From the NCBI RefSeq assembly GCF_030013595.1, contig NZ_CP122768.1: a stretch of 64,000 nucleotides of DNA; one strand, 5' to 3'. Below, in pieces: positions 1-64,000 of the stretch. This DNA is from Escherichia coli. GTDB lineage: Bacteria; Pseudomonadota; Gammaproteobacteria; Enterobacterales; Enterobacteriaceae. Positions within the stretch are counted from its first letter, which is position 1, and each line of letters opens with the position of its first letter. A program made the translations under genes and the position numbers. Under the pieces are notes generated by a model. It made no database searches and was not told the origin of the DNA. It was given only the letters and a program-made list of their open reading frames with translations.

Positions 1-158
1 GAATACCCGCCCGATGCGCCTTTATAGGCGGGCGGCAACCAGACCATATTGATACCAATATCATTAAAACCGTCGGCGCGCTCGGCCAGTTCAGGCCAGA
101 GCTTACCGCCTTCCGGGTAATACCAGTGAAAACATTGTAACAGCGTGGGATTACGCAT
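1..158 (-). CDS. amyA: Cytoplasmic alpha-amylase, 5' end only (gene continues beyond window start)
   Basis: Reverse translation from ATG at 156-158 gives [31 protein letters not shown]..., matching the AmyA N-terminus; position after fliT as in E. coli. Confidence 0.6.
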
Positions 159-235
159 TCTTCGACTCCATTCAAGGGGAACATTAGAAGCGTAGCCGTA
201 ATCGGATTATTCGCGAGCCATCGGCTCGTTAAGAT

Positions 236-601
236 TCAAAAGAGGTTATCCTGCGGAGCCAGCACAAAGCCGCCCTGATCGCCATAGGCACTTAACACCG
301 ATTTTTGCATCGATGACTGACCGACCAGTTTCGCCAGTTCATCCATCCGAATCTGTAATAACTGCTTCACCTTGCTTTCGTTATCGAGAATCAGGCGCAG
401 CATCGGGCGGAGTTGCTCCTGCATCGTGGTGGACGGCTCAACCTCTTCAGTCAGGTGTGCAATCTCCTGCACCGCATTCACATACGCCATTTCGCTGGCG
501 ATGAGTTCGTCCCACTGTTCTTCCGTTGCCAGGCGTAACATGAGCTGGCTTTTTTCGACGAGTTGTTGCCAGGCGAAATACAAATGCGGTGCGTGGTTCA
601 T
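236..601 (-). CDS. fliT: Flagellar export chaperone / FlhDC anti-activator FliT
   Basis: 121-aa [36 protein letters not shown]...; synteny fliD-fliS-fliT. Confidence 0.85.
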
Positions 602-1011
602 CAGACTGGGTCCTGAATCAAAGAAGGGGAGAGTAACGACTCTTTCCAGGCATCGGCAATATTGCGCATTAATGCTTCCACTTCTTCGACTGCGGAGACA
701 TCGTTGCGTAAATTGGCTTGCAGCAAGCGCCTGACCATATAGCTATAAAGAGCAATCAAGTTTTGGGTTAATTCGTCTTTGCTCTCTTCATCAAGACTCA
801 CCCGCAGCCCGTTCTCAATGATGTTGATCGCTTTTGACAAAGAGACGCCTTTGCCTTGCTGATTGTTGTCCTGCATAAACAGGCGCGCTCTAACCAGTGC
901 GCTCAGCACTCCATCAAATAGCATGGTGACCAGCTGTTGCTGGCTGGCGCTCATTACGGCGCTTTCGACGCCAATTTGTGCATAGGCCTGGGTGCCTTTT
1001 GCCGCGTACAT
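601..1011 (-). CDS. fliS: Flagellin-specific chaperone FliS
   Basis: 136-aa ORF, stop overlaps fliT start; recognised FliS sequence and synteny. Confidence 0.9.
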
Positions 1012-1035
1012 GACCTGTCTCCCGATAAATAATGA

Positions 1036-2442
1036 TTACTTGGAATTACTGTTGTTTTCGAACTGCTGCGTTAAGTAGCTGCTGGTGCTATTTAACGAGG
1101 TCATTAAAACGTCCAGTTGGGTAAATTGTTCTTTGTAGCGAGCGACCTGCGCATCAATGCGATCGCTGGCGGCGTTGTAGTCTTTAGTTAACTTATTCAG
1201 GGTCTTACTAACGCCATCGGTAGCGGCTTTAATAATGCCCGTTGTCGAAAGCCAACTGGTCAGGTTGCTGCCGATGGTGGTCGTGATGCCGGTTTTTTTA
1301 CCATCGCCAACAATCAATGCACCTACGCCGCTGGCATCTTTTTTCAATGCAGCGGTGAGTTTGTCGGCATCCAGCTCCAGTTTGCCATCGCTGGGATCGG
1401 TCGTGATACCAATCTGCGCCAACGTTTTATAGTTGGAAGAACTAACGGTATTACTCAGCATCGACTTCAACTGCGTCTGAATCGTCCGCAACGTGGAGTC
1501 GCCGAGCAGTGCGCCATTGCTAGAACTCTGGCTATCAGCTCCCGCATCTACGGCGGTGTATTTGGTCAGGCTGCTGAAGGTATCTATTAGCGAGTTATAG
1601 GCATTCACCCAGTCTTTAATCGCCGTTTGCGCTTTGGAGGTGTCCTGAGTGATGGTCAGCGTCTGGTTGCCCGTGGTGACATCGTTCAGGTTCAGGGTGA
1701 TGTTTTCCAGCGCGTCGCTGATGGTGTTGCTGCTGTTCTCGATGGCGACGTTGTTGACCGTCAGCTGCGCATTCTGGGCGGCGACCGAGACCTCCATGCC
1801 GTTGCTGCTGGCACTGGCGTCATAGCCTATAAAACTTTGTAGCGCATCATCACCGCTAACCGAGAGCGTCATCGCATTGTCAAGGCCGGTGTCATTTGAT
1901 GTGACTGACAGACGATATTCACCGTTACCCACGTTAATGATGCTCGCGCTAACACCCGATTTTGCGTTGTTGATGGCATCACGGATCCCGCTTAACGACG
2001 AGTTAGCCGCGCTGATATCAATGGTAATCGGATCTTTGTCGCCGCCTTGTTGAATGGTGAGTTTGCTGTCGCTGGTGGCGATCGCCGTTTTCGTATCGTC
2101 TCTGGTGGTACGCGTGGTCAGGGTTTGCGCCTGCGCCAGATGGGTGACGCTGATGGTGTATTTCCCGGCGATGGCGTTACCTGCGGTGGTGGCACTGAAC
2201 GCGGTGGTGCTGCTGGTGGTGCTGGTGGCGGAAAAAAGATCGGCTTTAGACAATGCAGTATTGGCGGTCTGGAAAGTCGTCAGCGCGCTTTTCAGCGTAC
2301 CGTAGGCGCTAAGTTTAGCGGTAAACGACGATTGCTGATTTGAAATAGGGGTTAGCGTCGCTTTTTGCGCGGCGGTGAGGCTATCAAGGATTGAACTTAA
2401 ATCCAGGCCTGACCCGACTCCCAGCGATGAAATACTTGCCAT
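1036..2442 (-). CDS. fliD: Flagellar filament cap protein FliD
   Basis: 468-aa ORF with Ser/Thr-rich repetitive sequence typical of FliD; divergent from fliC. Confidence 0.9.
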   Translation of the reverse strand: MASISSLGVGSGLDLSSILDSLTAAQKATLTPISNQQSSFTAKLSAYGTLKSALTTFQTANTALSKADLFSATSTTSSTTAFSATTAGNAIAGKYTISVTHLAQAQTLTTRTTRDDTKTAIATSDSKLTIQQGGDKDPITIDISAANSSLSGIRDAINNAKSGVSASIINVGNGEYRLSVTSNDTGLDNAMTLSVSGDDALQSFIGYDASASSNGMEVSVAAQNAQLTVNNVAIENSSNTISDALENITLNLNDVTTGNQTLTITQDTSKAQTAIKDWVNAYNSLIDTFSSLTKYTAVDAGADSQSSSNGALLGDSTLRTIQTQLKSMLSNTVSSSNYKTLAQIGITTDPSDGKLELDADKLTAALKKDASGVGALIVGDGKKTGITTTIGSNLTSWLSTTGIIKAATDGVSKTLNKLTKDYNAASDRIDAQVARYKEQFTQLDVLMTSLNSTSSYLTQQFENNSNSK

Positions 2443-2485
2443 GCGATTTCCTTTTATCTTTCGACACGTAAAACGAATACCGGGG

Positions 2486-2513
2486 TTATCGGCCTGAATT
2501 GCGCAAAGTTTAC
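2486..2513 (-). promoter_or_regulatory. Sigma-28 (FliA) class 3 promoter for fliDST
   Basis: Minus strand reads TAAACTTT-N11-GCCGATAA, matching the sigma-28 consensus TAAAGTTT-N11-GCCGATAA. Confidence 0.6.
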
Positions 2514-2604
2514 GTTTAATTGTTTTTTTTAATAGCGGGAATAAGGGGCAGAGAAAAGAGTATTTCGGCGACTAACAAAAAATGGCTGTTTGTGAAAAAA
2601 ATTC

Positions 2605-2631
2605 TAAAGGTTGTTTTACGACAGACGATAA
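2605..2631 (+). promoter_or_regulatory. Sigma-28 (FliA) promoter of fliC
   Basis: TAAAGGTT-N11-GACGATAA about 75 bp upstream of the fliC start codon. Confidence 0.65.
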
Positions 2632-2707
2632 CAGGGTTGACGGCGATTGAGCCGACGGGTGGAAACCCAATACGTAATCAACGACTTGCAATATAGGATA
2701 ACGAATC

Positions 2708-4360
2708 ATGGCACAAGTCATTAATACCAACAGCCTCTCGCTGATCACTCAAAATAATATCAACAAGAACCAGTCTGCGCTGTCGAGTTCTATCGAGCGT
2801 CTGTCTTCTGGCTTGCGTATTAACAGCGCGAAGGATGACGCCGCAGGTCAGGCGATTGCTAACCGTTTTACTTCTAATATTAAAGGCCTGACTCAGGCTG
2901 CACGTAACGCCAACGACGGTATTTCTGTTGCACAGACCACCGAAGGCGCGCTGTCCGAAATCAACAACAACTTACAGCGTATTCGTGAACTGACGGTTCA
3001 GGCTTCTACCGGGACTAACTCTGATTCGGATCTGGACTCCATTCAGGACGAAATCAAATCCCGTCTGGACGAAATTGACCGCGTATCCGGTCAAACCCAG
3101 TTCAACGGTGTGAACGTACTGGCGAAAGACGGTTCGATGAAAATTCAGGTTGGTGCGAACGATGGCCAGACTATCACTATCGACCTGAAAAAAATTGACT
3201 CTGATACGCTGGGGCTGAGTGGGTTTAATGTGAATGGTGGCGGTTCTGTCGCTAACACTGCTGCATCTAAAGCTGACTTGGTAGCTGCTAATGCAACTGT
3301 GGTCGGCAACAAATATACTGTGAGTGCGGGTTACGATGCTGCTAAAGCGTCTGATTTGCTGGCTGGAGTTAGTGATGGTGATACTGTTCAGGCAACCATT
3401 AATAACGGCTTCGGAACGGCGGCTAGTGCAACGAATTACAAGTATGATAGTGCAAGTAAGTCTTACTCTTTTGATACCACAACGGCTTCAGCTGCCGATG
3501 TTCAGAAATATTTGACCCCAGGTGTTGGTGATACCGCTAAGGGCACTATTACTATCGATGGTTCTGCACAGGATGTTCAGATCAGTAGTGATGGTAAAAT
3601 TACGGCAAGCAATGGAGATAAACTCTACATTGATACAACTGGGCGCTTAACGAAAAACGGCTCTGGTGCATCTTTGACTGAGGCTAGTCTGTCCACACTT
3701 GCAGCCAATGATACCAAAGCGACAACCATTGACATCGGCGGTACCTCTATCTCCTTTACCGGTAATAGTACTACGCCGGACACTATTACTTATTCAGTAA
3801 CAGGTGCAAAAGTTGATCAGGCAGCTTTCGATAAAGCTGTATCAACCTCTGGAAACAATGTTGATTTCACTACCGCAGGTTATAGCGTAAACGGCACAAC
3901 TGGCGCTGTAACAAAAGGTGGTAATTCGGTTTATGTTGATAACAACGGGGCGTTGACCACATCTGATACTGTAGATTTTTACCTACAGGATGATGGTTCA
4001 GTGACTAACGGCAGCGGTAAGGCAGTTTATAAAGATGCTGACGGTAAATTGACGACAGATGCTGAAACAAAAGCAGCTACGACAGCCGATCCCCTGAAAG
4101 CTCTGGACGAAGCCATCAGCTCCATCGACAAATTCCGCTCCTCCCTCGGTGCCGTTCAAAACCGTCTGGATTCTGCGGTGACCAACCTGAACAACACCAC
4201 TACCAACCTGTCTGAAGCGCAGTCCCGTATTCAGGACGCCGACTATGCGACCGAAGTGTCCAATATGTCGAAAGCGCAGATCATTCAGCAGGCCGGTAAC
4301 TCCGTGCTGGCAAAAGCTAACCAGGTACCGCAGCAGGTTCTGTCTCTGCTGCAGGGTTAA
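2708..4360 (+). CDS. fliC: Flagellin (550 aa; conserved N/C termini, divergent central domain)
   Basis: N-terminus [55 protein letters not shown] and C-terminus ...[11 protein letters not shown] are canonical flagellin; middle is Thr/Ser/Gly-rich variable region. Confidence 0.9.
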
Positions 4361-4402
4361 TCGTCGTACCTGATTAACTGAGACTGACGGCAACGCCAAA
4401 TT

Positions 4403-4502
<100 letters not shown>

Positions 4503-4533
4503 ACTTGAATGGTAATTTGTCAGCAACGTGCTT

Positions 4534-4556
4534 CCCCGCCACCGGCGGGGTTTTTT
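4534..4556 (+). terminator. Rho-independent terminator downstream of fliC
   Basis: GC hairpin ccccgccaccggcgggg followed by a T-run. Confidence 0.6.
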
Positions 4557-4678
4557 CTGTCCGCAATTTACCGGTAACCCCCAAATAACCCCTCATTTCA
4601 CCCACTAATCGTCCGATTAAAAACCCTGCAGAAACGGATAATCATGCCGATAACTCATATAACGCAGGGCTGTTTATC

Positions 4679-5398
4679 GTGAATTCACTCTATACCGCTG
4701 AAGGTGTAATGGATAAACACTCGCTGTGGCAGCGTTATGTCCCGCTGGTGCGTCACGAAGCATTGCGCCTGCAGGTTCGACTGCCCGCGAGCGTGGAACT
4801 AGACGATCTGCTACAGGCGGGCGGCATTGGGTTACTTAATGCCGTCGAACGCTATGACGCCCTACAAGGAACGGCATTTACAACTTACGCAGTGCAGCGT
4901 ATCCGTGGCGCTATGCTGGATGAACTTCGCAGCCGTGACTGGGTGCCGCGCAGCGTGCGACGCAACGCGCGTGAAGTGGCACAGGCAATAGGGCAACTGG
5001 AGCAGGAACTTGGCCGCAACGCCACGGAAACTGAGGTAGCGGAACGTTTAGGGATCGATATTGCCGATTATCGCCAAATGTTGCTCGACACCAATAACAG
5101 CCAGCTCTTCTCCTACGATGAGTGGCGCGAAGAGCACGGCGATAGCATCGAACTGGTTACTGATGATCATCAGCGAGAAAACCCGCTACAACAACTGCTG
5201 GACAGTAATCTGCGCCAGCGGGTGATGGAAGCCATCGAAACGTTGCCGGAGCGCGAAAAACTGGTATTAACCCTCTATTACCAGGAAGAGCTGAATCTCA
5301 AAGAGATTGGCGCGGTGCTGGAGGTCGGGGAGTCGCGGGTCAGTCAGTTACACAGCCAGGCCATTAAACGGTTACGCACTAAACTGGGTAAGTTATAA
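4679..5398 (+). CDS. fliA: Flagellar sigma factor sigma-28 (FliA)
   Basis: 239-aa ORF, GTG start, MNSLYTAEGVMDKHSLWQRYVPLVRHEALRL...; recognised FliA. Confidence 0.9.
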   Translation: MNSLYTAEGVMDKHSLWQRYVPLVRHEALRLQVRLPASVELDDLLQAGGIGLLNAVERYDALQGTAFTTYAVQRIRGAMLDELRSRDWVPRSVRRNAREVAQAIGQLEQELGRNATETEVAERLGIDIADYRQMLLDTNNSQLFSYDEWREEHGDSIELVTDDHQRENPLQQLLDSNLRQRVMEAIETLPEREKLVLTLYYQEELNLKEIGAVLEVGESRVSQLHSQAIKRLRTKLGKL

Positions 5399-5443
5399 CG
5401 TCAGTAAATGCCGCACTTTAACTTTGACTACCAGGAGTTCTTA

Positions 5444-5995
5444 ATGATGGTGCAGCACCTGAAAAGACGGCCATTAAGCCGCTATCTTAAAGACTTTAAA
5501 CACAGCCAGACCCATTGCGCGCATTGCCGTAAATTACTCGATCGTATTACCCTCGTTCGCGATGGCAAAATAGTGAATAAAATCGAGATTTCCCGCCTGG
5601 ACATGCTTCTTGATGAAAATAGCTGGCAAGTGGAACAAAAATCATGGGCGGCATTGTGCCGATTTTGCGGTGATTTACATTGTAAAACGCAGAGTGATTT
5701 TTTCGATATTATCGGCTTTAAGCAATTTCTTTTTGAGCAAACTGAAATGAGCCCTGGTACGGTGCGTGAATATGTCGTTCGTCTGCGCCGTTTGGGGAAT
5801 CATCTTCACGAGCAAAATATTACCCTCGATCAGCTGCAGGACGGTTTCCTTGATGAAATCCTCGCCCCGTGGCTGCCCACCACCAGCACCAACAATTACC
5901 GCATCGCGTTACGGAAGTATCAACACTATCAGCGTCAAACGTGTACCGGACTTGTGCAGAAATCCTCCAGCCTGCCTGCTTCTGATATATATTAA
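5444..5995 (+). CDS. fliZ: Regulator FliZ
   Basis: Immediately downstream of fliA; start taken at internal MMVQHLKRRPL as I recall for FliZ (track ORF begins at 5408). Confidence 0.8.
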   Translation: MMVQHLKRRPLSRYLKDFKHSQTHCAHCRKLLDRITLVRDGKIVNKIEISRLDMLLDENSWQVEQKSWAALCRFCGDLHCKTQSDFFDIIGFKQFLFEQTEMSPGTVREYVVRLRRLGNHLHEQNITLDQLQDGFLDEILAPWLPTTSTNNYRIALRKYQHYQRQTCTGLVQKSSSLPASDIY

Positions 5996-6082
5996 ATAAG
6001 AATAAGATGTAGCGGAGTTGTTTTTGTGTTTACAAACAATGGCTCTACACTGCAAACAGACATAACAACATTCGGGGTGAAT

Positions 6083-7974
<1,892 letters not shown>

Positions 7975-7988
7975 CTCCGGAAACGCTC

Positions 7989-8657
7989 ATGCAAGAAAGT
8001 ATACAACTGGTTATTGATTCCTTGCCGTTCCTGCTGAAAGGGGCTGGGTATACGCTGCAACTCAGTATCGGCGGCATGTTTTTTGGCTTACTGCTAGGGT
8101 TTATTCTCGCGCTGATGCGCCTTTCACCAATCTGGCCCGTGCGCTGGCTGGCGCGTTTTTATATCTCTATTTTTCGTGGTACGCCACTCATCGCACAACT
8201 GTTTATGATCTATTACGGCTTGCCGCAGTTTGGCATCGAACTAGATCCCATTCCGTCAGCAATGATTGGTCTGTCGCTAAACACTGCCGCCTATGCTGCC
8301 GAAACGCTGCGTGCCGCCATTTCTTCTATTGATAAAGGTCAGTGGGAAGCTGCTGCCAGTATTGGTATGACGCCGTGGCAGACCATGCGTCGCGCGATTT
8401 TGCCACAGGCGGCGCGGGTGGCGTTGCCGCCGCTGTCGAACAGCTTTATCAGCCTGGTAAAAGATACGTCGCTGGCCGCGACAATCCAGGTGCCGGAGCT
8501 GTTCCGTCAGGCGCAGTTGATTACCTCGCGCACGCTGGAAGTGTTCACCATGTACCTGGCGGCTTCGCTCATCTACTGGATCATGGCGACAGTATTATCG
8601 ACGTTGCAGAACCATTTTGAGAATCAACTTAATCGCCAGGAGAGAGAACCAAAATGA
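7989..8657 (+). CDS. tcyL: L-cystine ABC transporter permease
   Basis: 222-aa polar amino-acid ABC permease with multiple hydrophobic segments; synteny (yecS). Confidence 0.85.
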   Translation: MQESIQLVIDSLPFLLKGAGYTLQLSIGGMFFGLLLGFILALMRLSPIWPVRWLARFYISIFRGTPLIAQLFMIYYGLPQFGIELDPIPSAMIGLSLNTAAYAAETLRAAISSIDKGQWEAAASIGMTPWQTMRRAILPQAARVALPPLSNSFISLVKDTSLAATIQVPELFRQAQLITSRTLEVFTMYLAASLIYWIMATVLSTLQNHFENQLNRQEREPK

Positions 8658-9406
8658 GTGCCATTGAAGTCAAGAACCTGGTGAAAAAATTCCACGGTCA
8701 GACGGTGCTGCACGGTATCGACCTTGAGGTGAAGCCTGGCGAAGTAGTGGCAATTATCGGTCCAAGTGGTTCCGGCAAAACCACGTTGCTACGCAGCATA
8801 AATCTGCTGGAACAACCGGAAGCGGGAACCATCACCGTTGGCGATATCACCATTGATACTGCACGTTCATTAAGTCAGCAAAAATCGCTGATTCGCCAGT
8901 TGCGTCAGCACGTCGGGTTTGTCTTCCAGAACTTTAATTTGTTTCCGCATCGTACGGTGCTGGAAAACATTATTGAAGGGCCGGTGATCGTCAAAGGTGA
9001 ACCGAAAGAAGAGGCCACGGCGCGCGCTCGCGAGCTGTTGGCGAAAGTTGGGCTGGCAGGTAAAGAAACCAGCTATCCACGTCGTTTGTCTGGCGGTCAA
9101 CAGCAGCGTGTCGCGATTGCGCGAGCGCTGGCAATGCGTCCTGAAGTGATTTTGTTTGACGAGCCAACGTCGGCGCTGGATCCAGAGCTGGTGGGCGAAG
9201 TCCTGAACACCATCCGCCAGCTGGCGCAGGAAAAGCGCACCATGGTGATTGTGACGCACGAAATGAGCTTTGCCCGGGATGTTGCGGACCGGGCGATCTT
9301 TATGGACCAGGGGCGGATAGTCGAGCAGGGGGCCGCAAAAGCGTTATTTGCCGATCCCGAGCAGCCTCGCACCCGCCAGTTCCTCGAGAAGTTTCTGCTG
9401 CAATAA
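8654..9406 (+). CDS. tcyN: L-cystine ABC transporter ATP-binding protein
   Basis: Walker A GPSGSGKTT, ABC signature LSGGQQQR, Walker B ILFDEPTSALD; overlaps tcyL stop (yecC). Confidence 0.85.
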   Translation: MSAIEVKNLVKKFHGQTVLHGIDLEVKPGEVVAIIGPSGSGKTTLLRSINLLEQPEAGTITVGDITIDTARSLSQQKSLIRQLRQHVGFVFQNFNLFPHRTVLENIIEGPVIVKGEPKEEATARARELLAKVGLAGKETSYPRRLSGGQQQRVAIARALAMRPEVILFDEPTSALDPELVGEVLNTIRQLAQEKRTMVIVTHEMSFARDVADRAIFMDQGRIVEQGAAKALFADPEQPRTRQFLEKFLLQ

Positions 9407-9635
9407 TAAGAAAAAATCAGCCCCGACGATTCACCTGTCGGGGCGGGACGCCATTTCAAGCGTAATAAAAGTGCTTAACAAATCAGCATAACTCATTAAT
9501 AACATAAGAGAATACGATAGCTTGCAAAAGTAATTCATTGCCTGAATAATATAAATTATATATAAATCTTATTTATGTGATAGTTTGAATTATCATTATA
9601 AATGATACTCACTCTCAGGGGCGTTGCGGTTTACT

Positions 9636-10358
9636 ATGCAGGATACGGATTTTTTCAGCTGGCGTCGCACGATGCTGTTGCGTTTTCAGAGGATGGAGGC
9701 CGCAGAAGAGGTCTACCATGAAATAGAGCTTCAGGCTCAGCAGCTGGAGTACGATTACTATTCGTTATGTGTTCGCCACCCGGTACCATTCACGCGACCT
9801 AAAGTGGCTTTCTACACCAATTACCCTGAGGCGTGGGTTAGTTATTATCAGGCAAAAAATTTTCTCGCAATTGATCCGGTGCTGAACCCTGAAAACTTTA
9901 GTCAGGGCCATTTAATGTGGAATGATGACTTATTCAGCGAAGCACAGCCGTTATGGGAAGCTGCGCGCGCACATGGTTTACGCCGCGGTGTCACTCAGTA
10001 TTTAATGCTGCCAAATCGGGCGCTGGGCTTTTTGTCCTTTTCCCGTTGCAGCACGCGCGAAATACCCATTCTTAGTGATGAACTGCAATTAAAAATGCAG
10101 TTACTGGTGCGCGAAAGTCTGATGGCTCTGATGCGTTTAAATGATGAAATAGTGATGACGCCAGAGATGAATTTCAGCAAGCGCGAAAAAGAAATTCTGA
10201 AATGGACGGCGGAAGGGAAGACATCAGCAGAGATAGCGATGATTTTGTCAATCTCTGAGAATACGGTCAATTTCCATCAGAAAAACATGCAGAAAAAAAT
10301 CAATGCACCAAATAAGACCCAGGTGGCCTGTTACGCGGCCGCTACTGGCTTAATTTGA
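9636..10358 (+). CDS. sdiA: LuxR-family quorum-sensing regulator SdiA
   Basis: MQDTDFFSWRRTMLLRFQRMEAAEEVYHEI... with C-terminal LuxR HTH (track ORF starts 12 nt upstream). Confidence 0.85.
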   Translation: MQDTDFFSWRRTMLLRFQRMEAAEEVYHEIELQAQQLEYDYYSLCVRHPVPFTRPKVAFYTNYPEAWVSYYQAKNFLAIDPVLNPENFSQGHLMWNDDLFSEAQPLWEAARAHGLRRGVTQYLMLPNRALGFLSFSRCSTREIPILSDELQLKMQLLVRESLMALMRLNDEIVMTPEMNFSKREKEILKWTAEGKTSAEIAMILSISENTVNFHQKNMQKKINAPNKTQVACYAAATGLI

Positions 10359-10386
10359 GCGCTTTTCTTTCTGCGTGCCAGATGCA

Positions 10387-10421
10387 AAAACCGGCTGAAA
10401 GGCACGCTCTCAGCCGGTTTT
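10387..10421. terminator. Bidirectional terminator hairpin between convergent sdiA and yecF
   Basis: aaaaccggctgaaaggcacgctctcagccggtttt, with A-run/T-run on either side. Confidence 0.55.
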
Positions 10422-10424
10422 ATA

Positions 10425-10649
10425 TTACTGACGGTAGGCTTGTTTAATTTGCTTAACCGTTTTGGAAAATACTGCAGCCTGGGTTTCGTCTTCGATCAGC
10501 GCAAGCTGTTTTTCCATCTTTAACATCACGCGGCCCGCGTCAGCTTGTCCCATCGCCTGCAGCATCAGCGTCAGCATCGCTTTCAGGCAGGAGACTTCAT
10601 TTGCCAGTTCTTGATTATTCTCGGCAGTAGAAAAATCAGGCGTACTCAT
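10425..10649 (-). CDS. yecF: Small protein YecF (DUF2594)
   Basis: 74-aa ORF between sdiA and uvrY, position as in E. coli. Confidence 0.7.
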
Positions 10650-11107
10650 TTATTTTCCTCGTCATGTTGCAATGAAAATTTGCGGTGAAAAATGTTAAGG
10701 CGGCGGAGTATACCATAAGCTTCGCTAAAAATAGCAGTGGTTGTTTTTTGAGCGTGATATCGGCAGTGCTATAAAATACGTTAATATAATGACCAATAAA
10801 TATTTTTATCATGAATGTTTTTTGCCCGTATTGTTCGGGTTAATTAATGTTACATATTCAGCGGGCTGATTTTCATTTTTGCTGAATAAAGTCAATTTTT
10901 GTCACATTTCATCGCAGGGCTTACAGTGAAACGATCCCGGAAGCCGTTGGTGACGGGCGTGACCATAACTGTGGACAATCGAATTTACAAAAACGAGAGA
11001 AAAATCGAATACCCACCATTTTTAACGTTTCAAAGTTGCAATAAAAACCGCTAATATACGAATGACTAACTATCAGTAGCGTTATCCCTATTTCTGGAGA
11101 TATTCCT

Positions 11108-11764
11108 TTGATCAACGTTCTACTTGTTGATGACCACGAACTGGTGCGCGCAGGGATACGACGCATTCTGGAAGATATAAAGGGTATAAAAGTCGTCGGT
11201 GAGGCATCGTGCGGTGAAGACGCCGTTAAGTGGTGCCGGGCAAATGCCGTTGACGTGGTGCTAATGGACATGAGTATGCCGGGCATTGGCGGTCTTGAGG
11301 CGACGCGTAAAATCGCGCGTTCCACAGCTGATGTCAAAATCATCATGCTTACCGTCCATACAGAAAACCCTTTACCAGCGAAAGTCATGCAGGCCGGTGC
11401 TGCGGGCTACCTCAGCAAAGGCGCGGCTCCGCAGGAAGTCGTGAGTGCGATCCGTTCTGTCTATTCAGGGCAGCGTTACATTGCTTCTGACATCGCTCAA
11501 CAAATGGCGTTAAGCCAGATCGAACCAGAAAAAACAGAAAGCCCATTTGCCAGTTTGTCTGAACGTGAATTGCAGATTATGCTGATGATCACCAAGGGCC
11601 AGAAGGTCAATGAGATCTCAGAACAGCTCAATCTCAGTCCGAAAACGGTGAACAGCTACCGCTATCGTATGTTCAGTAAACTAAACATTCATGGCGATGT
11701 TGAGCTGACTCACCTGGCAATTCGCCATGGTCTGTGTAATGCGGAGACATTATCAAGTCAGTGA
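11108..11764 (+). CDS. uvrY: Response regulator UvrY (BarA/UvrY two-component system)
   Basis: TTG start; [26 protein letters not shown]... receiver domain plus LuxR-type HTH. Confidence 0.9.
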
Positions 11765-13593
11765 GTGATCAGTTTGACGCAAAAGCGTTTTTAAAAACCG
11801 TAACCAGCCAGCCAGGCGTTTATCGCATGTATGATGCTGGTGGTACGGTTATCTATGTCGGCAAAGCGAAAGACCTGAAAAAACGGCTTTCCAGCTATTT
11901 CCGTAGCAACCTCGCTTCGCGCAAAACCGAAGCGCTGGTCGCCCAGATCCAGCAAATTGATGTAACGGTTACTCATACAGAAACCGAAGCGCTGTTGCTG
12001 GAACACAACTACATCAAACTCTATCAGCCGCGTTACAACGTTTTGCTACGCGATGATAAATCTTATCCTTTTATCTTCCTGAGTGGCGATACTCACCCGC
12101 GTCTGGCGATGCATCGTGGTGCGAAGCATGCCAAAGGTGAATATTTCGGCCCGTTCCCGAATGGCTATGCCGTACGTGAAACACTGGCGCTACTGCAAAA
12201 GATATTCCCCATTCGCCAGTGCGAAAATAGTGTTTATCGCAATCGCTCGCGTCCGTGTCTGCAATATCAGATAGGGCGCTGTCTGGGACCGTGCGTTGAA
12301 GGACTGGTGAGTGAAGAAGAATACGCTCAGCAGGTCGAGTATGTGCGCCTGTTTTTGTCTGGCAAAGATGATCAGGTGCTTACGCAACTCATTAGCCGTA
12401 TGGAAACTGCCAGCCAGAATCTGGAGTTTGAAGAAGCGGCACGTATTCGCGACCAAATTCAGGCGGTGCGACGCGTCACCGAAAAACAGTTTGTGTCCAA
12501 TACCGGCGACGACCTTGACGTTATTGGTGTGGCGTTCGATGCGGGCATGGCTTGTGTCCACGTATTGTTCATTCGTCAGGGTAAAGTGCTCGGCAGCCGC
12601 AGCTATTTCCCGAAAGTGCCTGGCGGTACGGAACTGAGCGAGGTGGTGGAAACCTTCGTAGGTCAGTTCTATTTACAAGGCAGCCAGATGCGCACCTTAC
12701 CGGGTGAGATCCTGCTCGATTTTAATCTTAGCGATAAAACGCTGCTCGCCGATTCCCTTTCAGAACTGGCGGGACGCAAGATTAATGTTCAAACTAAACC
12801 TCGCGGCGATCGGGCGCGTTATCTGAAACTCGCGCGCACCAATGCGGCGACGGCCTTAACCAGCAAACTTTCGCAGCAATCTACCGTTCACCAGCGACTG
12901 ACCGCACTTGCCAGCGTGTTGAAATTGCCGGAAGTGAAGCGGATGGAGTGCTTTGACATCAGCCATACCATGGGTGAACAAACCGTCGCTTCCTGTGTGG
13001 TGTTTGATGCTAACGGCCCGCTGCGTGCGGAGTATCGGCGCTATAACATTACTGGCATTACGCCGGGCGATGATTATGCGGCGATGAATCAGGTGCTGCG
13101 TCGGCGTTATGGTAAAGCCATCGACGACAGTAAGATCCCGGATGTGATCCTTATTGACGGCGGCAAAGGCCAGCTTGCGCAGGCGAAAAATGTCTTCGCC
13201 GAACTGGATGTCTCATGGGATAAAAATCATCCGCTGCTACTTGGCGTTGCCAAAGGAGCAGATAGGAAGGCTGGGCTGGAAACGCTGTTCTTTGAGCCGG
13301 AAGGTGAGGGATTCAGTTTGCCGCCAGATTCTCCCGCGCTGCATGTTATCCAGCATATTCGCGACGAATCACACGATCACGCGATTGGTGGGCACCGTAA
13401 AAAACGGGCGAAGGTCAAAAATACCAGTTCCCTGGAAACCATTGAAGGCGTCGGGCCAAAACGTCGGCAAATGTTGTTGAAATATATGGGCGGTTTGCAA
13501 GGTTTACGTAACGCCAGCGTTGAGGAAATTGCAAAAGTGCCGGGTATTTCGCAAGGTCTGGCAGAAAAGATCTTCTGGTCGTTGAAACATTGA
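11761..13593 (+). CDS. uvrC: Excinuclease ABC subunit C
   Basis: 610-aa ORF, GIY-YIG N-terminus ([25 protein letters not shown]), overlaps uvrY stop. Confidence 0.9.
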
Positions 13594-13649
13594 TGTCTCT
13601 GTAGCAACATAGGGGTAATCTTACTGACAACAGATAGTTACCCGTCATT

Positions 13650-14198
13650 ATGCAATTTAATATCCCTACGTTGCTTACACTGTTCCGTGTCATCCTTATC
13701 CCATTCTTTGTATTGGTCTTTTATCTGCCTGTCACCTGGTCGCCGTTTGCCGCCGCGCTCATTTTCTGCGTCGCGGCGGTGACTGACTGGTTCGATGGTT
13801 TTCTGGCACGCCGCTGGAACCAGAGTACCCGGTTTGGTGCTTTCCTTGACCCTGTAGCAGATAAAGTTCTCGTGGCTATCGCCATGGTGCTGGTAACCGA
13901 GCATTATCACAGCTGGTGGGTGACCTTACCGGCAGCAACGATGATCGCCCGTGAAATTATTATTTCTGCGCTACGCGAATGGATGGCGGAGTTGGGTAAA
14001 CGCAGTAGCGTGGCTGTCTCCTGGATTGGGAAAGTGAAAACCACTGCCCAGATGGTGGCGCTGGCCTGGCTGCTGTGGCGTCCGAACATTTGGGTTGAGT
14101 ACGCCGGTATTGCACTTTTCTTTGTGGCTGCGGTACTGACTCTGTGGTCAATGTTGCAATATTTGAGCGCTGCGCGTGCAGATTTGCTTGATCAGTGA
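13650..14198 (+). CDS. pgsA: CDP-diacylglycerol--glycerol-3-phosphate 3-phosphatidyltransferase
   Basis: 182-aa membrane ORF with CDP-alcohol phosphatidyltransferase motif ([11 protein letters not shown]...G...DPVADK). Confidence 0.9.
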
Positions 14199-14248
14199 TC
14201 GTTTCGGCGCAATTTTCAGCAAACGATCAAAAGTGGTGAAAAATATCG

Positions 14249-14276
14249 TTGACTCATCGCGCCAGGTAAGTAGAAT
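14249..14276 (+). promoter_or_regulatory. Sigma-70 promoter of the glyW-cysT-leuZ tRNA operon
   Basis: TTGACT - 16 bp - TAGAAT about 75 bp upstream of tRNA-Gly. Confidence 0.5.
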
Positions 14277-14349
14277 GCAACGCATCGAACGGCGGCACTG
14301 ATTGCCAGACGATAATAAAATCAAGTTATTAACTGATTGCTTGATGAAT

Positions 14350-14425
<76 letters not shown>

Positions 14426-14479
14426 GTTTAAAAGGCATCGGCGTCAAGCGGATGTCTGGCTGAAAGGCCTGAAGAATTT

Positions 14480-14553
14480 GGCGCGTTAACAAAGCGGTTA
14501 TGTAGCGGATTGCAAATCCGTCTAGTCCGGTTCGACTCCGGAACGCGCCTCCA
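14480..14553 (+). tRNA. cysT: tRNA-Cys (GCA)
   Basis: GGCGCGTTAACAAAGCGGTTATGTAGCGGATTGCAAATCCGTCTAGTCCGGTTCGACTCCGGAACGCGCCTCCA read directly. Confidence 0.92.
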
Positions 14554-14565
14554 CTTTCTTCCCGA

Positions 14566-14652
14566 GCCCGGATGGTGGAATCGGTAGACACAAGGGATTT
14601 AAAATCCCTCGGCGTTCGCGCTGTGCGGGTTCAAGTCCCGCTCCGGGTACCA
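14566..14652 (+). tRNA. leuZ: tRNA-Leu (TAA), long-variable-arm type; 3' part lies inside prophage attL
   Basis: GCCCGGATGGTGGAATCGGTAGACACAAGGGATTTAAAATCCC...GGTTCAAGTCCCGCTCCGGGTACCA read directly. Confidence 0.92.
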
Positions 14653-14722
14653 TGGGAAAGATGAGAATAAAATCAAAGCAATAAGCAGTGTCGTGAAACC
14701 ACCTTCGGGTGGTTTTTTTGTG
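14597..14722. repeat. Prophage attL: 126-bp direct repeat (3' 56 nt of tRNA-Leu plus downstream terminator)
   Basis: Same 126 bp at 60374..60499 with one mismatch (gatgaga vs gataaga); flanks differ on both sides. Confidence 0.85.
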
Positions 14723-14782
14723 TCTTCTTTCTCATTTCCGAAGATGCGTCCGAAGATGATTTTTCTCTGGACGCATCATCAT

Positions 14783-15826
14783 TCATTTTCTCTGGCCACC
14801 AACTACGGGCACTACTTTAACTTTTCGGTCATATGCTGCTGTCTGTCGTGGGTTCTTATGCCCGGAAATTGCTTGCTTCTCTTCCAGGCTGCCTTCCAGA
14901 TCAGAGATACCTTTTGCTTTCAGATCATGAAATGTGAAGTCTATTTGCAGATGAGGATATTTTTCCTGTGCTGCCGCTTTGACATCACGCCAACGAGAGT
15001 TAAAACCATCACGGGTGTACTTGCCTCCGGTAGTTTGATGAATCACAAACAGGCTACTGATTCCCGGTTTTAATGGCAGAGAACGAGCCAGAGCTATCGC
15101 TTTCTGCAGACGAGGCGACCAGGCTTTGATTTGCTTAACGCCGGTTTTTCCCTGACGAATGTAGATCCCGGAATCGAACAGCTGGTCTTTCTGTAATGAA
15201 AGTACATCACTCTGTCTGGCCACACATAAGTAGGCAATCTCCATTGCCACGCGAACAACATCAGGAGACACTTCATAAACGGCCTGATATTCTTCATCCG
15301 TAATATAACGTTCGCGTGCTGTCTCTTTAAACTGCTTAACTCCCTGACAAGGATTCCTCTGGACATAACCTCGTTCATAACCCCAACGGAATACCCTGGA
15401 CATAAAGCTTTTTTCCCTATTTGCCTGAGTTCGGCTTGATAAACCGCGTTGATCCATATAGCGCCGAATATGTTCAGGTTTGATTTTATCCGGGTCGATC
15501 TTCCCGAAGACAGGCAGAACTTTTCCGGAATATTTTGTGTAGTCTTTCCTGGTTTCGACTGCCAAATCCATAAAATCAGGGGAGGTCATGAATTGTTCCG
15601 CGAGCGCCTGAAAAGTATTTCTTTCTTTTTCGTCACCGACCGCTTTTTCATATGCCAGCCATACGGCTGATCGTGGCGCATCCAATGCGCACAGGCGTAT
15701 CGCTTTGTTATCTTTATTCCTGAATTCGTAGGCCGCTTTGCCCTGGTAAACACGAGGCGGCATCCAGTTATCTGCTGGGTTCTTTCTCTTTCCGGCCATT
15801 AAATATTGCTCCAAAATCAGGTTCAT
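14783..15826 (-). CDS. int: Prophage tyrosine integrase
   Basis: 347-aa ORF next to attL/tRNA, opposite orientation; C-terminal region (...HDLKAKGISDLEG...SGHKNPRQTAAYDRK) resembles tyrosine-recombinase catalytic region. Confidence 0.85.
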   Translation of the reverse strand: MNLILEQYLMAGKRKNPADNWMPPRVYQGKAAYEFRNKDNKAIRLCALDAPRSAVWLAYEKAVGDEKERNTFQALAEQFMTSPDFMDLAVETRKDYTKYSGKVLPVFGKIDPDKIKPEHIRRYMDQRGLSSRTQANREKSFMSRVFRWGYERGYVQRNPCQGVKQFKETARERYITDEEYQAVYEVSPDVVRVAMEIAYLCVARQSDVLSLQKDQLFDSGIYIRQGKTGVKQIKAWSPRLQKAIALARSLPLKPGISSLFVIHQTTGGKYTRDGFNSRWRDVKAAAQEKYPHLQIDFTFHDLKAKGISDLEGSLEEKQAISGHKNPRQTAAYDRKVKVVPVVGGQRK

Positions 15827-16031
15827 CTTCTTTTCGCGTCGTCACCTCCTGTAAATTGCGAAATTTTATTGGGTTCAAGAAATGGCCCCAGGTTGTTTTT
15901 GGGTGCCCGTCAGCCCTTTCCATGAAGAAAATTCCAGCCCGGCGAAGAGCCTCACATTGCTTTGATTTAAGTGGGCTTCCCGTCAGCTCGACCATTTCTT
16001 CTCTGGTGATTATGTCGTGATCGCTTTTCAT
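15768..16031 (-). CDS. Putative excisionase / small DNA-binding protein
   Basis: 87-aa ORF immediately upstream of int and overlapping its start, as for lambdoid xis; no diagnostic motif. Confidence 0.35.
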   Translation of the reverse strand: MKSDHDIITREEMVELTGSPLKSKQCEALRRAGIFFMERADGHPKTTWGHFLNPIKFRNLQEVTTRKEDEPDFGAIFNGRKEKEPSR

Positions 16032-16240
16032 GGTCTTTCCTCATTATGTAGCTTATTGCGTCATCTGCCTTCTGGCAGGCACGGGCAATATCAGACTCGG
16101 TCAAAGTCTGTTTCCTGACGCTGGCCGACAGTCGGCCAATTTTGATATCAAATGCGGAGAGCAGAGTTGCTCCCGGTTGCCATCGCAGCATTGTGATCCT
16201 CCGGTTACTGGTGAAACGCAATGCTAGCGATGGTGAGTTT

Positions 16241-16423
16241 TTATTTCTGATTAGGCGTAATCAGTTCTGGTGGGGGGAATGCCGATTTCTCCCGCGTGAC
16301 CTTAATGTTTTCTGGCAGGTGTAGCCCAAGTTCGCAGCGACTCCGTGCTTCAATAATGCCATTGGTACCATCGGCAAGTACCAGGTGAACCGCGTCACCA
16401 CGCTTTAATGTGAGTTTAAGCAT
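16241..16423 (-). CDS. Small early protein with CsrA-like sequence pattern
   Basis: 60 aa MLKLTLKRGDAV...GLHLPENIKVTREK; gapless alignment to CsrA (MLILTRRVGETL...GVNAPKEVSVHREE) conserves M1 L2 L4 T5 G9 G33 P37 V42 R44 E45. Confidence 0.3.
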   Translation of the reverse strand: MLKLTLKRGDAVHLVLADGTNGIIEARSRCELGLHLPENIKVTREKSAFPPPELITPNQK

Positions 16424-16992
16424 TAGCGTACCCTCAGCGAACGTTCGCCGCGTTCCAGATGTGCGCCTGGTACCGGGTTTAATAACTCGGCTGGTGGTGT
16501 TTCTCCACGCGCCAGTATTTCGGCGGCAACCGCCTCCGCAGATTCAATCACTTCTTTAATGGCTCGCTTGTTTGGTGTAATAACCGTTTCTACATCAACA
16601 AGTGACACGCCTTCATACTCATCCGGGATCTTATCTTTGCTATCGATAATTACCCGGATAGCCCCCTGTGCATCAGTAAATGTGTTTTTTGCGGTTTTTA
16701 GTTTATCCAGGCCAGCAGCTTGCAGGCAGGCGAGCATATGCTTCCGAATTGCTTTTTCCTTGCCTTCAAAGGACGTCTTACGGGTAGCCAGGCGAGACAT
16801 TTCTTCAGCGCAGGTACTGGCATTGCCCTGTAAATTACGGCAGATGACCATCATGGCGTCCAGTTTGTCTCCCAGTTCTCCTTCCATACCTTCAAGCGTG
16901 TCGGCGATCATCTCTGGCGTCAGTTCGTCGGAGGTTTCTAACAGGTCAATCAGACTGGCATATTCTTTTGCAATAGCGATAGCAGTGCTCAT
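16423..16992 (-). CDS. Phage recombination-module protein (Gp157-like, tentative)
   Basis: 189-aa acidic ORF directly downstream of the annealing-protein gene; family from memory. Confidence 0.4.
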   Translation of the reverse strand: MSTAIAIAKEYASLIDLLETSDELTPEMIADTLEGMEGELGDKLDAMMVICRNLQGNASTCAEEMSRLATRKTSFEGKEKAIRKHMLACLQAAGLDKLKTAKNTFTDAQGAIRVIIDSKDKIPDEYEGVSLVDVETVITPNKRAIKEVIESAEAVAAEILARGETPPAELLNPVPGAHLERGERSLRVR

Positions 16993-19214
16993 GCTGTTTG
17001 CTCCTGTGCTGCGGTGAGGGCGGTGAGGCGTTCGGTTTTGATTTCATTCAAACGGCGCAGGCGCGAACCAAGATAAGTTGAATACTCCTTATCACCTTTG
17101 GATTCTGCGGCCTTGCGGTGAACTTCTACTTCCCGCGCAATAAGGCCATAGACTTTATTAACTTCATTGGGGGTTACGGCTGCAGCCAGTGTTTTGGCAA
17201 CACCTGAGAGTCGTTCATCCAGTTCTTCACGCAGTCGGGTAGCATCCTCTGCTTTCTCGCTTGCCTTCTTAATACTGTATTCTGTATTCAGCTCGGCGGT
17301 GTAGGCACTATCGTTATGCATATCCATATAAACATCTGCCGCAAATCCCAGATGAGATAGTGCTTTGACGGTGGCATCAGTAAGAGACTTTTTGGAGGCC
17401 TCTTTTTCCATTACCAGTGCCCCTTTGTTATTTTTTGATATGTAATCCGTGTGGCCATATGACGGAATAAATCCTTTCACTCCGTTCCAGATGTACCAGA
17501 GATCTATCCGGATGGTGTGTACTGACAGGCAGAACAGGGAACCGTCAGCATCCCTGACAGGTTTTTGTCCAATAATTTTCCCTGTCTGATCCTGTATAGG
17601 TTCAAGTAATGGCACACCGCGATCCACTCGCTCCTCCTTGATTTCAACTCCCCAACCAATGCCTTCCATTCCCAGCACTTCAGTCGCACGCATCAAAATA
17701 TATTGTGCGCGTATGGAGTGCAGTCCTGCACCGTAATCATTATGTGTGACATACGCAGGATCGGTCCGCTGAACGCGATTCCAGATAGCCAAATTTGCTT
17801 TGCTCTGGTCATCATTCATTGCTGACAGATAATGCTCCATGCGAATTGATGCAGTTTTTTCCTCGGCATGGGGCGGCTCAACCAGCGCGTCAACGTTCTG
17901 CACCAGGTCTTTTACCTGCTCGCTAAGTTTTTCTTGTGGAGGAGTCTCTTCTGCCGGGGTAATAGCTGCAGGTTCCCTCTGTGATACGGCGTTATTTTCA
18001 GGTACGTCATACACATGGCGAGGCGTGACAAACTGCTCACGCAACTGCTGCAAACTACGTTCTCCAGCATTTGCTGCTTCGCTTTTTTCGCCCTGATTTG
18101 AGGGTGTTTCTGACATCATTCCATCAATTGAGAATCGCCCGCCGCCGTGGTTGGTGACTTTTACATCATCCTTTGGTGCTGTTTCCTTTGGCTTCTCTTC
18201 AACAGCATTTGCATCACGCTGCCCGTTAGCTTGCAGCCAGTTGTCGATGTGACTGCGCAGGGATTGCGGGAAGTGGTACGTGTCTTTTGCGGGGGCGCTC
18301 TGAATAACACCGAATACTGATGCGCGGTCATAGGCAAGGATCTGATCCGTTGTGCGCAAGGCCATTGACCAGCGTTTAAAATCCTCCCGATCCTGGCTGA
18401 TTATTTCGTCTGCCGCTTTCAGGACGCTGGGGGTGATTTTTTCCGGGCCAACGGGTAACAGGGCGCAGGCAATTTCACGATCCAGTGTGGCGTGAGTCTG
18501 TTGGTAAGGACGTGCGGATGCTGTTTCTGGTTTTACCTCCGGCAGCATTTCATCGCGTTTACCGGGATTCTCTACCCATTTTTTTATAAATTTGGAGATA
18601 GTCCAACTGGTCGGGTTTTGTTCCTGGGTATCGCAACTTGCCAAAATTGCATGTACCAGATTATTCAATCCAGCAATATGCATGTACTCGATGGGCTTAC
18701 ACGCCACCATGGCATCAAGAACGATGCGGTTAAACGCGTCAACCTCATCCTCACTGTCAGTATCACTGTTGTCGAGCATCTCCAGGTATTCACGCGTCTG
18801 CGCAAGCAATTCACTGTCGACTTCGTTGGCGTCGTGGCTGAACAGCAGGACGGCGGCGAAGCGTTCACGAGCCGGCAGTTTCATCAGGTCGTTAACCTGT
18901 GCGATATCTGCTGAACCGCTATCTGAATCAGCGGGGGTGTTAACTACCCATTTTTCGCCATCAAAACTGTGTTCTGTGGCAAACGTCTCATCAAACTCAC
19001 CGACGCCAGGGCGCGGTTGGCCCGGGGCATCTTCCCAGATTTTAGGTTTGAAATAGTTGTCGCCGTGGTCAGGGTAGGCTTCCCACAATTTGCCGATGAT
19101 GATGTTCTCGGCAACTTTTTTGTTAGGGGCGTCGATGGCGATGGCCAGCGCCGGGATCGCGCCGTTTTTGAGCGCGCCTTTTTTCGCTTCTAACAAGCCG
19201 TTAAAGATGGTCAT
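16989..19214 (-). CDS. Large early protein with C-terminal Erf/Rad52-type single-strand annealing domain (tentative)
   Basis: 741-aa ORF, RBS GAGGAAAGACCA before ATG; C-terminal ...KEASKKSLTDATVKALSHLGFAADVY resembles the Erf signature; N-terminal ~450 aa acidic, unrecognised. Confidence 0.5.
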   Translation of the reverse strand: MTIFNGLLEAKKGALKNGAIPALAIAIDAPNKKVAENIIIGKLWEAYPDHGDNYFKPKIWEDAPGQPRPGVGEFDETFATEHSFDGEKWVVNTPADSDSGSADIAQVNDLMKLPARERFAAVLLFSHDANEVDSELLAQTREYLEMLDNSDTDSEDEVDAFNRIVLDAMVACKPIEYMHIAGLNNLVHAILASCDTQEQNPTSWTISKFIKKWVENPGKRDEMLPEVKPETASARPYQQTHATLDREIACALLPVGPEKITPSVLKAADEIISQDREDFKRWSMALRTTDQILAYDRASVFGVIQSAPAKDTYHFPQSLRSHIDNWLQANGQRDANAVEEKPKETAPKDDVKVTNHGGGRFSIDGMMSETPSNQGEKSEAANAGERSLQQLREQFVTPRHVYDVPENNAVSQREPAAITPAEETPPQEKLSEQVKDLVQNVDALVEPPHAEEKTASIRMEHYLSAMNDDQSKANLAIWNRVQRTDPAYVTHNDYGAGLHSIRAQYILMRATEVLGMEGIGWGVEIKEERVDRGVPLLEPIQDQTGKIIGQKPVRDADGSLFCLSVHTIRIDLWYIWNGVKGFIPSYGHTDYISKNNKGALVMEKEASKKSLTDATVKALSHLGFAADVYMDMHNDSAYTAELNTEYSIKKASEKAEDATRLREELDERLSGVAKTLAAAVTPNEVNKVYGLIAREVEVHRKAAESKGDKEYSTYLGSRLRRLNEIKTERLTALTAAQEQTA

Positions 19215-19244
19215 TGGTCTTTCCTCATTACAGGTCAGTGGTCT

Positions 19245-19565
19245 TTAGTAGGGGATTTCATCAGTATCTGGCGTGTATTCGATGCAAAGTAACTGCTGGA
19301 TTTTGTCATCGATAGCAGCAATACGCTGTTGGGCGTCGGCGACTGTTTTCTGTTTTTGCTCATACAGCTGCTCGACCTGCAAACCGATGATGTCGATTGG
19401 CTGGGGCTGGTTGACGGTAATTTCAATTTCGCGGCTTTCCAGAAGGATGTACCTGTCTGGAAAATTTTTTGACATATCAACAGTCGCAACAAGCAGCTTT
19501 TCGTGGCTGAAAGTTGAAGTTGCATAATTAATAAAGAGTGTTACTGGGATGGTGCGCGCTTCCAT
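19245..19565 (-). CDS. Hypothetical early-left operon protein
   Basis: 106-aa ORF with AAGGAG RBS; first gene after the ORF-poor leader. Confidence 0.45.
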   Translation of the reverse strand: MEARTIPVTLFINYATSTFSHEKLLVATVDMSKNFPDRYILLESREIEITVNQPQPIDIIGLQVEQLYEQKQKTVADAQQRIAAIDDKIQQLLCIEYTPDTDEIPY

Positions 19566-20416
19566 AGCGACTCCTTGGTGATGTATACTCGGGACCGATC
19601 AGCGAATATTGATCAGCTTCCATAGCGTCAGTGTCGTTGGTCTTTCCTCATCACAAGTTTGGTCACTTGTGATAAATCCGAATGGTTTGGTCGCCGTTCG
19701 GGGTAACTGGCCCGCCTTGTGCGGGTCTTTTGCTATCTAAAGGGTGCCGGTTACGTTTCCGGCGTCGTTATGTTTCCATCACGACCGTACGGGGCTGGTC
19801 TTTCCTGTTTTGAGCTGGTCAGGCTCATGGTCAACGCTGGTCAGGCGTGGTACTTCCTCCGGTCTTTCCCTGGTGTCACGCTGCGGGTTTGGCCTCTCCT
19901 GTTGGGGACTCAGGCACAGCGATAAAACCTGGCTGTGTGAAAAAATGGCCCATCGTGCGGACTGGGCAAAGGCTAAACACAGCAAATTGATGATGGGCGC
20001 CCGGAATCGAACCGGGTAACGGGCAGGGAGTTCCCGTTAAACACCTGTTCACCACAACCGGGAGCGCACTCCGCCATTTCAAAATTTAACGACAAAGCTC
20101 AAAGTTGAGTCGATGAAGTGCGCTCTCGTGTTGTAGCCAGGACTCTTCCCTGGTGGTCACACCGTATCGCCTTGATGGTGAATCAATCGCTCATACCTGG
20201 CTGTGGCTTGCACATTCCGGCTAGCTGCTATGGAGACAACGCGTTAAGGCTCCGCTTCCATCCAGACCGCTTCGACACATGTGCCATATGCCGGCGAAGT
20301 CTTTCCCTCTGTCATCGTGTTGGCGCCGACGCGCAAAATTTGATGCCGTCTTTCCGGCTGTCAGAACGTGTTTCTGAACAACTGCCGCTGGGTAAGCGTT
20401 GTTGATGAAAGTGACT

Positions 20417-20436
20417 TTACAATTTGTATTTGTAAT
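20417..20436. promoter_or_regulatory. Putative left operator (OL-like) palindrome
   Basis: ttacaatttgtatttgtaat with TTACAA / TTGTAA half-sites, same half-site as at 21010..21048 on the other side of the repressor gene. Confidence 0.4.
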
Positions 20437-20561
20437 GGTCAACGTATTTTTAAAAAATAATTTGTAGTTAGGGGCAAAAAAATATTCACTGTGTAAAGGT
20501 GTTTTTGTGTTAGGGGGAAAGTTGCATGCCAGCAGCGGCTGGCCTGGAAATTTGAACTGAA

Positions 20562-20975
20562 CTATTTTGTCTGGTTTTTGGCTTCAAGTAGTTCTTTTAG
20601 CAGTAGATCGAAGTGCTCTCTTTTTTCTTTTAGCTCATTGATTAATTTATTTTTTTCGCTCTCAGGCAGTCCTCTGAATAGTTGCAGTAGAGCCTGTTCT
20701 TGCGGGGTTAGTTCTTGATTGTAATTACCCGGGTGTAGCGTGGATTCATCCAAATATTCACCTTCATTCATGAAGAAAAAATGAACAGGGTATCCGGTCA
20801 CTTTTGCTAGCTTGTCTAATTTATCTTTTCTTGGAGTTACCCCATTACACCATGCCTGAACTGATTGAGCCGTAACCCCAATATGGCGAGCTAACTCAGA
20901 TTGAGACCAGCCTAAGTCTTTTAGAATCCGTTGTAGTCGGCTAGCAAAAGCCATGTTTTTCGTTTTTGTGTTCAT
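20562..20975 (-). CDS. Prophage repressor (CI/RacR-like, XRE-family HTH)
   Basis: HTH LGWSQSELARHIGVTAQSVQAWCNG; divergent from cro-like gene; exact start uncertain (track ORF extends to 20990 with TTG). Confidence 0.6.
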   Translation of the reverse strand: MNTKTKNMAFASRLQRILKDLGWSQSELARHIGVTAQSVQAWCNGVTPRKDKLDKLAKVTGYPVHFFFMNEGEYLDESTLHPGNYNQELTPQEQALLQLFRGLPESEKNKLINELKEKREHFDLLLKELLEAKNQTK

Positions 20976-21009
20976 ACCGTAAGGATACAAGGTTTAATTG
21001 TAGGGAGCA

Positions 21010-21048
21010 TTGCAAATATAATTTGTAATTACAGTTATGATTTGTAAT
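21010..21048. promoter_or_regulatory. Putative right operator region (OR-like) between repressor and cro-like gene
   Basis: ttgcaaatataatttgtaa palindrome plus a second atttgtaat half-site. Confidence 0.45.
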
Positions 21049-21073
21049 GATGGCGCGGACACAAGGAGTCCAT

Positions 21074-21304
21074 ATGGATAAACAACTGCAAGACAAAATT
21101 CTTTCCGTAATGAGTCAATCCGAGTTAGGGCGGCGATTAGGGAAAAAACCACAAACGGTAAGCCTCTGGTTCAAAGGAAGGGTTCCCGGTGAAGAGGTTT
21201 TGCGCACATCTGAAGCTCTTGAATGGCGCGTGACCCCCCATGATCTTAGACCGGATCTTTACCCAAACCCAGATGACAGCTTGCCTAAAACGAAAGCAGC
21301 TTAA
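21074..21304 (+). CDS. Cro/YdaS-like HTH regulator
   Basis: AAGGAG RBS before MDKQLQDKIL...; HTH SQSELGRRLGKKPQTVSLWFKG; divergent from repressor. Confidence 0.55.
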   Translation: MDKQLQDKILSVMSQSELGRRLGKKPQTVSLWFKGRVPGEEVLRTSEALEWRVTPHDLRPDLYPNPDDSLPKTKAA

Positions 21305-21362
21305 CTGTTGGTGAGCCCCAAATCTGATTAAGCGTAATCAATTTTTAGCGACAGGAGACGCT

Positions 21363-21839
21363 ATGGAAAACCAAGAGGAATTACAAAAAGAGATTTTGAC
21401 CTGGGCGGCAAGGGCAGGGCAGGAACTCGTCACGATTGAAATCTGCCGGGCCTGGTTCAGTCAGGGACGCAATGATGAGTTGAGACTACATGAATTTGAG
21501 GACGCGGACGGCAATGTGGACTGGAGAGCCATCAACAACAATCGGCAGAAAATCTTTCGCTGGTTACGTGGCGAGACAACGGCGGCGCGCCGAAAAACTC
21601 AGGTGCTGGCCAGTGTGATGAAAGCCGTGCTACCCGCAGAACGGCGGGCGCGTCTGGAGTCGCCGGGCGATCCCGTTTTGCTGGCAACGCTGGCGGCAAA
21701 AGAAGGGGTGGAAGCGATTAACGCTGTACATCTCCACTTCGCGCCAGAGATAACTATTCAGGAAATTGACGAAGCAATAGCGGCGCTGGTAGCGACGCGA
21801 GGGGCAGTGATAAGCACTGCGCAAGGCCATCATGCATGA
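21363..21839 (+). CDS. YdaT-like / CII-like early regulator
   Basis: 158 aa; ...NRQKIFRWLRGET... resembles Rac YdaT as I recall; position after cro. Confidence 0.45.
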   Translation: MENQEELQKEILTWAARAGQELVTIEICRAWFSQGRNDELRLHEFEDADGNVDWRAINNNRQKIFRWLRGETTAARRKTQVLASVMKAVLPAERRARLESPGDPVLLATLAAKEGVEAINAVHLHFAPEITIQEIDEAIAALVATRGAVISTAQGHHA

Positions 21840-21878
21840 GCGCCTGACCAGCGTTTAACTTATACCGAGGAAAGACCG

Positions 21879-22103
21879 ATGTTAAGACATATTGACCGCA
21901 TTACCTGGCGTAACGGCTGGCACCTGAATGGACGCCCGGCACATGTTGCAGAGATCCAACCTATTTTTGATGGGCGTATGGCTGCCGCGCTTTCGGTGTG
22001 GGAGCAGTATGAATCCAGGAAGGTCGAGTTGCGCGACAAAGGGCTGAGCAATGCGGACTATGAAGCCGGTTGTCGTCAGATAGCCGAAGCTCTGGAGATC
22101 TGA
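21879..22103 (+). CDS. Hypothetical early protein
   Basis: 74-aa ORF preceded by the recurring ACCGAGGAAAGACC leader motif. Confidence 0.4.
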   Translation: MLRHIDRITWRNGWHLNGRPAHVAEIQPIFDGRMAAALSVWEQYESRKVELRDKGLSNADYEAGCRQIAEALEI

Positions 22104-22105
22104 GT

Positions 22106-23182
22106 ATGAGTCGTTTGCTGATTAACGAAAACCCCCTTCAGGTCCTGCCCACGTTGGCATGCACTATAGGGTTGAATGAAGCCATCGTTCTACAGCAAAT
22201 CCACTACTGGCTGAATTCATCTCAAAATTTCTTCGAAAATCGCCACTGGGTGTACAACAGTGTGACCGATTGGCAAGAACAATTCCCGTTCTGGAGCGAG
22301 TCGACAATAAAACGCGTGCTGGCCAATCTGGAAAAATTGAATGTGGTATTTACTGGGAACTTTAACAGTGATGCCTGGGATAAAACCAAGTGGTATTCAA
22401 TCAATTATGCCCAGTTATGTAAGATTGAAGAGACAACATTCCCTGTGGCCAATCGATTAGGTCAAGTTGACCCAATCGAAGAGGTCAATGTGACCCAAGC
22501 ATCAGGTCAAGTTGACCCATGCGCTAAGGTCAAAATGACCCAATCTCTTACAGAGAATACAACAGAGAGTACTACAGAGAGTACTACAGAGATAAAAGAT
22601 CCCCCTTACCCCCAAAAGGGGGAGGGCGAGGAAATCATTCTCGCTGACGCTCAAAAAGCTCTGAACTACTACAACGAGAAAGTCGGTACACGCTGCCGCG
22701 ACGTTAAACCGTTTGTCATGCTGCTGACTGCCACCACCACCCGCGCTGGTTACAGCGTGGCTGAGATTCAGTTAGTAATTCGTTGGGTTATTGCGACATG
22801 GCGCCGTCGTAGCGGAAGCGTGCCGAAACCTGCGAACATTTGCCGCGTAAACCGGTTTGACGGATATCTGGCTGACGCTGAGGCGTGGGCCACTGCTGAG
22901 GCTGCCGTTGACCCTGCTGAAGTTGTGAAGGGCTACAACGAGATTCTGGGCGACCTGCTACCTATAGCTGAAATTGATACTGACCGCCGTCGGGCAATCC
23001 TGCGCCTGCTGGCACATATGCGCACGCAAACTCTTGGCGCATTTATCGGCTACTTCGAAAAATTCCGCGATAACGCCCCAGACTTCTATTTCGGCGGCGA
23101 ATATCGCACCGGCTGGCGGGCAGGGTTTGATTACCTGATGAAGCCAGAAACACTGCGTAAAACCAGGGAAGGGGCATTATGA
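22106..23182 (+). CDS. Replication initiator (lambda O-like, ori iterons inside the gene)
   Basis: GGAG RBS before MSRLLINENPL...; four GGTCAA-NN-TGACCCA iterons and a TESTTESTTE-encoding repeat in mid-gene; followed by helicase. Confidence 0.6.
   Translation: MSRLLINENPLQVLPTLACTIGLNEAIVLQQIHYWLNSSQNFFENRHWVYNSVTDWQEQFPFWSESTIKRVLANLEKLNVVFTGNFNSDAWDKTKWYSINYAQLCKIEETTFPVANRLGQVDPIEEVNVTQASGQVDPCAKVKMTQSLTENTTESTTESTTEIKDPPYPQKGEGEEIILADAQKALNYYNEKVGTRCRDVKPFVMLLTATTTRAGYSVAEIQLVIRWVIATWRRRSGSVPKPANICRVNRFDGYLADAEAWATAEAAVDPAEVVKGYNEILGDLLPIAEIDTDRRRAILRLLAHMRTQTLGAFIGYFEKFRDNAPDFYFGGEYRTGWRAGFDYLMKPETLRKTREGAL
22460..22543. repeat. Origin iterons: 4 copies of GGTCAA(NN)TGACCCA at ~23-bp spacing
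   Basis: ggtcaagttgaccca / ggtcaatgtgaccca / ggtcaagttgaccca / ggtcaaaatgaccca, followed by (actacagagagt)n. Confidence 0.6.
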
Positions 23183-24570
23183 ATCCAGAAGAACTGGAAG
23201 CGATCGTTCTCGCTGGTCTGATTAACGGTGGCGCGACGCCTGACGCGTTTGATGTGATTGCCACTACTCCGGAGGAAGCCTTCAGCATCGTGTTTCACCG
23301 TCGCGCTTTCAGCGAAATCAAAAAGCAGGCACTGGCGAACGGCATGATCGACATGTTGTTTATCAGCGAAGCGCTGGGCGGTTCCAGCCTTGCGGATCTG
23401 TCTCAAATATCCCGGATCCCGGCAACGGTACCGAATCTGAAAGGCTATGCCGGGAAAATGGTGCGGGCATGGCGGAGCCGCAAAATGGCGGCATTGTTGC
23501 AATCTGGCGCGGATGGTATCCGTAACGCTGTAAACCAGAGTCAGCGTGATGAGGTTATTGAATCTCATGTTGCTCAGGTGCTGGATATGAGCGCCGCTAC
23601 CGGCACAGTCCAGCCGGTACACATCAAAGAGCTGTTACCGCTCTACATTGACACCGTTGATAAACGGATGTCTGGCGACGCGCAGGAAATGATGCTGAAA
23701 ACCGGAGTCGAGGATCTGGATGTCGCCCTGGGCGGTATCAACATGACCGACCTTGTTGTGGTTGCCGGTCGTCCAGGCATGGGGAAAACGGAATTTACCC
23801 TGAAGATTATCGATGGCGTTACCGCAGATGGCGGCGGCGCACTGTTTTTCAGCATGGAAATGGGCGCTCAGCAGATTGTTGAACGTACCGTTGCCGGGGC
23901 TGGGAATATGTCCACGTCGCGTCTGCGTAATCCAAAAGAAATGGACGATGAGGATTTGACCAGATTAACCGCCGCGCTTGCAATCATGCAGGATCGCGAT
24001 ATCTGGATTGTTGATGCCACTGATTTGACGATTGAGCAGATCCGCGCCATTGCAGAGACTCATAAACGCCGTTATCCGCACCTGAAGTTGATTGGTGTTG
24101 ATTACATGGGCCTGATCAAAAAACCGAAGGCCGAGCGCCACGATCTCGCTGTCGGGCATATCTCCCGCAACATGAAGACTATGGCCATGCGTCTGCATAC
24201 CCCTGTTTTTGCTCTTAGCCAGCTTTCCCGCCAGGTGGATTCTCGACCTGCTGGCCAGCGTCGCCCGGTGATGTCGGACCTGCGCGATTCCGGCAGTGTT
24301 GAGCAGGACGCTGACAGCATTTTGTTTTTGTACCGCGATGAAGTTTACACACCTGATTCACCTGCAAAGGGTATCGCCGAGGTGATTATCGGTAAAAACC
24401 GTTCTGGCGGGGCAGGTGAAATTATTTATCAGGAATTCCGGAATGGGCATTTCCTGCCAATTGATCAACACGTAGCACGCGAAAAATTACGCATCCAGAA
24501 GGAGGCAGAGCAACCGAGAAAACGTGAAAAACGGTATTCAAACAAAAACTTTAATACGGACCCATTTTAA
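23179..24570 (+). CDS. Replicative DNA helicase (DnaB family)
   Basis: 463 aa; Walker A GRPGMGKTEF, DnaB-like C-terminal motifs (SQLSRQVDSR, DLRDSGSVEQDADSILFLYRDEVY). Confidence 0.8.
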   Translation: MNPEELEAIVLAGLINGGATPDAFDVIATTPEEAFSIVFHRRAFSEIKKQALANGMIDMLFISEALGGSSLADLSQISRIPATVPNLKGYAGKMVRAWRSRKMAALLQSGADGIRNAVNQSQRDEVIESHVAQVLDMSAATGTVQPVHIKELLPLYIDTVDKRMSGDAQEMMLKTGVEDLDVALGGINMTDLVVVAGRPGMGKTEFTLKIIDGVTADGGGALFFSMEMGAQQIVERTVAGAGNMSTSRLRNPKEMDDEDLTRLTAALAIMQDRDIWIVDATDLTIEQIRAIAETHKRRYPHLKLIGVDYMGLIKKPKAERHDLAVGHISRNMKTMAMRLHTPVFALSQLSRQVDSRPAGQRRPVMSDLRDSGSVEQDADSILFLYRDEVYTPDSPAKGIAEVIIGKNRSGGAGEIIYQEFRNGHFLPIDQHVAREKLRIQKEAEQPRKREKRYSNKNFNTDPF

Positions 24571-24608
24571 CCACGCATGACCAGCGTGAAATAACCGAGG
24601 AAAGACCA

Positions 24609-25019
24609 ATGACCACCATTTCAGGCAAATTAGAGTACCCGTCGGACAAAGGACACATAGACGACGGTAAAAACTATCTCGACGTCATTTTGTGGAATAT
24701 GAACGCCGGGCCACGTGCGCGCACTCGTGCGGTTTTTGTACCAAGACCCAAAGCAGGCAATTTTTCAACACCAGCTCAGCCTGCCCGTCAGGCATCCGTA
24801 GCCGCAGCGCCAGCAGTGAAATGTAAGGGTAAAACGCACATCGGGATCGCGATTCGCAGAAATGGTGAGCGGCAAGTGAAACTCCACGAAACAGCGACAA
24901 CCTGGTGTGCTTCACCGCATGAAACTTACGACAAGATAACCGGGCAGCGCATTGGTGCGCCTGGTCGCTGTCGCCTGCTGTTGAGCTCCATCACTCCGAT
25001 AGAAAAGAAAGGGGCGTGA
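24609..25019 (+). CDS. Hypothetical nin-region protein
   Basis: 136-aa ORF preceded by ACCGAGGAAAGACCA leader motif. Confidence 0.4.
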   Translation: MTTISGKLEYPSDKGHIDDGKNYLDVILWNMNAGPRARTRAVFVPRPKAGNFSTPAQPARQASVAAAPAVKCKGKTHIGIAIRRNGERQVKLHETATTWCASPHETYDKITGQRIGAPGRCRLLLSSITPIEKKGA

Positions 25020-25020
25020 T

Positions 25021-25257
25021 ATGACCGGGCAATCAGATTACCTGCCGCCCGGCTTACCACACAACCGCGCCAAATGGCCCCAGGAATACCAGCTTAAAGA
25101 GCACTACGACATGCGAGCGGCGGCGCTGATCCGCCAACTCTTTGAGAAACGTATTCCGAGGGGAAGCGTGATTGAGCAAATCGGAATGACGCCGGATACA
25201 TACCGGGAATTTTTCAGAGAGCGTCTGAACTACTGGAGAGGGGTGATGGAACAATGA
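25021..25257 (+). CDS. Hypothetical nin-region protein
   Basis: 78-aa ORF, tightly packed with neighbours. Confidence 0.35.
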   Translation: MTGQSDYLPPGLPHNRAKWPQEYQLKEHYDMRAAALIRQLFEKRIPRGSVIEQIGMTPDTYREFFRERLNYWRGVMEQ

Positions 25258-25565
25258 AATACAAACGGTGGGTGCGTGCGGAAGTCGTAATCATCAAACA
25301 ATGTGCAGGCAGCATGACAGTTGAACGTATAGGGCAGCTTATTGGCAGAACCGGTGCAGCGGTACGCACAAAAGCGCGCGAGCTGAAAATCTGTATGTAT
25401 CTGCGGGGTAATTATCATCAGTCAGCGAAATACTGCCAGGAGGATATCGAGCTGGCAAGGGAATTACATCAGTCGGGTATTAATCGCCAGGATATCGCGG
25501 AAAAACTCGAAATGCCGATCGGAGCGGTGAATCAGTTTGTTTATTTTGAGCGGAGGATTTCATGA
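25254..25565 (+). CDS. Putative HTH DNA-binding protein
   Basis: 103 aa with two HTH-like segments (MTVERIGQLIGRTGAAVRTKAREL; INRQDIAEKLEMPIGAVNQF). Confidence 0.35.
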   Translation: MKYKRWVRAEVVIIKQCAGSMTVERIGQLIGRTGAAVRTKARELKICMYLRGNYHQSAKYCQEDIELARELHQSGINRQDIAEKLEMPIGAVNQFVYFERRIS

Positions 25566-25786
25566 AAGAACTTTTTCTGGCATTTGTGCCCCGGTTTATT
25601 AATGACCAGATCGCACTGACTAATAATGGTGAACAATATGAAATTGCCTGCAGCATGGTGGATGTGAATCCTGGCGAACGGTATGACGCGATGTGTGACC
25701 TGAAAATATTTACCTGGCTGGGTTGGGCTATTCCGTGTGGAGAACCAACCAATATTCGCCCATTTGAGAGCAGGGAGGCTGTATGA
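25562..25786 (+). CDS. Hypothetical protein
   Basis: 74-aa ORF overlapping neighbours by 4 nt. Confidence 0.3.
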   Translation: MKELFLAFVPRFINDQIALTNNGEQYEIACSMVDVNPGERYDAMCDLKIFTWLGWAIPCGEPTNIRPFESREAV

Positions 25787-25949
25787 GTGAATTGAAAATA
25801 CGAATGAACCCAAGTCGCAAGGCGATCAAATTTGCGCAGTGTGTCTTGCAGATGGCTGAAGGTGAATGTTATATAAAAGAGTGTCATGGATAACAAGGCA
25901 CTCACTATCAATGATTATCTGTTAAAAAAGCAATCGACAAGGAGTTGAA

Positions 25950-26207
25950 ATGCAGACTCAATTAAAGGTTAAAGGCGGTTATAGTCATTTTTTCTTCGCC
26001 AATATTGAAGTCTCACAAAGAGAGTCAAATGGCGGTTTGGTTGTCGTTAGGGATGTTAATATACCTATTACAACAACAACTCTCTCTCTGTTAGAGAATT
26101 ACGCTGTAGGGCAGGTGTTGACGTTAGAACAAAAGAATGGCGATTTTTTTGATGTGTATTACGTTGGAACTGATGGGAATAACTTTCAGTTTTCAACGCA
26201 CTGCTAA
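25950..26207 (+). CDS. Hypothetical AT-rich small protein (3' end lies in repeat copy A)
   Basis: 85-aa ORF with AAGGAG RBS; its last ~90 nt reappear degenerate at 31186.. Confidence 0.4.
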   Translation: MQTQLKVKGGYSHFFFANIEVSQRESNGGLVVVRDVNIPITTTTLSLLENYAVGQVLTLEQKNGDFFDVYYVGTDGNNFQFSTHC

Positions 26208-26350
26208 TTTATCAAGGCCCTGTGAGCAGGGCCTTCGAAAGCCTACTAAAGTCTGTTTCATAGAGAGAGTTATTTGCGATTAAAAAGGTATTTGGTCACG
26301 ACCAGCACGATAGAGAATACATCTTTCAAAGTACCGCCCATATAAAACAG
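26118..26350. repeat. Imperfect direct repeat, copy A (~230 bp)
   Basis: Roughly 80-85% identical by eye to 31186..31413 (ttgacgttagaacaaaa ... aaaaggtatttggtcacgacca). Confidence 0.7.
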
Positions 26351-26649
26351 TTACATATGCACTTGATGACTAAGCTGGCACCAGGTTAACACCATGCGCC
26401 AGCTTGAAGGAGACTTCAGTTATTGGTTTCTGAGGAAAGCGATTCTTGAAAGGGTCATTTGCGTCTGGCAGTCGACCATTTTCTTGACTTCAGCATCTGT
26501 TCCTTTCTTGACTTCAGCATCTGTTCCCTGCATTGAAACTTTACCGCACATAGCATCCTTAGTTTTGATCCACTGGCGCTGAGAAGGCAGCAACTTGAAC
26601 CGCCCCGGAAATCCTGGAGACTAAACTCCCTGAGAAAGAGGTAAACAGG

Positions 26650-26976
26650 ATGACTAAAAATACTCGTTTTTCCCCCGAAGTCCGTCAGCGGGCGATTCGT
26701 ATGGTTCTGGAAAGTCAGGATGAATATGACTCACAGTGGGCGGCAATTTGTTCCATTGCCCCAAAGATTGGCTGTACGCCGGAGACTCTGCGTGTCTGGG
26801 TTCGCCAGCATGAGCGGGATACCGGGGGCGGTGATGGTGGGCTCACCAGCGCTGAACGTCAGCGTCTGAAAGAGCTGGAACGTGAAAATCGTGAACTGCG
26901 CCGCAGTAACGATATCCTTCGCCAGGCTTCCGCTTATTTTGCGAAGGCGGAGTTCGACCGCCTCTGGAAAAAATGA
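26650..26976 (+). CDS. IS3-family transposase OrfA (HTH)
   Basis: [41 protein letters not shown]...; ends in AAAAAATGA frameshift window (A-run 26968-26973). Confidence 0.85.
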
Positions 26977-27863
26977 TGCCACTGCTGGATAAGCTGCGTG
27001 AGCAGTACGGGGTCGGACCGGTATGTAGCGAACTGCATATTGCCCCGTCAACGTATTACCATTGTCAGCAACAGCGACATCATCCGGATAAACGCAGTGC
27101 CCGTGCGCAGCACGATGACTGGCTGAAGAAAGAGATACAGCGCGTATACGATGAAAATCACCAGGTATACGGTGTGCGTAAAGTCTGGCGTCAGTTGTTA
27201 CGGGAAGGTATCAGAGTGGCCAGATGCACTGTGGCACGTCTCATGGCAGTTATGGGACTTGCCGGTGTTCTCCGGGGTAAAAAGGTCCGCACTACCGTCA
27301 GCCGGAAAGCCGTTGCCGCAGGCGACCGCGTAAACCGTCAGTTCGTGGCAGAACGACCTGACCAGCTGTGGGTGGCTGATTTTACTTACGTCAGCACATG
27401 GCAGGGCTTCGTCTATGTGGCGTTTATCATTGATGTGTTTGCCGGATACATCGTGGGGTGGCGGGTCTCATCGTCTATGGAAACGACATTCGTGCTGGAT
27501 GCGCTGGAGCAGGCGTTGTGGGCCCGTCGTCCGTCTGGCACCATCCATCACAGCGATAAAGGCTCTCAGTATGTGTCACTGGCCTATACGGAGCGACTAA
27601 AAGAAGCCGGATTACTGGCATCAACAGGGAGTACAGGCGACTCGTATGACAACGCGATGGCTGAGAGCATCAATGGTCTTTACAAAGCGGAGGTAATACA
27701 CCGTAAGAGCTGGAAAAAACGTGCAGAAGTGGAACTGGCCACACTAACGTGGGTGGACTGGTATAACAATCGACGATTGCTGGGAAGGCTGGGCCATACT
27801 CCTCCGGCAGAAGCAGAAAAAGCTTATTATGCTTCCATCGGAAACGATGATCTGGCAGCCTGA
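26973..27863 (+). CDS. IS3-family transposase OrfB (DDE catalytic domain), -1 frame relative to OrfA
   Basis: 296 aa with DDE integrase-core-like region (...[31 protein letters not shown]...[10 protein letters not shown]...[15 protein letters not shown]). Confidence 0.85.
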
Positions 27864-29436
27864 GTTCACAGATAAAACACTCTCCAGGAAACCCGGGGCG
27901 GTTCAACTCTTTTTTCTTCGCCGGGGTTAACTTGCTCCAGACGGTATTCAAATCAGAGTCAGCATTTGCAAATGCCATTCGGGACTGATCAAGGCTTTCA
28001 GATTTTTGCGGCTGAAGTTGTGCCTGCCTCTCTTTTTGCTTCTCCGCCTCATACCTGGCCTGTTCCTGTGCCCTGAGTTGCACCTGTTGTTCCGCTTCAA
28101 TTTGACTCTGTTGGGCATCCTTAGCCTGCTGGATTTTCTGCTGCTCAACGATCGGGTTGATAATGGAAAGCGATGTCAGTAAAGCGGCGCCCACTGATAT
28201 CGGATTATCAGAAGAGGTTTTTACAAAAACGTTTTTCTGATCGTCGGTCGCCTGCACGGTGTAGGTGATACGCCTTGAAAAGGCGTTTGCGTTGTTCTCC
28301 AAAAACAGATTTTCCATTTGCTTATCGAGATTACGATTAAAATTCTTTCTGTAAGCATCTGAAAGCTGGACGTACTCGTTCGCAGGTAGAGTCATCGTCA
28401 CGGTCCCTTCACAAGTTTTCATTGTGCTGCCCGTGTCACTTGATGTTGTGGAGATTTCAGAGACGGCTAGTTTGATCTTGTCCAGTGTGCTTCGTTTGGT
28501 CTGATTAGTGACATCAGGGTATTTATCGACCTGTTCAGAGAGTCCTTCATAAGCAGATTTTTTTAATAAATCCATGAGAGCTGATTGGGTCATTTCCGAA
28601 GAACAACCGATCTCATCTTTTTTGTTATCACAGCCTGTAAGGGCAATGGCGAGTAAGAGTACTGAGTATTTTAATCTCATGAATTCCCTTTAGAGTAAGG
28701 ATTGGTTTTTAAGACGCGGTCTGTAATCAGTTCCGAGAGCTACAGTAAACAACGCTGAGCACTGAACGCATCACAGGCAAGGTAAAAGGTGATATCGGCA
28801 AAGGCTGTGAAACCTTTAATTCAACAGATGGGAACGGTATGCACAGGATCCTGTAACGACGCTCCCAAAACTGGAAACCTGTAAGGCATGTTTTCGCTGC
28901 TGAACTTAATATACGAACCTGCACTATCATGAACATATTTTATATCGTTATACCCCGAGTGATTGTGCCCGGCAATGGATAGTGTCCTGGAGGAATTATT
29001 TCTAATGTAAAAGGAAGATATTTAATTTCGATGTGGGATTATTACCTGTCTATAAGAACAATGACTTTATCTGGCAGTAAGCAGACATCTATTAGCTTAC
29101 TGAAGGGGGGCTGTGATTTGACCATTAACGGCATGAGATATATTGTCTATTGGTGATTGTTCTGAGGCCGATATCACGTTAACGACCAAGTAAAATAACA
29201 TGAAAAATTATTTATTAATGATTGCCAGCATTAAATGTAGTGATACCTCATTAGCAGGGTGCTCCGCAATGACTGCGATGAACTAAAAAATCAGTCATAA
29301 CCATGAAAAAAACAAGTGTATCAGCGAAATTAAATCTGGTGAAAGCATTTAATTACTTGTTAATGACGCAATAAAAACATACTATGGAAATGTAACAGCT
29401 AATCTACAGTTCTTGTCAATAGGGGCGCACAAGAAA

Positions 29437-30027
29437 ATGTTAAATGAATTTAAGGAAAAGCTACTATCCGACGATATCCGCGATGTCTACCAACGATACC
29501 TTTTAGGACATGACATCTGGTATTTTCGGGAACAAAAAAAATCAATAACCTTTGCTAAAGATTATGATGAGTTTAAGCTATATATGTCTAAGAAGCTTGA
29601 AATTCATGTAAATAATATTGCAATTGTTGGAAGTGCTAAGATGGGATTCAGCTTGAGCCCTGATAAAAATTATCGAACATTTAACGATGAGTCAGATATA
29701 GACTTGGTTTTAGTATCCGACAGAATTTATAAATCTTCCTGGATGGCATTTATTGAATTACAATCAAAGAATTATTTGCCTGTATATGCTCCTGTAGCTA
29801 AAAATATTTTCAAAGGATTCGTGTCATTGAAGGAGTTAGATATTAGAGTCGATTTTTTTAATAAATGGTCCCGTAACGTTGAACCATTAAAAAAAGACAT
29901 TCAAACTATTTTTGGAATACCTAACGACATCAACTACAGAATTTATGACTCTTGGGAGTCCGTTGAACGCTATCACATAGCTGGGTTGAATAGTCTAAAA
30001 GATAAGTTACAAGGACAATTGATATGA
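29437..30027 (+). CDS. Nucleotidyltransferase-fold protein (Pol-beta superfamily signature), function unknown
   Basis: IAIVGSAKMGFSLSPDKNYRTFNDESDIDLVLVSD = hG[GS]...[DE]hDh motif; AT-rich; stop overlaps next start (ATGA); track ORF begins at TTG 29413. Confidence 0.5.
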   Translation: MLNEFKEKLLSDDIRDVYQRYLLGHDIWYFREQKKSITFAKDYDEFKLYMSKKLEIHVNNIAIVGSAKMGFSLSPDKNYRTFNDESDIDLVLVSDRIYKSSWMAFIELQSKNYLPVYAPVAKNIFKGFVSLKELDIRVDFFNKWSRNVEPLKKDIQTIFGIPNDINYRIYDSWESVERYHIAGLNSLKDKLQGQLI

Positions 30028-31082
30028 GAGCTATTGATCTAATTAAAGTTGAATCGAAAGACATTAAATGGTTGACGGATAATTTGAAATCAGGTGTTAT
30101 TACAGTTGATAATTCATATCAGAGAAAATATATCTGGCAGCAAAAAGACCAAGTGGCCTTAATTGAGACAATATTAATTGGCTACCCAATCCCTGAGATT
30201 TACCTTTGGGCAAATAATACTGATCCTGACACTGGAGATACTAAATATTCAATTGTAGATGGACAGCAAAGGCTAACCACAATCCAGCGATATTTAAATG
30301 ATGAGTTTAAGTTAAGCAAAGCAGCTATAGATGATAAAGAAGCCGACTATAGTGGGAAAATTTTTTCAGAATTGTCGGCAGATAACAAACGTGATTTTTG
30401 GCGATACCAATTCTCATCCAGATTTATTAATGAATCATTGAGATATGATGAGATTGCAAAGTTATTTTTACGTCTAAATAGAACAAATACTACGTTAAAT
30501 CCTCAAGAACTTCGTAATGCTGAATTTAATGGCGAGTTTTTAAGATTAGCCGAAGAAATTGCACAAAATGAATTTTGGGATAATTATAAGATATTTACTC
30601 AGTCAGATATCCGTCGGATGCAAGACATTCAATTCATCAGCACATTATTGATTTTCTTACGAATGGGTATTGAGCAGGATAATACACAAAAATCAATTAA
30701 TCGAGTGTATGATCAATACAATGAGAATTACCCTGAGGCGACTGAGGACAGAATTATCTTTAACGAAGTGTTAAGGATCATATCTCAAATTATCAACAAT
30801 AAACAAGTATTAGAATCAGTTGTAAAGAAAAAAGGCCATTTGTATTTTATATTTGTGCTGGCATACTATTATTTACAGCTTAGTAAATCTAAGCTTGTTG
30901 ATATGAATGTTATTAGTTCAAAGCTCGAGGATTTTTTTAATATTTATGAGTTAAATGAACAAGATAACCCCCATCCACTGGTTGAGGAATATAGATTCCT
31001 CAGCCAAGAGGGTTCAAAGAAGAGTCATAACAGACAGCGTAGATTTGATATTTTGAAAGAATTTTGCTCTTTACATGATTAA
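30024..31082 (+). CDS. DUF262 / ParB-like protein (GmrS-type N-domain only, no DUF1524/HNH half)
   Basis: YQRKYIW...IVDGQQRLTTI and ...LNRTNTTLNPQELRNAEF motifs typical of DUF262; 352 aa; AT-rich. Confidence 0.6.
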   Translation: MRAIDLIKVESKDIKWLTDNLKSGVITVDNSYQRKYIWQQKDQVALIETILIGYPIPEIYLWANNTDPDTGDTKYSIVDGQQRLTTIQRYLNDEFKLSKAAIDDKEADYSGKIFSELSADNKRDFWRYQFSSRFINESLRYDEIAKLFLRLNRTNTTLNPQELRNAEFNGEFLRLAEEIAQNEFWDNYKIFTQSDIRRMQDIQFISTLLIFLRMGIEQDNTQKSINRVYDQYNENYPEATEDRIIFNEVLRIISQIINNKQVLESVVKKKGHLYFIFVLAYYYLQLSKSKLVDMNVISSKLEDFFNIYELNEQDNPHPLVEEYRFLSQEGSKKSHNRQRRFDILKEFCSLHD

Positions 31083-31185
31083 ATGACGAAAGTGGGTTGT
31101 TTATAAGAATTGAATAAACAACCCATCATTTTAATGTACTCTGAATCCTCTCATTCTTAGTGAAATATTGTTTTTAGAACACGTA

Positions 31186-31413
31186 TTGACGTTAGAACAA
31201 AAAATAGATTTTTTTGTGATGTATTACGTTGGAGTTGATGGGATAATTATATGTTTTCAATACATTGTTAATTTATCAAGACCCTGCGACTAAGGTGTTC
31301 GAAAATCGACTAAAGTCTGTTTCATAGAGAGAGTTACTTGCGTTTAAAAAGGTATTTGGTCACGACCAACACGAGGCCGAATACCTCAGTTTAAGTACCG
31401 CTCATGTACAACA
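31186..31413. repeat. Imperfect direct repeat, copy B (~230 bp)
   Basis: Degenerate duplicate of 26118..26350, including a decayed copy of the 3' end of the 25950..26207 gene. Confidence 0.7.
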
Positions 31414-31603
31414 GTAACGTTTGCTGATAGTGTCGCATTATCTTGCAGAGGACGCAGGTTAAATAGAACAAGCATATGTACCTGGTTTTTGTAATATTGG
31501 GTATAACATATGCTTTATAGGAGCGCGCTCAATGACCAACCGAGAAAGAATCTCCTGACAGATACAGTTATTTTCACCCTCTCCATAACATAAGGGAGTT
31601 TTT

Positions 31604-32152
31604 ATGTCGGAAGTGAGTATCGTAGAAGACGCCCCACGCCCAGTAGTCGCCGAATTGGCAGATCTGTTACAAGCACAACCATTTCATCAGAATCAATATG
31701 ATAACTTATGTCGCTTTATGATTTATTTTTCCCTGGCTGAATCAAAGTTAACATCAATGGCTGCTGGCCTTGGTAGAACTGACGCACTGGCACAGGAACT
31801 GGTTGTGCATAACGGCATGGACAGTCAGACCATAGATGATTGCTATCGTTATTTTATACGACGCTATCGAGACAGCCCTGATAGCGATTACCGCTTCAAT
31901 AAACTGGCCCCGCCTGAGTATGTTAAGAATGCAATCAGAGAACGCTTTGTTACGCTACTTCAGATACAGTCTCCAACAATTGAAGATAAAATCAGCTTTG
32001 TGTTCAAAGTGATTTTTAGGTTACGGCATAATCTTTTCCATGGAGAAAAATGGTCTTACAACCTCGAAGACCAGGAAGCTAATTTTTCACATGCCAGCAA
32101 TGTACTACTATCCTGTTTGACTCTTACTCGCGGGAGTATGTGGCACCCTTGA
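31604..32152 (+). CDS. HEPN-motif protein (putative RNase / abortive-infection-like effector)
   Basis: AAGGGAG RBS; 182 aa containing FRLRHNLFHGEK, which fits the Rx4-6H HEPN motif. Confidence 0.45.
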   Translation: MSEVSIVEDAPRPVVAELADLLQAQPFHQNQYDNLCRFMIYFSLAESKLTSMAAGLGRTDALAQELVVHNGMDSQTIDDCYRYFIRRYRDSPDSDYRFNKLAPPEYVKNAIRERFVTLLQIQSPTIEDKISFVFKVIFRLRHNLFHGEKWSYNLEDQEANFSHASNVLLSCLTLTRGSMWHP

Positions 32153-32403
32153 ATGCTGGATGGATATTACGTATCGTCTGATAAGGGGTATCCAGATGTG
32201 GCTTGCAAAGAATGCCTGAGCATGTCTGTTATCGCAGAGGCGATCCTGCGCAAGCAGCCAGCTGAGTACCTGCATCTAACGCAGACCAGCTGCTCTTAAA
32301 CCGACTTCATTATCAAACATTATTTATTTTTAGCGACTACTTACTACATCTAGTGGTAGCTGAAATAAAATAACCTGCATATAGTGATTTTCGTCGTTTA
32401 AGT

Positions 32404-32500
32404 GCTTGACAATTCTGCACATGGCATTTAACGGTGTCTGTGGTAAACTATCCACAGAATAGTCAACAGTGTTGGATTGTGGATAATCGCCGGATATATG
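32404..32500 (+). promoter_or_regulatory. Putative promoter with palindromic operators upstream of small gene
   Basis: TTGACA at 32404; perfect palindrome tctgtggtaaactatccacaga; second inverted repeat gttggattgtggataatc; strong RBS GGGAGG. Confidence 0.4.
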
Positions 32501-32510
32501 GGGAGGATAA

Positions 32511-32705
32511 ATGGCTAAATATGAACTTCGACCACTGTCAGATAGCCGTAAGGCTGACATTGCTCGCAGTGCATTAGCACAAAATAGAGCCCCTGCTAAG
32601 CCTACTGCTTCAATGTCCTCTGGCTCTGCTTCAATACAGAGATCACGAGATACTGCGCGAGTAATGATGGATCGTGCATTCAGGACAGTTGTAGCCAAAG
32701 GATAA
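32511..32705 (+). CDS. Small hypothetical protein (64 aa)
   Basis: Strong RBS gggaggataaATG; followed by a clean terminator. Confidence 0.45.
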   Translation: MAKYELRPLSDSRKADIARSALAQNRAPAKPTASMSSGSASIQRSRDTARVMMDRAFRTVVAKG

Positions 32706-32722
32706 TTTTACTTTAATTGATT

Positions 32723-32749
32723 AAAGCGCCTTTTTCTGGCGCTTTTTTA
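32723..32749 (+). terminator. Rho-independent terminator
   Basis: agcgcctttttctggcgct hairpin plus T-run. Confidence 0.6.
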
Positions 32750-32764
32750 TTGCGGAAAAACCAA

Positions 32765-33445
32765 ATGGAAAAGCTCTGGGTTTTTACTCAATTAGTTACA
32801 GGGAAAGATGACACATCTGGCTTTTTGGCTTACGCGCTCTATAAGCACGACAAAAATGAATATGCAGAGAAGTTGCGTAGTAGTGGCGAATATACAGAAG
32901 AAGATATTAACGCCCAACTGAAGATCTTTCATGAGCAGACAGTTAACTCGCCAGGCCGAATTGAGTCTTACAAAGAAAAAGCAGAAGCCATCGTCACAAA
33001 CTTAACAGACCAGATAGATGCTGATATCCGGCTTGAGTACGATGCACAGTTAGCCGGTGCTAACTTGCAGGATGTTGAAATAGAACGGCTGAAAGCAGAA
33101 ATACAGGCTATGAAAGCATCACGTGAGAGCGAGCTAAGGAAGGCTGGAGAGGATGCTATTCTCAATTTTCATCGCATGGTTGAAATCACCCAGGCACGCA
33201 AACGTGGGCGTGTTTCCCGCTCGTTAGGATGGTACTGGAATGGGTTTGCCAGCATTTTCGCCACAATAACCTTCGCTGTCATTGTCTATGGTATTTGTAC
33301 TTGGGCATTGCCACAAAAATCCAGAGACGACATTGTGGATGGAGCGTTTAAAAATCTACAGGGATCGTTATTCCAACAGCCAAACATTCAATTTAATAAA
33401 GACAAAAACGAGAACGCTCAGCAACCTAACACAAGTGCCGAATAG
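32765..33445 (+). CDS. Coiled-coil protein with C-terminal transmembrane helix
   Basis: Start at MEKLWVFTQ after the terminator; hydrophobic segment GFASIFATITFAVIVYGICTW; track ORF begins at 32717 inside the terminator. Confidence 0.45.
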   Translation: MEKLWVFTQLVTGKDDTSGFLAYALYKHDKNEYAEKLRSSGEYTEEDINAQLKIFHEQTVNSPGRIESYKEKAEAIVTNLTDQIDADIRLEYDAQLAGANLQDVEIERLKAEIQAMKASRESELRKAGEDAILNFHRMVEITQARKRGRVSRSLGWYWNGFASIFATITFAVIVYGICTWALPQKSRDDIVDGAFKNLQGSLFQQPNIQFNKDKNENAQQPNTSAE

Positions 33446-33622
33446 TATCCCCGCGATGCTCCGGTAGCCTCACCATCTCGCGGGGCTTGCCTTTCCAGGT
33501 GATTGACATGATTACCAGTTTCTGAATACCGTTTTCAACGGTACTGAGCACCCAGGTGACGGTGAAACGTGAAGAATATCGCACCTTATTAAAGGTGCAG
33601 CCCCTCAAAAGAGGGGCTATTC

Positions 33623-33856
33623 TCACTTCTGCAGTATCTCGCCAATACCTGCCAGGTTCTCATCCATCTTGTCACCGTTTTCGATAAGGATGGAGTTGAG
33701 CCGATTCAGTTGCATAGCAATTTCAAGTTTGATTAAAGTATCTACCGATACATCAGTTTCTTTTGCTAACTTAGTAAGAGCCTCAGCCCGATTGGCTAAA
33801 TTAAAATCATCGAACTCATAACGACTTCTGCACGGCTGGTTGCCTAACGTACCCAT
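33623..33856 (-). CDS. Hypothetical small protein (77 aa)
   Basis: Minus-strand ORF with GAGGAA RBS; hairpin gcccctcaaaagaggggc just downstream of its stop. Confidence 0.4.
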   Translation of the reverse strand: MGTLGNQPCRSRYEFDDFNLANRAEALTKLAKETDVSVDTLIKLEIAMQLNRLNSILIENGDKMDENLAGIGEILQK

Positions 33857-34097
33857 AGTGATTCCTCATGATATAAAGACCCAACAATATAAATTACCAG
33901 GCACATCATAAGATAGGGGCCCAGCCCATATTTTCAAATATTTGCAAGTATCACCGTTCAGTCTAAAAACTTGGATGGTTGTTTCACGAGTCATAACAAA
34001 ACCCTGACTCGGCGGGTTTTCTTTTTATAGAACTCTGCGATGCGACAACGAATAATAAATTGTGCAAATAGTGCTGTTTTTATTATTCGAGGTGGAT

Positions 34098-34730
34098 ATG
34101 AGATCATTCTATGAGGACTGGCCTGAAACGTTTGTCACCCGACTTGACATGCTGCGGGCGCTGGATAACCGGGGGGCAACCCGGAGACTCTACACAAAAC
34201 GTACAGGGGCGATTTACAACGCGCTGGCAGACGAGGTTCGTGAGGCTGTGACTGGATTCAATACCAGTGAACTCGACTTAGGACCACTCTACCGGTATTA
34301 CAAACGTGGAGGAGAGAGCGACGCGCTGGCAGACACACTGATCGCACTGGCGCCGACTGTGTGCAGGCGCGTAATGATTTCCCCTGACGTATATACAATA
34401 CCGTACCTGTTTTTTGCGCTGTTGATAGCGCGAGGAGAGGACGACGATGCACGTGATTTTTTCAATATGATGATGCGGCCACTAATCGTGGCGTACCGGT
34501 TCAAACAACTGGCGCGTTATCTGGGAACAAAGGGCGGAGGGAGGCCACAGCACAGGCTAAAAGACGAGGCATTACAGATTGCAGAGGTTTTTTTCACAAA
34601 TAATCCCCACGCACGGGTTAGTGCGGCGGTGGCACGTATTAACGAAATTCTCGTAAAAAAATATGCTGACGTTCCGGCGGAGTCAACTATTAGAAAATGG
34701 TTAACCCATGTTTATGGAAATGAAAAATAA
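34098..34730 (+). CDS. Hypothetical protein (210 aa)
   Basis: RBS gaggtggatATG; track ORF extends upstream from a GTG at 34062. Confidence 0.45.
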   Translation: MRSFYEDWPETFVTRLDMLRALDNRGATRRLYTKRTGAIYNALADEVREAVTGFNTSELDLGPLYRYYKRGGESDALADTLIALAPTVCRRVMISPDVYTIPYLFFALLIARGEDDDARDFFNMMMRPLIVAYRFKQLARYLGTKGGGRPQHRLKDEALQIAEVFFTNNPHARVSAAVARINEILVKKYADVPAESTIRKWLTHVYGNEK

Positions 34731-34877
34731 TAACCATAAACCGTTTTTTCCGGGAATAAACCGTTTAATCAAATTCACGCGGTGAATATAATTGCTCATT
34801 ATTCCCCCATTGCATTTGATGTTATGACATACGATAAAAAATACTGTATATATACAGGGTTTCTGTCAGGGGGAAAT

Positions 34878-35057
34878 ATGAACACACACGAGGCGATCAG
34901 CAAATTACCGGATACGTGCCGGGCTGTAATCAAACGAGAAGAGGGGCGCGTAGTGATTGTACGCGTCCTCAGCGACGACGAGCGGATTGCCAGCCTGCTG
35001 GCGTTTCTCGAGTTGGCAGAAACAGCTGGATATACTATTACACCCCCTGACGCGTAA
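34878..35057 (+). CDS. Hypothetical small protein (59 aa)
   Basis: Internal ATG with GGGGGA RBS. Confidence 0.3.
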   Translation: MNTHEAISKLPDTCRAVIKREEGRVVIVRVLSDDERIASLLAFLELAETAGYTITPPDA

Positions 35058-35134
35058 TACGCGGTATAATACTGGTGCTGGTCTGAACACCCGGCACCAT
35101 TTTCTGAGCACTGCCGCGCCACCTGGAGTTAAAC

Positions 35135-35731
35135 ATGGCGCAGCATTCATTTATCAGGGTATCCGGCGGTTCGCTAATACCCGCGACACCAGACACGCAA
35201 CGCTGGTTGACTGAACGAGTCAAACCAGATGCTGTTGTGTATGCAGATTTCAAACAGGCGCGTAATCCCGCGTTTCATCGTAAATTTTTCTCACTTCTAA
35301 ACCTGGGCTTTGATTACTGGCATCCGTCCGGAGGGGCTATTTCTCCTGCGGAGCGCGAACTGGTCCATGGCTACGTTAAGTTACTGGCGTATTACGGTGG
35401 ACACGGTGATGTCATGGCAGAGCTGGCTGATCAGTATCTTCTCGATGAGTCGGAAAAGCGCGCGGGGAATATCAGTGCGGTGAAGTCGTTCGAGGCGTTT
35501 CGCGCCTGGGCGATTATGGAAGCTGGGTTTTATGACGTTCATCAGATGCCGGATGGCAGTTTGATGCGCGTACCTCGTTCAATCTCGTTTGCTGCGATGG
35601 ACGATCTTGAGTTCGGTCAACTGTATTCAGCCGTTTTAGATGTGCTGTGGAATTATATTTTGTTCCGCACGTTTGCCTCTCAGGAGGCCGCTGAAAATGC
35701 TGCCGCGCAGCTGCTGGATTACACATCATGA
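35135..35731 (+). CDS. Lambdoid nin-region protein (DUF1367-like, tentative)
   Basis: 198-aa ORF with GGAG RBS just upstream of the YbcO-like and Q-like genes. Confidence 0.45.
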   Translation: MAQHSFIRVSGGSLIPATPDTQRWLTERVKPDAVVYADFKQARNPAFHRKFFSLLNLGFDYWHPSGGAISPAERELVHGYVKLLAYYGGHGDVMAELADQYLLDESEKRAGNISAVKSFEAFRAWAIMEAGFYDVHQMPDGSLMRVPRSISFAAMDDLEFGQLYSAVLDVLWNYILFRTFASQEAAENAAAQLLDYTS

Positions 35732-36021
35732 AAAAAATCGACCTGAGAAAAGCTGCATGCGGTCGCGCTTGTACTGTGCGTATCCCCGGTGTGTGTAATC
35801 ACAATCCGGAAACCAGTGTACTGGCTCACTACCGCCTCGCCGGAACGTGCGGCACAGCCATCAAACCTCACGATATGCAGGGCGCTATCGCCTGCAGTGC
35901 GTGTCACGATGCCATCGACGGGCGTACAAAAACGGATTACGAGCACGACTCATTGTTGTTGATGCACGCTGAAGGAGTTTTCAGAACACTGGCTATCTGG
36001 CGCGATGAGGAGTTTATCTGA
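35728..36021 (+). CDS. YbcO-like Cys-rich nin-region protein (putative nuclease)
   Basis: 97 aa with CxxxC ... CSxCHDAIDGRT pattern; resembles DLP12 YbcO as I recall. Confidence 0.45.
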   Translation: MKKIDLRKAACGRACTVRIPGVCNHNPETSVLAHYRLAGTCGTAIKPHDMQGAIACSACHDAIDGRTKTDYEHDSLLLMHAEGVFRTLAIWRDEEFI

Positions 36022-36692
36022 TGAGTAACGAGTATTTATTGGAATATACCCGCATAAAACTGCGTGCTGCATTACGGGATTTGTCTGGTGGTTCTAAGGG
36101 GCAACTGGAAGCATTGTGTGAGCACCCGCCAGCAGATAAAAACGCATACCCACGCAAACATATTCATCGTGTGCAACTGGAGGACCGGACCGTTGATGCT
36201 CTGGTTCCGCCAGTTTATGCCCTGGAAAGTTTCAGCAGACGTCGCCCCGCGCCGCCGATGAATGATTTTGAATTCGCTGATTCATCGTGGCGCCGTGCCG
36301 TGAACGCGCTCGACGTTAGCCAGCAGGCGTGGTTGCGCTATTGCTACGGTGGTAACCTGGCGTTCAAACACCAAACAGCTATTTGTGAGGCTGTCTGGAG
36401 TCGCTATAAAGGAAACATCTCTGCGTCAACTCAGAGAAAAGTAGTCAAGCGCCTGCTTTCGTTGGTGTGGTTGTCCGTGCAGGCGGTCGCAGCAGCAAAT
36501 AAACGCGAGGATTTTAAGGAGATGGCCGGATCTGCGCTAGCTGGAATGTTGTCTGTTTCTCGTTCCACCTGGTGCGAAACATACTCCCCGCACTGGGTAG
36601 GAATGAAAGAGGCGGTGAGAGCACTTGATGAAGTGGCACTTTTTGCAACTTTGCATCATTATCAGAACCATTTAGACGACGTTTGCGTATAA
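36021..36692 (+). CDS. Late-gene antiterminator Q-like protein
   Basis: 223-aa ORF directly upstream of a promoter/terminator pair and the lysis cassette. Confidence 0.5.
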   Translation: MSNEYLLEYTRIKLRAALRDLSGGSKGQLEALCEHPPADKNAYPRKHIHRVQLEDRTVDALVPPVYALESFSRRRPAPPMNDFEFADSSWRRAVNALDVSQQAWLRYCYGGNLAFKHQTAICEAVWSRYKGNISASTQRKVVKRLLSLVWLSVQAVAAANKREDFKEMAGSALAGMLSVSRSTWCETYSPHWVGMKEAVRALDEVALFATLHHYQNHLDDVCV

Positions 36693-36760
36693 TGCTTGCA
36701 AAACCGAACAAAATAGGCCATATTTAACGCTAATTTGGTATGTTGCCAAATTTCTAAGAA

Positions 36761-36784
36761 CCTCGCCACGGCGGGGTTTTGTCG
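36761..36784 (+). terminator. tR'-like terminator in late-operon leader
   Basis: cctcgccacggcgggg hairpin plus ttttgtcgttt between the Q-like gene and holin. Confidence 0.5.
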
Positions 36785-36804
36785 TTTCTGAATCAGGAAA
36801 AATC

Positions 36805-37188
36805 ATGTCTGAACCTCTAACCGCTGGCGTTGCTGCTGGCTCGGCGGGGGTGACGTTTGCTGCGTTATTTCCTGAGGCAACACCTGCAGTGATGATCTGT
36901 GCGCTGGCAGGCGCAGCTCTCTATGTGTTGTCATCCGGGCAGCATCGATTCTGGAAGCAGGTTATTTTCGCACTCATTTCGTTTGTTGGCGGTGTGTATT
37001 GCGCTGAGACAGCATCAGCCATCATTACCGGTATTCTGAATGCGGTGCTGAGTCACCTGAACCCTCCCGTAACAGTAAAAGTCTCTCCCGCCATTGGTGC
37101 ACTGGTTGCATCAGTAATCAGCGTTACATCACTGTTGCGGATCATGTCACAAGCTCGTTTATGGAAATCAGATAAGGGGATGAAATAA
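36805..37188 (+). CDS. Putative holin
   Basis: 127-aa membrane protein with several hydrophobic segments, first late gene before endolysin. Confidence 0.5.
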   Translation: MSEPLTAGVAAGSAGVTFAALFPEATPAVMICALAGAALYVLSSGQHRFWKQVIFALISFVGGVYCAETASAIITGILNAVLSHLNPPVTVKVSPAIGALVASVISVTSLLRIMSQARLWKSDKGMK

Positions 37189-37460
37189 TGACCCTGCACT
37201 CTGTCCTCATCAATGCCAATGCAATTATCTGTCTGATGCTGGCACTGCGGTTGATGTTTTTTCAAAAAACAGGCCGCTATCGTTTTTTTATCTCACTAAC
37301 TGCTTACCTGGCGATTCTGTCTGCTGCGTGGATAGCCCTACGAATTTTTTACGGGAAATATACGCAGGTTGATCCCGCAGAGTTCTTTCTCAACCTCACC
37401 ATCTGTATTGCTGTCTGGCGGGCACGAGGAAATATTTCAAAAATAACAGGAGACAGGTAA
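37188..37460 (+). CDS. Putative holin/antiholin-like membrane protein
   Basis: 90-aa hydrophobic ORF between holin and endolysin. Confidence 0.4.
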   Translation: MTLHSVLINANAIICLMLALRLMFFQKTGRYRFFISLTAYLAILSAAWIALRIFYGKYTQVDPAEFFLNLTICIAVWRARGNISKITGDR

Positions 37461-37939
37461 TGACCGATCCTAAATGGCTAATTGAGGCACGAAAAAATCT
37501 CGGCATCCGGGAAATGAAAGGGAAGCAACATGCTGCAGAAATTGTGCAGTACTGGAAAGATATCAAACGCGGCGGTATTAAGGATGACGAAACACCATGG
37601 TGCGCCGCCTTCACCGGAGCAATGCTGGAACGTGTTGGTATTCGCTCAACGCGTTTTGAGTCTGCGAATTCTTATCTCGATTGGGGTAATGAACTGAAGG
37701 AGCCCGCCTATGGATGCATTGCTATTCTGTCTCGGTCTGGCGGTGGCCACGTTGGTTTTGTTGTCGGGAAAAATGCCGCCGGGGATTTAATGATTTTGGG
37801 TGGCAACCAGGCAGACGCAGTGAATATCAAAGCGTTTCCGAGCTCACGCGTTACCGGCTATCGCTGGCCAACAGGTCAAACGGATGTTCCACAATCACTT
37901 CCATTGGTGAATGCTGAGAAATCTATCTCAGAAGCGTAG
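37460..37939 (+). CDS. Putative endolysin (Cys/His peptidase-type cell-wall hydrolase)
   Basis: 159 aa; ETPWCAAF and GGHVGFVVG motifs suggest CHAP/NlpC-like peptidase; position in lysis cassette. Confidence 0.5.
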   Translation: MTDPKWLIEARKNLGIREMKGKQHAAEIVQYWKDIKRGGIKDDETPWCAAFTGAMLERVGIRSTRFESANSYLDWGNELKEPAYGCIAILSRSGGGHVGFVVGKNAAGDLMILGGNQADAVNIKAFPSSRVTGYRWPTGQTDVPQSLPLVNAEKSISEA

Positions 37940-37946
37940 GTAAAAT

Positions 37947-38138
37947 GTGAAAAAACTCCTCTTAGCTGTCGCGTTCTTCACGCTGGCAGGCTGCACACAT
38001 TCGACATACACCGAAGCGACTCGCGCTGACGGCAGCAGCATTAAACACGTGACGATCGCGCCGGGTACGAAGATTACTACTGCGAACGGTGGTTGTATTG
38101 ATTCAACCGGTGTCGTAACGGCTTGTCAGGCAAAGTGA
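37947..38138 (+). CDS. Small lipoprotein (possible outer-membrane spanin component)
   Basis: MKKLLLAVAFFTLAGC lipobox signal; 63 aa; end of lysis cassette. Confidence 0.45.
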   Translation: MKKLLLAVAFFTLAGCTHSTYTEATRADGSSIKHVTIAPGTKITTANGGCIDSTGVVTACQAK

Positions 38139-38239
38139 TTGTAACTTGCTGTTTTCGGTATTAAGTACCTTGAATTAGGTTTACGAGTTGGCATTATAGA
38201 AAAACTATATGGTTCACTAATGTGACATAAGGAAATATT

Positions 38240-38488
38240 ATGCCTAAGTTAAAACTTGTTAAGACATTGCTATTGCCAGGTAATAATAAGTATGAGATTT
38301 ATGCAAGAAATGAATATAGCAACGTAGAACAAATTATTCACTATAAACTGCGCTCTTGTAAGAACGAGCAAGGCCAGGATGGAATGTCTGAGGCGCAATG
38401 GGTTATTTATGATCCATTGTTTCCATTACCAGATGACCGCAATTATGCAAGTGTATCAAATATAGACGACTATCTGGTCGATTGCTAA
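38240..38488 (+). CDS. Hypothetical moron protein (82 aa)
   Basis: AT-rich; RBS aaggaa; terminator directly downstream. Confidence 0.4.
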   Translation: MPKLKLVKTLLLPGNNKYEIYARNEYSNVEQIIHYKLRSCKNEQGQDGMSEAQWVIYDPLFPLPDDRNYASVSNIDDYLVDC

Positions 38489-38496
38489 GTGAAATC

Positions 38497-38518
38497 AAAC
38501 CGCCTATGGGCGGTTTTT
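38497..38518. terminator. Bidirectional terminator between convergent moron genes
   Basis: aaaccgcctatgggcggttt with A/T runs on both sides. Confidence 0.55.
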
Positions 38519-38561
38519 ATTGCCATCACCATGGGAAGACATATAGTAATGGCATTTATCA

Positions 38562-39032
38562 TTATTCTTTGACGATAATGCTCGACTCTGCTGCTTCGCT
38601 ATCTTTCTTGGCAGAAAGCTCAGCTTTCAACTTCGAAAGGAGAGATGCTTCCATTGCATTAAGTATTGATTCGGTTTCAGAGTTAAATCCAGTGAATTTG
38701 ATAATGCGTTTCGTAACTTTTCCTTTTTCAGCGCTTGCTGCCAGACCGACATCGGTAGCGCTAACTTTCGCGCCTACGTCGCCCTTCAGCGAGTTGCCGT
38801 AATATTCTTCTATTTCGACAGTTTCAGAGATTAAAGTGCGTCTGGCGATGGCAAGTTCTTGCTCGATTTTTGAATAGGAATGTAGAGCCTCAGCTGTAAT
38901 CTCCTCGCTCTCTACTGGGAATGTAGGATTTCTGGTATCGCGAACACTAATATCTCTAACGTCAAAACCAATAATATTCGAGGTAGCAGTTGTTGCTGCG
39001 AGTTTGAGTATTGTCAAAACCAGTTCATTCAT
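38562..39032 (-). CDS. Hypothetical moron protein (156 aa)
   Basis: Minus-strand ORF with GGAGG RBS, convergent with 38240..38488. Confidence 0.4.
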   Translation of the reverse strand: MNELVLTILKLAATTATSNIIGFDVRDISVRDTRNPTFPVESEEITAEALHSYSKIEQELAIARRTLISETVEIEEYYGNSLKGDVGAKVSATDVGLAASAEKGKVTKRIIKFTGFNSETESILNAMEASLLSKLKAELSAKKDSEAAESSIIVKE

Positions 39033-39632
39033 TTTTAGCCTCCAGAGAATTGATTTAAGAATAACAAGTTAATGAAAAATTCCAAATGGCAAACCGGGAC
39101 TGGGCTTGAGCTTCAGAAGCGGTTCCTGTCCGAGTACGTCAAATCATGTGTATCACCGAAAGAATGGTGTGACGCGCAGGGACTGAGCTTCGCAACAGCT
39201 CGCCGACGTATAAAAAACAACTGCGCAATGTGCCAAAGAGCTGGTGGCTGATGAAAGAGACGTTTTACTTAAACGAGAGGCCGCCTTTTTTGTTTCAAGG
39301 CGGCACACATTCAACAGATTAAGGTAACCGATTTGACCATTTAGTTGCGCGCCAGTTGTTCTGAACCATAATCACCTGAAGTATCTCATCTGAAGGCTCC
39401 GCTTCGCGGCGTAAACATTCTCTTAAAGTTGAACAATGTAGATAAGAGGAGCTCGCACGAGTTTGATAGACCTGATGCGAGCCCCCGATTCCTGTCCTGA
39501 AAGGGAGATAGCCCCCCTGGTCGCGGGTCCTTTCCGAAATCCAAAACACCGAGGGTCGGTAGACGCGCAAAAACTCACTCGTTTTTAGTATTTTTTCATT
39601 TTGGGTATTTCCGGTTCCGGTGAGGATTTTTA

Positions 39633-40199
39633 ATGGCAAGTCAGGCTGAGGTCGCAGCACATTTACTGCTATCTGATCGTCGTCTGCGCGATCTTGCAAA
39701 ACTTCCGGGAGCTCCAGTCCCCCAAGGACGTGGCGATTGGGAACTTGACGCATGGCGCCATTTTTATATTCGTTATCTCCGGAGCAATAGACGCGACACA
39801 ACTAGTAATGACGAACCGGAAGCGGGGGACAATTCTCCCGAAAAAAATCGCGAGCAGTGGTTGAAAAATGAGGAACGGCAGGAGCGAATCCTGATGGCTC
39901 GCGTGAAACGCCGCATTCTTGCTAAACGCTACGCGCCAATTGAATTAATCAGCGTAGCTGTATCTCGCGTCGCAGTTGAATTACGTACCCGTGTCGAATC
40001 GTGGCCACCACGGTTAAAAAAGGTGTGGCCGGAAATGCCGCAGGAGGCGAGCAGTGTATTACGAGAGGAGCTGGCAATAGCCCTGAATGAACTGGCAGAC
40101 ATACGAATCGACTTCAGCGATTACGATGTCAGCGATATCGAACGCGATCTCGACAGGGTTGAATCCCTTGCGCGTGACGATACCGATGACGGGGGTTGA
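39633..40199 (+). CDS. Terminase small subunit (Nu1-like)
   Basis: 188-aa ORF immediately upstream of and overlapping the large terminase. Confidence 0.5.
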   Translation: MASQAEVAAHLLLSDRRLRDLAKLPGAPVPQGRGDWELDAWRHFYIRYLRSNRRDTTSNDEPEAGDNSPEKNREQWLKNEERQERILMARVKRRILAKRYAPIELISVAVSRVAVELRTRVESWPPRLKKVWPEMPQEASSVLREELAIALNELADIRIDFSDYDVSDIERDLDRVESLARDDTDDGG

Positions 40200-42048
40200 G
40201 TGGGCTGATAAACATTTTTATCTTCCCGAAGGCTCAAGCCATATTGCTGGCCACTGGACGACTCAGCCGGTCCAGGTAGTGATGTTAAATATGATGACGA
40301 ACGACGCGATAAAAATCGTGTCTGTTCGCAAATCAGCTCGTCTCGGTTATACAAAAATACTCGTCGCGGCGCTGCTCTATTTCGCTGAGCACAAAAAACG
40401 TAGTGCCGTGGTCTATCAGCCTATCGATGACGAATCGGATGGATTTGTCGCCGACGAGGTTGACCCCGCTATCGCCGAAATGCCGGTGATTCAGAAAATT
40501 TTCCCCGACTGGGATAAAAGCAACGAGCGTAACAATCTCCAGCGTAAAGAGATGAACGGGGCGATTATCGATTTTCGTGGCGCGAGTGCACCAGGAAATT
40601 TCCGGCGACTGACGAAACAGGTTGTCGAGGGTGACGAAGTCGACGGCTGGCCGCTGGAGGTTGCAAAAAAAGGCAAGGGCGAGGGCTCGCCCATCGAGCT
40701 GGCGCTCGTTCGAATTAAAGGTGCAGCGTACCCAAAAGCAATTTTCGGTTCGACGCCGACCGTTACCGGCAAAAGCCATATAGAAATGTTGGAAGACGCG
40801 GCTGATCTGACGTTTCGTTTTTACCTGAAGTGTCCGCATTGTGGCGAGGAGCAGGTCCTGGTATTTGGTTTCGACGGTATCGAATACGGTCTCAAGTGGG
40901 ATGACAGCCTGCAGACCAACGAGTCGAAATCGTCGTCCGCGTATTACCAGTGCTGCCACTGCCCGGAGCATTTTTACTATCGCGATCTCGAAAAAATGGA
41001 GCTCGCGGGGCGCTGGATAGCAGAGGACTGCACCTAGACGCGGGACGGCATTCATTTTTTTGATCACGACGGTGGTGTCGTTCGCGCGCCGAAACACGCG
41101 GCGATCGTGATAAACGCCCTGTATTCACTGAATCTCGACGGCTGGGGCGAGATTGTCAGCGAGTGGCTGAAAGCGAAAGGCGACCCACTCAAAGAAAAAA
41201 CGTTTCATAACACGACGCTCGGCGAGCTCTGGAGCGACGTGGCCAGCGAGCAGCTGGAGCACGATATTCTCGTTAATCGCCGGGAAAAATACGCCAGCCA
41301 GGTTCCTGACGGTGTTGTTTATATAACCGGCGGCATCGACTCTCAGACGTCCGGGCGCTACGAGTGTTACGTGTGGGGCTGGGGATCTGAGGAGGAGTGT
41401 TGGCTGATTGATAAAACAATCGTCCTCGGTCGCTACGACGAGGAGGACACGCTGCAGCGCGTCGACGGAGTGATTCGTAAACAATACCAGCGCAGCGACG
41501 GGACCACAATCGGCGTCAGTCGTTGGGCGTGGGATACCGGTGGTATAGACGCGCAGGTCGTTTATAACCGCTCGCTCAAACTCGGTCCGCTGTGGGTCAT
41601 TCCGATCAAAGGCGCGAGCTCATACGGCCAGCCGGTCGTAAATATGCCGCGTACCCGTAACGCGAATAAAGTTTATTTATCGTTAATCGGTACTGATACG
41701 GCAAAAGATTTGCTCGCGATGCGTCTGCCGCTGGAACCCGACCCTAAATCGGCGACACCGGGCGCAATTCATTTTCCCAACGACGATGAAATATTCGGCA
41801 CGACAGAGGCAAAACAGCTCGTCTCCGAAGTTCTGATCCCAAAACTCATTAACGGTCGCGTCGTTTATCGCTGGGACAATCAGGGCCGGCGAAATGAAGC
41901 GCTCGACTGCTGGGTGTACGGACTGGCGGCGCTGCGTATCAGTAAAATTCGTTTTCAGCTCAATCTCGAGACGCTCGCTGAGCAACGGAAAAAATCACAA
42001 AACAAACTGTCTCTCGAGGAGATGGCCAGAATGCTCGGAGGGAGCTAA
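40186..42048 (+). pseudogene. Terminase large subunit (lambda gpA-like) with in-frame amber codon at 41035..41037
   Basis: VEWADKHFYLPE..., CPHCGEEQ, ...TRDG..., GIDSQ, WGWG, NEALDC all align to lambda gpA as I recall it; TAG sits where gpA has Trp (IW-TRDG); reading continues in same frame; start ambiguous (40087 or 40186). Confidence 0.75.
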
Positions 42049-42281
42049 TGACGTCGCGCGAGGTTTTAACAGAACGACTGCTGGAAGCGGAAATCGCTCT
42101 GCACAAATTATTAACGGGTAAATCGACCGTGTCGCTGTCTCACGGCGATTCAGCAGGAAATAACCGGAGCTATCAATACTCGCAGGCGAGTATTGAGCAG
42201 CTCCGAACGTACATTATCGAGCTGAAATCACAGCTCGGTCTGAGTACGGGACGCCGTCGGCCCGTGGGAGTTCGATTATGA
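42048..42281 (+). CDS. Head-tail joining protein (lambda gpW-like)
   Basis: 77 aa, pattern similar to lambda W; between terminase and portal. Confidence 0.5.
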   Translation: MTSREVLTERLLEAEIALHKLLTGKSTVSLSHGDSAGNNRSYQYSQASIEQLRTYIIELKSQLGLSTGRRRPVGVRL

Positions 42282-43852
42282 CTGCTCCGCAGCAGCTGCT
42301 CGGGCCTGACGGTAAAACGCCACTACGCCGTTACGCGGGGTATAACGGCGGCGGTCCCGGTTTCGGTGGCCAGCTGATTGACTGGAACGCACCACAGCAG
42401 AGCGCCGACGCAGCACTGTTGCCGAATTTTTATCGCGGTAACGCGCGAGCAGACGATCTCGTTCGCAATAACGGCGTCGCGTCGAACGCCGTGCAACTGC
42501 ACCAGGATCATATCGTCGGCAATCTGTTTAAGTTGAGTTATCGCCCTAACTGGCGTTACCTCGGCATATCTCGCGAGGACGCCAGGGCGCTGGCGCGTGA
42601 CGTCGAGGTAGCGTGGACTGAATACGCCGAGGACCCTCACTGCACGATTGATATCGAGCGGAAACGGACGTTCACAATGATGATCCGCGAGGGCGTGGCT
42701 ACTCACGCTTTCAACGGTGAAACCTGCGTACAACCAGTCTGGGAGAGTAGTGCCGGCAGCGTTTTTCGGACGCGATTCAAAATGGTCTCACCGAAACGGA
42801 TTCGAAATCCGGGTTACGCAGCTGACACTCAATTTCGCCGCGCCGGTGTTGATATCGATAAAAACGGGGCCGCGGTCGGGTACTGGATAGCCGAGGATAC
42901 TTACCCTCTCGGCGGAGTCGGTAAATGCCGGCGTATCCCAGCACAGCTCAGCAGCGGCAGACACGCATTCATCCACATATTCGAGCCGCTCGAGGACGGA
43001 CAGACCCGCGGGGACAATATTTTTTACAGCGTCATGGAGCGCCTGAAAATGCTCGATACGTTGCAGCAAACACAGCTGCAGAGCGCCATCGTGAAAGCGA
43101 TGTACGCCGCGACAATCGAATCAGAGCTCGATAGCCAGCAGGCGTTTGAATATATCGCCGGCGCGGGTACTGATATCGATTCGAACCCGCTGAATTCGTT
43201 TATTCAGAGTTACGTGACGTACTACAACGGCGCAAATATCAAGCTCGGTGGCGTGAAAGTTCCCCACCTGCATCCCGGCGACAAACTCAGTTTACAGACC
43301 GCTCAGAATGCTGATGCTGGTTTTAGTTCACTGGAAAAATCACTCCTGCGTTACGTTGCAGCTGGCGTTGGCGCGTCATACGAAGAACTGAGCCGGGACT
43401 ACAGCCAGGTCAGTTACTCCAGCGCCCGGGCCAGCGCTAACGTCAGCTGGCGATTTTTCATGGGGCGTCGACGTTTTATCGCCGCGCGACAGGCGTCGCT
43501 GATGTTCTGCTGTTGGTTTGAAGAGGCGCTGGCACGCGGGATTATCACTCTGCCTAGCTCCGCGGTTCGGTCGTTTTATGAGGCGCGGAACTCCTGGACG
43601 AACGCGCTCTGGATCGGTGCTGGCCGAATGGCGATCGACGGACTGAAAGAAGTTCAGGAGAGCGCAATGCGAATCACGACTGGCCTCAGCACGTATCAGA
43701 ATGAACTGGCGCTGCAGGGGCAGGACTACGAAGAGGTTATGGAGCAACAGGAATACGAAATTCAGCGCCGGCGCGAAATGGGGTTGAGCGAGCCGTCCTG
43801 GTCTGTCTCTCATCCTTCAAATACCAACGATAACGGCTGGGGAGGTAACTGA
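42278..43852 (+). CDS. Portal protein (lambda gpB family)
   Basis: 524-aa ORF after terminase/W; lambda-type head gene order. Confidence 0.75.
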   Translation: MTAPQQLLGPDGKTPLRRYAGYNGGGPGFGGQLIDWNAPQQSADAALLPNFYRGNARADDLVRNNGVASNAVQLHQDHIVGNLFKLSYRPNWRYLGISREDARALARDVEVAWTEYAEDPHCTIDIERKRTFTMMIREGVATHAFNGETCVQPVWESSAGSVFRTRFKMVSPKRIRNPGYAADTQFRRAGVDIDKNGAAVGYWIAEDTYPLGGVGKCRRIPAQLSSGRHAFIHIFEPLEDGQTRGDNIFYSVMERLKMLDTLQQTQLQSAIVKAMYAATIESELDSQQAFEYIAGAGTDIDSNPLNSFIQSYVTYYNGANIKLGGVKVPHLHPGDKLSLQTAQNADAGFSSLEKSLLRYVAAGVGASYEELSRDYSQVSYSSARASANVSWRFFMGRRRFIAARQASLMFCCWFEEALARGIITLPSSAVRSFYEARNSWTNALWIGAGRMAIDGLKEVQESAMRITTGLSTYQNELALQGQDYEEVMEQQEYEIQRRREMGLSEPSWSVSHPSNTNDNGWGGN

Positions 43853-45159
43853 TGCCGTGGAATAATTTTCCGCACCTCGCCGCCCGGGCGTTCAATCAAC
43901 CGCTGTTGCTGGAGCCCACTTACGCGCGTGTATTTTTTTTGGCGCTGAGCGATCGGTTCGGTGCCAGACGACTGATTGATACAGCGTCCGGAGAGGTAAT
44001 GAGCAGCGACGAAATGAACGCGCTCGCGATGGGGTGGGACAGCAGCGAGCGATCGCGTCAGAAGTCGTACCGCGTGGAGCGTGGTATAGCCGTTCTGCCT
44101 GTTACCGGGACGCTGGTTCATAAATTGGGTTATATCAATCCGGTCAGTGGGATGAGCGGTTACGACGGAATCGCAAAACGTCTGCAGCAGGCGATTGCTG
44201 ATCCCGATGTTAAGGGGGTCTTGCTGGATATTGACTCCCCTGGCGGTGAGGTCGCCGGCGCGTTTGATACCGCTGATCTAATCGCCCGGGCGCGAGAGCA
44301 AAAACCGGTGTGGGCGCTGGCCAGCGATACGGCCTGCAGCGCCGCATATTTGCTGGCGTCAGCGTGTTCGCGCCGGCTGATAACGCAGACCGGCACGGTT
44401 GGTTCAATCGGTGTTCTGATGGCCCACCGCTGTGTCGAAAAGGCGCTGGAGATTGCCGGCGTTGACGTGACACTGATTTACGCCGGCGCGCACAAAGTCG
44501 ACGGTAACCCGTATTCCCAGCTGCCTGACGACGTTCGCGACGAATTCCAGCTGAGTATTAACAGCACGCGCGAGCAGTTCGCGCAAAAAGTCTCGGATTA
44601 TACCGGTCTGAAAAAATCCAGGGTGCTGGCCACGGAGGCCGCAGTATTTACCGGCGCAGACGCGATCAAATCTGGTCTCGCTGATCAACTCGTTAATTAC
44701 GCAGACGCTATCGCAGTGATGGCCGACGCACTGAAACCAAAAATGGAGCGATTTATGCCAGGTACAGAAACCACGGCGGAGACCACGACAACAGAACAAA
44801 CCGCGGACACGTCCACGGTCGCGCCGGTTGTGTTAAACACGGAGCAGATTCGCACGGACGCCGCATCGGGTGAACTGGCGCGCGTAATGGCCATTATCAA
44901 CTGCCCCGAAGCTGTCGGTCGCGAAGCACAGGCAAAAGCGCTCGCCGGCGTCCCCGGGATGACCGTCGAGCAGGCGCAGGTGGTCCTCGCGGCAGCACCG
45001 CAAACGGCGCAGGCGCGGACAGAAACGGCGCTCGATACACTAATGAGCACTGAATCACCGGCAACGATTCAGGATGCCGGCAGCACTACGGCAACAGGAA
45101 CAACCGCAAACGTCTCGATGCTCGTCGCGGCAGGGCGTTCAATTTTAGGGGATGAATAA
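43852..45159 (+). CDS. Head maturation protease / scaffold (lambda gpC-like, S49 family)
   Basis: 435-aa ORF after portal with ClpP/SppA-like region (GVLLDIDSPGGEVAG...). Confidence 0.65.
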   Translation: MPWNNFPHLAARAFNQPLLLEPTYARVFFLALSDRFGARRLIDTASGEVMSSDEMNALAMGWDSSERSRQKSYRVERGIAVLPVTGTLVHKLGYINPVSGMSGYDGIAKRLQQAIADPDVKGVLLDIDSPGGEVAGAFDTADLIARAREQKPVWALASDTACSAAYLLASACSRRLITQTGTVGSIGVLMAHRCVEKALEIAGVDVTLIYAGAHKVDGNPYSQLPDDVRDEFQLSINSTREQFAQKVSDYTGLKKSRVLATEAAVFTGADAIKSGLADQLVNYADAIAVMADALKPKMERFMPGTETTAETTTTEQTADTSTVAPVVLNTEQIRTDAASGELARVMAIINCPEAVGREAQAKALAGVPGMTVEQAQVVLAAAPQTAQARTETALDTLMSTESPATIQDAGSTTATGTTANVSMLVAAGRSILGDE

Positions 45160-45488
45160 TGACCACAGAAACGTATAGCCCAGATGATTTTATTCTGGGA
45201 CCCGATCTCGTTGTGACGACCGTCGGTCATTTTCAGGGCGGGATCAACGTACCCCGGCTGACGCCGGTCATGGTGGATGCTACCGCGGGGTCGTTTAAAG
45301 TGTGGGACGGCTCAGTCGGTAAAGCTGTCGGCCTTACGGCCACTGCGGTCAATACGGGCTCCAGTACTGTAGACTGCTCGTACTATAAATCAGGATCGTT
45401 CCGTTATACGGCGATTAACTGGGGGACGGTTACCGACGTAGCTAAACGCAAATCAGCGTTTGCTGGTACGCCGATCAGCGTCAGCTGA
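45159..45488 (+). CDS. Head decoration protein (gpD-like)
   Basis: 109-aa ORF between protease and major capsid gene; terminator hairpin follows at ~45509-45533. Confidence 0.5.
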   Translation: MTTETYSPDDFILGPDLVVTTVGHFQGGINVPRLTPVMVDATAGSFKVWDGSVGKAVGLTATAVNTGSSTVDCSYYKSGSFRYTAINWGTVTDVAKRKSAFAGTPISVS

Positions 45489-45547
45489 TAGCCCCAAGAA
45501 TTCAAAACAAGCCGCCTACGGGCGGTTTTTTTATACAGGATATATAA

Positions 45548-46582
45548 ATGAGCGATTCGTTTACTACGTCAGAACTGATTACCGCAACGCAGCAGGTATT
45601 TAAGTTCAATCCGTTGTTTTTAAGATTGTTTTTCCGTGAGACCTATACGTTTAAGAGCGAAGAGGTTTTTCTGGATAAAATCCCGGGAAAAGTGAACATG
45701 GCCGTGTATTGCGCGCCGATGATCACCGGCAAAGTTGACCGCACTCGCGGCTATTCAACGAACCATTTCAAACCGGGTTACACGAAGCCGAAGCACACGA
45801 TCAATCCGAATATGAGCATCAAGCGCTCCGCCGGTGAGCAGATTGGCCAGCCGGAAATGCCGGTCGAACGTCGTGCAAAAATCATCATGCAGAATCTGCT
45901 CGACGAGGAGCTCAGCATCAGCCAGCTCGAAGAGTTCCAGGCAGTGCAGGCGGTTCTGTACGGTAAGTACACCGTCTCCGGCAGCAATATCGAGACCTAT
46001 GAGATCGACATGAGCCGCAGCGCGACGAATAACGTTACTCAGTCCGGTTCGACAGCCTGGTCTACGCAGGACGCGGAAACGTATGACCCGAGCGACGATA
46101 TCGAATCCTACGCGGACCTCGCCTCCGGTGCAGTCAACGTCATCATTATGGACGGTAAAGCCTGGAAGCAGCTTAAACGCTTTAAAAAATTCTGGACGGC
46201 GCTGGATACGCGTCGCGGCTCAAACAGCCAGCTCGAGATCGCGCTGAAAAACCTGGGCGACGTTGTTAGCTTTAAGGGCTATTACGGTGACACAGCGTTG
46301 TTTGTCTACAAAGGACAATACATCGATCCGGAGACAGGCACTGAAAAGCGTTATATGCCGGATAGCACGATGATTTTGGGCAACACAAAAAATCGCGGAC
46401 TCCGCACTTATGGCGCAATCCAGGACGAAGACGCTTTGAAAGAGGGTATCAGCGAGGCCACGCGCTATCCGAAAGTCTGGACCACTACCGGTGATCCGGC
46501 AGTGACGCAGACAATGACCCAATCCGCGCCAGCAATGGTGCTCACGGACGCTGATGCGTTTGTCGTCGTAAAAATCGCGTAA
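45548..46582 (+). CDS. Major capsid protein (lambda gpE-like)
   Basis: 344-aa ORF in major-capsid position; terminator hairpin after stop (~46583-46604). Confidence 0.75.
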   Translation: MSDSFTTSELITATQQVFKFNPLFLRLFFRETYTFKSEEVFLDKIPGKVNMAVYCAPMITGKVDRTRGYSTNHFKPGYTKPKHTINPNMSIKRSAGEQIGQPEMPVERRAKIIMQNLLDEELSISQLEEFQAVQAVLYGKYTVSGSNIETYEIDMSRSATNNVTQSGSTAWSTQDAETYDPSDDIESYADLASGAVNVIIMDGKAWKQLKRFKKFWTALDTRRGSNSQLEIALKNLGDVVSFKGYYGDTALFVYKGQYIDPETGTEKRYMPDSTMILGNTKNRGLRTYGAIQDEDALKEGISEATRYPKVWTTTGDPAVTQTMTQSAPAMVLTDADAFVVVKIA

Positions 46583-46616
46583 GAGCCGAAAGGCTCTTTT
46601 TTGTTAAGGAAGCAAC

Positions 46617-47030
46617 ATGAGCACAAAAACAGAATTGCTGGCGCGCATTGACGATCTGAGCGCTCAGCTCGGTCGCGAATTACCGCGCAGCGGGACTATT
46701 GCTGAACTGGAATCAATCGTCGCTGGCGCTGAGTCAGAGCTCGATATTTTGAACGAGCAATCCGGTGACGCGAGTGATGCCAACATTAATGCGAACGCAT
46801 CAGATGAAACTGATGATGACAGCGCAGAACAACCGTCAATCGCGAGCACGACGTCACAACCAGAACTGTCTCCCGCTACGCGCCGCGTTAAGCTGCGTAA
46901 CACGCTGGATGTATATCACTACGTGAACGGGCGTCGCGTTCGCGAGATTGTTGCCGCTGGCCGTGAAATTGTTGTTGATTCACCAGAGGTTGCAGACCTC
47001 ATCGCAGCTGATCACGTTTACGCTCTATGA
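46617..47030 (+). CDS. DNA packaging protein (gpFI-like)
   Basis: 137-aa acidic ORF after capsid gene. Confidence 0.45.
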   Translation: MSTKTELLARIDDLSAQLGRELPRSGTIAELESIVAGAESELDILNEQSGDASDANINANASDETDDDSAEQPSIASTTSQPELSPATRRVKLRNTLDVYHYVNGRRVREIVAAGREIVVDSPEVADLIAADHVYAL

Positions 47031-47407
47031 GCTACTACGATGACCTCCGGGCCGGCGATGAGGAGATGATTCTGGAGTGGGGACGGCCCGTTAAATTACG
47101 CGGTAAAACCGACCCCATTATCGCTATTTTCAACGAGCCTTACGCGCGCGTTGACGTTCCTCACGCTGGTTTTATTACCGGTACAGTAACGAGCCTGACA
47201 GCGCTCTCAGACGACGTCGCCGGCATTGTTGCGCGTGACGTCGTCCGGGTTCCAAAGCAGCGCAGCATCGAACCTGACGGCTCTGTTACCTGGTCTGGCT
47301 GGACCGATTACGTGGTTAAAGAGTCTCAGCCAGACGGTGTCGGGCTCACGAATATTTTTTTAGAGCCTCATACGTCCAGCGAAAACAGCGAGTATTCAAA
47401 ATACTAA
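47027..47407 (+). CDS. Head-tail joining protein (gpFII-like)
   Basis: 126-aa ORF overlapping FI stop. Confidence 0.45.
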   Translation: MSYYDDLRAGDEEMILEWGRPVKLRGKTDPIIAIFNEPYARVDVPHAGFITGTVTSLTALSDDVAGIVARDVVRVPKQRSIEPDGSVTWSGWTDYVVKESQPDGVGLTNIFLEPHTSSENSEYSKY

Positions 47408-47437
47408 GTGGGACCGCGGTCCTACTAAGGGGGAACC

Positions 47438-48118
47438 GTGGCCGATTTACGTAGTAACGCGCAGATGTTCGATATCGATGTTTCGGCGCTGGAGCAGCTC
47501 AGAGTCGAAATCAGCGCGACGCAACATCAAATGTTAATGGCATACAACAGGGCGCTGAACCGAACTGCAAAACATATGCACCGAATTTCAGCAGGAATGA
47601 TTTTGACTGCACTGGCAGCTAAAAATCATAAGGCCGTAGATAAACGAATCAAACCGTTCATTAAGCGCCGCGATTTTACAAAAGAAGGGGCAGGAGATCT
47701 GAGTAGCGTAAAACTCTGGTACGGCCTGAACGATTTCCGTGTATCTGAGCTAAAGGGGCGATTACAAAATCCCAGGAAGCAGAAGCAGCCTCGCAATCCA
47801 GAGACCGGTCAATTTTTGAAAACAAAAAAAGGCGCTCGAGGGGCAACTTTTACACCCAAAAGTGCAGGGCTGGCGATGCTGAGCTGGCCCGATTCATTCG
47901 TAGCGAAACGCTACGGTGCGAAAAGTGTCTGGATTCGACTGGCTCGCGGAGGAATCGAAGAGGCTCGCGTACCGGTGCACGAAGCGCTGGAGGATGCTAT
48001 CGATGATTATATTTTTGAAAACATTGGCACCGTGTTCATGGGTTTTTTTGAACAGGACTTGCGTGGTCGCGTGAAAGGTAATGTCCACGTAGACCCAAAA
48101 ACAGGGAAACGATTATGA
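47438..48118 (+). CDS. Hypothetical virion morphogenesis / tail completion protein
   Basis: 226-aa ORF between head and baseplate genes. Confidence 0.35.
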   Translation: MADLRSNAQMFDIDVSALEQLRVEISATQHQMLMAYNRALNRTAKHMHRISAGMILTALAAKNHKAVDKRIKPFIKRRDFTKEGAGDLSSVKLWYGLNDFRVSELKGRLQNPRKQKQPRNPETGQFLKTKKGARGATFTPKSAGLAMLSWPDSFVAKRYGAKSVWIRLARGGIEEARVPVHEALEDAIDDYIFENIGTVFMGFFEQDLRGRVKGNVHVDPKTGKRL

Positions 48119-48651
48119 GCGGACTGGATGCATTTGACGAATATCTTGATCGCGTTAAAGGCGCGGTTTTACAAATACCGTTCATCAAAACATTCGGCAT
48201 TTATCCAGAAATTCCGGCAGGATTTGAAACGCCAGCTCTGTTCCTGGAAATCAGCAACTGGTCACAGAGTGACGAATCGGTTCCAGGCTCAATTCAGTCA
48301 GTCGAGCTGTCGTGTAATTTGTATTTGCTGCGTGAGTTTGCGGCTGATCAGTACGGACTGAAATCGCAGAATGCAGCGCTCTATATGACGAGCTGGATTA
48401 ATGGGCGAATGTTTGGTGCCGGAACTAAACCAGCAAAATTCAGCGACGCGGAACCGTGTGACTGGATTAAAAACGGGCAGTCAGTCGGTTCGCATTCAGT
48501 TCAGTGCGTGTCGTTCACGCAGGTTGTAGGCGTTGGTCCAGATATTTTCGATTATCCCTCACAGGGAACCCTGAAAAATATATACGTCGGAATAGCGCCA
48601 GATATCGGCGCAGAACATGAGGGCGACTACTATGGCCCAATCGGACGATGA
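48115..48651 (+). CDS. Hypothetical virion morphogenesis protein
   Basis: 178-aa ORF, translationally coupled to neighbours. Confidence 0.35.
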   Translation: MSGLDAFDEYLDRVKGAVLQIPFIKTFGIYPEIPAGFETPALFLEISNWSQSDESVPGSIQSVELSCNLYLLREFAADQYGLKSQNAALYMTSWINGRMFGAGTKPAKFSDAEPCDWIKNGQSVGSHSVQCVSFTQVVGVGPDIFDYPSQGTLKNIYVGIAPDIGAEHEGDYYGPIGR

Positions 48652-49534
48652 ATATGCCGCAGCGGAGAACGCGCGTCGGCTGCGTGACGCAGTTAAACGC
48701 GGCACGATAGCTGCAGTTAAAATGAATCCTCCCCGTTGCCGCGTCTCATTTGGCGGCGAGCACCAGTCAGGCTGGCTACAGTGGTTTACACACGCAACGT
48801 CTGAGCGCGTCGACTGGAGCGCTCCATCAGTGGGTGATCCCGTTACCGTTGTTTCTGAGGGCGGGGACACGCGGAACGGTGTAGTTATGCTCGGGTTACA
48901 CATTGACGACAAAGCTCCGCCCAGTAGTGACCCACATGATCATGTCACTGCATACTGTGACGGGGCTACGATGACGTATAACACAAAAAATCACACTCTG
49001 ACATGGCAGGGCGTACCGGACGGCGTAGTAAAAATACTCGGTGAGTCTGAAATAGAAATATTCGGACGTGCAGACGTTACTATTAATAGCGAAAACGTTG
49101 TCAATATTCACGGTGGAAAATTAATTAACGCAGACGCTGATATTATTAATGTGACAGCGACAGATACAATTAACGCACATGCTGATTTAGTGAACGTTAT
49201 AGCAACGAGTTCTGTTAGTGTTACTGCTGCGAACAGAATATCGCTGACAGCTCAAACAATCAGTGCGTGGGCTCCGGGTGGGATAACACTAGCTGGTCCA
49301 ACTCATATTACCGAGACATTAGTAGTAGATAAATTAGCGACATTCCATAACGATATTTCTGTCACTGGAGATAACGGTGGAACAGGTAATATCACAACTC
49401 GCGGTAGTGTGTTAGCAGGGCAAGAGGTGCAGGATCGACAAGGCACAATAGCTGAAGTCCGCACAACGTATAACGGACACACTCATATATGTCCGGACGG
49501 GGAAACACAACAACCGAACCAACCAATGGCGTAA
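48617..49534 (+). CDS. Baseplate spike protein (P2 gpV-like)
   Basis: 305 aa; first gene of a V-W-J-I-H order. Confidence 0.6.
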   Translation: MRATTMAQSDDEYAAAENARRLRDAVKRGTIAAVKMNPPRCRVSFGGEHQSGWLQWFTHATSERVDWSAPSVGDPVTVVSEGGDTRNGVVMLGLHIDDKAPPSSDPHDHVTAYCDGATMTYNTKNHTLTWQGVPDGVVKILGESEIEIFGRADVTINSENVVNIHGGKLINADADIINVTATDTINAHADLVNVIATSSVSVTAANRISLTAQTISAWAPGGITLAGPTHITETLVVDKLATFHNDISVTGDNGGTGNITTRGSVLAGQEVQDRQGTIAEVRTTYNGHTHICPDGETQQPNQPMA

Positions 49535-49878
49535 ATATGCTTGGAATGGACCGTAACACTGGTAAACCTTTATCCGGGGTTGACCACATTTGTCAGTCTA
49601 TCGTTGATATTTTAACGACCCCGCTGGGAACACGTGTAATGCTGCCGGAATATGGAAGCAAATTATTTGACCTCGTTGATAATCCCACTGATCCGTCGCT
49701 TGCTATGAGAATAATGATGGAAAGTGCAGGAGCAATAGCACGCTGGGAACCACGCGTCAGAATTGACAGAATAAATGTGTTAGCAGTGGATATCGGGAAA
49801 ATAACAATATTAATTATCGCAACAGATATCGAAACACAACAGCGATTAGAGTTTAATAATATGGAGCTGATATTTTGA
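49489..49878 (+). CDS. Baseplate protein (P2 gpW-like)
   Basis: 129-aa ORF after V. Confidence 0.55.
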   Translation: MSGRGNTTTEPTNGVNMLGMDRNTGKPLSGVDHICQSIVDILTTPLGTRVMLPEYGSKLFDLVDNPTDPSLAMRIMMESAGAIARWEPRVRIDRINVLAVDIGKITILIIATDIETQQRLEFNNMELIF

Positions 49879-50795
49879 TAACATTAACAGTTCAGAATTC
49901 GATAGTGAAAACTATTGATATGAGTCTGCTGCCGCCGCCCGCGTTTGTTAAAACCCCGCTATTTTCAGATGTTAAATCTAATCTATTGTCAGAGCTGCAG
50001 ATATTATATCCACAATTTAACGCACTCCTGGAGTCAGACCCGGCCGTTAAACTGCTGGAAATAGTTGCATACAGAGAAATTATCATTACAGCGCGGGTAA
50101 ATCAGGGGATGCTCGCGGTATTACTCGCGTTTGCAAAAGAGTGGGACCTCGACCAGATTGGCGCTAATTTTGACTGCCTGCGGCTGTTGATAACGCCAGC
50201 TAATCGTGATGCGATTCCCCCGACTGAGGCGGTTTACGAGAGTGACGACGAGTATCGTCATCGCATACAGCTATCGTGGTACGCGCGGAATACTGCCGGC
50301 AGTACAAACGCGTATAACTATTTCGCGCTATCGAGTGATCCCGACGTTCTGTCAGCTCAGGCATACGGACCGCCGGTGACACAACCAGGGTACGTCGATA
50401 TGTATGTCCTGTCGCGAACCGGCGACGGCACTCCGCCTCAATCACTACTGAATACAGTTAATGCAGCGCTGTCTCCTGATGACACCCGACCGCTAACCGA
50501 TTTCGTTACAGTAAAACCTGCGTCGAACCTGAATTACCGGGTTGAGGCCGTTATCGTAGCCGGGCTTGGACCCGACCAGAACGTTTTGCTTAACGGTGCT
50601 CAGAGCGATTTGGCGATATATGTGGATACGCAGCATAAAATCGGAGCGACGGCAGCTCTGTCAGGAATTTACGACGCGATACATCGTGACGGCACTGAAC
50701 GTGTGATTCTGATATCGCCAACAGAGGACGTGATTGCTGGCGTCGGACAGGCTCCGCACTGCACTGAAATTAAACTCAGCGTGCAAATGGGGTAG
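49875..50795 (+). CDS. Baseplate protein J
   Basis: 306-aa ORF in J position. Confidence 0.65.
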   Translation: MITLTVQNSIVKTIDMSLLPPPAFVKTPLFSDVKSNLLSELQILYPQFNALLESDPAVKLLEIVAYREIIITARVNQGMLAVLLAFAKEWDLDQIGANFDCLRLLITPANRDAIPPTEAVYESDDEYRHRIQLSWYARNTAGSTNAYNYFALSSDPDVLSAQAYGPPVTQPGYVDMYVLSRTGDGTPPQSLLNTVNAALSPDDTRPLTDFVTVKPASNLNYRVEAVIVAGLGPDQNVLLNGAQSDLAIYVDTQHKIGATAALSGIYDAIHRDGTERVILISPTEDVIAGVGQAPHCTEIKLSVQMG

Positions 50796-50797
50796 CT

Positions 50798-51424
50798 ATG
50801 GCAAGTCAAAGTGTGCTGCCTCCGAACGCAATAACTCCCGAGAGGGCGCTTGAGGTTGTTTTATCTCACGTCGGCGATCTGCCTGGCGATATTCGAATTA
50901 TTAAAAATCCCGATTTGTGCCCTGCAAATCTGTTGCCGTGGCTGGCGTGGGAGTACGCGGTCACCTACTGGAACCCCGACTGGAGTGAGCAGCAAAAACG
51001 CGAAATTATTAAGGCCGCAGCCTGGCAAAATAAATATCGCGGCACGCGTGGTGCCGTCGAACGAGCATTATTAACGGTGGGATTTGAGAGCAAAATGAGA
51101 GAGTGGTTTGAAGCCACGCCCAGGGACGACCCGTATACATTCGCAATTAAAATATATCTGCTAAAAAGTATAGGGTTAGATTTAGAACTATTGAATACCT
51201 TTATTGCACAAATATTTGATGCAAAAAATTGCCGTTCCTTATTAAAAGAAATAAATTTTGAAACGGGTGTCGATGGTGAGTTTTTTATAGCTGGTGCACC
51301 TTACGCGAAAATAGGCGTAAATATTCCAGCAGACGGCGACGGCGGTGTAAAAATTAACGGCGGGCTATATATATCAGGCTCACCAATTGTTAGTTTAAAT
51401 GTGGAGATAGGGCCAAATGGCTGA
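50798..51424 (+). CDS. Tail protein I-like
   Basis: 208-aa ORF in I position. Confidence 0.55.
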   Translation: MASQSVLPPNAITPERALEVVLSHVGDLPGDIRIIKNPDLCPANLLPWLAWEYAVTYWNPDWSEQQKREIIKAAAWQNKYRGTRGAVERALLTVGFESKMREWFEATPRDDPYTFAIKIYLLKSIGLDLELLNTFIAQIFDAKNCRSLLKEINFETGVDGEFFIAGAPYAKIGVNIPADGDGGVKINGGLYISGSPIVSLNVEIGPNG

Positions 51425-52595
51425 AAATAAAATTTACGCAGTACTGACAGACCGGGGGGCACAACTTGAGGCCGCGGCATTAGCATCAGGTGTGCCGGTA
51501 GTACTGAATAAATTCGTTATTGGTGACGCGAACGGAAACGACGACGTAACACCGGACCCGTCACGAACAGTATTAATTCACGAAACGTATCGCGGAGATA
51601 TTAAATCGTCAGAAAATAGCGGCAATCAGGTTATTTTTACACTGTACGTACCACCGGAAACCGGCGGTTATACTATTCGAGAGGTTGGAATATTAACAGA
51701 TAAAGGCGAGCTGTACTCTGTAGCACGCTCGCCGGATATTTTAAAACCCACGGACAGCAACGGCGCGCTGATTTCAATCACATATAAATACACTCTCGCG
51801 GTGTCCAGCGCGTCTACTGTTAACGTTGTCATTGATAACAGTAGTGGAATGAGCCAAGCAGATGCAGATAAGCGTTATTTGCAGATAAGCAAAAATTTAT
51901 CTGAAATTAAAGATAAGGGCGCGGCGGCGCAACAAGCTGGGCGAGAAAATCTCGGCGTTAACTTAAATAACTATTATAAAAAAGAAGAGATAGATAATAA
52001 ATTTTCAGAAGTGGATAATGAGTTAAATAATATAAACCCAGTCATGACGGTTAACCATTTACAGCCTGATTCTGACGGCAATGTTAATGTGGATTCGGGA
52101 TACGCAAAACTGGGCGGCGACGGGGCATTTAATTTAGTTGCTCTGTTTCCGCAGCAATCTGAACCTGACGCGACAAATAAAACCATGCCTGGTTACCGGC
52201 TTTCTTCTGTGATATTTAAAGCGAATCCCAGCCTTGAAATTTTGGCTCATGGATATTTATTTGGATTGTGGGAATTAATTGCCATTCCGTTAGTGACAGT
52301 ATCTAGCGGATACGAACTGAATGGCGGTGTTTCTGGTGCTGTAATGGCTCGGCGAATTCCTGTTGGCAATATAAACAAATTCAGCAATATAAAAAAACCT
52401 CATTATCCTCAGGGCCGTGGCGTGGTGGGAACGTATGAAACTGCCTACATAAACATTGAATGCGATATTGAGGGAGTTGGAACCGGACTAATATTCACGA
52501 CAAATAATAATGATGTTGAGGAATACGGTCGTCAATTATATCAAAACGCAATAAACGGTATGTACGGCACAGTAACAAACGGTTATCAAAGTTGA
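51417..52595 (+). CDS. Tail fiber protein (P2 gpH-like N-terminal domain)
   Basis: 392 aa; N-terminus (...VIGDANGNDD...TVLIHETYRGDI...VPPETGGYTIREVGILTDKGELYSVA) follows the P2 H N-terminal pattern. Confidence 0.6.
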   Translation: MAENKIYAVLTDRGAQLEAAALASGVPVVLNKFVIGDANGNDDVTPDPSRTVLIHETYRGDIKSSENSGNQVIFTLYVPPETGGYTIREVGILTDKGELYSVARSPDILKPTDSNGALISITYKYTLAVSSASTVNVVIDNSSGMSQADADKRYLQISKNLSEIKDKGAAAQQAGRENLGVNLNNYYKKEEIDNKFSEVDNELNNINPVMTVNHLQPDSDGNVNVDSGYAKLGGDGAFNLVALFPQQSEPDATNKTMPGYRLSSVIFKANPSLEILAHGYLFGLWELIAIPLVTVSSGYELNGGVSGAVMARRIPVGNINKFSNIKKPHYPQGRGVVGTYETAYINIECDIEGVGTGLIFTTNNNDVEEYGRQLYQNAINGMYGTVTNGYQS

Positions 52596-52607
52596 TGGAG
52601 GTAATAA

Positions 52608-54107
52608 ATGAGCACTAATTTTTTGCACGGCCCCCGCACGCTCGAATACGACGACGGAACAAAAGAGATCAGCACGGTCGATATTTCCGTTATCGGTATC
52701 GTCGGCACTGCCCCGGATGCGAGCGCCCCCACATGCGCATCACTACTATGGGGATCAGAACTCGCAGATAATCTTGTTCAGTTTTCCACTGTCATGCCTG
52801 GGGCCGACGGAAACAACTGGATTGTCGAAATCGTCAATCTCGGTATTAACGGGAATGTAGCAACTCCAGGATACAGCACACTGCCCGACGGTTCGAGAAA
52901 ATTAACAATGATCACGGACGGTGCCATGACTCCGTCAAAAATGTACGATCAGAACCAGCAGTATAAAGAAGGACTCCAGATTGGAGAATATATTAACGTC
53001 ACATTCGGTGGTGATCACGCAGGAACGGGGACTGTATTCGCGCTCCCCCCAACAAATTTATCCGGTGGTAAAGACGAATCGTTCAAATATAATGTTCCGA
53101 CGTTAATTGCAGGCAGTCAAAAAAAAGCTGGATTGCTCGGTGGGTCTGGCACCCTTCCTCCCGCTGTATCTGAAATCCTAAATCAGGATGACGCTATTAT
53201 TGTTGTTGTCCGCGTTGAAGAAGACAGTGACGAAACAAAAATGAGGCAGAACGTCGTTAACGGGATTAACGCATTGTTGACGTCTGCACAAATAAATCAA
53301 GTGACTCCGAGAATTTTAATTGCTCCAGATTATAGTGCTAACGATTATATCGCTGAACAACTTGAAGTGGTGACAAATAAATTACGAGGTGTTGGGTATA
53401 TCGATTCACCGCGAGGCGCTACGCCTGCTGACGTTGTGAATCGTCGTCAGAGATATGGCGCCAGGATGGAAATTTTACGCCCTCGCGTTTATTCTACGAG
53501 TGATGTCAGTGGGTTATCTCGTCCGTATTCAGCTATCGCTGCTGGTTTGCGAGCCAGAATTGATAATGAAAAAGGATTCTGGTGGAGTAAATCGAACCAG
53601 AATATCTACGGAGTTACAGGGCTTGAACAAGTCGACGATTTTATTATTGGTGAGACAAACTGCACAGCGAACCTGTTGAACGCCAGTCAGGTCAGCACAA
53701 TTATTCGCTATGACGGGTTCCGGCACTGGGGTAACTATCTGTGTAGCCTCAGTCCCCAATGGTCCTTTGAATGCGTTCGTCGAACAGCTGACGTAATTGA
53801 GGATTCTATAGCCCGGGCAATGATGACCGATTTTATTGATCGTCCGATAGATCTGCACCTCGGAACAGACGTTGTCGAGTCGATAAACGCATATCTGCAC
53901 AAATTAGAGGAGCAGGGCGCGATTAACGGAGGGCGTGCGTGGTTAGACGGTGAGCTGAATACAAAAGAAAGTCTGGCCGCTGGTAATCTTTATATTAATG
54001 TTGATTTTGGTCCGAAATCTCCGGCACAAACAATTACGTTAATGTACCGCATTAATAATGACTATACAGTTGAAGCACTGGCCTCACTTTTTAAAGAAAC
54101 AGCCTGA
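52608..54107 (+). CDS. Contractile tail sheath protein
   Basis: 499-aa ORF followed by tube gene; myovirus sheath position. Confidence 0.75.
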   Translation: MSTNFLHGPRTLEYDDGTKEISTVDISVIGIVGTAPDASAPTCASLLWGSELADNLVQFSTVMPGADGNNWIVEIVNLGINGNVATPGYSTLPDGSRKLTMITDGAMTPSKMYDQNQQYKEGLQIGEYINVTFGGDHAGTGTVFALPPTNLSGGKDESFKYNVPTLIAGSQKKAGLLGGSGTLPPAVSEILNQDDAIIVVVRVEEDSDETKMRQNVVNGINALLTSAQINQVTPRILIAPDYSANDYIAEQLEVVTNKLRGVGYIDSPRGATPADVVNRRQRYGARMEILRPRVYSTSDVSGLSRPYSAIAAGLRARIDNEKGFWWSKSNQNIYGVTGLEQVDDFIIGETNCTANLLNASQVSTIIRYDGFRHWGNYLCSLSPQWSFECVRRTADVIEDSIARAMMTDFIDRPIDLHLGTDVVESINAYLHKLEEQGAINGGRAWLDGELNTKESLAAGNLYINVDFGPKSPAQTITLMYRINNDYTVEALASLFKETA

Positions 54108-54124
54108 TAATTCGGAGAGTAAAT

Positions 54125-54637
54125 ATGTCAGATAGCAACGCTTACCGCGCGTTTGCGCTATTCGTGCAAGGTGAACGGGTTTTAAATTGTACTGAATATA
54201 CTCCTGTTGATATGAAAATAATCGAGGACGAGTTTAAAACAGGCGCGATGGATACAGCCATAACACTGGATGGGGGGATGGAGAAAATGTCAGCCAGTTT
54301 TAAAGTTTCTGGTTCTGATTCTGGTGTTATGAGCTATTTCGGGTTAATACCGGGAGTCAAGACGCGGTTTGAAATTCGTAGTGCGTACACAGACTCCTAT
54401 GGAATAAATTTTGAGCGTATTGATACCTACGAGGGACTTATTACGGCAATCACTGATGACGCTCAGGGGACTGATTCAAAATCGTCAGTGGGGCAATCAG
54501 TAACGATTGCTCCGAGCTATTATAAACGAGTTCAAAATGGACGAATTATTTACGAAATTCATCCTGCAAAAATGAAGCGTGTTATCAACGGTGTTGATGT
54601 TCTTGCAGGCGTCGCTCGAATCCTTCATGTATATTAA
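54125..54637 (+). CDS. Tail tube protein
   Basis: 170-aa ORF directly after sheath. Confidence 0.7.
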   Translation: MSDSNAYRAFALFVQGERVLNCTEYTPVDMKIIEDEFKTGAMDTAITLDGGMEKMSASFKVSGSDSGVMSYFGLIPGVKTRFEIRSAYTDSYGINFERIDTYEGLITAITDDAQGTDSKSSVGQSVTIAPSYYKRVQNGRIIYEIHPAKMKRVINGVDVLAGVARILHVY

Positions 54638-54649
54638 AAGGTAAGTAAA

Positions 54650-54931
54650 ATGGAATCCTTATTAGACAGTATGACTATTACGCTCTCTCGCCCGTTTATT
54701 ATTAAGGGCGAGAGTTGCGATACAATTACTATTCGCGAACCAAAATTACGCGACCGCATTATGTTCAGTAACGATAAAAGTGGTCTTGAAGAGCGGACAG
54801 CGACAATGCTGGCGCGCCTGGCAAATCTGGAGCGAGATGATTTATATGCACTGCCTGCGTGCGATTACGATCAAATGGAGGCCGCGTTTAACGAACTGGT
54901 AAAGCCCCCGAAAGGCCGACGTCAGATATAG
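54650..54931 (+). CDS. Tail assembly chaperone-like protein
   Basis: 93-aa ORF between tube and tape measure. Confidence 0.4.
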   Translation: MESLLDSMTITLSRPFIIKGESCDTITIREPKLRDRIMFSNDKSGLEERTATMLARLANLERDDLYALPACDYDQMEAAFNELVKPPKGRRQI

Positions 54932-55039
54932 TTATTCTGATTCCGTTTATTGCGAAAAAACTTGCCATCCCGCCCGATACGCAAATGGACCTGCCGTATC
55001 GGGTTTTTAATTTCTATGTAAACGAGGTCATGAAAACCG

Positions 55040-56680
55040 ATGGCTATTTCTCAAAACTTTAAAACTCAGGTTGTATTCGGGGGGCGAATAGACCCGTCGT
55101 TTCGGCGTGGTACAACAGAACTCAACGATGCAATTCGGCAGACGTCGTCTACTGTCGGAAAATTAACGAAAAGCCAGGATAAATTAAAAGACAAAATCGC
55201 AGCAATGAAACTGGCGGGTAAAGACGTTTCTGATTTATCTGCTCAGTATCAAAAGCTGGACCGTCGGATAAAAGCGACAACACAGGACCAGGAAGCTCTG
55301 AATACTCAGCTCGCTAAAAAACAGCGGCTGGAGAAATGGACGGGGCGCGCAAAAGGGGCTGCAAAATGGGGAGGGCGAGCGGCTGCAAGAACGATAAAGG
55401 CAACAGGAAAAGGCATCAAATGGGGGACGCTTGGCGCGGCGGGGCTCATTGGCGGTGCAGCTGCTGGTGCGCTGGCAATGAATGCAGAGACGTCAGAAAA
55501 ACTCGGTCTGGCGAAGTCCTACGGCGTTGGCGTCGAAAAATACGCCGCGTGGGACAATATCGGTAAAGCAGCCGGGCTTAACGGCGAAAATATCGGGGAT
55601 TTGTCAGAAGAACTTACAAATAAAATCGGCGAAATCGGAAACGAAAAAAACCTGAATCCCATGTTGTTTCAAATCGGCCTGACGAAAAAACGAATGGCTA
55701 GCTGGGATCGGGAAAAACAGTTTAATGAGGTTATGCGTCGCATCTCTGAAATGAAAGATGAGAAGCAAGCGGCGAGTCTTGCTGACCAGCTCATGGGGGG
55801 CGAAGCTAATAAAATCATGACGTATATGAAGGCCACTGGTAAAAGTTGGGAACAGACAATGGCCGACGCGCAAAAATCGAATCTGTTAACAAAAGAGGGT
55901 GCGGAAGGAGCGGCGCGTGCGCATGTATCAGTGACAAATCTGTGGGGCTCTATTACGTCGGGGCTTGCAGATACACTCGGTAAAATCGGGGGGGAACTCG
56001 CGCCGACGTTTGACTCAGTACGCGAAACATTTACAGCATGGTTTAAGGACAATCAGGGCGGATTTGTCAGCACAATTACTGAGTGGGTAAAGCCCGAAAG
56101 CATGAAAAAAATGTGGGAGGGGATAGTCAGTTTTGGCGAAGCTTGCGTTAAATTCGGAAAAATAATTTGGGCAGTAGCAAAAAAACTTGAGTGGTTAATT
56201 CCGGACGAGAAAACAGACGAGGAACAGCGCGTATATAACGAAGAATATAATAAGGCGTATCAGGAATTCATGGATAGTGGTGGTAAATATTCACCGAATC
56301 CCGGACAGGCAGCAGATAATGTAGCAAAAGCAAAAGCCGACGAAGCCGTAGATAATATGCGACACCCTGAACGTCTTGCTCGTGCAAAATCACAGGCTGA
56401 ATCAATGCTCTCATTTGCTAACCCGTTTACTGGATTAATAAATAAAAACTCAACGCCTGAATCACAAAACTCAGCAACGTTGAATATTGACGCGCTGAGA
56501 CAGGCAGTCGCAACTCCTGCTCCAGAGCAAAACAATAAAATTGAAATCAATATTGTCGGAGCAACTGATCCGCAATCAATACAGCAATCTGCAGCATCGG
56601 GGGTGCTCGATGGGTTGAGACAAGTTGCGAGTTCGTACAATCGTGGCGCGATGTTTGATAAACCAGCTCCGGCGGGGTGA
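55040..56680 (+). CDS. Tail tape measure protein
   Basis: 546 aa, Ala/Gly/Lys-rich with coiled-coil-like repeats; position before U-X-D. Confidence 0.65.
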   Translation: MAISQNFKTQVVFGGRIDPSFRRGTTELNDAIRQTSSTVGKLTKSQDKLKDKIAAMKLAGKDVSDLSAQYQKLDRRIKATTQDQEALNTQLAKKQRLEKWTGRAKGAAKWGGRAAARTIKATGKGIKWGTLGAAGLIGGAAAGALAMNAETSEKLGLAKSYGVGVEKYAAWDNIGKAAGLNGENIGDLSEELTNKIGEIGNEKNLNPMLFQIGLTKKRMASWDREKQFNEVMRRISEMKDEKQAASLADQLMGGEANKIMTYMKATGKSWEQTMADAQKSNLLTKEGAEGAARAHVSVTNLWGSITSGLADTLGKIGGELAPTFDSVRETFTAWFKDNQGGFVSTITEWVKPESMKKMWEGIVSFGEACVKFGKIIWAVAKKLEWLIPDEKTDEEQRVYNEEYNKAYQEFMDSGGKYSPNPGQAADNVAKAKADEAVDNMRHPERLARAKSQAESMLSFANPFTGLINKNSTPESQNSATLNIDALRQAVATPAPEQNNKIEINIVGATDPQSIQQSAASGVLDGLRQVASSYNRGAMFDKPAPAG

Positions 56681-57105
56681 CAATGAGTGATGCAATAAAC
56701 GGTGCTGAAGACATCATGCTCGGCTTGGGTGATTTCATTTTTGCTATATCAACAGTAGCGTACAACAAACTGCAACGTAGTGACGCCTGGCGCTGGGCTC
56801 AGCAAACACGATTCGGGAAAAACGACGCGTTGCAGATAACTGGACGACCGAACCCCACTATCACGATTGATGGAAAAATAAACGCGTTATTTCTTGACGG
56901 GTGCGGCGTTGGCCTGTTGACGGATTTGCGGGCATTGGGAAACACGGGAGAACCCCAGCAGCTAGTGCTGGGGACTGGGGAAGTGAAGGGGTACTGGGTG
57001 CTGCGGGAACTAACTGAAACGCAAAACAGCTTTTTGATGGGCGGAACCCCAAAATCGCAGGACTTTTCACTCACGCTCGAATATTATGGAGTTTCGCTAG
57101 ATTAA
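56677..57105 (+). CDS. Tail protein (P2 gpU-like)
   Basis: 142-aa ORF overlapping tape-measure stop. Confidence 0.5.
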   Translation: MTMSDAINGAEDIMLGLGDFIFAISTVAYNKLQRSDAWRWAQQTRFGKNDALQITGRPNPTITIDGKINALFLDGCGVGLLTDLRALGNTGEPQQLVLGTGEVKGYWVLRELTETQNSFLMGGTPKSQDFSLTLEYYGVSLD

Positions 57106-57262
57106 TACAAAATCAAGCGCTACCAGAGCACTTAACAAGTATAAAAATAAAAAAAACTACGAACATAAATGTAAAACAACCTGATGGTATTTTTTTGACG
57201 CCGAAATACTAATACCTCTCCGACTACTAAAATTAATTCTCATTATGAAATCCTTTTAATTA

Positions 57263-57487
57263 ATGGGGCCCCAAATGATTACATACACTACACGGGACGG
57301 TGACCGTCTCGATCAGATCTGCCTTGCTGTCTACGGGAGAACAGCAAAAACGACAGAAACCGTGTTATATCAGGTTTTAAATTACGGCGTAACGGATATG
57401 TGTGCCGTGTTTCGTGCAGGAGAAAAAATTGTTTTACCAGAAATCGACCCCGAACCGGTTAAAAAAGAAACGCAATTATGGGATTGA
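57263..57487 (+). CDS. Tail protein X-like
   Basis: 74-aa ORF between U and D. Confidence 0.5.
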   Translation: MGPQMITYTTRDGDRLDQICLAVYGRTAKTTETVLYQVLNYGVTDMCAVFRAGEKIVLPEIDPEPVKKETQLWD

Positions 57488-57490
57488 TGA

Positions 57491-58534
57491 ATGAGTGATT
57501 ACGTAAATACTGGCGTGGAAGCATGGAAGCCCAATTTTTATATATCTGCTGATAATGAAAACATCACGGATAAAATAAGAAAAGGTTTGATCAATATCAC
57601 GCTCACAGATTATGGTGGTTCGAGTAAACAGACAGACGAATTACGCGTAGCAATCGTTTCTGAAACTCTGAAAATTCCGGCCCGCGGAGTAAAAATCAGT
57701 ATTGGGCTCGGTTTCGGTAATCAGATAATTGATAAGGGTGTATACATCGTTGATGGTGCGAGCAGTGGCGGTGAACCCCGGGTAGTTGATTTCACAGCAA
57801 AAGCAGCGCCGATGAACGCATCAAAAGGCTCTCCGACAGTTCAGAGCAAAAAAACTCGCTCCTGGAGCGACGTCACTGTCAGCAATATCGTTGCAACAAT
57901 AGCGAGCGATAACGGGCTAAAACCACGCGTATCAAAGCGGTTTGCAGACAATATTATCACGCAACTCGATCAAGTCGGCGAGTCAGATATGCACCTGATG
58001 TCGAGACTAGCAACACGATTCGATGCGGTGAGTAAACCCGCGGGAGGGTACTGGATATTCCTGCCGCGCGGCGCGGGCGAATCTGTTAGCGGAGCGCCGC
58101 TTCAGCACTACACGCTCACGCGTCGTGATAACTCCAGCTGGGGTTATTCACGAAACGGACAAAGTGGCGATAGTGGTAGCGGTGGCGAAAATCCGGAACC
58201 GACGTATCTGATTAAATATCACGACACAGCAACTGGGCAGATCAAAGAATTGCGGACAGGTAGTGGCGGCGATCCTGTCATTGAATGGCCGACAGTTGAG
58301 CCGTCGCTCGACGCAGCGAAAGAAGCTGCACCAGGGCTCAAGGGCGGTGCAGCTAAAAAAGAGTTCTCTATGACGTACACGACGCCAGCGACGCTCGATT
58401 TAGTGTCGCTGACAGCAGAATGCAAAGTCACAACTCAAGGATTCGGGACCGAGGAGGACCGGGACTGGACTATCAACACGCTGAGCCTGACGCTTGCTGA
58501 AAACGGCTTTTCGGTTCGACTGTCACTGGAGTAA
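57491..58534 (+). CDS. Tail protein D-like (late control D)
   Basis: 347-aa ORF, end of the contractile-tail gene set. Confidence 0.65.
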   Translation: MSDYVNTGVEAWKPNFYISADNENITDKIRKGLINITLTDYGGSSKQTDELRVAIVSETLKIPARGVKISIGLGFGNQIIDKGVYIVDGASSGGEPRVVDFTAKAAPMNASKGSPTVQSKKTRSWSDVTVSNIVATIASDNGLKPRVSKRFADNIITQLDQVGESDMHLMSRLATRFDAVSKPAGGYWIFLPRGAGESVSGAPLQHYTLTRRDNSSWGYSRNGQSGDSGSGGENPEPTYLIKYHDTATGQIKELRTGSGGDPVIEWPTVEPSLDAAKEAAPGLKGGAAKKEFSMTYTTPATLDLVSLTAECKVTTQGFGTEEDRDWTINTLSLTLAENGFSVRLSLE

Positions 58535-58539
58535 ATGAA

Positions 58540-59487
58540 ATGGCAGTAATATCGGGTGTATACGCAAACGGGATCGGTGGGCCAGTTGTCGGCGTTCAGT
58601 TAGTATTAACAGCGCGGGTCACGAGTTCAGGCGTAGTAATGACCACCGTTGTAGAGCAAAAAACAGGCGCGGCGGGTGAGTACAAATTTGATATGAAGCC
58701 CGGCGTTTATGTCGTCACTGGTTGTGGCGCGTATCTGGGCGTGATTAATGTTAATCCGGACAGCCCAGACGGTACGCTAAACAACTATTTAACTAATTTT
58801 AGCGCAGACGAAATGACGCCGGCGGCGCTGACCGAGATCCAGGAACTGGTTAACGAGGCGAAGGCCGCGGCGGCTACTGCTCAGGATGCTGCTGCGCAGG
58901 CGATAACCGCAGTAGAAAAAATCGGCACGCCTGCGCCGTACATCCCGCCAGCGTGGGACGCCCCGGGGAGCACAATTTTTGGATATCTTTATATTGATAA
59001 AGGCACGTCATATCTACGGCCGGGGGAGATTGTTTCCGCGTCGTCAATTTACGTTGGCAACGTGACAATGATCGATAAGGGGAGCGGCCCGATGATCGGC
59101 ATGAGTCACACGCAGCAGCCCAGCGGTGGGAGTTGGCGTTTGCAAGGCAGCACAACACCAAATACAGACGCGAGTGTTAAATCAATGCGCAGCGCATTGA
59201 TTTTTCTCAGAATTGATAGCGACAGCCTGTTAACGCCCTCTCTGTTAAAAAGCGGTCGCGGCTCTGCGCGGGTGCGTAATTGCCGTTACGTAAACGCAGA
59301 GGGGACCTCGATTGATTGCGAGATTTTCACAGCAAACAGATGGATTCCGTTTACAGCGGCCGCTGATGACGTAACTGATTGGGGACGAAAAATTTTCAGC
59401 GACGCCCTAGCCGGTTTGTACGGTGTGATTGGCGTATTCGGCGCCCCCCTTTTTCCAGCTAATTGCAGTGAATCACCAGTAGTCTAG
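58540..59487 (+). CDS. Tail-fiber-related protein with Stf-like N-terminal domain
   Basis: N-terminus MAVISGVYANGIGGPVVGVQLVLTARVTSSGVV... resembles lambdoid side-tail-fiber N-termini; C-terminal part unrecognised. Confidence 0.4.
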   Translation: MAVISGVYANGIGGPVVGVQLVLTARVTSSGVVMTTVVEQKTGAAGEYKFDMKPGVYVVTGCGAYLGVINVNPDSPDGTLNNYLTNFSADEMTPAALTEIQELVNEAKAAAATAQDAAAQAITAVEKIGTPAPYIPPAWDAPGSTIFGYLYIDKGTSYLRPGEIVSASSIYVGNVTMIDKGSGPMIGMSHTQQPSGGSWRLQGSTTPNTDASVKSMRSALIFLRIDSDSLLTPSLLKSGRGSARVRNCRYVNAEGTSIDCEIFTANRWIPFTAAADDVTDWGRKIFSDALAGLYGVIGVFGAPLFPANCSESPVV

Positions 59488-59732
59488 CCCCCTGACCATC
59501 ATGGTGTAACAGGAGTTCGCTTGGCTGAAACGGATTCTCGGCGCGGTTATCTCTTGAGTAAATGAAACGGACTTGGGGAGGCTATAGAGAGCGCCAATTT
59601 AGTATTAACGACAGTCGACTGCAAACGGCACCTGCGTTATTTTTATGTGTAAGCCGAAGGACGAAGAGCCTCTGGTGCTGGACGTTGTTATCGTTAGATG
59701 CTGACAATTTTTAATATTGGGAGTTTTCAAAC

Positions 59733-60152
59733 ATGGTCGTTAAAAATGCTCTTGCCTGTGGGATTATGCTTGCTCTTGTCGGTTGTGCTACAAAACCTGT
59801 CTCAAATGAACAAGCCACACCTGTTCCTGAAAAACAAATAATCAGTACCGCGTTACTCGAAAAACGAGACGGTACGGGAGAGGTGATCATCAAGCGTGAC
59901 TCGGGGTTCTTTGGAAGCGCGTGCTTTTCCCGTGTTTATGTTGATGGTAAAGAGGTGGCAGATTTAGGTACAGCTCAGAAAGTCGTTGTATACCCAACGA
60001 TTGGAGATCATGTCTTCAGCGCGTGGCCTAAAGGGGTATGTGGCGGTGGCATGAGCGAACAGGCGGGCAAGGTGACAACAGAACGTACTTTGATGTATCG
60101 CATAGGGTATGGATCAAACGGTGAATATGGCATTCACCCAACTGCGTTTTAA
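59733..60152 (+). CDS. Prophage-end lipoprotein (moron)
   Basis: MVVKNALACGIMLALVGC lipobox; 139 aa; last gene before attR; hairpin at ~60172-60200. Confidence 0.5.
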   Translation: MVVKNALACGIMLALVGCATKPVSNEQATPVPEKQIISTALLEKRDGTGEVIIKRDSGFFGSACFSRVYVDGKEVADLGTAQKVVVYPTIGDHVFSAWPKGVCGGGMSEQAGKVTTERTLMYRIGYGSNGEYGIHPTAF

Positions 60153-60373
60153 TTTGTGTTGGGGTATGTGAGTTTTTCTCATACCCCTTTACCTCACTTT
60201 GCTCTTGACTGTTTGGTCACATCAAGGCGCAAAACATCACCATTTTTTGCCAAAAACCTTCAGAAGATGATGAGTAAGACGTGTCATAACTATATGATTA
60301 TTTGATATTCACACACACCATTATGTCCGGATAATTTACCATAATCATTTGAAATTATTGCACAAAACGAACA

Positions 60374-60499
60374 ATTTAAAATCCCTCGGCGTTCGCGCTG
60401 TGCGGGTTCAAGTCCCGCTCCGGGTACCATGGGAAAGATAAGAATAAAATCAAAGCAATAAGCAGTGTCGTGAAACCACCTTCGGGTGGTTTTTTTGTG
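60374..60499. repeat. Prophage attR: second copy of 126-bp repeat (includes 3' 56 nt of tRNA-Leu, 60374..60429)
   Basis: Identical to 14597..14722 except one base. Confidence 0.85.
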
Positions 60500-60624
60500 C
60501 CTGCAACTTGTCGTTACACCCTCCTTAATTTTTAATCACCGGCAAAGCCACTCAAAAAGTATCTCTGTTACGGACCGACATGTAAGATAGGTGCTGGCGA
60601 GTTGAGATCCACAAGGAAAAGCGT

Positions 60625-61290
60625 ATGAAAACGGGACCGTTAAACGAAAGTGAGTTGGAATGGCTGGACGATATTCTGACCAAATACAACACTGACCACG
60701 CCATTCTTGATGTGGCGGAGCTGGACGGTTTATTGACGGCGGTGTTGAGTTCTCCGCAAGAGATTGAACCGGCACAGTGGCTGGTTGCCGTGTGGGGTGG
60801 GGCTGACTATGTGCCACGCTGGGCGTCAGAGAAAGAGATGACGCGCTTTATGAACCTGGCTTTTCAGCATATGGCCGATACCGCAGAGCGTCTGAACGAA
60901 TTCCCGGAGCAGTTTGAGCCGTTATTCGGCTTGCGAGAAGTCGATGGCAGCGAGCTGACGATTGTTGAGGAGTGGTGCTTTGGCTATATGCGGGGCGTGG
61001 CACTTTCTGACTGGTCAACGTTACCCGATTCGTTAAAACCAGCGCTGGAGGCGATTGCGCTGCACGGTACTGAGGAAAACTTCGAGCGGGTAGAGAAGAT
61101 GTCGCCAGAAGCGTTTGAAGAGAGCGTAGATGCCATTCGACTGGCGGCGCTTGATCTACATGCGTACTGGATGGCGCATCCGCAGGAAAAAGCTGTTCAG
61201 CAACCGATCAAAGCAGAAGAGAAACCGGGGCGTAATGATCCTTGCCCGTGCGGTAGTGGTAAGAAATTTAAGCAGTGCTGCCTGCATTAA
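60625..61290 (+). CDS. yecA: UPF0149/SEC-C motif protein YecA
   Basis: 221 aa ending in [18 protein letters not shown] (SEC-C metal-binding motif); position next to leuZ. Confidence 0.85.
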
Positions 61291-61351
61291 GAGATCAAAT
61301 TGGGTGTCAGCGTTAATTCTGGCACCCAATAAGGAATTTGAGGCTATCTGA

Positions 61352-62563
61352 TCACCCCACTTCTGGTAACAAGCCTGCTGCAATCAAAAATTGCACGCTA
61401 ATCACAGCAATACCACAGAGAAACACCACCACCAGCGCCGGACGACCACCTTTCACCCGGTAACCCGCCTGAGGATTGTGCTTTCTGCTTTGCCAGGTCA
61501 ACAGCGAAGGGATAATCAATGCCAGTACCGCCAGCGCCACACCGGCGTAACCCAGCGCCATCACAAATCCTCGTGGATAAAACAGTGCAAATGCTAACGG
61601 CGGCAGAAAGGTAATTGCACCAGTTTGCAATCGTCCACCAACGGTATTTGAACGCTGAAACAAATCTGCCAGATAATCAAATAAACCTAACGCAACGCCG
61701 AGAAATGACGTGGCGAGGGCTAAATCAGCAAATAAATGCACCGCCAGCTCAACATGCGGAGAGGCCACCATTTCGCGTAATGCCTGTAACAGCCCGTTTA
61801 ATCCGGCATGATTAGCCAGCAATCCCATAAAGGTTGTTGAATCAATGCTGCCAAGCGTTGCCACCTGCCAGAAAATATATGCCACCAGGGGGATCGCACT
61901 ACCGGTTATAAACACCCAGCGTAGCTTACGAATGTTGCCATCCATATAGCTGACAATACTCGGCACGCTACCGTGAAAACCAAACGACGTAAAAATCACC
62001 GGGATTGCAGACAGTGCCAGCCCCTGTTGCAACGGCAGGGTTAAAAGATTCACTTTGTGAATATGCGGTAGCAGTAGTACCAGCATTACCACCAGAAAAA
62101 TAATCTTAGCGCTGAACAGAAAACGGTTAAACAAATCGACCAGCGATGTCCCGACACAAACCACGCCACCGGCAACAAAAGTGAACAACAGCACGCCAGC
62201 GGTTGCCGACATTGAAATACCTGTCCAGTCGCTGATGCTGGAGGCCAACAATTCACCAGCCCCGCTGATGTATGCCGCAGTCAGAGCATACATTAAGAAC
62301 ATCATACTGAAGCCTGTCAGCCACTGACCGTAGCGTCCCAGATAGCGTTTTGCCAGCGTGCCCAGACCGGTATCTGCCGGGACATGCTGGTACACCTCCA
62401 GTAGTAATAGCGCCGTGTAGCACATCAACGCCCAAAGCCCAATCAACAAGATTAACGTGACGCTAAAACCAACACCTGCCGCAGCCAGCGGCATTGCCAG
62501 CATGCCTGCGCCAATTGTGGTTCCCGCCACGATAAAAACACTTCCCAGAGTTCTGTTTTTCAC
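61352..62563 (-). CDS. tyrP: Tyrosine-specific permease
   Basis: 403-aa polytopic membrane protein of the aromatic amino-acid permease family; TyrR box upstream. Confidence 0.88.
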
Positions 62564-62654
62564 GCTTTCTTCTGTCCTGACGATCTTTATGAGTGATATC
62601 TGCGGCGCAGGTTAAGGCATAACGGCTGCTTCGTCAAACCGGCGTTACATATGG

Positions 62655-62672
62655 TGTAAATATAAATGTACA
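62655..62672. promoter_or_regulatory. TyrR box in tyrP regulatory region
   Basis: TGTAAATATAAATGTACA matches TGTAAA-N6-TTTACA. Confidence 0.55.
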
Positions 62673-62753
62673 ATAAAATGCATTCAGTCCTGCGCTGGCG
62701 CAAAGTCTTGGTAAGCGGCAATCGCTACGCTAGCCTTTTTTCGAGGAGGAACG

Positions 62754-62993
62754 ATGGACTCTATTCACGGTCATGAAGTGTTAAATATGATGATTGAATC
62801 AGGTGAGCAATATACGCATGCCAGTCTGGAAGCTGCGATTAAAGCGCGTTTTGGTGAACAGGCACGTTTTCACACTTGCTCGGCAGAAGGGATGACAGCG
62901 GGAGAGCTGGTAGCGTTTCTGGCAGCAAAAGGCAAATTTATACCTTCGGAAGAAGGTTTTTCGACCGATCAGAGTAAGATTTGCCGTCACTGA
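62754..62993 (+). CDS. yecH: Small protein YecH
   Basis: 79-aa ORF with GGAGG RBS between tyrP and ftnA. Confidence 0.65.
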   Translation: MDSIHGHEVLNMMIESGEQYTHASLEAAIKARFGEQARFHTCSAEGMTAGELVAFLAAKGKFIPSEEGFSTDQSKICRH

Positions 62994-63030
62994 TTTGAAA
63001 CGGCGGCAGTAAACCTGCCGCCGGAGAACA

Positions 63031-63528
63031 TTAGTTTTGTGTGTCGAGGGTAGAGAGTTCTTTGTCGATAAAATACAAACCTTCGCCGCTTTTGCCTGCC
63101 AGACTTAATTTATCAATAATCGATTTGAACAGTTTCTCTTCTTCATGCTGCTCAGAAACATACCATTGCAGGAAATTAAATGTTGGGTAGTCCTGATTGG
63201 TCATTGCAGCATGAGCCAGTTCGTTAATTTTCTGCGTGATTAATTGTTCGTGTTTATAGGTTTCCTGGAATAATTCATCAAGTGAGGAATATTCAGCAAA
63301 CGGAGATTCAACGGTATTAATACGCGGTAAATTGCCGGTATCAGTCAGATAATCAAACAGACGCTGCATATGCGTCATCTCTTCCTGGGCGTGACGGCGC
63401 AGGAACGCGGCAGCACCTTCGAAGGTATGATAGCTGCACCAGGCGCTCATTTGCTGATAAAGCAGTGAAGAGTACAGTTCCAGGTTCATCTGCTCATTAA
63501 GTTTTTCAATCATTTCTGGTTTCAGCAT
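63031..63528 (-). CDS. ftnA: Ferritin (non-haem iron storage)
   Basis: [31 protein letters not shown]... ferritin-like four-helix sequence; start at internal Met of track ORF. Confidence 0.85.
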
Positions 63529-63698
63529 GATAGTGCTCCACAAAGGTTATATTTGTTGCTGTGGCGTCACTATAATTTGTTATTTTATTATTTGCAAAAG
63601 GTAAAATATAAACTTCATTTATTAAAAATACGAATGGGAATAAAACGCATTACCGCTATTTCTTTAATCAGCGAAGATCCCCTCGCTGATTAAAATAT

Positions 63699-63953
63699 TT
63701 AGAGAAAGACAGGGAAGGCGGAATGATGGCACTGATATGACAAAGTGAATTCCGTATTCAAACATAAGGAACCCGCAAAGAGGCTACAGTTGCCTACTGG
63801 CTGACCAAAGGGGATAGCGTGGGTATAGCCTTCCTGCTGGCATGCGCGATCGGCGATCCCGCGACTGACATAACGATCGGTATGGGCATGCTGCAAAAAA
63901 GCCTGGTCATAAACCAACCGTACAATACCTGTTGCCGCGTCAACTTCGCTCAC
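63699..63953 (-). CDS. Hypothetical small ORF (84 aa)
   Basis: ORF only; not recognised, and strand does not match what I expect for yecJ. Confidence 0.2.
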   Translation of the reverse strand: MSEVDAATGIVRLVYDQAFLQHAHTDRYVSRGIADRACQQEGYTHAIPFGQPVGNCSLFAGSLCLNTEFTLSYQCHHSAFPVFL

Positions 63954-64000
63954 ATGGGCCTGGCGAGTAACCGTACACCCCGCCAGCGTTATTAATGAAA

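Follow-up and report, generated by a model that had tools for sequence, protein, structure and literature searches.

An accessory slot of a lambdoid prophage in Escherichia coli appears to be filled by two single-gene modules of different origin, which meet tail-to-tail at a conserved bidirectional terminator. The first module would consist of orf82, which runs in the direction of the late operon and moves along with an upstream gene for a 63-aa lipoprotein. The second would comprise orf156, which runs antisense to the late operon, together with a 59-codon relic of a foreign small terminase gene (terS). This anatomy alone, with two morons of independent origin, a terminator at their junction and the relic of terS, is regarded as highly probable. 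The whole explanation adds a function for orf156, whose product, as our best guess, would be made in the lysogen, associate with the membrane and exclude or abort infection by phages. For the anatomy and this function taken together, we estimate a probability of roughly 0.4.

The analyzed stretch, referred to here as the window, is a 64,000-nucleotide segment of an E. coli chromosome (NZ_CP122768.1) that contains a lambdoid prophage. Across positions 37900-39700 its sequence agrees fully (100% identity) with two pig isolates and to about 98% with strains E24377A and SE11. NinB-like, YbcO-like and Q genes are followed by two holin genes (PF16931 and PF05449), an endolysin gene (TIGR02594/CHAP) and the open reading frame (ORF) of the 63-aa lipoprotein (37947-38138, plus strand), which carries the lipobox LAGC, is part of the prophage backbone and occurs in every E. 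coli configuration. Rz/Rz1 are missing from this lysis cassette. An intergenic region (38139-38239, plus strand) then leads to orf82 (38240-38488, plus strand), which starts with ATG and is predicted to encode a small soluble protein. Beyond it lie the terminator hairpin (38497-38516, read on both strands), orf156 (38562-39032, minus strand, ATG start), the terS relic (39072-39251, plus strand) and a truncated antisense gene (39319-39465, minus strand). The true small terminase gene (PHROG 57) and the genes for a gpA-type large terminase (TerL), gpW and the portal protein follow beyond this truncated gene.

The sequence-only reading had described two ORFs, of 82 aa on the plus strand and 156 aa on the minus strand, with good ribosome-binding sites (RBSs) in an AT-rich patch between lysis cassette and terminase, and on all these points it was confirmed. 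Upstream of orf82, AAGGA at 38229-38233 stands 6 nt from the ATG, and the same distance separates GGAGG (39039-39043, minus strand) from the start of orf156. The GC content falls to 0.35-0.36 across 38050-38500 and is 0.43-0.45 across orf156, compared with a window mean of 0.485; calculated per gene, it is 0.365 for orf82 and 0.427 for orf156, a composition atypical of the window as is usual for morons. An Rfam search of 36500-40300 with E-values up to 1 returned no match. Because orf82 matches PHROG 16949 and has homologues, and because orf156 belongs to a large family of clusters, both are, from their sequences, true genes rather than chance ORFs.

The flanking backbone is found in 443 of 5426 complete E. 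coli genomes, and only 8 of those 443 contain the cargo of the window; orf82 and orf156 occupy exactly the same 8 genomes and are always adjacent. In an evenly spaced sample of 60 taken from the 443, 57 genomes displayed an empty 983-bp state (YZMc3-1 type), in which the lipoprotein gene is followed directly by the backbone antisense gene. RM10042-type strains hold a different cargo in the slot, a 97-aa antisense ORF with a sub-threshold match to Lar (restriction alleviation), followed by the same terS relic. Since empty and alternative configurations of the same prophage exist, the locus is an ordinary moron slot of a known kind whose filling is rare. The proposal of a moron insertion site is thereby upheld, the composition being atypical and the two genes being divided by a terminator. 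Relative to E24377A, the window has undergone a 304-bp deletion that removed the 5' half of the 81-aa antisense backbone gene and its upstream region, so read-through from this gene into orf156 is not expected; its promoter, which might otherwise have fed orf156, was presumably lost as well. What is left of the gene, identified by alignment and from the E24377A annotation, is the 3' relic at 39319-39465.

The orf82 protein matches PHROG 16949 with an E-value of 5.9e-49, its residues 1-82 aligning with profile positions 1-82 of 83, and resembles that family over its full length. Because PHROG 16949 has no assigned function, membership names orf82 without explaining it. Its homologues form six clusters, restricted to Escherichia and Salmonella, with 72-98% identity among E. 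coli, E. albertii and Salmonella. Searches of Pfam (E up to 1, beyond noise), NCBIfam, PADLOC and the PDB gave no match for orf82, and its sequence contains no lipobox. At four Salmonella prophage loci, which have three different packaging modules, orf82 always follows a copy of the 63-aa lipoprotein gene (75-78% identity), is co-oriented with the late genes and occurs without orf156. The intergenic region between lipoprotein gene and orf82, which in the window holds the orf82 RBS and weak promoter-like matches, is approximately 88-90% identical to its Salmonella counterpart. For the lipoprotein, no family match was obtained beyond those at the level of the signal peptide. Neither the promoter scan nor the comparison with the Salmonella intergenic region revealed a convincing promoter of orf82's own; a scan match at 38213-38241 extends over the RBS and the ATG and was for this reason discarded. 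Most simply, orf82 would be part of the late transcript; in all likelihood it is an accessory gene that is transcribed late and has a link to the lipoprotein. The earlier view that both genes are oriented against the late operon therefore stands for orf156, which is antisense, and fails for orf82, which is co-oriented and would be included in the Q-modified late transcript.

The junction between the two genes is formed by the hairpin AAACCGCC-TATG-GGCGGTTT at 38497-38516, which is flanked by an A-tract and, at its opposite end, by a T-tract. A terminator scan called this hairpin on the minus strand; on the plus strand, where the scan made no call, the hairpin followed by TTTTTATT was read by eye. 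The minus-strand 3' region folds into two hairpins (z = -3.9), and the second of these, GCCATTAC...GTGATGGC at 38521-38554, lies in the 3' untranslated region predicted for orf156. A hairpin of the form AAAAACCGCC-loop-GGCGGTT (boundary, GGCAATAAAAAACCGCC-loop-GGCGGTT), with GGCAAT before it, is found 3' of orf156 relatives in Citrobacter, Klebsiella, Enterobacter, Yersinia and the IMG/VR locus L030. In Salmonella, the same AAAAACCGCC-loop-GGCGGTT hairpin is located 3' of orf82, on the other strand, and about 28 nt are identical between this orf82 flank and the orf156 flank of Citrobacter. Across genera, the stems of the terminator hairpin are kept and the loops vary, and the second hairpin is likewise kept 3' of orf156 relatives at five loci (L009, L018, L027, L028 and L030). 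A terminator of its own, as known from morons, is thus present in the form of a hairpin with A- and T-tracts that is conserved in other genera. The shared bidirectional terminator postulated in the sequence-only reading has proved to be a real and conserved hairpin at the boundary of two modules, and comparison of the flanks identifies it as the probable joint between the orf82 and orf156 modules. The same short terminator closes two unrelated modules in several genera, exactly at their junction, and would represent a concrete case of a conserved boundary sequence serving as a recombination joint in lambdoid mosaicism.

On the opposite side of orf156, the segment 39039-39085 (minus strand) contains the RBS and a promoter-like element, both read from the sequence. 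The latter consists of an extended -10 element, TGT-TATTCT, at 39058-39066 and a -35 element, TTGGAA, at 39080-39085, separated by a 16-nt spacer. The 60-nt upstream spacer of orf156 is conserved across genera, including the TGn-extended -10, the -35 TTGGAA and the GGAGG. The extended -10 reads TGTTATTCT in the window and TGTTATGCT in relatives, and the TGTTATGCT block occurs at seven loci, including those of Klebsiella, Citrobacter and Enterobacter. The scan made no call here because the site scores 8 of 12, below its threshold. Conservation of the upstream block is partly explained by the RBS and the start of the divergent terS. Given the conserved extended -10 element, expression of orf156 in the lysogen is plausible.

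The terS relic comprises the first ~59 codons of a Terminase_2-type gene (PHROG 51 and 32222, N-terminal part only) and is annotated by PGAP as a frameshifted, incomplete pseudogene. Relatives of orf156 lie approximately 60-75 nt from the start of a Terminase_2-type terS and diverge from it; at locus L027, a full-length 330-aa Terminase_2 gene takes the divergent position that the relic holds in the window. As relatives adjoin a divergent terS and the window keeps the first 59 codons of such a gene, orf156 appears to have been brought in as one block together with the beginning of a foreign terS. Natively, it would lie just upstream of a Terminase_2-type terS, the two genes pointing away from each other, and the module would have been recombined in from a phage with this arrangement.

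Both genes had been described as orphans, a designation that neither retains, orf82 being a member of PHROG 16949 and orf156 belonging to a family with 36 clusters at the 90% identity level and no fewer than 305 at the 50% level. Among the 305 representatives retrieved by profile search at 50% clustering, 256 had E-values below 1e-10. A scan of one genome per species yielded 52 loci, which span Gamma-, Beta- and Alphaproteobacteria, Campylobacterota, Desulfobacterota, Cyanobacteria, Bacteroidota, Chlorobi, Firmicutes and one Lokiarchaeota metagenome-assembled genome (MAG), and the exact orf156 sequence is present on 809 contigs. The family shares a core of ~70 residues, QAKVAQELAIAxRI..AEEVEIEEYYD.SG.G..G.........LG.SG.G..VTKRIYRFKG, which is conserved across phyla; Q58, E59, R65, E73-E76, R109 and F113 are among the residues that do not vary. 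For orf156, no match was found in Pfam (E up to 1, beyond noise), NCBIfam, PHROGs, PADLOC or PDB sequences. For both genes, tblastn against 50,697 GenBank phage records and searches of PDB sequences with profiles of the two families were negative, as was a search of PADLOC-DB 2.0 (E up to 1) that additionally included the terS relic. Our literature search found no paper naming the RefSeq accessions, and the motifs of the family were absent from the supplementary sequences of two papers on integron cassettes. GiPD474, an ATPase, and HepS, a HEPN nuclease, are unrelated proteins.

The predicted layout of the orf156 protein comprises an N-terminal hydrophobic helix, a variable linker, a conserved core of one helix and a four-stranded beta-meander, and a C-terminal helix. 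AlphaFold2 with an alignment of 108 sequences gave a mean pLDDT of 81.7, with values above 90 for the helix at residues 47-68 and for the first and last strands and block means of 70-79 over residues 81-110; a shallow alignment of 27 sequences had produced a poor model (pLDDT 55.8). The N-terminal segment, about 50-60 residues ahead of the core, is hydrophobic. By hydropathy it resembles a transmembrane (TM) segment in 25 of 181 relatives and is intermediate in 88 more; the Xanthomonas relative has a clear TM stretch, and the N-terminal helix of the window protein, at 1.42, is intermediate and below a confident TM call. The homology and structure searches that had been suggested as a check succeeded in their first part, homologues being found for both genes, and failed in their second, since the predicted orf156 model retrieved no informative structural neighbor. 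Weak, recurrent matches to the stem hairpins of beta-pore-forming toxins (E = 1-3) were dismissed as noise. The idea that the Gly-rich hairpin of orf156 inserts into membranes was also dropped, because its alternating hydrophobic residues are equally expected for a sheet packed on a helix.

In phages, even distant relatives of orf156 retain the place between the lysis and the packaging genes. At 12 of 12 loci in Klebsiella, Citrobacter, Yersinia and Enterobacter prophages, the relative is situated between the lysis cassette and the terminase and is antisense to the late genes, and antisense placement also prevails at the IMG/VR loci. Five low-GC phage loci carry a relative that is co-oriented with the late operon, directly after Rz, so antisense placement is not a rule of the family. 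The gap occupied by the Klebsiella relatives also contains an anti-defense gene of the Acb2/Tad1 type. In Klebsiella and Yersinia, a 75-aa gene lies upstream of orf156; E. coli has no equivalent of it. When 787 neighboring proteins from the 52 genome loci were clustered, no conserved partner emerged, and the recurrent neighbors were integrases and generic ABC ATPases only. Because no neighbor is conserved across these loci, the family gene is considered, on genomic context, to work alone.

Members of the family are also mobile in integrons. Arrays that include a relative as a single cassette were identified in Stenotrophomonas humi (14 attC copies) and a Pseudomonas (16). The array of 14 is that of locus L054, where attC copies at 7715-7788 and 8207-8326 flank the relative and a gene for an IntI-type integrase (PF00589 and PF13495) is located upstream; the array of 16 is that of L066. 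In Xanthomonas (L050), a GTTAGGC core site precedes the relative, which is the first ORF after an IntI-type integrase gene, and the loci in Arcobacter, Aliivibrio and Comamonas display repeated attC-like sites. Relatives of orf156 are thus genuine integron cassettes; the window copy has no attC.

Links to defense genes were observed in a few cases. Two relatives, in Stenotrophomonas maltophilia and Shewanella, lie directly downstream of the Gabija gene gajB (best E = 9e-257). One metagenomic relative, P0174, is fused to an N-terminal TIR_2 domain (E = 4e-24) and is preceded by a second TIR gene; it is the sole case, no further TIR fusion being present among the 120 best matches of a second profile search. 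Defense neighbors occur at 2 of the 52 genome loci, where neighbors are mostly housekeeping genes, so any enrichment of the family in defense islands is conjectural.

Taken together, we propose the following course of events. In the lysogen, orf156 would be transcribed from its own weak extended -10 promoter, with the terminator ending the transcript. In lytic growth, the late transcript, antiterminated by Q, would pass this hairpin and run antisense over orf156, silencing it. A precedent is provided by lambda bor, where the Q-modified late transcript overrides a terminator and runs antisense across the gene. The orf156 product would be located at the inner membrane through its N-terminal hydrophobic helix and would protect the lysogen from other phages by exclusion or abortive infection. 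The anti-phage role is favored because the carriers are prophage slots and integrons, the gene is stand-alone and patchily distributed across phyla, and the family has associations with TIR and Gabija. Several observations count against the proposal and make the case a weak one: the score of the promoter-like site is below the scan threshold, PADLOC gave no match, defense neighbors occur at just 2 of 52 loci, the TIR fusion is a single case, five low-GC phage loci have the gene co-oriented, the hydropathy of the N-terminal helix falls short of a confident TM call and the predicted structure has no informative neighbor.

Four other explanations were weighed against this proposal. Shared occupancy of the same 8 complete E. 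coli genomes and a terminator common to both genes would agree with one functional two-gene system, for example toxin-antitoxin or sensor-effector, that was acquired and acts as a unit. Outside E. coli, however, orf82 and orf156 never occur together in the fetched loci (tblastn matrix): Salmonella possesses the lipoprotein gene and orf82 without orf156, and relatives of orf156 lack orf82 in Klebsiella, Citrobacter, Yersinia and Enterobacter and at ~50 genome loci. The families differ in extent, with 6 clusters for orf82 versus at least 305 for orf156, and a relative of the latter also occurs as a single-gene integron cassette. Co-occurrence is confined to E. coli-type loci at ≥98% identity, and its identity of ≥99.7% within E. 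coli points to a single recent event. As the genes are separate elsewhere, their linkage in E. coli can be traced to one recent joining event. The distributions thus appear to have largely refuted a two-gene system, which we consider most improbable, and the pair assumed in the sequence-only reading dissolves into what are, by comparison of the loci, two independent passengers joined by recombination, their pairing being an accident of that process. Equally little credence is given to the idea that one or both ORFs are decaying, functionless relics in a defective prophage. TerL indeed carries an amber codon in the window, an in-frame change from TGG to TAG (a frameshift was ruled out), and an IS insertion in an otherwise identical pig strain; the terS fragment and the truncated 81-aa gene are relics next to the two ORFs, and the substitutions that separate orf82 from its Salmonella counterpart, 9-10 codons changed synonymously and 12 non-synonymously, indicate mild constraint. 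Yet the two ORFs are uninterrupted and show almost no variation among the 8 genomes, and they have kept strong RBSs, and both the presence of the exact orf156 sequence on 809 contigs and the conservation of its core, with invariant residues, across phyla speak against decay.

The two remaining alternatives accept orf156 as a functional gene and assign it another role. It might serve lysogenic conversion or host fitness without any link to phages, with the envelope, stress tolerance or host interaction as its target, in the manner of lambda bor. This role agrees with the slot and antisense orientation, which are as for bor, with the membrane-associating N-terminus suggested by hydropathy and with the many chromosomal singleton copies amid housekeeping genes; integron cassettes, moreover, also carry many adaptive genes other than defense genes. 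On the other hand, orf156 has no lipobox, signal peptide or Pfam match, and hence none to the Bor family; a range from Firmicutes to Cyanobacteria, with one archaeal MAG, speaks against niche-specific virulence, and the TIR fusion and Gabija adjacency suit defense better. We regard a bor-like role of this kind as doubtful in itself, although nearly as likely as the anti-phage role. Alternatively, orf156 could serve the phage, either by acting on the membrane to modulate lysis timing or superinfection at the lysis stage, or as an anti-defense protein. The gene always adjoins the lysis cassette and in the five low-GC phages directly follows Rz in the same orientation, and both the Acb2/Tad1-type gene in the Klebsiella gap and the sub-threshold Lar match of the alternative E. 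coli cargo would fit an anti-defense function. In most enterobacterial prophages, however, orf156 is antisense and would be silenced exactly when the lysis genes are on, and its relatives also exist as integron cassettes and as chromosomal singletons far from phage genes, besides the one fused to a TIR domain. A phage-serving role is accordingly judged improbable.

Beyond the window, orf156 offers a handle on a large, wholly unannotated family that is mobile in both prophages and integrons and has a confidently predicted fold without a known neighbor. A further, tentative possibility is that the family constitutes an unrecognized single-protein, membrane-associated anti-phage system, spread as a prophage moron beside the terminase genes and as a one-gene integron cassette, whose helix-plus-beta-meander core would act as a novel sensor or effector unit, open to coupling with TIR domains as well. 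If orf156 is a defense gene, it would represent a compact and widely distributed system, and prophage morons and integron cassettes would draw on one common gene pool.

Among known systems, lambda bor and the morons offer the closest comparison for the locus; the lambdoid moron concept is said to go back to Hendrix and Juhala. We take the slot of orf156 to be positionally equivalent to lambda bor, which would lie at the same site and in the same antisense orientation. The position after the lysis genes and before the packaging genes applies to both orf82 and orf156, orf156 shares the orientation against the late operon, and atypical composition, a private terminator and presence/absence polymorphism in near-identical prophages are likewise seen here. 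The locus differs from those examples in that two morons of different origin have been joined. Moreover, Bor is a lipoprotein, whereas orf156 has no sequence or family relation to it; neither orf82 nor orf156 carries a lipobox or matches Pfam, which places both outside the Bor/Iss lipoproteins.

For the product of orf156, TIR defense proteins (Thoeris ThsB-like) provide one point of comparison, as P0174 combines an N-terminal TIR_2 domain with an orf156-type module. Unlike these proteins, orf156 of the window and nearly all its relatives have no TIR domain, and the fusion suggests only that the module can couple to a defense-type domain. A broader resemblance exists to small defense genes on mobile elements. 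BRiCs are single-gene anti-phage integron cassettes, about a third of which have TM helices, and at least a third of the screened mobile-integron cassettes of unknown function were reported in the same preprint to confer phage resistance (doi 10.1101/2024.07.02.601719); single-protein defenses encoded by prophages include BstA (PMC8585504) and HepS (PMC13043305). In contrast to these systems, orf156 has no PADLOC match and no recognizable enzymatic domain. Like them, it is a small stand-alone gene on mobile elements; its relatives include genuine single-gene cassettes and, in common with the BRiCs that have TM helices, possess a hydrophobic N-terminal segment. The orf156 family is a reasonable candidate for a new single-gene defense function.

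The lysis cassette and the lipoprotein gene that follows it occupy 36805-38138 and comprise two holins, a TIGR02594/CHAP endolysin and a 63-aa lipoprotein encoded after the endolysin. Neither Rz/Rz1 nor any recognisable spanin was found in this cassette. The lipoprotein contains two extra cysteines and returned no family match; it is 75-78% conserved in Salmonella prophages, where its gene always lies upstream of orf82, the plus-strand member of the convergent cargo pair. It might stand in for the missing spanin or act in exclusion.

Beside orf156, the minus-strand member of the pair, two gene relics adjoin each other at 39072-39465. One preserves the initial 59 codons of a Terminase_2-type terS of foreign origin; the other is what remains at the 3' end of an antisense backbone gene (81 aa) that has lost its 5' half, together with the region upstream of it, to a 304-bp deletion relative to E. 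coli E24377A. Further downstream, terL, encoding the large terminase (40087-42048), is interrupted by an in-frame amber codon at 41035-41037, which reads TAG in the window versus TGG (Trp) in an IMG/VR relative (L025), with zero indels between the two across 2.7 kb. In the pig strain that matches the window at 100% over 37900-39700, terL is disrupted by an ISVsa5 insertion rather than by the amber codon. Packaging appears to have been knocked out repeatedly in this prophage lineage, with the cargo retained. The attachment end of the prophage is probably marked by a tRNA-Gly, tRNA-Cys and tRNA-Leu cluster (14350-14652) followed by an integrase-sized 347-aa ORF on the minus strand (14783-15826).

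A DUF2441 gene adjoins orf156 relatives in two unrelated settings, once in an Enterobacter prophage (L018 6516-7124) and once on a metagenomic contig (L024 66-602), and a 75-aa gene lies upstream of such relatives in Klebsiella and Yersinia alike; the window has a counterpart of neither gene. Two further relatives occur in chromosomal integron arrays of Stenotrophomonas humi (L054 6570-12171) and Pseudomonas sp. (L066 529-8891), which have 14-16 attC repeats. These arrays carry many further small cassettes of about 100-190 aa, and none of the four scanned had a Pfam match.

Other genes also occupy the lysis-to-terminase gap. In E. coli RM10042, the same slot holds an alternative cargo, a 97-aa antisense ORF (L003 3156-3449). 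Its match to the Lar restriction-alleviation family (E = 1.4e-5) stays below threshold, scoring 25.7 bits where 28.6 is the cut-off. In a Klebsiella prophage, an orf156 relative shares the gap with an Acb2/Tad1-hairpin gene (L005 8847-9131), of the anti-CBASS/anti-Thoeris sponge type. The gap gathers candidate defence and candidate anti-defence genes alike.

Follow-up and report, generated by a model that had tools for sequence, protein, structure and literature searches.

How does a phage with a lambda-type head and a contractile tail recognise its host when no assembly chaperone gene follows its short baseplate fibre gene, and when a second fibre-like gene stands at the end of its tail genes? 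The question is raised by positions 39633-58534 of the 64 kb stretch of DNA analysed here (the window). This region forms the late operon, encoding the virion, of a lambdoid prophage of ~46 kb that is integrated in the 3′ end of a tRNA-Leu gene (leuZ), adjoining yecA. The tRNA-Leu gene was located at 14566-14652 by ARAGORN, and the prophage is bounded by a 126-nt direct repeat that covers the final 56 nt of tRNA-Leu(taa) and some sequence downstream of it. The two copies (unstranded), attL at 14597-14722 and attR at 60374-60499 (the right-hand end, ahead of yecA), align with one mismatch; in a near-identical relative a tRNA-OTHER is annotated at the position of attR. All genes described below are on the plus strand.

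A lambda-type head and a P2-type contractile tail

Gene identities were assigned by Pfam and PHROG profile scans. The operon begins with a terminase small subunit gene (terS, 39633-40199) that matches the generic terS family phrog_57 (E 2.2e-39, residues 1-186) and no Pfam family at E<=0.01, hence no Nu1 family. The gpA-type large subunit gene (terL, 40174-42048) carries GpA_ATPase (PF05876, E 3e-48) and GpA_nuclease (PF20454, E 4e-64), one on each half, with an in-frame TAG codon (41035-41037) between the two domains. There follow the gpW head-tail joining protein (42048-42281; gpW, E 6e-16), a lambda-family portal, gpB (42278-43852; Phage_portal_2, E 8e-91), a gpC-like S49 prohead protease/scaffold (43852-45159; Peptidase_S49, E 7e-39), the head decoration protein gpD (45159-45488; HDPD, E 1e-7), the major capsid protein gpE (45548-46582; Phage_cap_E, E 2e-58), the DNA-packaging protein FI (46617-47030; Packaging_FI, E 3e-10) and an FII-like head-tail attachment or head closure protein (47027-47407; Phage_attach, E 6e-9; phrog_82, head closure Hc1). 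The seven genes from gpW to FII stand in lambda-type order, and all seven Pfam families, HDPD included, pass their curated cut-offs. The order Nu1-A-W-B-C-D-E-FI-FII given in the initial annotation thus holds from A to FII, with terL interrupted; for the first gene no match to the Nu1 family was obtained.

FII had been read as directly followed by the baseplate gene V; in fact two overlooked genes intervene, one for a tail completion (Neck1) protein (47438-48118; phrog_27, E 8e-42, no Pfam match) and one for a conserved virion-module protein (48115-48651; phrog_1072, E 2e-49). Beyond them lie the baseplate spike/assembly protein V (48617-49534; Phage_base_V, E 3e-12; phrog_9992), baseplate wedge W/gp25 (49537-49878; GPW_gp25, E 9e-16), baseplate J (49875-50795; Baseplate_J, E 2e-20), tail protein I (50798-51424; Tail_P2_I, E 5e-37) and the H-like fibre (51417-52595). 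The sheath gene (52608-54107; Phage_sheath_1 and Phage_sheath_1C) starts 13 nt past the H stop codon and precedes the tail tube (54125-54637; Phage_tube, E 8e-22). The tail assembly chaperone E (54650-54931; Phage_TAC_7, E 2e-15) has a −1 frame open at 54892-55062 that overlaps the start codon of T, so that a putative E+E′ product would span 54650-55062; no canonical slippery heptamer was seen. The tape measure protein (55040-56680, 546 aa; phrog_3654, E 3e-250) lies between E and U, and the set is completed by tail protein U (56683-57105; Phage_P2_GpU, E 3e-31), tail protein X (57275-57487; Phage_tail_X, E 7e-16) and baseplate hub D (57491-58534; phrog_52, E 1e-92, with a weak Phage_GPD match under the curated cut-off).

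The scans thereby bear out the series V-W-J-I, H-like fibre, sheath, tube, tape measure, U, X, D. The P2-type families V, W, J, I, sheath FI, tube FII, E, U, X and D are all present (D by phrog_52), and the description of the tail as P2/Mu-like is supported in its first half only: no Mu-specific family is among the Pfam or PHROG matches, and the gene order is that of P2/phiCTX. The joining of a lambda-like head to a P2-like contractile tail is confirmed as well, with gpE 57% identical to that of lambda/N15 (tblastn) and tail genes that are all P2-type.

Comparison with known phages places the mosaic more closely. From lambda the window differs in its contractile tail, which is without the lambda V, M, L, K, I or J tip genes. 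With the P2/phiCTX-type phages (Peduoviridae) it has in common the families and order V-W-J-I-H...FI-FII-E-T-U-D and the N-terminal domain of H; the head genes of those phages are Q-P-O-N-M-L, while those of the window are lambda-type, and the window has X between U and D (in P2/phiCTX X stands before the holin gene), an H of 392 aa and no gene G-type chaperone. The order U-X-D was considered for phiCTX and ruled out by the phiCTX annotation. It is found in two isolated phages, Hafnia phage yong2 and Citrobacter phage Chris1, where a lambda-type terL-W-portal set is likewise joined to a contractile tail with a sheath 46-47% identical to that of the window. Both carry two small genes ahead of V, as does the window, and these two hypothetical genes correspond in position to 48115-48651. 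Unlike the window, they have a fused Clp-protease/capsid gene, W-J-I-H after D rather than before the sheath, and long fibres, accompanied either by separate Tfa genes or by an invertible fibre cassette.

Of 5426 complete E. coli genomes, 453 (8%) carry the virion module, as do four GenBank phage records, including vB_EcoM-705R4, and its relatives occur in Salmonella too; the lambda-head/P2-tail mosaic is a common, stable prophage lineage, not a one-off. A search of the literature on leuZ prophages found nothing specific to the leuZ/yecA lineage. The type deposited as vB_EcoM-705R4 (ON470624) and present in ST131-type genomes is 93% identical in nucleotide sequence across 96% of the module, has the same gene order and shares its att site and lysis genes with the window prophage. 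Its fibre has 394 aa, a chaperone-like protein of 129 aa is encoded separately, and D is not followed by a further gene, whereas the window prophage has a fused fibre, an extra Stf-N fibre and the terL amber codon. The head/tail mosaic is therefore ordinary and already in the databases; what is unusual is the fibres with their fused chaperone N-domain.

Two short fibres ending in a chaperone N-domain

The H-like fibre (392 aa, with a full-length match to phrog_5075) consists of a P2 gpH-type N-terminal baseplate-attachment domain (Phage_tail_fib, PF12571, E 1e-31, residues 4-143), a short helical shaft, a beta tip and, in its C-terminal ~75 residues (52368-52592), a Tfa-type chaperone N-domain fused in cis, recognised by sequence homology. 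Its residues 318-387 share 50% identity with residues 2-64 of the protein P0051 (E 7e-19), in which residues 72-139 match Caudo_TAP, and the C-terminus of the fibre is also homologous to the first 70 residues encoded by the free-standing 129-aa gene in the ST131-type prophage. A module-type domain stands on a separate 129-aa gene in 427 genomes. In our alignment (A2), H proteins accompanied by a separate downstream gene of 128-129 aa end at '..RIA/RTA', while those without it extend ~75 residues past this point, and this extra stretch can be aligned to the small proteins at their N-terminus and to the Stf-N proteins at their C-terminus.

The initial annotation had noted that no chaperone follows the H-like gene. 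As to a separate gene this is right: with nine Tfa-type chaperones as tblastn queries, and seven related ones, none was found in the whole 64 kb, only the two fused modules being matched, and the chaperone C-domain has no tblastn match anywhere in the window. The N-domain, though, is there, fused to the fibre. The helical C-domain (Caudo_TAP or Phage_tail_APC) gave no Pfam match on either fibre C-terminus at E<=1. In tblastn the 129-aa protein seemed to extend into the first part of the sheath gene (52596-52745), which we discarded as spurious in-frame read-through.

Homologues of the module were gathered by a full HMMER profile search, which yielded 1419 cluster representatives; an earlier word-indexed search with the 129-aa protein had given six matches. 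Among the best 150 of the 1419, the module is at the N-terminus of small proteins in 62 (median 145 aa), at the extreme C-terminus of larger proteins in 47 (median 388 aa), and part of a full fibre-plus-chaperone fusion in one. Caudo_TAP, Phage_tail_APC or DUF4376 was detected on 24 of 54 small module proteins, placed after the module in four of the five members checked individually. The module and the 129-aa protein have no NCBIfam or Pfam match themselves, and searches of PDB sequences with the 129-aa protein and with the H-like fibre returned nothing useful. For the AF2 monomer model of the H-like fibre (mean pLDDT 71.6), the sole Foldseek match was an HFTV1 tail protein, so that structure did not link it to the N-domain of Mu Tfa, and lambda Tfa, compared with the small-protein alignment by hhalign, gave a probability of 8%; the chaperone assignment thus draws on homology to the N-terminal regions of chaperones that Pfam recognises. 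Those chaperones (Mu gpU, lambda Tfa; Caudo_TAP/Phage_tail_APC) share with the window modules a homologous N-terminal fibre-binding domain and differ in being separate from the fibre and in having a helical C-domain.

The second fibre (58540-59487, 315 aa) has the Stf-type N-terminus claimed for the gene after D (phage_tail_N, PF08400), and this gene is a recurrent, conserved member of the module. Its product comprises a lambda Stf-type collar domain (residues 1-~90, with a PDB sequence match to lambda Stf residues 4-91), a helix (94-127), a beta domain (145-224) and a fused chaperone N-domain (236-302; 59245-59445), the last detected by BLASTP against the C-terminus of the H-like fibre (E 4e-8); the module profile (A4) matches P0001 at residues 236-302 with E 5e-22. 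The window protein is identical to a database protein, and its C-terminal tail is the same as that of P0002. That the gene is a truncated remnant was considered and rejected, full-length homologues being conserved. By sequence, both fibres end in a common module of ~65-70 residues, homologous to the variable, fibre-tip-binding N-domain of Tfa. The receptor-binding arrangement is non-standard, as had been suggested, by virtue of an N-domain fused in cis to both fibres and not by absence of a chaperone.

Compared with the Stf of Ur-lambda (774 aa), the second fibre is short: with its single helix at 94-127 it has no long coiled-coil shaft, no gp37-like distal domain and no separate partner Tfa. 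Its N-terminus has an Ig/transthyretin-like adaptor fold, as in the neck/collar fibres of the myophages XM1 (gp40, 839 aa) and A-1(L) (gp82), to which sequence similarity is marginal (E 0.024).

Placement of the second fibre and alternative readings

Solved homologous collar domains bind the neck in XM1 and A-1(L), and by analogy with these the second fibre most probably sits at the neck. It could instead be docked at the periphery of the baseplate or tail tip, as are lambda Stf and the Bxb1 collar fibres. We regard this as possible, at perhaps one chance in four: in structure as in sequence the fibre is closest to lambda Stf-N, located at the tail tip, Bxb1 tail collar proteins match too, and the gene adjoins the baseplate hub gene D. 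Yet the lambda collar domain wraps the gpV-gpM ring junction of the tail (Ur-lambda paper), and the module has no counterpart of that junction: no lambda V or M family was found by Pfam or PHROG, and the tube is sheathed. In both myophages with solved homologues, moreover, the domain binds the neck. A more radical reading would make the Stf-type gene a non-functional relic of recombination with a lambdoid siphovirus prophage and no virion component at all. The gene is missing from most lineage members, including 427+ ST131-type copies and GF131, and is therefore dispensable; the window-type gene is full-length in only two complete genomes; and in the phage collection Stf-N-like sequence occurs in no isolated myovirus, all matches to isolated phages being siphoviruses. 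We nevertheless consider a relic improbable, as full-length homologues (297-331 aa, 43-91% identity) stand downstream of D across Escherichia and Salmonella at two att sites, the gene starts 6 nt past the D stop codon, the model has a pLDDT of 89.6, and the C-terminal module is the same as on the baseplate fibre. In the relatives L006 and P0029 the C-terminal domain is replaced by alternative ones, a cassette pattern typical of working receptor-binding proteins.

The shared module itself might be an intramolecular chaperone cleaved after folding, as in T5 pb1 and the endosialidases, and so absent from the mature tip. Its location at the extreme C-terminus, past the conserved '..RI(A/P/D)' boundary where split versions end, would fit this, as would the structural likening of Pam3 gp25 and Tfa-type chaperones to C-terminal intramolecular chaperones (PMC9608196). 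Cleavage seems rather unlikely to us, with no Peptidase_S74 or other autoproteolytic domain detected, and with the N-domains of Mu and Ur-lambda Tfa reported in mature virions, in a modular Tfa whose N-domain is retained on the fibre tip (PMC9608196). A stronger contender, to which we give somewhat less than even odds, is that the prophage at this locus is decaying or has been domesticated, with packaging dead and a fibre arrangement that has no present function. The terL codon that is TAG here is TGG in the relatives GF131 and HCP5S3_I2, in the two nearest relatives terL is independently interrupted by ISVsa5, and an IS3-family copy (26593-27905) lies within the prophage. Unless the amber codon is suppressed or a sequencing error, the window copy cannot package DNA; judged from its sequence it is probably packaging-defective, and together with the insertions in its relatives the nonsense codon may mark a sub-lineage in decay. 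All other virion ORFs, on the other hand, have the length of those in relatives, or differ by 1-2 codons, and the lone G-to-A change in terL could be recent, suppressed or erroneous. Decay would in any case touch the window copy and not the design of the module.

Proposed virion and its meaning

The best explanation overall, and in our judgement a likely one, is a lambdoid prophage late operon for a virion with a lambda-type head, a P2-type tail and two fibres that carry a chaperone N-domain in cis. Sequence comparison establishes the gene identities, the domain homologies, the pattern of fusion and fission and the recurrence in relatives; from these we infer how the virion would be assembled, where the second fibre would sit and what the module would do. 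Head and connector would be built from lambda-type terS, gpA, W, B, C, D, E, FI and FII, and the P2-type contractile tail from the two neck/tail-completion proteins followed by V, W, J, I, H, sheath, tube, E/E′, T, U, X and D. Host recognition would proceed through two short fibres, the first docking at the baseplate by its P2 gpH-type N-terminal domain and the second attached by its lambda Stf-type collar domain; domains of this type form rings round hexameric virion rings. The cis module presumably caps the fibre tip and aids its folding, and it may touch the receptor.

A bolder proposal, which we put forward tentatively, is that this lineage combines a P2 H-type baseplate fibre with an Stf-type collar fibre at the neck of a sheathed tail, both folding without a chaperone in trans, and that the cis Tfa N-domain is a covalent, receptor-facing tip. 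If so, the conserved Tfa C-domain would be dispensable, and Tfa N-domains would in essence be detachable fibre tips. The cis fusion bears on whether Tfa N-domains truly belong to the receptor-binding tip. A fibre gene with no chaperone gene after it can conceal a chaperone N-domain fused in cis; C-terminal fusion is seen in about a third of the best 150 of the 1419 module cluster representatives, which bears on fibre annotation and engineering. An Stf-type collar domain in a contractile-tail operon also offers a tractable system, in E. coli and Salmonella, for studying how a collar adaptor selects the ring it binds. Since the lineage is in 8% of complete E. coli genomes and, according to the literature, a heavy target of CRISPR spacers in E. 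coli, the determinants of its host range are of some ecological relevance.

A lambda-type head joined to a P2-type tail

The ORF listing and the Pfam/PHROG scans bore out the gene calls and coordinates of the initial annotation for the virion module. The head genes start with terS (39633-40199; phrog_57) and a gpA-type terL (40174-42048), followed in order by genes for gpW, a lambda-family portal, an S49 protease, gpD, gpE, FI and FII. For terS, earlier named 'Nu1', the Pfam scan returned no family match, hence none to the Nu1 family. The capsid protein shares 57% identity with gpE of lambda/N15. Just upstream of terS, at 39086-39227, a near-identical relative has a second terS annotated as a frameshifted and truncated pseudogene, suggestive of an old recombination joint where the late operon begins.

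The tail genes run V, W/gp25, J and I (Pfam/PHROG scans), a 392-aa H-like protein with a P2 gpH-type N-terminal domain (51417-52595), then sheath, tube, chaperone E, tape measure (546 aa), U, X and D. V does not follow FII directly, as had been stated; two genes intervene, a tail completion/Neck1 gene (47438-48118; phrog_27) and a phrog_1072 gene (48115-48651). The tail had also been called Mu-like, and nothing Mu-specific was found among the Pfam/PHROG matches of the virion genes. The −1 frame after E is open at 54892-55062, consistent with a putative E+E′ frameshift product; no slippery site was identified around this open frame. The U-X interval (57105-57275) is only a 170-nt gap, whereas several relatives carry there a small superinfection-immunity gene (Imm_superinfect) on the opposite strand (e.g. 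loci L006, 7482-7682, and L011, 7315-7554).

The proposed head/tail mosaic is real, as seen from the Pfam/PHROG families, the gpE identity and the tail order, V-W-J-I-H-FI-FII-E-T-U-D, shared with phiCTX/P2; relative to these phages X occupies another position and the head genes have been exchanged. The design is, though, common and stable and no oddity, because 453 of 5426 complete E. coli genomes carry the module (copies mostly 93% identical), as do four phage records in GenBank (vB_EcoM-705R4 and its relatives), and because parallels exist in phages yong2 (Hafnia) and Chris1 (Citrobacter). These two have the nearest sheath proteins outside the lineage (46-47%) and likewise combine lambda-type terL-W-portal genes with a contractile tail of U-X-D order, but their W-J-I-H genes are located after D.

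The prophage and the state of this copy

The prophage ends in a 126-nt direct repeat (14597-14722 and 60374-60499) that takes in the 3′ end of tRNA-Leu(taa), with yecA just to the right. In the near-identical strain HCP5S3_I2 (99.9%) the upstream part is annotated with an integrase, replication genes, a Q antiterminator and lysis genes.

The terL gene is not intact: a TAG codon at 41035-41037 interrupts its reading frame between the ATPase and nuclease domains, and both relatives compared have TGG at this codon. The TAG may be a sequencing error, or the amber codon may be suppressed; the other virion ORFs are equal in length to those of relatives or differ by just 1-2 codons. The two nearest relatives (99.9%-identical pig isolates) carry instead an ISVsa5 insertion in terL, near window position 40734, and because terL is thus interrupted in different ways the sub-lineage may be losing its ability to package DNA.

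The window and its 99.9% relative do not share their IS positions: the relative has ISVsa5 in yecU and terL, and its IS3 copies lie at other sites. An IS3-family element inside the prophage (26593-27905), 95% identical to an IS3 copy of HCP5S3_I2, maps by coordinates within a region annotated as an LprI-family gene in that relative. A low-GC stretch (28-34 kb; GC 0.36-0.43) contains a 352-aa ORF (30024-31082, + strand) matching PADLOC NsnA (E 4e-41) and PD-T4-2_A, whose counterpart in a relative is annotated DUF262; this is probably an anti-phage defence cargo gene of the prophage. A lipoprotein-like gene for a 139-aa protein (59733-60152, + strand; phrog_890, E 3e-52), with an N-terminus resembling a lipobox signal peptide, sits downstream of the second fibre gene and before attR. 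It is kept in relatives without the second fibre gene and is a probable moron.

A chaperone domain at the end of the H-like fibre

In the majority, ST131-type version of the prophage a 129-aa gene, present in 427 complete genomes, lies between the fibre and sheath genes. It is absent from the window, from GF131 and E24377A and from one Salmonella relative. In the fibre protein alignment, fibres accompanied by the separate gene end at '..RIA/RTA', while those without it run ~75 residues further, and this extension explains the absence of the gene. Homology links the extension both with the N-terminal ~70 residues of the small proteins and with the C-terminal ~65 residues of the Stf-N proteins, the invariant positions being C..F..D..G..A..G.YG.

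A full HMMER search with a profile of this module yielded 1419 cluster representatives, and its placement was scored in the best 150. The module was N-terminal in small proteins in 62 (median 145 aa), at the very C-terminal end of larger ones in 47 (median 388 aa) and in short stand-alone proteins or fragments in 40; the remaining one, P0083, is a complete fusion of Stf-N, collagen, module and a Caudo_TAP C-domain. The large proteins carry the fibre domains phage_tail_N, Phage_tail_fib, collagen and CBM_5_12. Of 54 small proteins, 10 hit Caudo_TAP, 11 Phage_tail_APC and 3 DUF4376, the match being located after the module in four of five such matching proteins checked individually.

Residues 2-64 of the Caudo_TAP-positive protein P0051 are 50% identical to residues 318-387 of the window H-like fibre (E 7e-19); P0051 also aligns with the ST131 129-aa protein, at 36% identity over 120 residues. 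Tfa proteins are described as having a modular build, in which a variable N-domain attaches to the distal fibre and remains part of the virion, and trimerisation is driven by a conserved helical C-domain (PMC9608196). Given this modularity and the homology to the P0051 N-domain, the H-like fibre carries a chaperone N-domain in cis, without the C-domain.

Separately, a 33-nt stretch of the H-like fibre gene (52221-52253) matches at 100% annotated CRISPR arrays in ~55 complete E. coli genomes. A survey reported 28 E. coli spacers matching vB_EcoM-705R4, a member of this prophage lineage (PMC12736100).

The second fibre and the receptor-binding arrangement

The second fibre-like gene with an Stf-type N-terminus, noted earlier after D, was recovered at 58540-59487 with PF08400 (prophage tail fibre N-terminal domain). 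The model of its 315-aa product is confident (mean pLDDT 89.6) and has a beta-sandwich (2-71), a helix (94-127), a beta domain (145-224) and the shared module (245-290). The gene's presence or absence is a clean ~1.06-kb cassette difference (window 58538-59595 versus 26916-26942 in relative locus L002), beginning right after the D stop codon.

That the gene is a relic seems improbable to us, since E. coli and Salmonella have full-length homologues (297-331 aa, 43-91% identity) located downstream of D, both in a related prophage of E. coli inserted at yodB/zinT and in Salmonella, once alongside a split fibre and a small gene. Some relatives have a different C-terminal domain here, a pattern typical of cassette exchange in receptor-binding proteins.

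Lambda Stf residues 4-91 align with the N-domain by sequence (E 6e-8). Among 50,697 phage records, its matches were to siphoviruses only, each below 45% identity, with no sequence-similar domain in isolated contractile-tailed phages. Homologous domains form a collar of twelve copies around the gpV-gpM junction in Ur-lambda (PMC12617516) and attach to the neck in the myophage XM1 (PMC10457771). As the sheath hides the tube, the neck is our best guess for the putative location of the second fibre.

The initial annotation had reported no assembly chaperone after the H-like gene, and tblastn with Tfa-type chaperones indeed found no separate gene anywhere in the 64-kb window; the chaperone N-domain is instead fused in cis. 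The non-standard receptor-binding arrangement suspected there is real and has a concrete explanation: judging from sequence, the window encodes two fibres with different anchoring domains, each of which would be capped by a cis-fused chaperone N-domain.

Follow-up and report, generated by a model that had tools for sequence, protein, structure and literature searches.

The prophage integrated at leuZ in this Escherichia coli chromosome carries an amber codon inside terL, the gene for the large terminase subunit, and the case is very probably one of an inherited nonsense mutation, of Dcm-type origin, that is predicted to abolish DNA packaging. The window, meaning the whole stretch of 64,000 nucleotides that was analysed, follows E. 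coli gene order on the chromosomal side (fliD/fliC, uvrC, pgsA, glyW-cysT-leuZ, yecA, tyrP), and the coordinates of the features discussed here are collected in Table 1.

Table 1. Features of the leuZ prophage and its terminase region (window coordinates unless another sequence is named)
Feature	Coordinates	Strand	Basis or remark
Prophage, about 45.9 kb, at tRNA-Leu (leuZ)	14597..60499		126-bp direct repeats 14597-14722 and 60374-60499
terS, intact, 188 aa	39633..40199	+	PHROG 57 small subunit, E 2e-39; length as in vB_EcoM-705R4
terL, lambda gpA family, interrupted	40174..42048	+	gpA match, Pfam, PHROG 15
N-terminal fragment with complete ATPase domain	40174..41034	+	287 aa (start GTG 40174) or 316 aa (start ATG 40087); Pfam GpA_ATPase
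Altered Dcm site, CCTAG in the window against CCTGG in every relative read	41033..41037		Comparison with relatives
In-frame amber TAG, ancestral TGG (Trp)	41035..41037	+	Translation, comparison with relatives
Predicted untranslated C-terminal remnant with nuclease domain and C-terminus	41038..42048	+	Pfam GpA_nuclease
gpW-like gene (42048-42281) and portal gene (42278-43852), both intact	42048..43852	+	Gene comparison
ISVsa5 insertion in terL of the closest complete genomes	NZ_CM149870.1, L001 3649-4972; window equivalent about 40721-40731

The interrupted gene, its family, and its surroundings

The amber codon itself is a matter of direct observation. On the plus strand the codons run GAG GAC TGC ACC TAG ACG CGG GAC GGC, the open reading frames 40087..41037 and 41107..42048 share a common frame, and the whole of 40087-42048 translates as a 653-codon conceptual product with one internal stop. 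The preliminary description had reported a TAG at 41035-41037 splitting the large terminase, with both open reading frames in the same frame, aligned colinearly to lambda gpA and interrupted where a single-base change had replaced a Trp codon (TGG), and all of these points hold. The longest possible terL frame opens at ATG 40087, while GTG 40174 is the start chosen by PGAP in relatives and results in a 26-nt overlap with terS, as in lambda Nu1/A; for these two reasons GTG 40174 is the likely true start. Only this form, of 287 aa, is on record among the N-terminal starts looked up, exact-product look-ups of the 316-aa (ATG 40087) and 283-aa (ATG 40186) forms having returned no record. The stop is codon 288 of 624 when counted from GTG 40174 and codon 317 of 653 when counted from ATG 40087.

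With the stop masked, the product aligns end to end and colinearly with lambda gpA (BLAST, 275/645 identities, 43% over 645 aa, E 3e-170), and the stop falls at the W of the lambda segment GIWTRDG, BLAST placing a one-residue gap next to the masked residue. A Pfam scan of the Trp-restored product finds GpA_ATPase (PF05876) at residues 51-310 (E 4e-47) and GpA_nuclease (PF20454) at residues 341-622 (E 4e-63), both in 653-aa numbering, with the stop, codon 317, lying within the 30-residue linker that separates the two domains. PHROG 15, the terminase large subunit, matches the product at E 2e-240. The sequence KSARLGYT aligns with the Walker A segment KSARVGYS of lambda gpA, and GGIDSQ with its nuclease segment AGIDSQ; both segments have catalytic roles in gpA-type TerL proteins. 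The gene also occupies the position expected of the gpA family, in a head module ordered terS-terL-gpW-portal-protease. These matches indicate that the window gene is a lambda gpA-family TerL by descent, though not an intact member, the one uninterrupted frame for both domains being broken by the TAG. No PDB chain matched the intact protein at E <= 0.01, which left no solved structure in which to place the Trp.

How strongly the family holds to Trp at this position was read from an alignment of 133 sequences, comprising 131 full-length representatives, the query, and lambda gpA. The column contains W in 41 sequences, a gap in 47, R in 12 and Y in 9, besides Q, H, and A, Gln being present in at least one homologue, and many indels surround it; across the family, Trp is thus not strictly conserved.

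The remainder of the prophage looks complete. Its head and packaging module is of the lambda type (terS, terL, gpW, portal, S49 protease, decoration protein, capsid, FI), with a P2-type contractile tail downstream, and the gpW-like gene has a strong Shine-Dalgarno sequence of its own, GGAGGGAG. When the prophage coding sequences annotated in a close relative were compared with the window, all except two were of full length, terL aside, in agreement with the preliminary description, in which the rest of the structural module looked intact; both exceptions are accessory, one being an LprI-family gene into which an IS3 element has inserted (26593-27905), the other a tail-fibre-N-terminal-domain gene whose 3' end differs between the two sequences through an indel in a C-run at 59444 (window 315 aa, relative 307 aa). 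Among the full-length genes are those for lysis.

Several further observations concern the mosaic make-up of the element and its flanks. The IS3-family element at 26593-27905 includes an ALIL frameshift pseudoknot at 26931-27047 (119 bits); strain HCP5S3_I2 lacks it at this site, its prophage having IS3 copies in two different positions instead. A T-run at 57190 differs in homopolymer length between the window and the relative. A 1.35-kb segment (38111-39457), missing from GF131 and phage 705R4, contains a 156-aa ORF on the minus strand without a PHROG match (38562-39032) and, upstream of the intact terS, a 59-aa remnant (39072-39251) of a different small-terminase family (phrog_51 N-terminus); the segment looks like a mosaic recombination junction. 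A 352-aa gene with a DUF262/GmrSD_N domain (30024-31082) overlaps the end of a 204-aa ORF before it (together 29413-31082) and is a candidate for anti-phage defence cargo. Outside the prophage, two bases within tRNA-Gly (glyW) differ between HCP5S3_I2 and the window (14373, 14375), the pgsA gene of HCP5S3_I2 stops one codon earlier than that of the window (14193), differences that may be real or may be base-call errors in the HCP5S3_I2 assembly, and the flagellin (fliC) allele of the window is rare, being identical in 2 complete genomes.

Descent and origin of the stop codon

The closest relatives carry TGG where the window carries TAG. In a 1328-bp alignment block spanning the stop, the sole difference between HCP5S3_I2 and the window is position 41036, which is A in the window and G, giving TGG, in HCP5S3_I2. 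The draft assembly GCA_044060275.1 contains the same prophage with an uninterrupted 624-codon terL; a comparison of 21.9 kb with the window shows 14 substitutions and 2 indels, of which only 41036 lies inside terL, and its 624-aa protein (P0171), on record on 12 contigs, equals the window product except for the Trp. At somewhat greater distance, GF131, GF43, the induced phage vB_EcoM-705R4, and ST131-type loci all read CCTGG at the amber site, and TGG was found in every relative of 93-96% identity that was read there. Since TGG occurs both in the same prophage elsewhere and in all of these relatives, the TAG is, on this comparison, derived from TGG through one G>A change; as expected of a pseudogene made by a nonsense mutation, the closest relatives have at this position a sense codon that differs from TAG by a single base. 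Genes of 90-96% DNA identity to this terL occur in 442 of 5426 complete RefSeq E. coli genomes (about 8%), while a 99.9% identical terL is found, among the same complete genomes, only in the pig isolates HCP5S3_I2 and LCP30S3_I5. No GTDB species-representative genome gave a match when scanned for the exact pattern of the TAG allele, and a literature search for phage vB_EcoM-705R4 by name found only an unrelated CRISPR survey.

The TAG allele recurs in independent deposits. It is present in all five NCBI assemblies read for it (GCA_002460785.1, GCA_002968075.1, GCA_021887745.1, GCA_036246605.1, and GCA_053639475.1), which come from different projects with unrelated accession series (NJZI, PUQC, BLCK, JAKLOW, DBKRHW); in about 7 kb compared, each shows 0-1 substitutions relative to the window. 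Records of the exact 287-aa N-terminal product exist for 15 contigs and of the exact 313-aa product of the downstream ORF for 56, the longest of 5.58 Mb. Position 43940, in the S49 protease gene, is T in the window and in GCA_036246605.1, and C in the other four TAG assemblies and in both TGG prophages; the T, shared by only one TAG assembly and absent from the TGG prophages, therefore arose after the amber mutation and marks a sub-lineage. Reproducible across independently deposited assemblies in this way, the amber allele is, to judge by these genomes, fixed in a young clonal lineage. The suggestion in the preliminary description that the mutation might be recent agrees with the 0-1 substitutions per 7 kb between the TAG assemblies and the window, set against the 14 substitutions and 2 indels per 21.9 kb between the TGG version and the window.

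The sequence context of the change points to its likely source. Amber mutations in E. coli classically arise by deamination of 5-methylcytosine at Dcm sites. At the amber site the ancestral CACCTGGAC has become CACCTAGAC in the window, and opposite base 41036, on the minus strand, stands the inner C of CCAGG, the position that Dcm methylates; the ancestral motif is thus CCWGG and the change a C>T at its inner C, seen as G>A on the complementary strand. Deamination of 5-methylcytosine at this inner C would leave a T:G mismatch which, on escaping very-short-patch repair, would be fixed as G>A at 41036 and convert TGG (Trp) to TAG. Mismatches of this kind in the CTWGG/CCWGG context of Dcm and very-short-patch repair are normally corrected (PMC2715241). 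Both dcm and vsr are annotated as intact in the 99.9% identical relative strain, 23 kb past the left end of the window. A second difference from that relative follows the same pattern, with CCTGG in the relative and CCTAG in the window at 59406-59410 (base 59409); this change is synonymous (Leu), lies in the tail-fibre-N-terminal-domain gene 58540-59487, and would be a CCTGG>CCTAG event if the relative keeps the ancestral base. Altogether, 2 of the 34 window-versus-relative substitutions hit the inner position of a Dcm site; this 13-fold excess (Poisson P of about 0.01) comes from only two events. From this context we infer that the G>A at 41036 arose most probably through Dcm-methylcytosine deamination, although an ordinary replication-error transition, which would produce the same base change and be indistinguishable from deamination, may have been responsible instead.

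Alternative readings of the interrupted gene

An inherited inactivating stop is not the only conceivable account of these observations. The stop might be leaky or suppressed, in which case enough full-length terminase could be made for relevant packaging and the prophage would be attenuated rather than dead, an outcome that we consider unlikely. The variability of the Trp column, at which Gln, Tyr, His, and Arg are all natural, gives this idea some substance, as a Gln-substituted protein would likely be active and low natural UAG readthrough inserting Gln could yield a little active enzyme. Amber suppressors are, however, rare among natural isolates, and the window encodes no suppressor tRNA, its only tRNAs being Gly-GCC, Cys-GCA, and Leu-TAA. 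The RNA downstream of the stop shows no excess of structure over shuffled controls (z = -0.07), no Rfam element lies near the stop, and the stop is conserved in no relative outside the TAG lineage among those read at the site. Programmed readthrough in particular is rejected on these grounds, namely an unconserved stop, no structure, no Rfam element, and no suppressor tRNA in the window.

Nonsense mutation might, secondly, have been selected, loss of the terminase being favoured by the host as a step in domestication. What invites this reading is the recurrence of lesions, since three independent ones are known from terL of related prophages in which all other genes are intact: an insertion of ISVsa5, an A6>A5 frameshift, and the amber described here. 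In HCP5S3_I2, whose prophage is 99.9% identical, terL is cut by the ISVsa5 insertion (IS4 family) and the amber site itself is TGG; in ST131-type variants of about 94% identity, present in several assemblies (L016, L017, L019), the frameshift precedes the amber site by 35 nt (window equivalent 40996-41001) and divides terL into products of 281 and 350 aa (WP_252382127.1 / WP_252382126.1). Against selection stand the facts that lesions were sought in terL only, which introduces an ascertainment bias, that about 97% of the sampled homologues are intact, and that a terminase knockout would not save an induced cell, since the lysis genes are intact. Adaptive inactivation of terL is not supported, and as an explanation it is very unlikely. 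Two observations belong to the same genomes: ISVsa5 also splits yecU near sdiA in the NZ_CM149870.1 strain, and L018 and L019, in which numerous further genes are broken, may be error-rich assemblies.

A related and similarly improbable thought is that the truncated fragment has a function of its own, for instance in poisoning the terminase of superinfecting or co-resident cos phages, or that terL knockouts are otherwise favoured. The N-terminus of lambda gpA binds the small subunit, and the idea of a functional fragment derives from the retention of the ATPase domain and this small-subunit-binding part together with the loss of the nuclease and prohead-binding parts. Were terL knockouts indeed favoured, this would account for three independent lesions beside otherwise intact genomes.

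The two halves might instead work as a two-piece terminase, with translation restarting at GTG 41107 to supply the nuclease half beside the ATPase half, a prospect that is extremely slim. It is true that the stop falls between the Pfam domains, that the downstream ORF opens at the first residue of the nuclease-domain match, and that a relative bears an independent frameshift in the same linker region 35 nt upstream. GTG 41107, however, is the only in-frame restart, and the sequence upstream of it, aaacacgcggcgatc, has no Shine-Dalgarno match; among the 150 best family representatives, 131 consist of a single chain of 570-740 aa, one intact gene was found in 58 of 60 homologues in a sample of complete genomes, and the closest relatives carry TGG, split alleles being lineage-restricted and recent. 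The preliminary description had named two separate genes in related functional phages as an observation that would overturn its reading, and the related prophages and the induced phage all proved to have one uninterrupted gene. A natural two-gene terminase is rejected on the strength of the same two samples of single genes (131/150 and 58/60) and the missing Shine-Dalgarno match before GTG 41107.

Least credible, and to be given practically no weight, is a sequencing or assembly error concealing a true TGG codon and an intact terminase: the changed base does lie exactly within a Dcm motif, such motifs being a source of systematic nanopore errors with some long-read base-callers erring at methylated CCWGG, and TAG is present in none of the complete RefSeq E. 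coli genomes, but of the roughly 142 Dcm sites in the window just 2 are different in the relative, a poor fit to systematic error, and the five assemblies with unrelated accession series, along with the exact truncated products recorded on 15 and 56 contigs, now exclude an error that the preliminary description had left open.

Predicted consequence and known counterparts

Under the preferred reading, an inherited nonsense mutation, translation would break off within the linker once the ATPase domain is complete, leaving the nuclease domain and the C-terminus unmade. In TerL proteins, the N-terminal part contains the translocation ATPase and the C-terminal part the endonuclease that cuts cos; the C-terminus of lambda gpA is the prohead-binding part, and in the lambda mutant Aam42 the loss of the last five codons alone leads to no prohead binding and no phage yield, a recessive defect that is rescued about 2000-fold in trans (PMC4856287). 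From the lambda A amber mutants we infer a packaging defect in the TAG prophage. Excision, replication, lysis of the cell, and the building of proheads and tails would be expected to continue, but cos cutting and DNA packaging would fail. A compatible terminase supplied in trans by a helper, or an amber suppressor, could rescue packaging. Suppressibility in a supE host is plausible, and the inserted Gln would probably be tolerated, as expected from the variable Trp column and the presence of Gln in some homologues.

The allele is a case of ordinary prophage decay, a new instance of a well-known kind, and it opens no new biological question. Its main value lies in annotation and in the prediction of prophage activity, given that prophage finders would score the 45.9-kb element as intact although packaging is most likely impossible. 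It also provides a clean natural example of an amber mutation at a Dcm site, the TGG ancestor and the TAG derived allele both being public, and the TGG/TAG pair offers an easy system for measuring the cost or benefit of a terminase-null prophage to its host.

Among known systems, the mutational event most resembles the classical amber hotspots of lacI at Dcm sites, which reportedly reflect 5-methylcytosine deamination (Coulondre et al. 1978; Lieb 1991). In both, C>T at the inner position of CCWGG yields CTAGG/CCTAG and an amber codon. The lacI hotspots, however, convert CAG (Gln) in CCAGG, whereas the codon lost in the window is TGG (Trp) in CCTGG, the event being read from the opposite strand, and the former belong to a mutation assay while the latter is a natural change.

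The closest counterparts in gene content are phage vB_EcoM-705R4 (ON470624) and the leuZ-region prophages of GF131, GF43, and ST131-type strains, in which the order terS-terL-gpW-portal-S49 protease-decoration-capsid-FI is likewise followed by a P2-type tail. Their terL genes are 94-96% identical to that of the window at the DNA level and form one uninterrupted frame of 620-624 codons with TGG, in contrast to the TAG of the window.

In phenotype, the expected parallel is with the amber mutants of lambda A, such as Aam42 and the classical Aam alleles of in vitro packaging extracts, which similarly place an amber codon in a gpA-family terminase of a cos phage with a lambda-type head. Their defect, a recessive failure of DNA maturation and packaging that complementation in trans or a suppressor relieves (PMC4856287), would be expected here too. 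The lambda ambers are laboratory mutants, whereas the window allele is natural and, as far as the assemblies indicate, fixed in a wild E. coli lineage; the window TerL, moreover, is only 43% identical to gpA, is truncated earlier, after the ATPase domain, and belongs to a phage with a P2-type contractile tail. The leuZ prophage also resembles defective E. coli prophages with point lesions in morphogenesis genes, for example the O157 Sakai pool (PMC2669165), which reportedly likewise includes complete-looking elements with a small inactivating lesion in an essential late gene that may be rescued by co-resident phages. Compared with that pool, the leuZ prophage of the window is distinguished by one identifiable lesion in an essential gene and by an intact ancestor allele that is public.

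Follow-up and report, generated by a model that had tools for sequence, protein, structure and literature searches.

A probable Stf-type accessory tail fibre and a candidate exclusion lipoprotein at the right end of an Escherichia coli leuZ prophage

The two genes that lie between the tail module and the right attachment site of an Escherichia coli prophage raise the question of whether both are cargo, as had originally been predicted, or whether one of them contributes to the virion. The stretch of DNA analysed (64,000 nucleotides, hereafter the window) carries a 45.8-kb prophage in the tRNA-Leu gene leuZ, with a lambda-like head, an intact terminase and a P2/pyocin-like contractile tail. The right end of the prophage had been placed at attR, and local alignment confirmed this: the repeats at the two ends (Table 1), which include the 3′ 56 nucleotides (nts) of leuZ, are identical at 127 of 129 positions with 2 mismatches, and the host gene yecA begins beyond attR, at 60625. 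The lipoprotein gene is, as proposed, the final credible gene ahead of attR. Both open reading frames start with ATG and are annotated by PGAP in a near-identical genome, the dN/dS values indicate purifying selection on both, and neither gene stands out in base composition. No match was obtained for the 315-aa or the 139-aa protein among the PADLOC-DB defence-system models, nor for the fibre-lipoprotein region in an Rfam scan. The gene preceding the pair is gpD-like: it has a weak Pfam Phage_GPD match, gpU and gpX lie upstream of it, and PGAP names its product 'late control protein'. We read the two genes, one structural and one accessory, as closing the late (tail) transcription unit of a temperate myovirus that integrated in leuZ. 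Taking the two genes jointly, we favour with moderate confidence a 315-aa Stf-type accessory fibre that is part of the virion, followed by an exclusion-type moron lipoprotein of the family PHROG 890.

Table 1. Coordinates of the features discussed, numbered from the first base of the window
Feature	Position	Strand	Remarks
tRNA-Leu(taa) gene leuZ, intact	14566-14652		ARAGORN and Rfam tRNAs
attL	14597-14725	+	129-bp direct repeat; spans the leuZ 3′ part and the leuZ terminator
gpD-like tail protein gene	57491-58534	+	final conserved gene of the P2/pyocin-like tail module
Accessory (side or collar) tail-fibre gene, probable	58540-59487	+	315 aa; GGAG ribosome-binding site
Stf-N collar/anchor domain	58546-58911	+	residues 3-124; beta-sandwich 1-71, helix after
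Alanine-rich helix	58819-58920	+	residues 94-127; AF2 secondary structure; presumed trimeric coiled-coil shaft
Beta-rich C-terminal tip module	58927-59439	+	residues ~130-300; presumed receptor-binding
Terminal ~60-aa domain	59269-59439	+	residues 244-300; PHROG 1141/1795 matches
C6 homopolymer	59444-59449	+	C7 allele in nearest complete genomes
Degenerate repeat of gpD 3′ end and fibre start	59518-59570	+	~75% identity, with indels
Relic, 3′ end of older GF43-type (608-aa) fibre gene	59614-59732	+	aligns to GF43 locus L007 7733-7860
Lipoprotein gene	59733-60152	+	139 aa; signal peptide 1-17, lipobox LVGC residues 15-18
Terminator-like hairpin	60161-60187	+	after lipoprotein stop; weak U-tail
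attR	60374-60502	+	duplicated leuZ 3′ fragment (to 60430) and leuZ terminator

The 315-aa protein had been described as starting like the lambdoid side-tail-fibre proteins, and its first domain bears this out, matching Pfam PF08400 ('prophage tail fibre N-terminal') over residues 3-124 with 79.3 bits (E 3e-22; gathering threshold 26.6 bits). Tail-fibre matches were also returned by the PHROG search, a profile of the family matches the structures 9e7m and 7kjk, homologues that are 43-91% identical over the full length occur in E. coli and Salmonella, and the N-terminal domain matches the gpStfN collar fold, which consists of a six-strand sheet and a helix. The AF2 model of the protein is confident over all domains and predicts the helix and a beta-rich module, the latter shared with longer fibres; the trimer and the receptor contact are presumed. 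The equivalent of this helix in lambda Stf is the linker with the proximal coiled coil (PMC12617516). A collar role has been described for Stf-N-type domains (PMC12617516, PMC10457771): in Ur-lambda the domain forms a 12-mer ring round the tail, and in the contractile-tailed Vibrio phage XM1 a domain of this type fixes six trimers to the neck.

Comparison with these systems shows how far the likeness extends. The Stf of lambda (Ur-lambda gpStf, PF08400) has 774 aa, whereas the present fibre is without the long shaft, the hinge, the gp37-like distal domain and the downstream tfa. Its carrier has a contractile P2/pyocin-like tail and lambda a siphovirus tail, and therefore the gpV/gpM docking site of lambda cannot be assumed here. 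For a fibre on a sheathed tail, attachment to the neck as in XM1 would be an analogy; a test for XM1-like neck proteins did not support it, the tail being pyocin-like and the neck open reading frames giving no useful matches. The neck and tail proteins are likewise pyocin-like rather than XM1-like, and the distal parts of the XM1 collar spike gp40 (839 aa) and of the cyanophage A-1(L) neck fibre gp82 are unrelated to that of the present fibre.

The C-terminal region, originally called unrecognised, proved to be a recurring fibre-tip module and not a unique sequence, though one without a solved structure (no match in the PDB). The C-termini of about 50 representative clusters (171-820 aa) match it; when five long proteins with this module were scanned, PF08400 was found in all five, collagen repeats in two and CBM5/12 in three. 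The terminal ~60-aa domain also ends the main gpH-like fibre of the same prophage (51417-52595; BLASTP E 3e-8), and it opens many small proteins, two of five scanned carrying DUF4376, a fibre-chaperone domain (PMC10579305). A tfa gene is absent after either fibre of this phage, the 315-aa gene being followed immediately by only a 245-bp relic region and then by the lipoprotein gene. This absence may be due to a chaperone-like nature of the terminal domain, which could serve the fibre as its own assembly cap in cis, in place of a separate Tfa. The related idea of a fusion or fission between fibre and chaperone was rejected by inspection of the sister prophage in GF43, which has a different tip and, unlike the prophage here, a tfa gene: its separate Tfa is a classical P2-G-like one and lacks the 60-aa domain at its start.

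The position of the gene was also compared between prophages. The ATG of the fibre gene lies 5 nts past the gpD stop, and the Stf-N fibres of E24377A (WP_000974855.1, 336 aa) and GF43 (WP_096984663.1, 608 aa) likewise follow gpD by 5 nts, although these prophages sit near zinT/yodB and not in leuZ. The Stf-N domain of these two is 87-89% identical in DNA to that of the 315-aa fibre, whereas their C-termini are entirely different. The same lipoprotein gene follows the fibre gene in GF43, as it does here, and in E24377A only a 30-aa relic of the lipoprotein is left. Thus the label of cargo does not suit the 315-aa protein: it has a complete fibre architecture of collar domain, predicted coiled coil and shared tip module, it starts directly behind gpD with no terminator ahead of the lipoprotein gene (RNA folding gave no stable structure in the interval between the two genes), and sister prophages hold Stf-N fibres with swapped C-termini in this very slot.

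The locus is nevertheless scarred, and the scars bear on whether the 315-aa frame is functional at all. Repeat alignment identified 58491-58543, the gpD end and fibre start, as the source of a degenerate repeat that marks the right edge of the fibre insertion, ~1.03 kb that the common leuZ prophage does not have. Just downstream, what is left of an older fibre gene now serves the lipoprotein gene as its upstream region. Because of this repeat and the chaperone-like terminal domain, which resembles the start of small proteins, some of them with DUF4376, we considered whether the frame is a non-functional chimeric leftover of recombination at the prophage end, in which an Stf N-terminus was joined to parts of fibre or chaperone genes. 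The rarity of the gene, found in 2 of 5426 complete E. coli genomes, fits such an origin, and so does a frameshift allele on record, in which C7 instead of C6 leaves a protein of 307 aa whose last 7 residues differ. The frameshift, however, touches only residues beyond the last conserved domain. Homologues built in the same way over their full length (297-331 aa, 41-91% identity) are found in E. coli and Salmonella, and their natural C-terminus lies a few residues beyond a conserved YG-x-V motif, as in the 315-aa protein; this conservation led us to reject the leftover, which we regard as very unlikely. Against it stand also the sharing of the tip module with the ends of the ~50 other fibre clusters, the dN/dS of 0.15-0.18 in the Stf-N domain, and the confident structure model across domains.

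We therefore retain the accessory fibre as the preferred reading of the gene. The slot after gpD would be a hotspot of fibre exchange, where recombination in this lineage brought in a whole new fibre gene next to what remains of the older one. In the Salmonella relatives an opposite-strand gene stands between gpD and the fibre gene. Most leuZ prophages have lost the fibre gene, and the common form of the leuZ prophage, which ST131 is among those to carry, has none of it, indicating that either the gene is dispensable or those prophages are defective. In the proposed fibre the ~90 N-terminal residues would form a lambda-Stf-type collar domain, by which the protein would be held on the virion; the short alanine-rich coiled coil would trimerise the chain, and the ~170-aa beta-rich tip would bind a receptor on the host surface.

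The second gene had been predicted to encode a 139-aa lipoprotein with the lipobox LVGC, and its signal peptide agrees with this. A lipoprotein signal was taken as a positively charged n-region, a hydrophobic h-region and a lipobox [LVI][ASTVI][GAS]C; in the N-terminus, MVVKNALACGIMLALVG followed by C, residue 4 is Lys and a hydrophobic core leads to the lipobox, whose Cys18 (59784-59786) is present in 33 of 34 aligned homologues. Since position +2 is Ala and not Asp, the protein would be sorted to the outer membrane by the E. coli +2 rule. The mature domain has two conserved cysteines (C64 and C103), which are invariant along with R55, D56 and R123, and is predicted to fold as a transthyretin-like beta-sandwich (pLDDT 88.7), with fold matches that are generic, and the dN/dS of the gene is 0.05-0.08. 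The protein matches PHROG 890 with E 2.9e-52 (residues 4-139 against profile positions 2-136 of 136), a family annotated 'lipoprotein' and without assigned function.

Other searches placed it in no further family. No match was found in Pfam, using precursor and mature forms at E <= 10, or in NCBIfam, and DUF2846 (PF11008) was not among the results; one distant homologue (P0079) carries a PF11008 match. A PDB sequence search with the family profile returned nothing, and the Lambda_Bor Pfam profile did not match. In hhalign, alignment to T5 Llp, HK022 Cor and lambda Bor was restricted to the signal peptide (with Bor, ~20 further residues of low confidence), and membership of the Llp/Cor/Bor group was therefore rejected. 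A spanin identity was rejected as well, the PHROG spanin matches reaching just E ~0.09 over the signal peptide. Homology to a structural or lysis protein, against which the original prediction was to be judged, was found nowhere beyond the signal peptide. The literature on PHROG 890, DUF2846 and the accessions gave no linked phenotype, DUF2846 leading only to an unrelated Bdellovibrio protein.

Of 5426 complete E. coli genomes, 434 (~8%) carry the lipoprotein gene, the ST131 strain EC958 among them, and the product of the gene is 63-76% identical to homologues from Klebsiella, Citrobacter, Enterobacter and Salmonella. The gene occupies at least six genome slots in temperate phages, five of them in addition to the end of the leuZ prophage: the gap between K and I in phages of Klebsiella and P. 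aeruginosa and in mEp390, that between T and TMP in Salmonella, that between TMP and M in HK639, the plasmid-maintenance or early region of SSU5, and, in Vibrio H20-like phages, a site 15 nts after cI with neither promoter nor terminator between and a canonical terminator directly after it. All the phage records inspected that have the gene are of temperate phages, prophages or prophage-derived elements, or phage-plasmids. The many slots, the temperate carriers and the operon shared with cI support a moron, and the lysogenic-conversion type of position that had been proposed for the gene is thereby supported. Its variable presence, its differing genome positions and a terminator-like hairpin of its own, all read from sequence, likewise support a moron.

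The transcription signals around the gene were less clear than originally stated. The hairpin after the stop codon (-16.4 kcal/mol, z -3.8) has a homologous counterpart in GF43 (z -4.9) with compensatory changes, so that an own terminator holds as a structure, but its T-tail is weak and a consensus terminator scan does not call it. The promoter scan likewise passed over the promoter-like TTGACT (60205), which makes an unconvincing promoter; the sole site that it called is TTCACA-16-GATAAT at 60308-60335. No sigma-70 promoter was called upstream of the lipoprotein gene in the window. The relic contains a weak promoter-like TTGTTA-19-TTTAAT (59685-59715) under the scan threshold, and in the GF43 copy of the region the corresponding sequence is TTGGTA-18-TATAAT (promoter score 10/12).

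This arrangement, in which the gene follows the late tail operon without a terminator between them or a called promoter, together with its embedding in the tail operon of most siphophage relatives, on the same strand and 41-76 nts from its neighbours, raises a different function. Such repeated siting inside tail operons could mean a role in the lytic cycle, that is, a 'lytic conversion' of the T5 Llp style, tail assembly, or envelope disruption. In Llp-style lytic conversion the receptor is masked and progeny are not wasted on debris. We regard a lytic role as unlikely, however: in the Vibrio phages the gene shares an operon with cI, SSU5 has it in the plasmid-maintenance or early region, none of the inspected carriers falls outside the temperate, prophage-derived and phage-plasmid groups, the likeness to spanins is that of the signal peptide alone, and tail modules that are otherwise isogenic differ in whether they have the gene.

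For the moron, superinfection exclusion is the most likely function by analogy. T5 Llp and the Cor proteins of HK022 and phi80 have an experimentally established role in exclusion. Lipoproteins encoded within the structural clusters of temperate coliphages also exclude phages, and for mEp Lpp021 and Lpp010 the exclusion was shown by experiment (PMC11893012). Llp, Cor, Bor and Lpp021/Lpp010 resemble the present lipoprotein in being small, phage-encoded and provided with a class II signal peptide, and their genes lie either at the end of a prophage or beside genes for tail or receptor-binding proteins. In contrast, the mature domain of the present protein has no detectable homology to those of Llp, Cor and Bor and, with 121 residues, is roughly twice as large. 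Unlike Llp, Cor, Bor and Lpp, it is also highly conserved, both between genera and between phages whose receptor-binding proteins differ. Because identity is high among phages whose receptor-binding proteins are unrelated, a receptor-specific blocker is a poor fit for the protein.

The conservation across genera points to a host target that is itself conserved, and this has also been weighed in favour of a role in the fitness or virulence of the host, such as Bor-like serum resistance or tolerance of envelope stress, with no anti-phage effect. An outer-membrane lipoprotein at the moron position of a prophage end recalls lambda bor, the gene is common among the listed clinical isolates, several of them ST131, and it is found in phages of K. 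pneumoniae and of P. aeruginosa from cystic fibrosis. Yet the homology to Bor is limited to the signal peptide, the homologues extend to the fish pathogen V. anguillarum, Xenorhabdus and environmental samples, and the literature links no phenotype to the family, and a host factor of this kind seems to us quite improbable. We accordingly keep to exclusion, for which the following course is proposed. The PHROG 890 protein would be an outer-membrane-anchored beta-sandwich facing the periplasm, encoded by a mobile moron whose transcript would form part of the late operon, with probable expression in the lysogen as well. The protein would bind a conserved component of the envelope, alter the envelope and thereby exclude superinfecting phages. 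A more tentative extension, which we think possible but doubtful, is that PHROG 890 forms a new genus-spanning class that protects lysogens by binding a conserved component of the entry route, in the periplasm or the outer membrane, and not a variable receptor.

Neither gene overturns current understanding. The fibre would be one more case of the modular exchange of receptor-binding proteins, with a lambda-Stf collar domain placed on a temperate coliphage that has a P2/pyocin-like contractile tail, and the compact tip module that it defines might serve in the retargeting of phages or tailocins. The lipoprotein, with dN/dS below 0.1, no literature and carriage across several genera, offers the more useful lead. 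Should it exclude phages, it would bear on the host range of phage therapy in the lineages that carry it, and if the genus-spanning reading were true, one exclusion factor would span the prophages of E. coli ST131, K. pneumoniae, P. aeruginosa and V. anguillarum.

The window is E. coli chromosome, where a 45.8-kb prophage, followed by yecA, tyrP, yecH and ftnA, is flanked by a 129-bp direct repeat (2 mismatches) that spans the 3′ 56 nt of the tRNA gene leuZ and the leuZ terminator. Going by the annotated, near-identical prophage of strain HCP5S3_I2, this is a mosaic temperate phage with a tyrosine integrase, lambdoid early, Q and lysis genes, lambda-like head genes (gpW, portal, S49 protease, decoration protein, major capsid protein, FI and FII) and P2-like contractile tail genes (V, W, J, I, fibre, sheath, tube, E, tape measure, U, X and D); the sheath matched the R-pyocin sheath PA0622 (E 6e-49). 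The IS content is unlike that of HCP5S3_I2. An IS3-family element containing an ALIL frameshift pseudoknot (RF01497) occupies the site where that prophage has its 'lysozyme inhibitor LprI family' gene, with a 5-bp overlap in the flanking alignment, and the window lacks the two other IS3 copies and the ISVsa5 in the terminase found in HCP5S3_I2, its terminase being uninterrupted.

Features of the prophage and its boundaries, in window positions
Feature	Position	Basis
glyW, cysT, leuZ tRNA genes	14350-14652	
attL copy of the 129-bp repeat	14597-14725	alignment
IS3-family element	26593-27905	
ALIL pseudoknot	26931-27047	RF01497
Main gpH-like fibre gene	51417-52595	
gpU-gpX gap	57106-57262	
315-aa fibre gene (+)	58540-59487	
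Hairpin, 5-bp stem and T-run	59431-59455	
C6/C7 homopolymer	59444-59449	
Degenerate copy of gpD 3′ end	59518-59570	alignment
Homologue of GF43-type fibre gene 3′ end	59614-59732	alignment
139-aa lipoprotein gene (+)	59733-60152	
Sigma-70-like site	60308-60335	
Equivalent of 'tRNA-OTHER'	roughly 60326-60430	PGAP
attR copy of the 129-bp repeat	60374-60502	alignment

The existence of the two ORFs at the right end was confirmed, and both are annotated by PGAP in a near-identical genome. Compared with homologous loci, the lipoprotein gene has a dN/dS of 0.05-0.08 and the 315-aa gene one of 0.15-0.18 over its first 105 codons; both are coding sequences under selection, not chance ORFs. The original prediction, which regarded the 315-aa protein as Stf-N-like cargo next to a lipoprotein in a typical lysogenic-conversion position, was half right: the lipoprotein part is credible. 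PF08400 matched residues 3-124 of the 315-aa protein (79.3 bits against the Pfam cut-off of 26.6), and many PHROG tail-fibre families matched as well. Its AlphaFold model, built from 42 homologues, has high confidence (mean pLDDT 88.8) and consists of a beta-sandwich (1-71), a long helix (94-127) and a beta-rich region (145-290), and Foldseek and the family HMM on PDB sequences concurred in matching it to 9e7m (E 9e-17) and XM1 gp40 (E 3e-5). In lambda, a collar of twelve Stf-N-domain copies encircles the gpV/gpM junction and bears four trimeric side fibres (PMC12617516), and in XM1 an Stf-N-type domain of ~100 residues anchors six trimers on the neck (PMC10457771). On the sheathed tail of its carrier, the 315-aa protein might dock at the neck, like the XM1 collar fibre, or elsewhere; no XM1 match was found for the neck and tail proteins of this phage, which are pyocin-like. 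The most fitting reading of the 315-aa protein is a structural accessory fibre rather than cargo, located in a fibre-swap hotspot.

The C-terminal region, previously called unrecognised, proved not to be idiosyncratic. Full-length relatives of 297-331 aa with a common end point occur in E. coli and Salmonella (41-91% identity), and a ~170-aa module is C-terminal in about 50 clusters (171-820 aa) among the 1.8 billion cluster representatives searched. PF08400 was found in all five long module-bearing clusters scanned, collagen repeats in two and CBM5/12 in three; no PDB structure matching the module was found with Foldseek or the family HMM on PDB sequences. The terminal ~60 residues (244-300) recur as the N-terminal part of numerous small proteins, and two of the five scanned carry DUF4376, the domain found in the fibre chaperones or 'caps' of Alteromonas phages (PMC10579305). 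The main gpH-like fibre (392 aa) shares this terminal domain (BLASTP E 3e-8; sequence ..IECDIEG..FTTNNNDVEEYGRQLYQNAINGMYGTV). No tail-fibre assembly gene (tfa) lies downstream of either fibre in this prophage, the sheath gene being directly 3′ of the main fibre; in contrast, the sister phage of strain GF43 has a different main-fibre tip and a classical Tfa. We infer that the ~60-aa domain may replace a chaperone or cap in cis.

The fibre gene starts 5 nt 3′ of the gpD stop, preceded by GGAG. Among 5426 complete E. coli genomes, it was found in only 2 and the lipoprotein gene in 434, while the first ~300 nt of the fibre gene are 87-89% identical in 21 further complete E. coli genomes. Three sister prophages among those 21 were inspected (E24377A, CFSAN061769 and GF43). 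All adjoin zinT/yodB, have the same tail module as the window and encode, 5 nt past gpD, an Stf-N protein whose C-terminus is unrelated (336 aa in E24377A and CFSAN061769, 608 aa in GF43). GF43 has the lipoprotein gene 28 nt past the 608-aa fibre gene, whereas E24377A retains only a 30-residue relic of it. These varied Stf-N fibres, the copy of the gpD end and the stump of an older fibre indicate that the slot after gpD is a fibre-exchange hotspot; in the window lineage, a complete short fibre gene was recombined in upstream of that stump. The large C-terminal domain of the GF43 fibre (L007 6006-7832), which had no Pfam match outside the N-domain, looks like an alpha/alpha-barrel glycoside-hydrolase-like (depolymerase) module, judging from its sequence. 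The C6/C7 homopolymer polymorphism at the 3′ end of the fibre gene yields alleles of 315 and 307 aa that differ only past the last conserved domain (tails ..GAPLFPANCSESPVV and ..GAPPFSS), and a hairpin overlaps it. In Salmonella relatives, the fibre homologue is likewise the final phage gene after gpD, with an opposite-strand gene between them. Opposite-strand Bro-N/KilA-N-type genes lie between gpD and the Stf-N gene in Salmonella (L026 2874-3683) and beyond the lipoprotein gene at the right end in GF131 (L003 3766-4521), and therefore the whole gpD-to-attR interval looks like a variable accessory region. Between gpU and gpX, sister prophages also encode a small 'superinfection immunity protein' on the opposite strand (E24377A, L005 4482-4682; L006 2083-2343); the window gap is shorter than theirs and lacks this ORF.

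The 139-aa protein begins with a canonical lipoprotein signal (MVVKNALACGIMLALVG followed by CATKP), and Ala at +2 predicts an outer-membrane location by the E. coli sorting rule. It matched PHROG 890 'lipoprotein' over its full length (E 2.9e-52), and no match was found in Pfam, NCBIfam, PADLOC or PDB sequences. The 84 homologues come from Escherichia, Salmonella, Citrobacter, Klebsiella, Enterobacter, Yersinia, Xenorhabdus and others; those in genome records are mostly 136-139 aa long, and the aligned homologues from named Enterobacterales are 56-76% identical. R55, D56, G58, C64, A76, G105 and R123 are invariant in the alignment and C103 nearly so, and the model is an eight-stranded transthyretin-like sandwich (pLDDT 88.7). 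Kinship with T5 Llp, HK022 Cor or lambda Bor was rejected, the profile alignments being limited to the signal peptide.

By tblastn, the family was found in 65 phage records, and all lipoprotein-bearing records inspected were temperate phages, prophage-derived phages or phage-plasmids. The gene lies in the gpK-like/gpI-like gap in mEp390, Klebsiella prophages and P. aeruginosa siphophages, in the gpT/tape measure gap in Salmonella, in the tape measure/gpM gap in HK639, in the early or maintenance region of SSU5, and 15 nt 3′ of the cI repressor gene in the H20-like phages of Vibrio anguillarum. Across these many slots, it behaves as a moron. In the H20-like phages, neither promoter nor terminator was found in the cI-lipoprotein gap and a canonical terminator directly follows the gene, an operon structure that implies lysogenic expression. 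In the window, the fibre and lipoprotein genes have no terminator-like structure between them (z +0.8) and the promoter scan called no sigma-70 site upstream of the latter, which is therefore certainly placed for late transcription. The homologous GF43 sequence upstream of the gene scores as TTGGTA-18-TATAAT, a conserved hairpin lies 3′ of the window gene, and lysogenic expression in the window prophage is plausible. A single sigma-70-like site was called in this region (TTCACA-16-GATAAT, 10/12), within the AT-rich stretch (36% GC) from the lipoprotein gene to attR and facing the leuZ remnant and yecA; in the near-identical genome, PGAP annotates a 105-nt 'tRNA-OTHER' at roughly 60326-60430 in window terms.

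Some temperate coliphages encode lipoproteins within their structural clusters, and these were shown to exclude phages sharing the same receptor (PMC11893012). By analogy, the likeliest function of the 139-aa protein, tentatively, is to exclude superinfecting phages or mask a receptor from the periplasmic side of the outer membrane; rival readings are a role in the lytic cycle and one in host fitness or serum resistance. Its conservation is unusually high although the carrier phages have unrelated receptor-binding proteins, which speaks for a conserved target in the envelope and against a variable receptor. The 139-aa protein is credibly a lysogenic-conversion or exclusion moron of an uncharacterised family.
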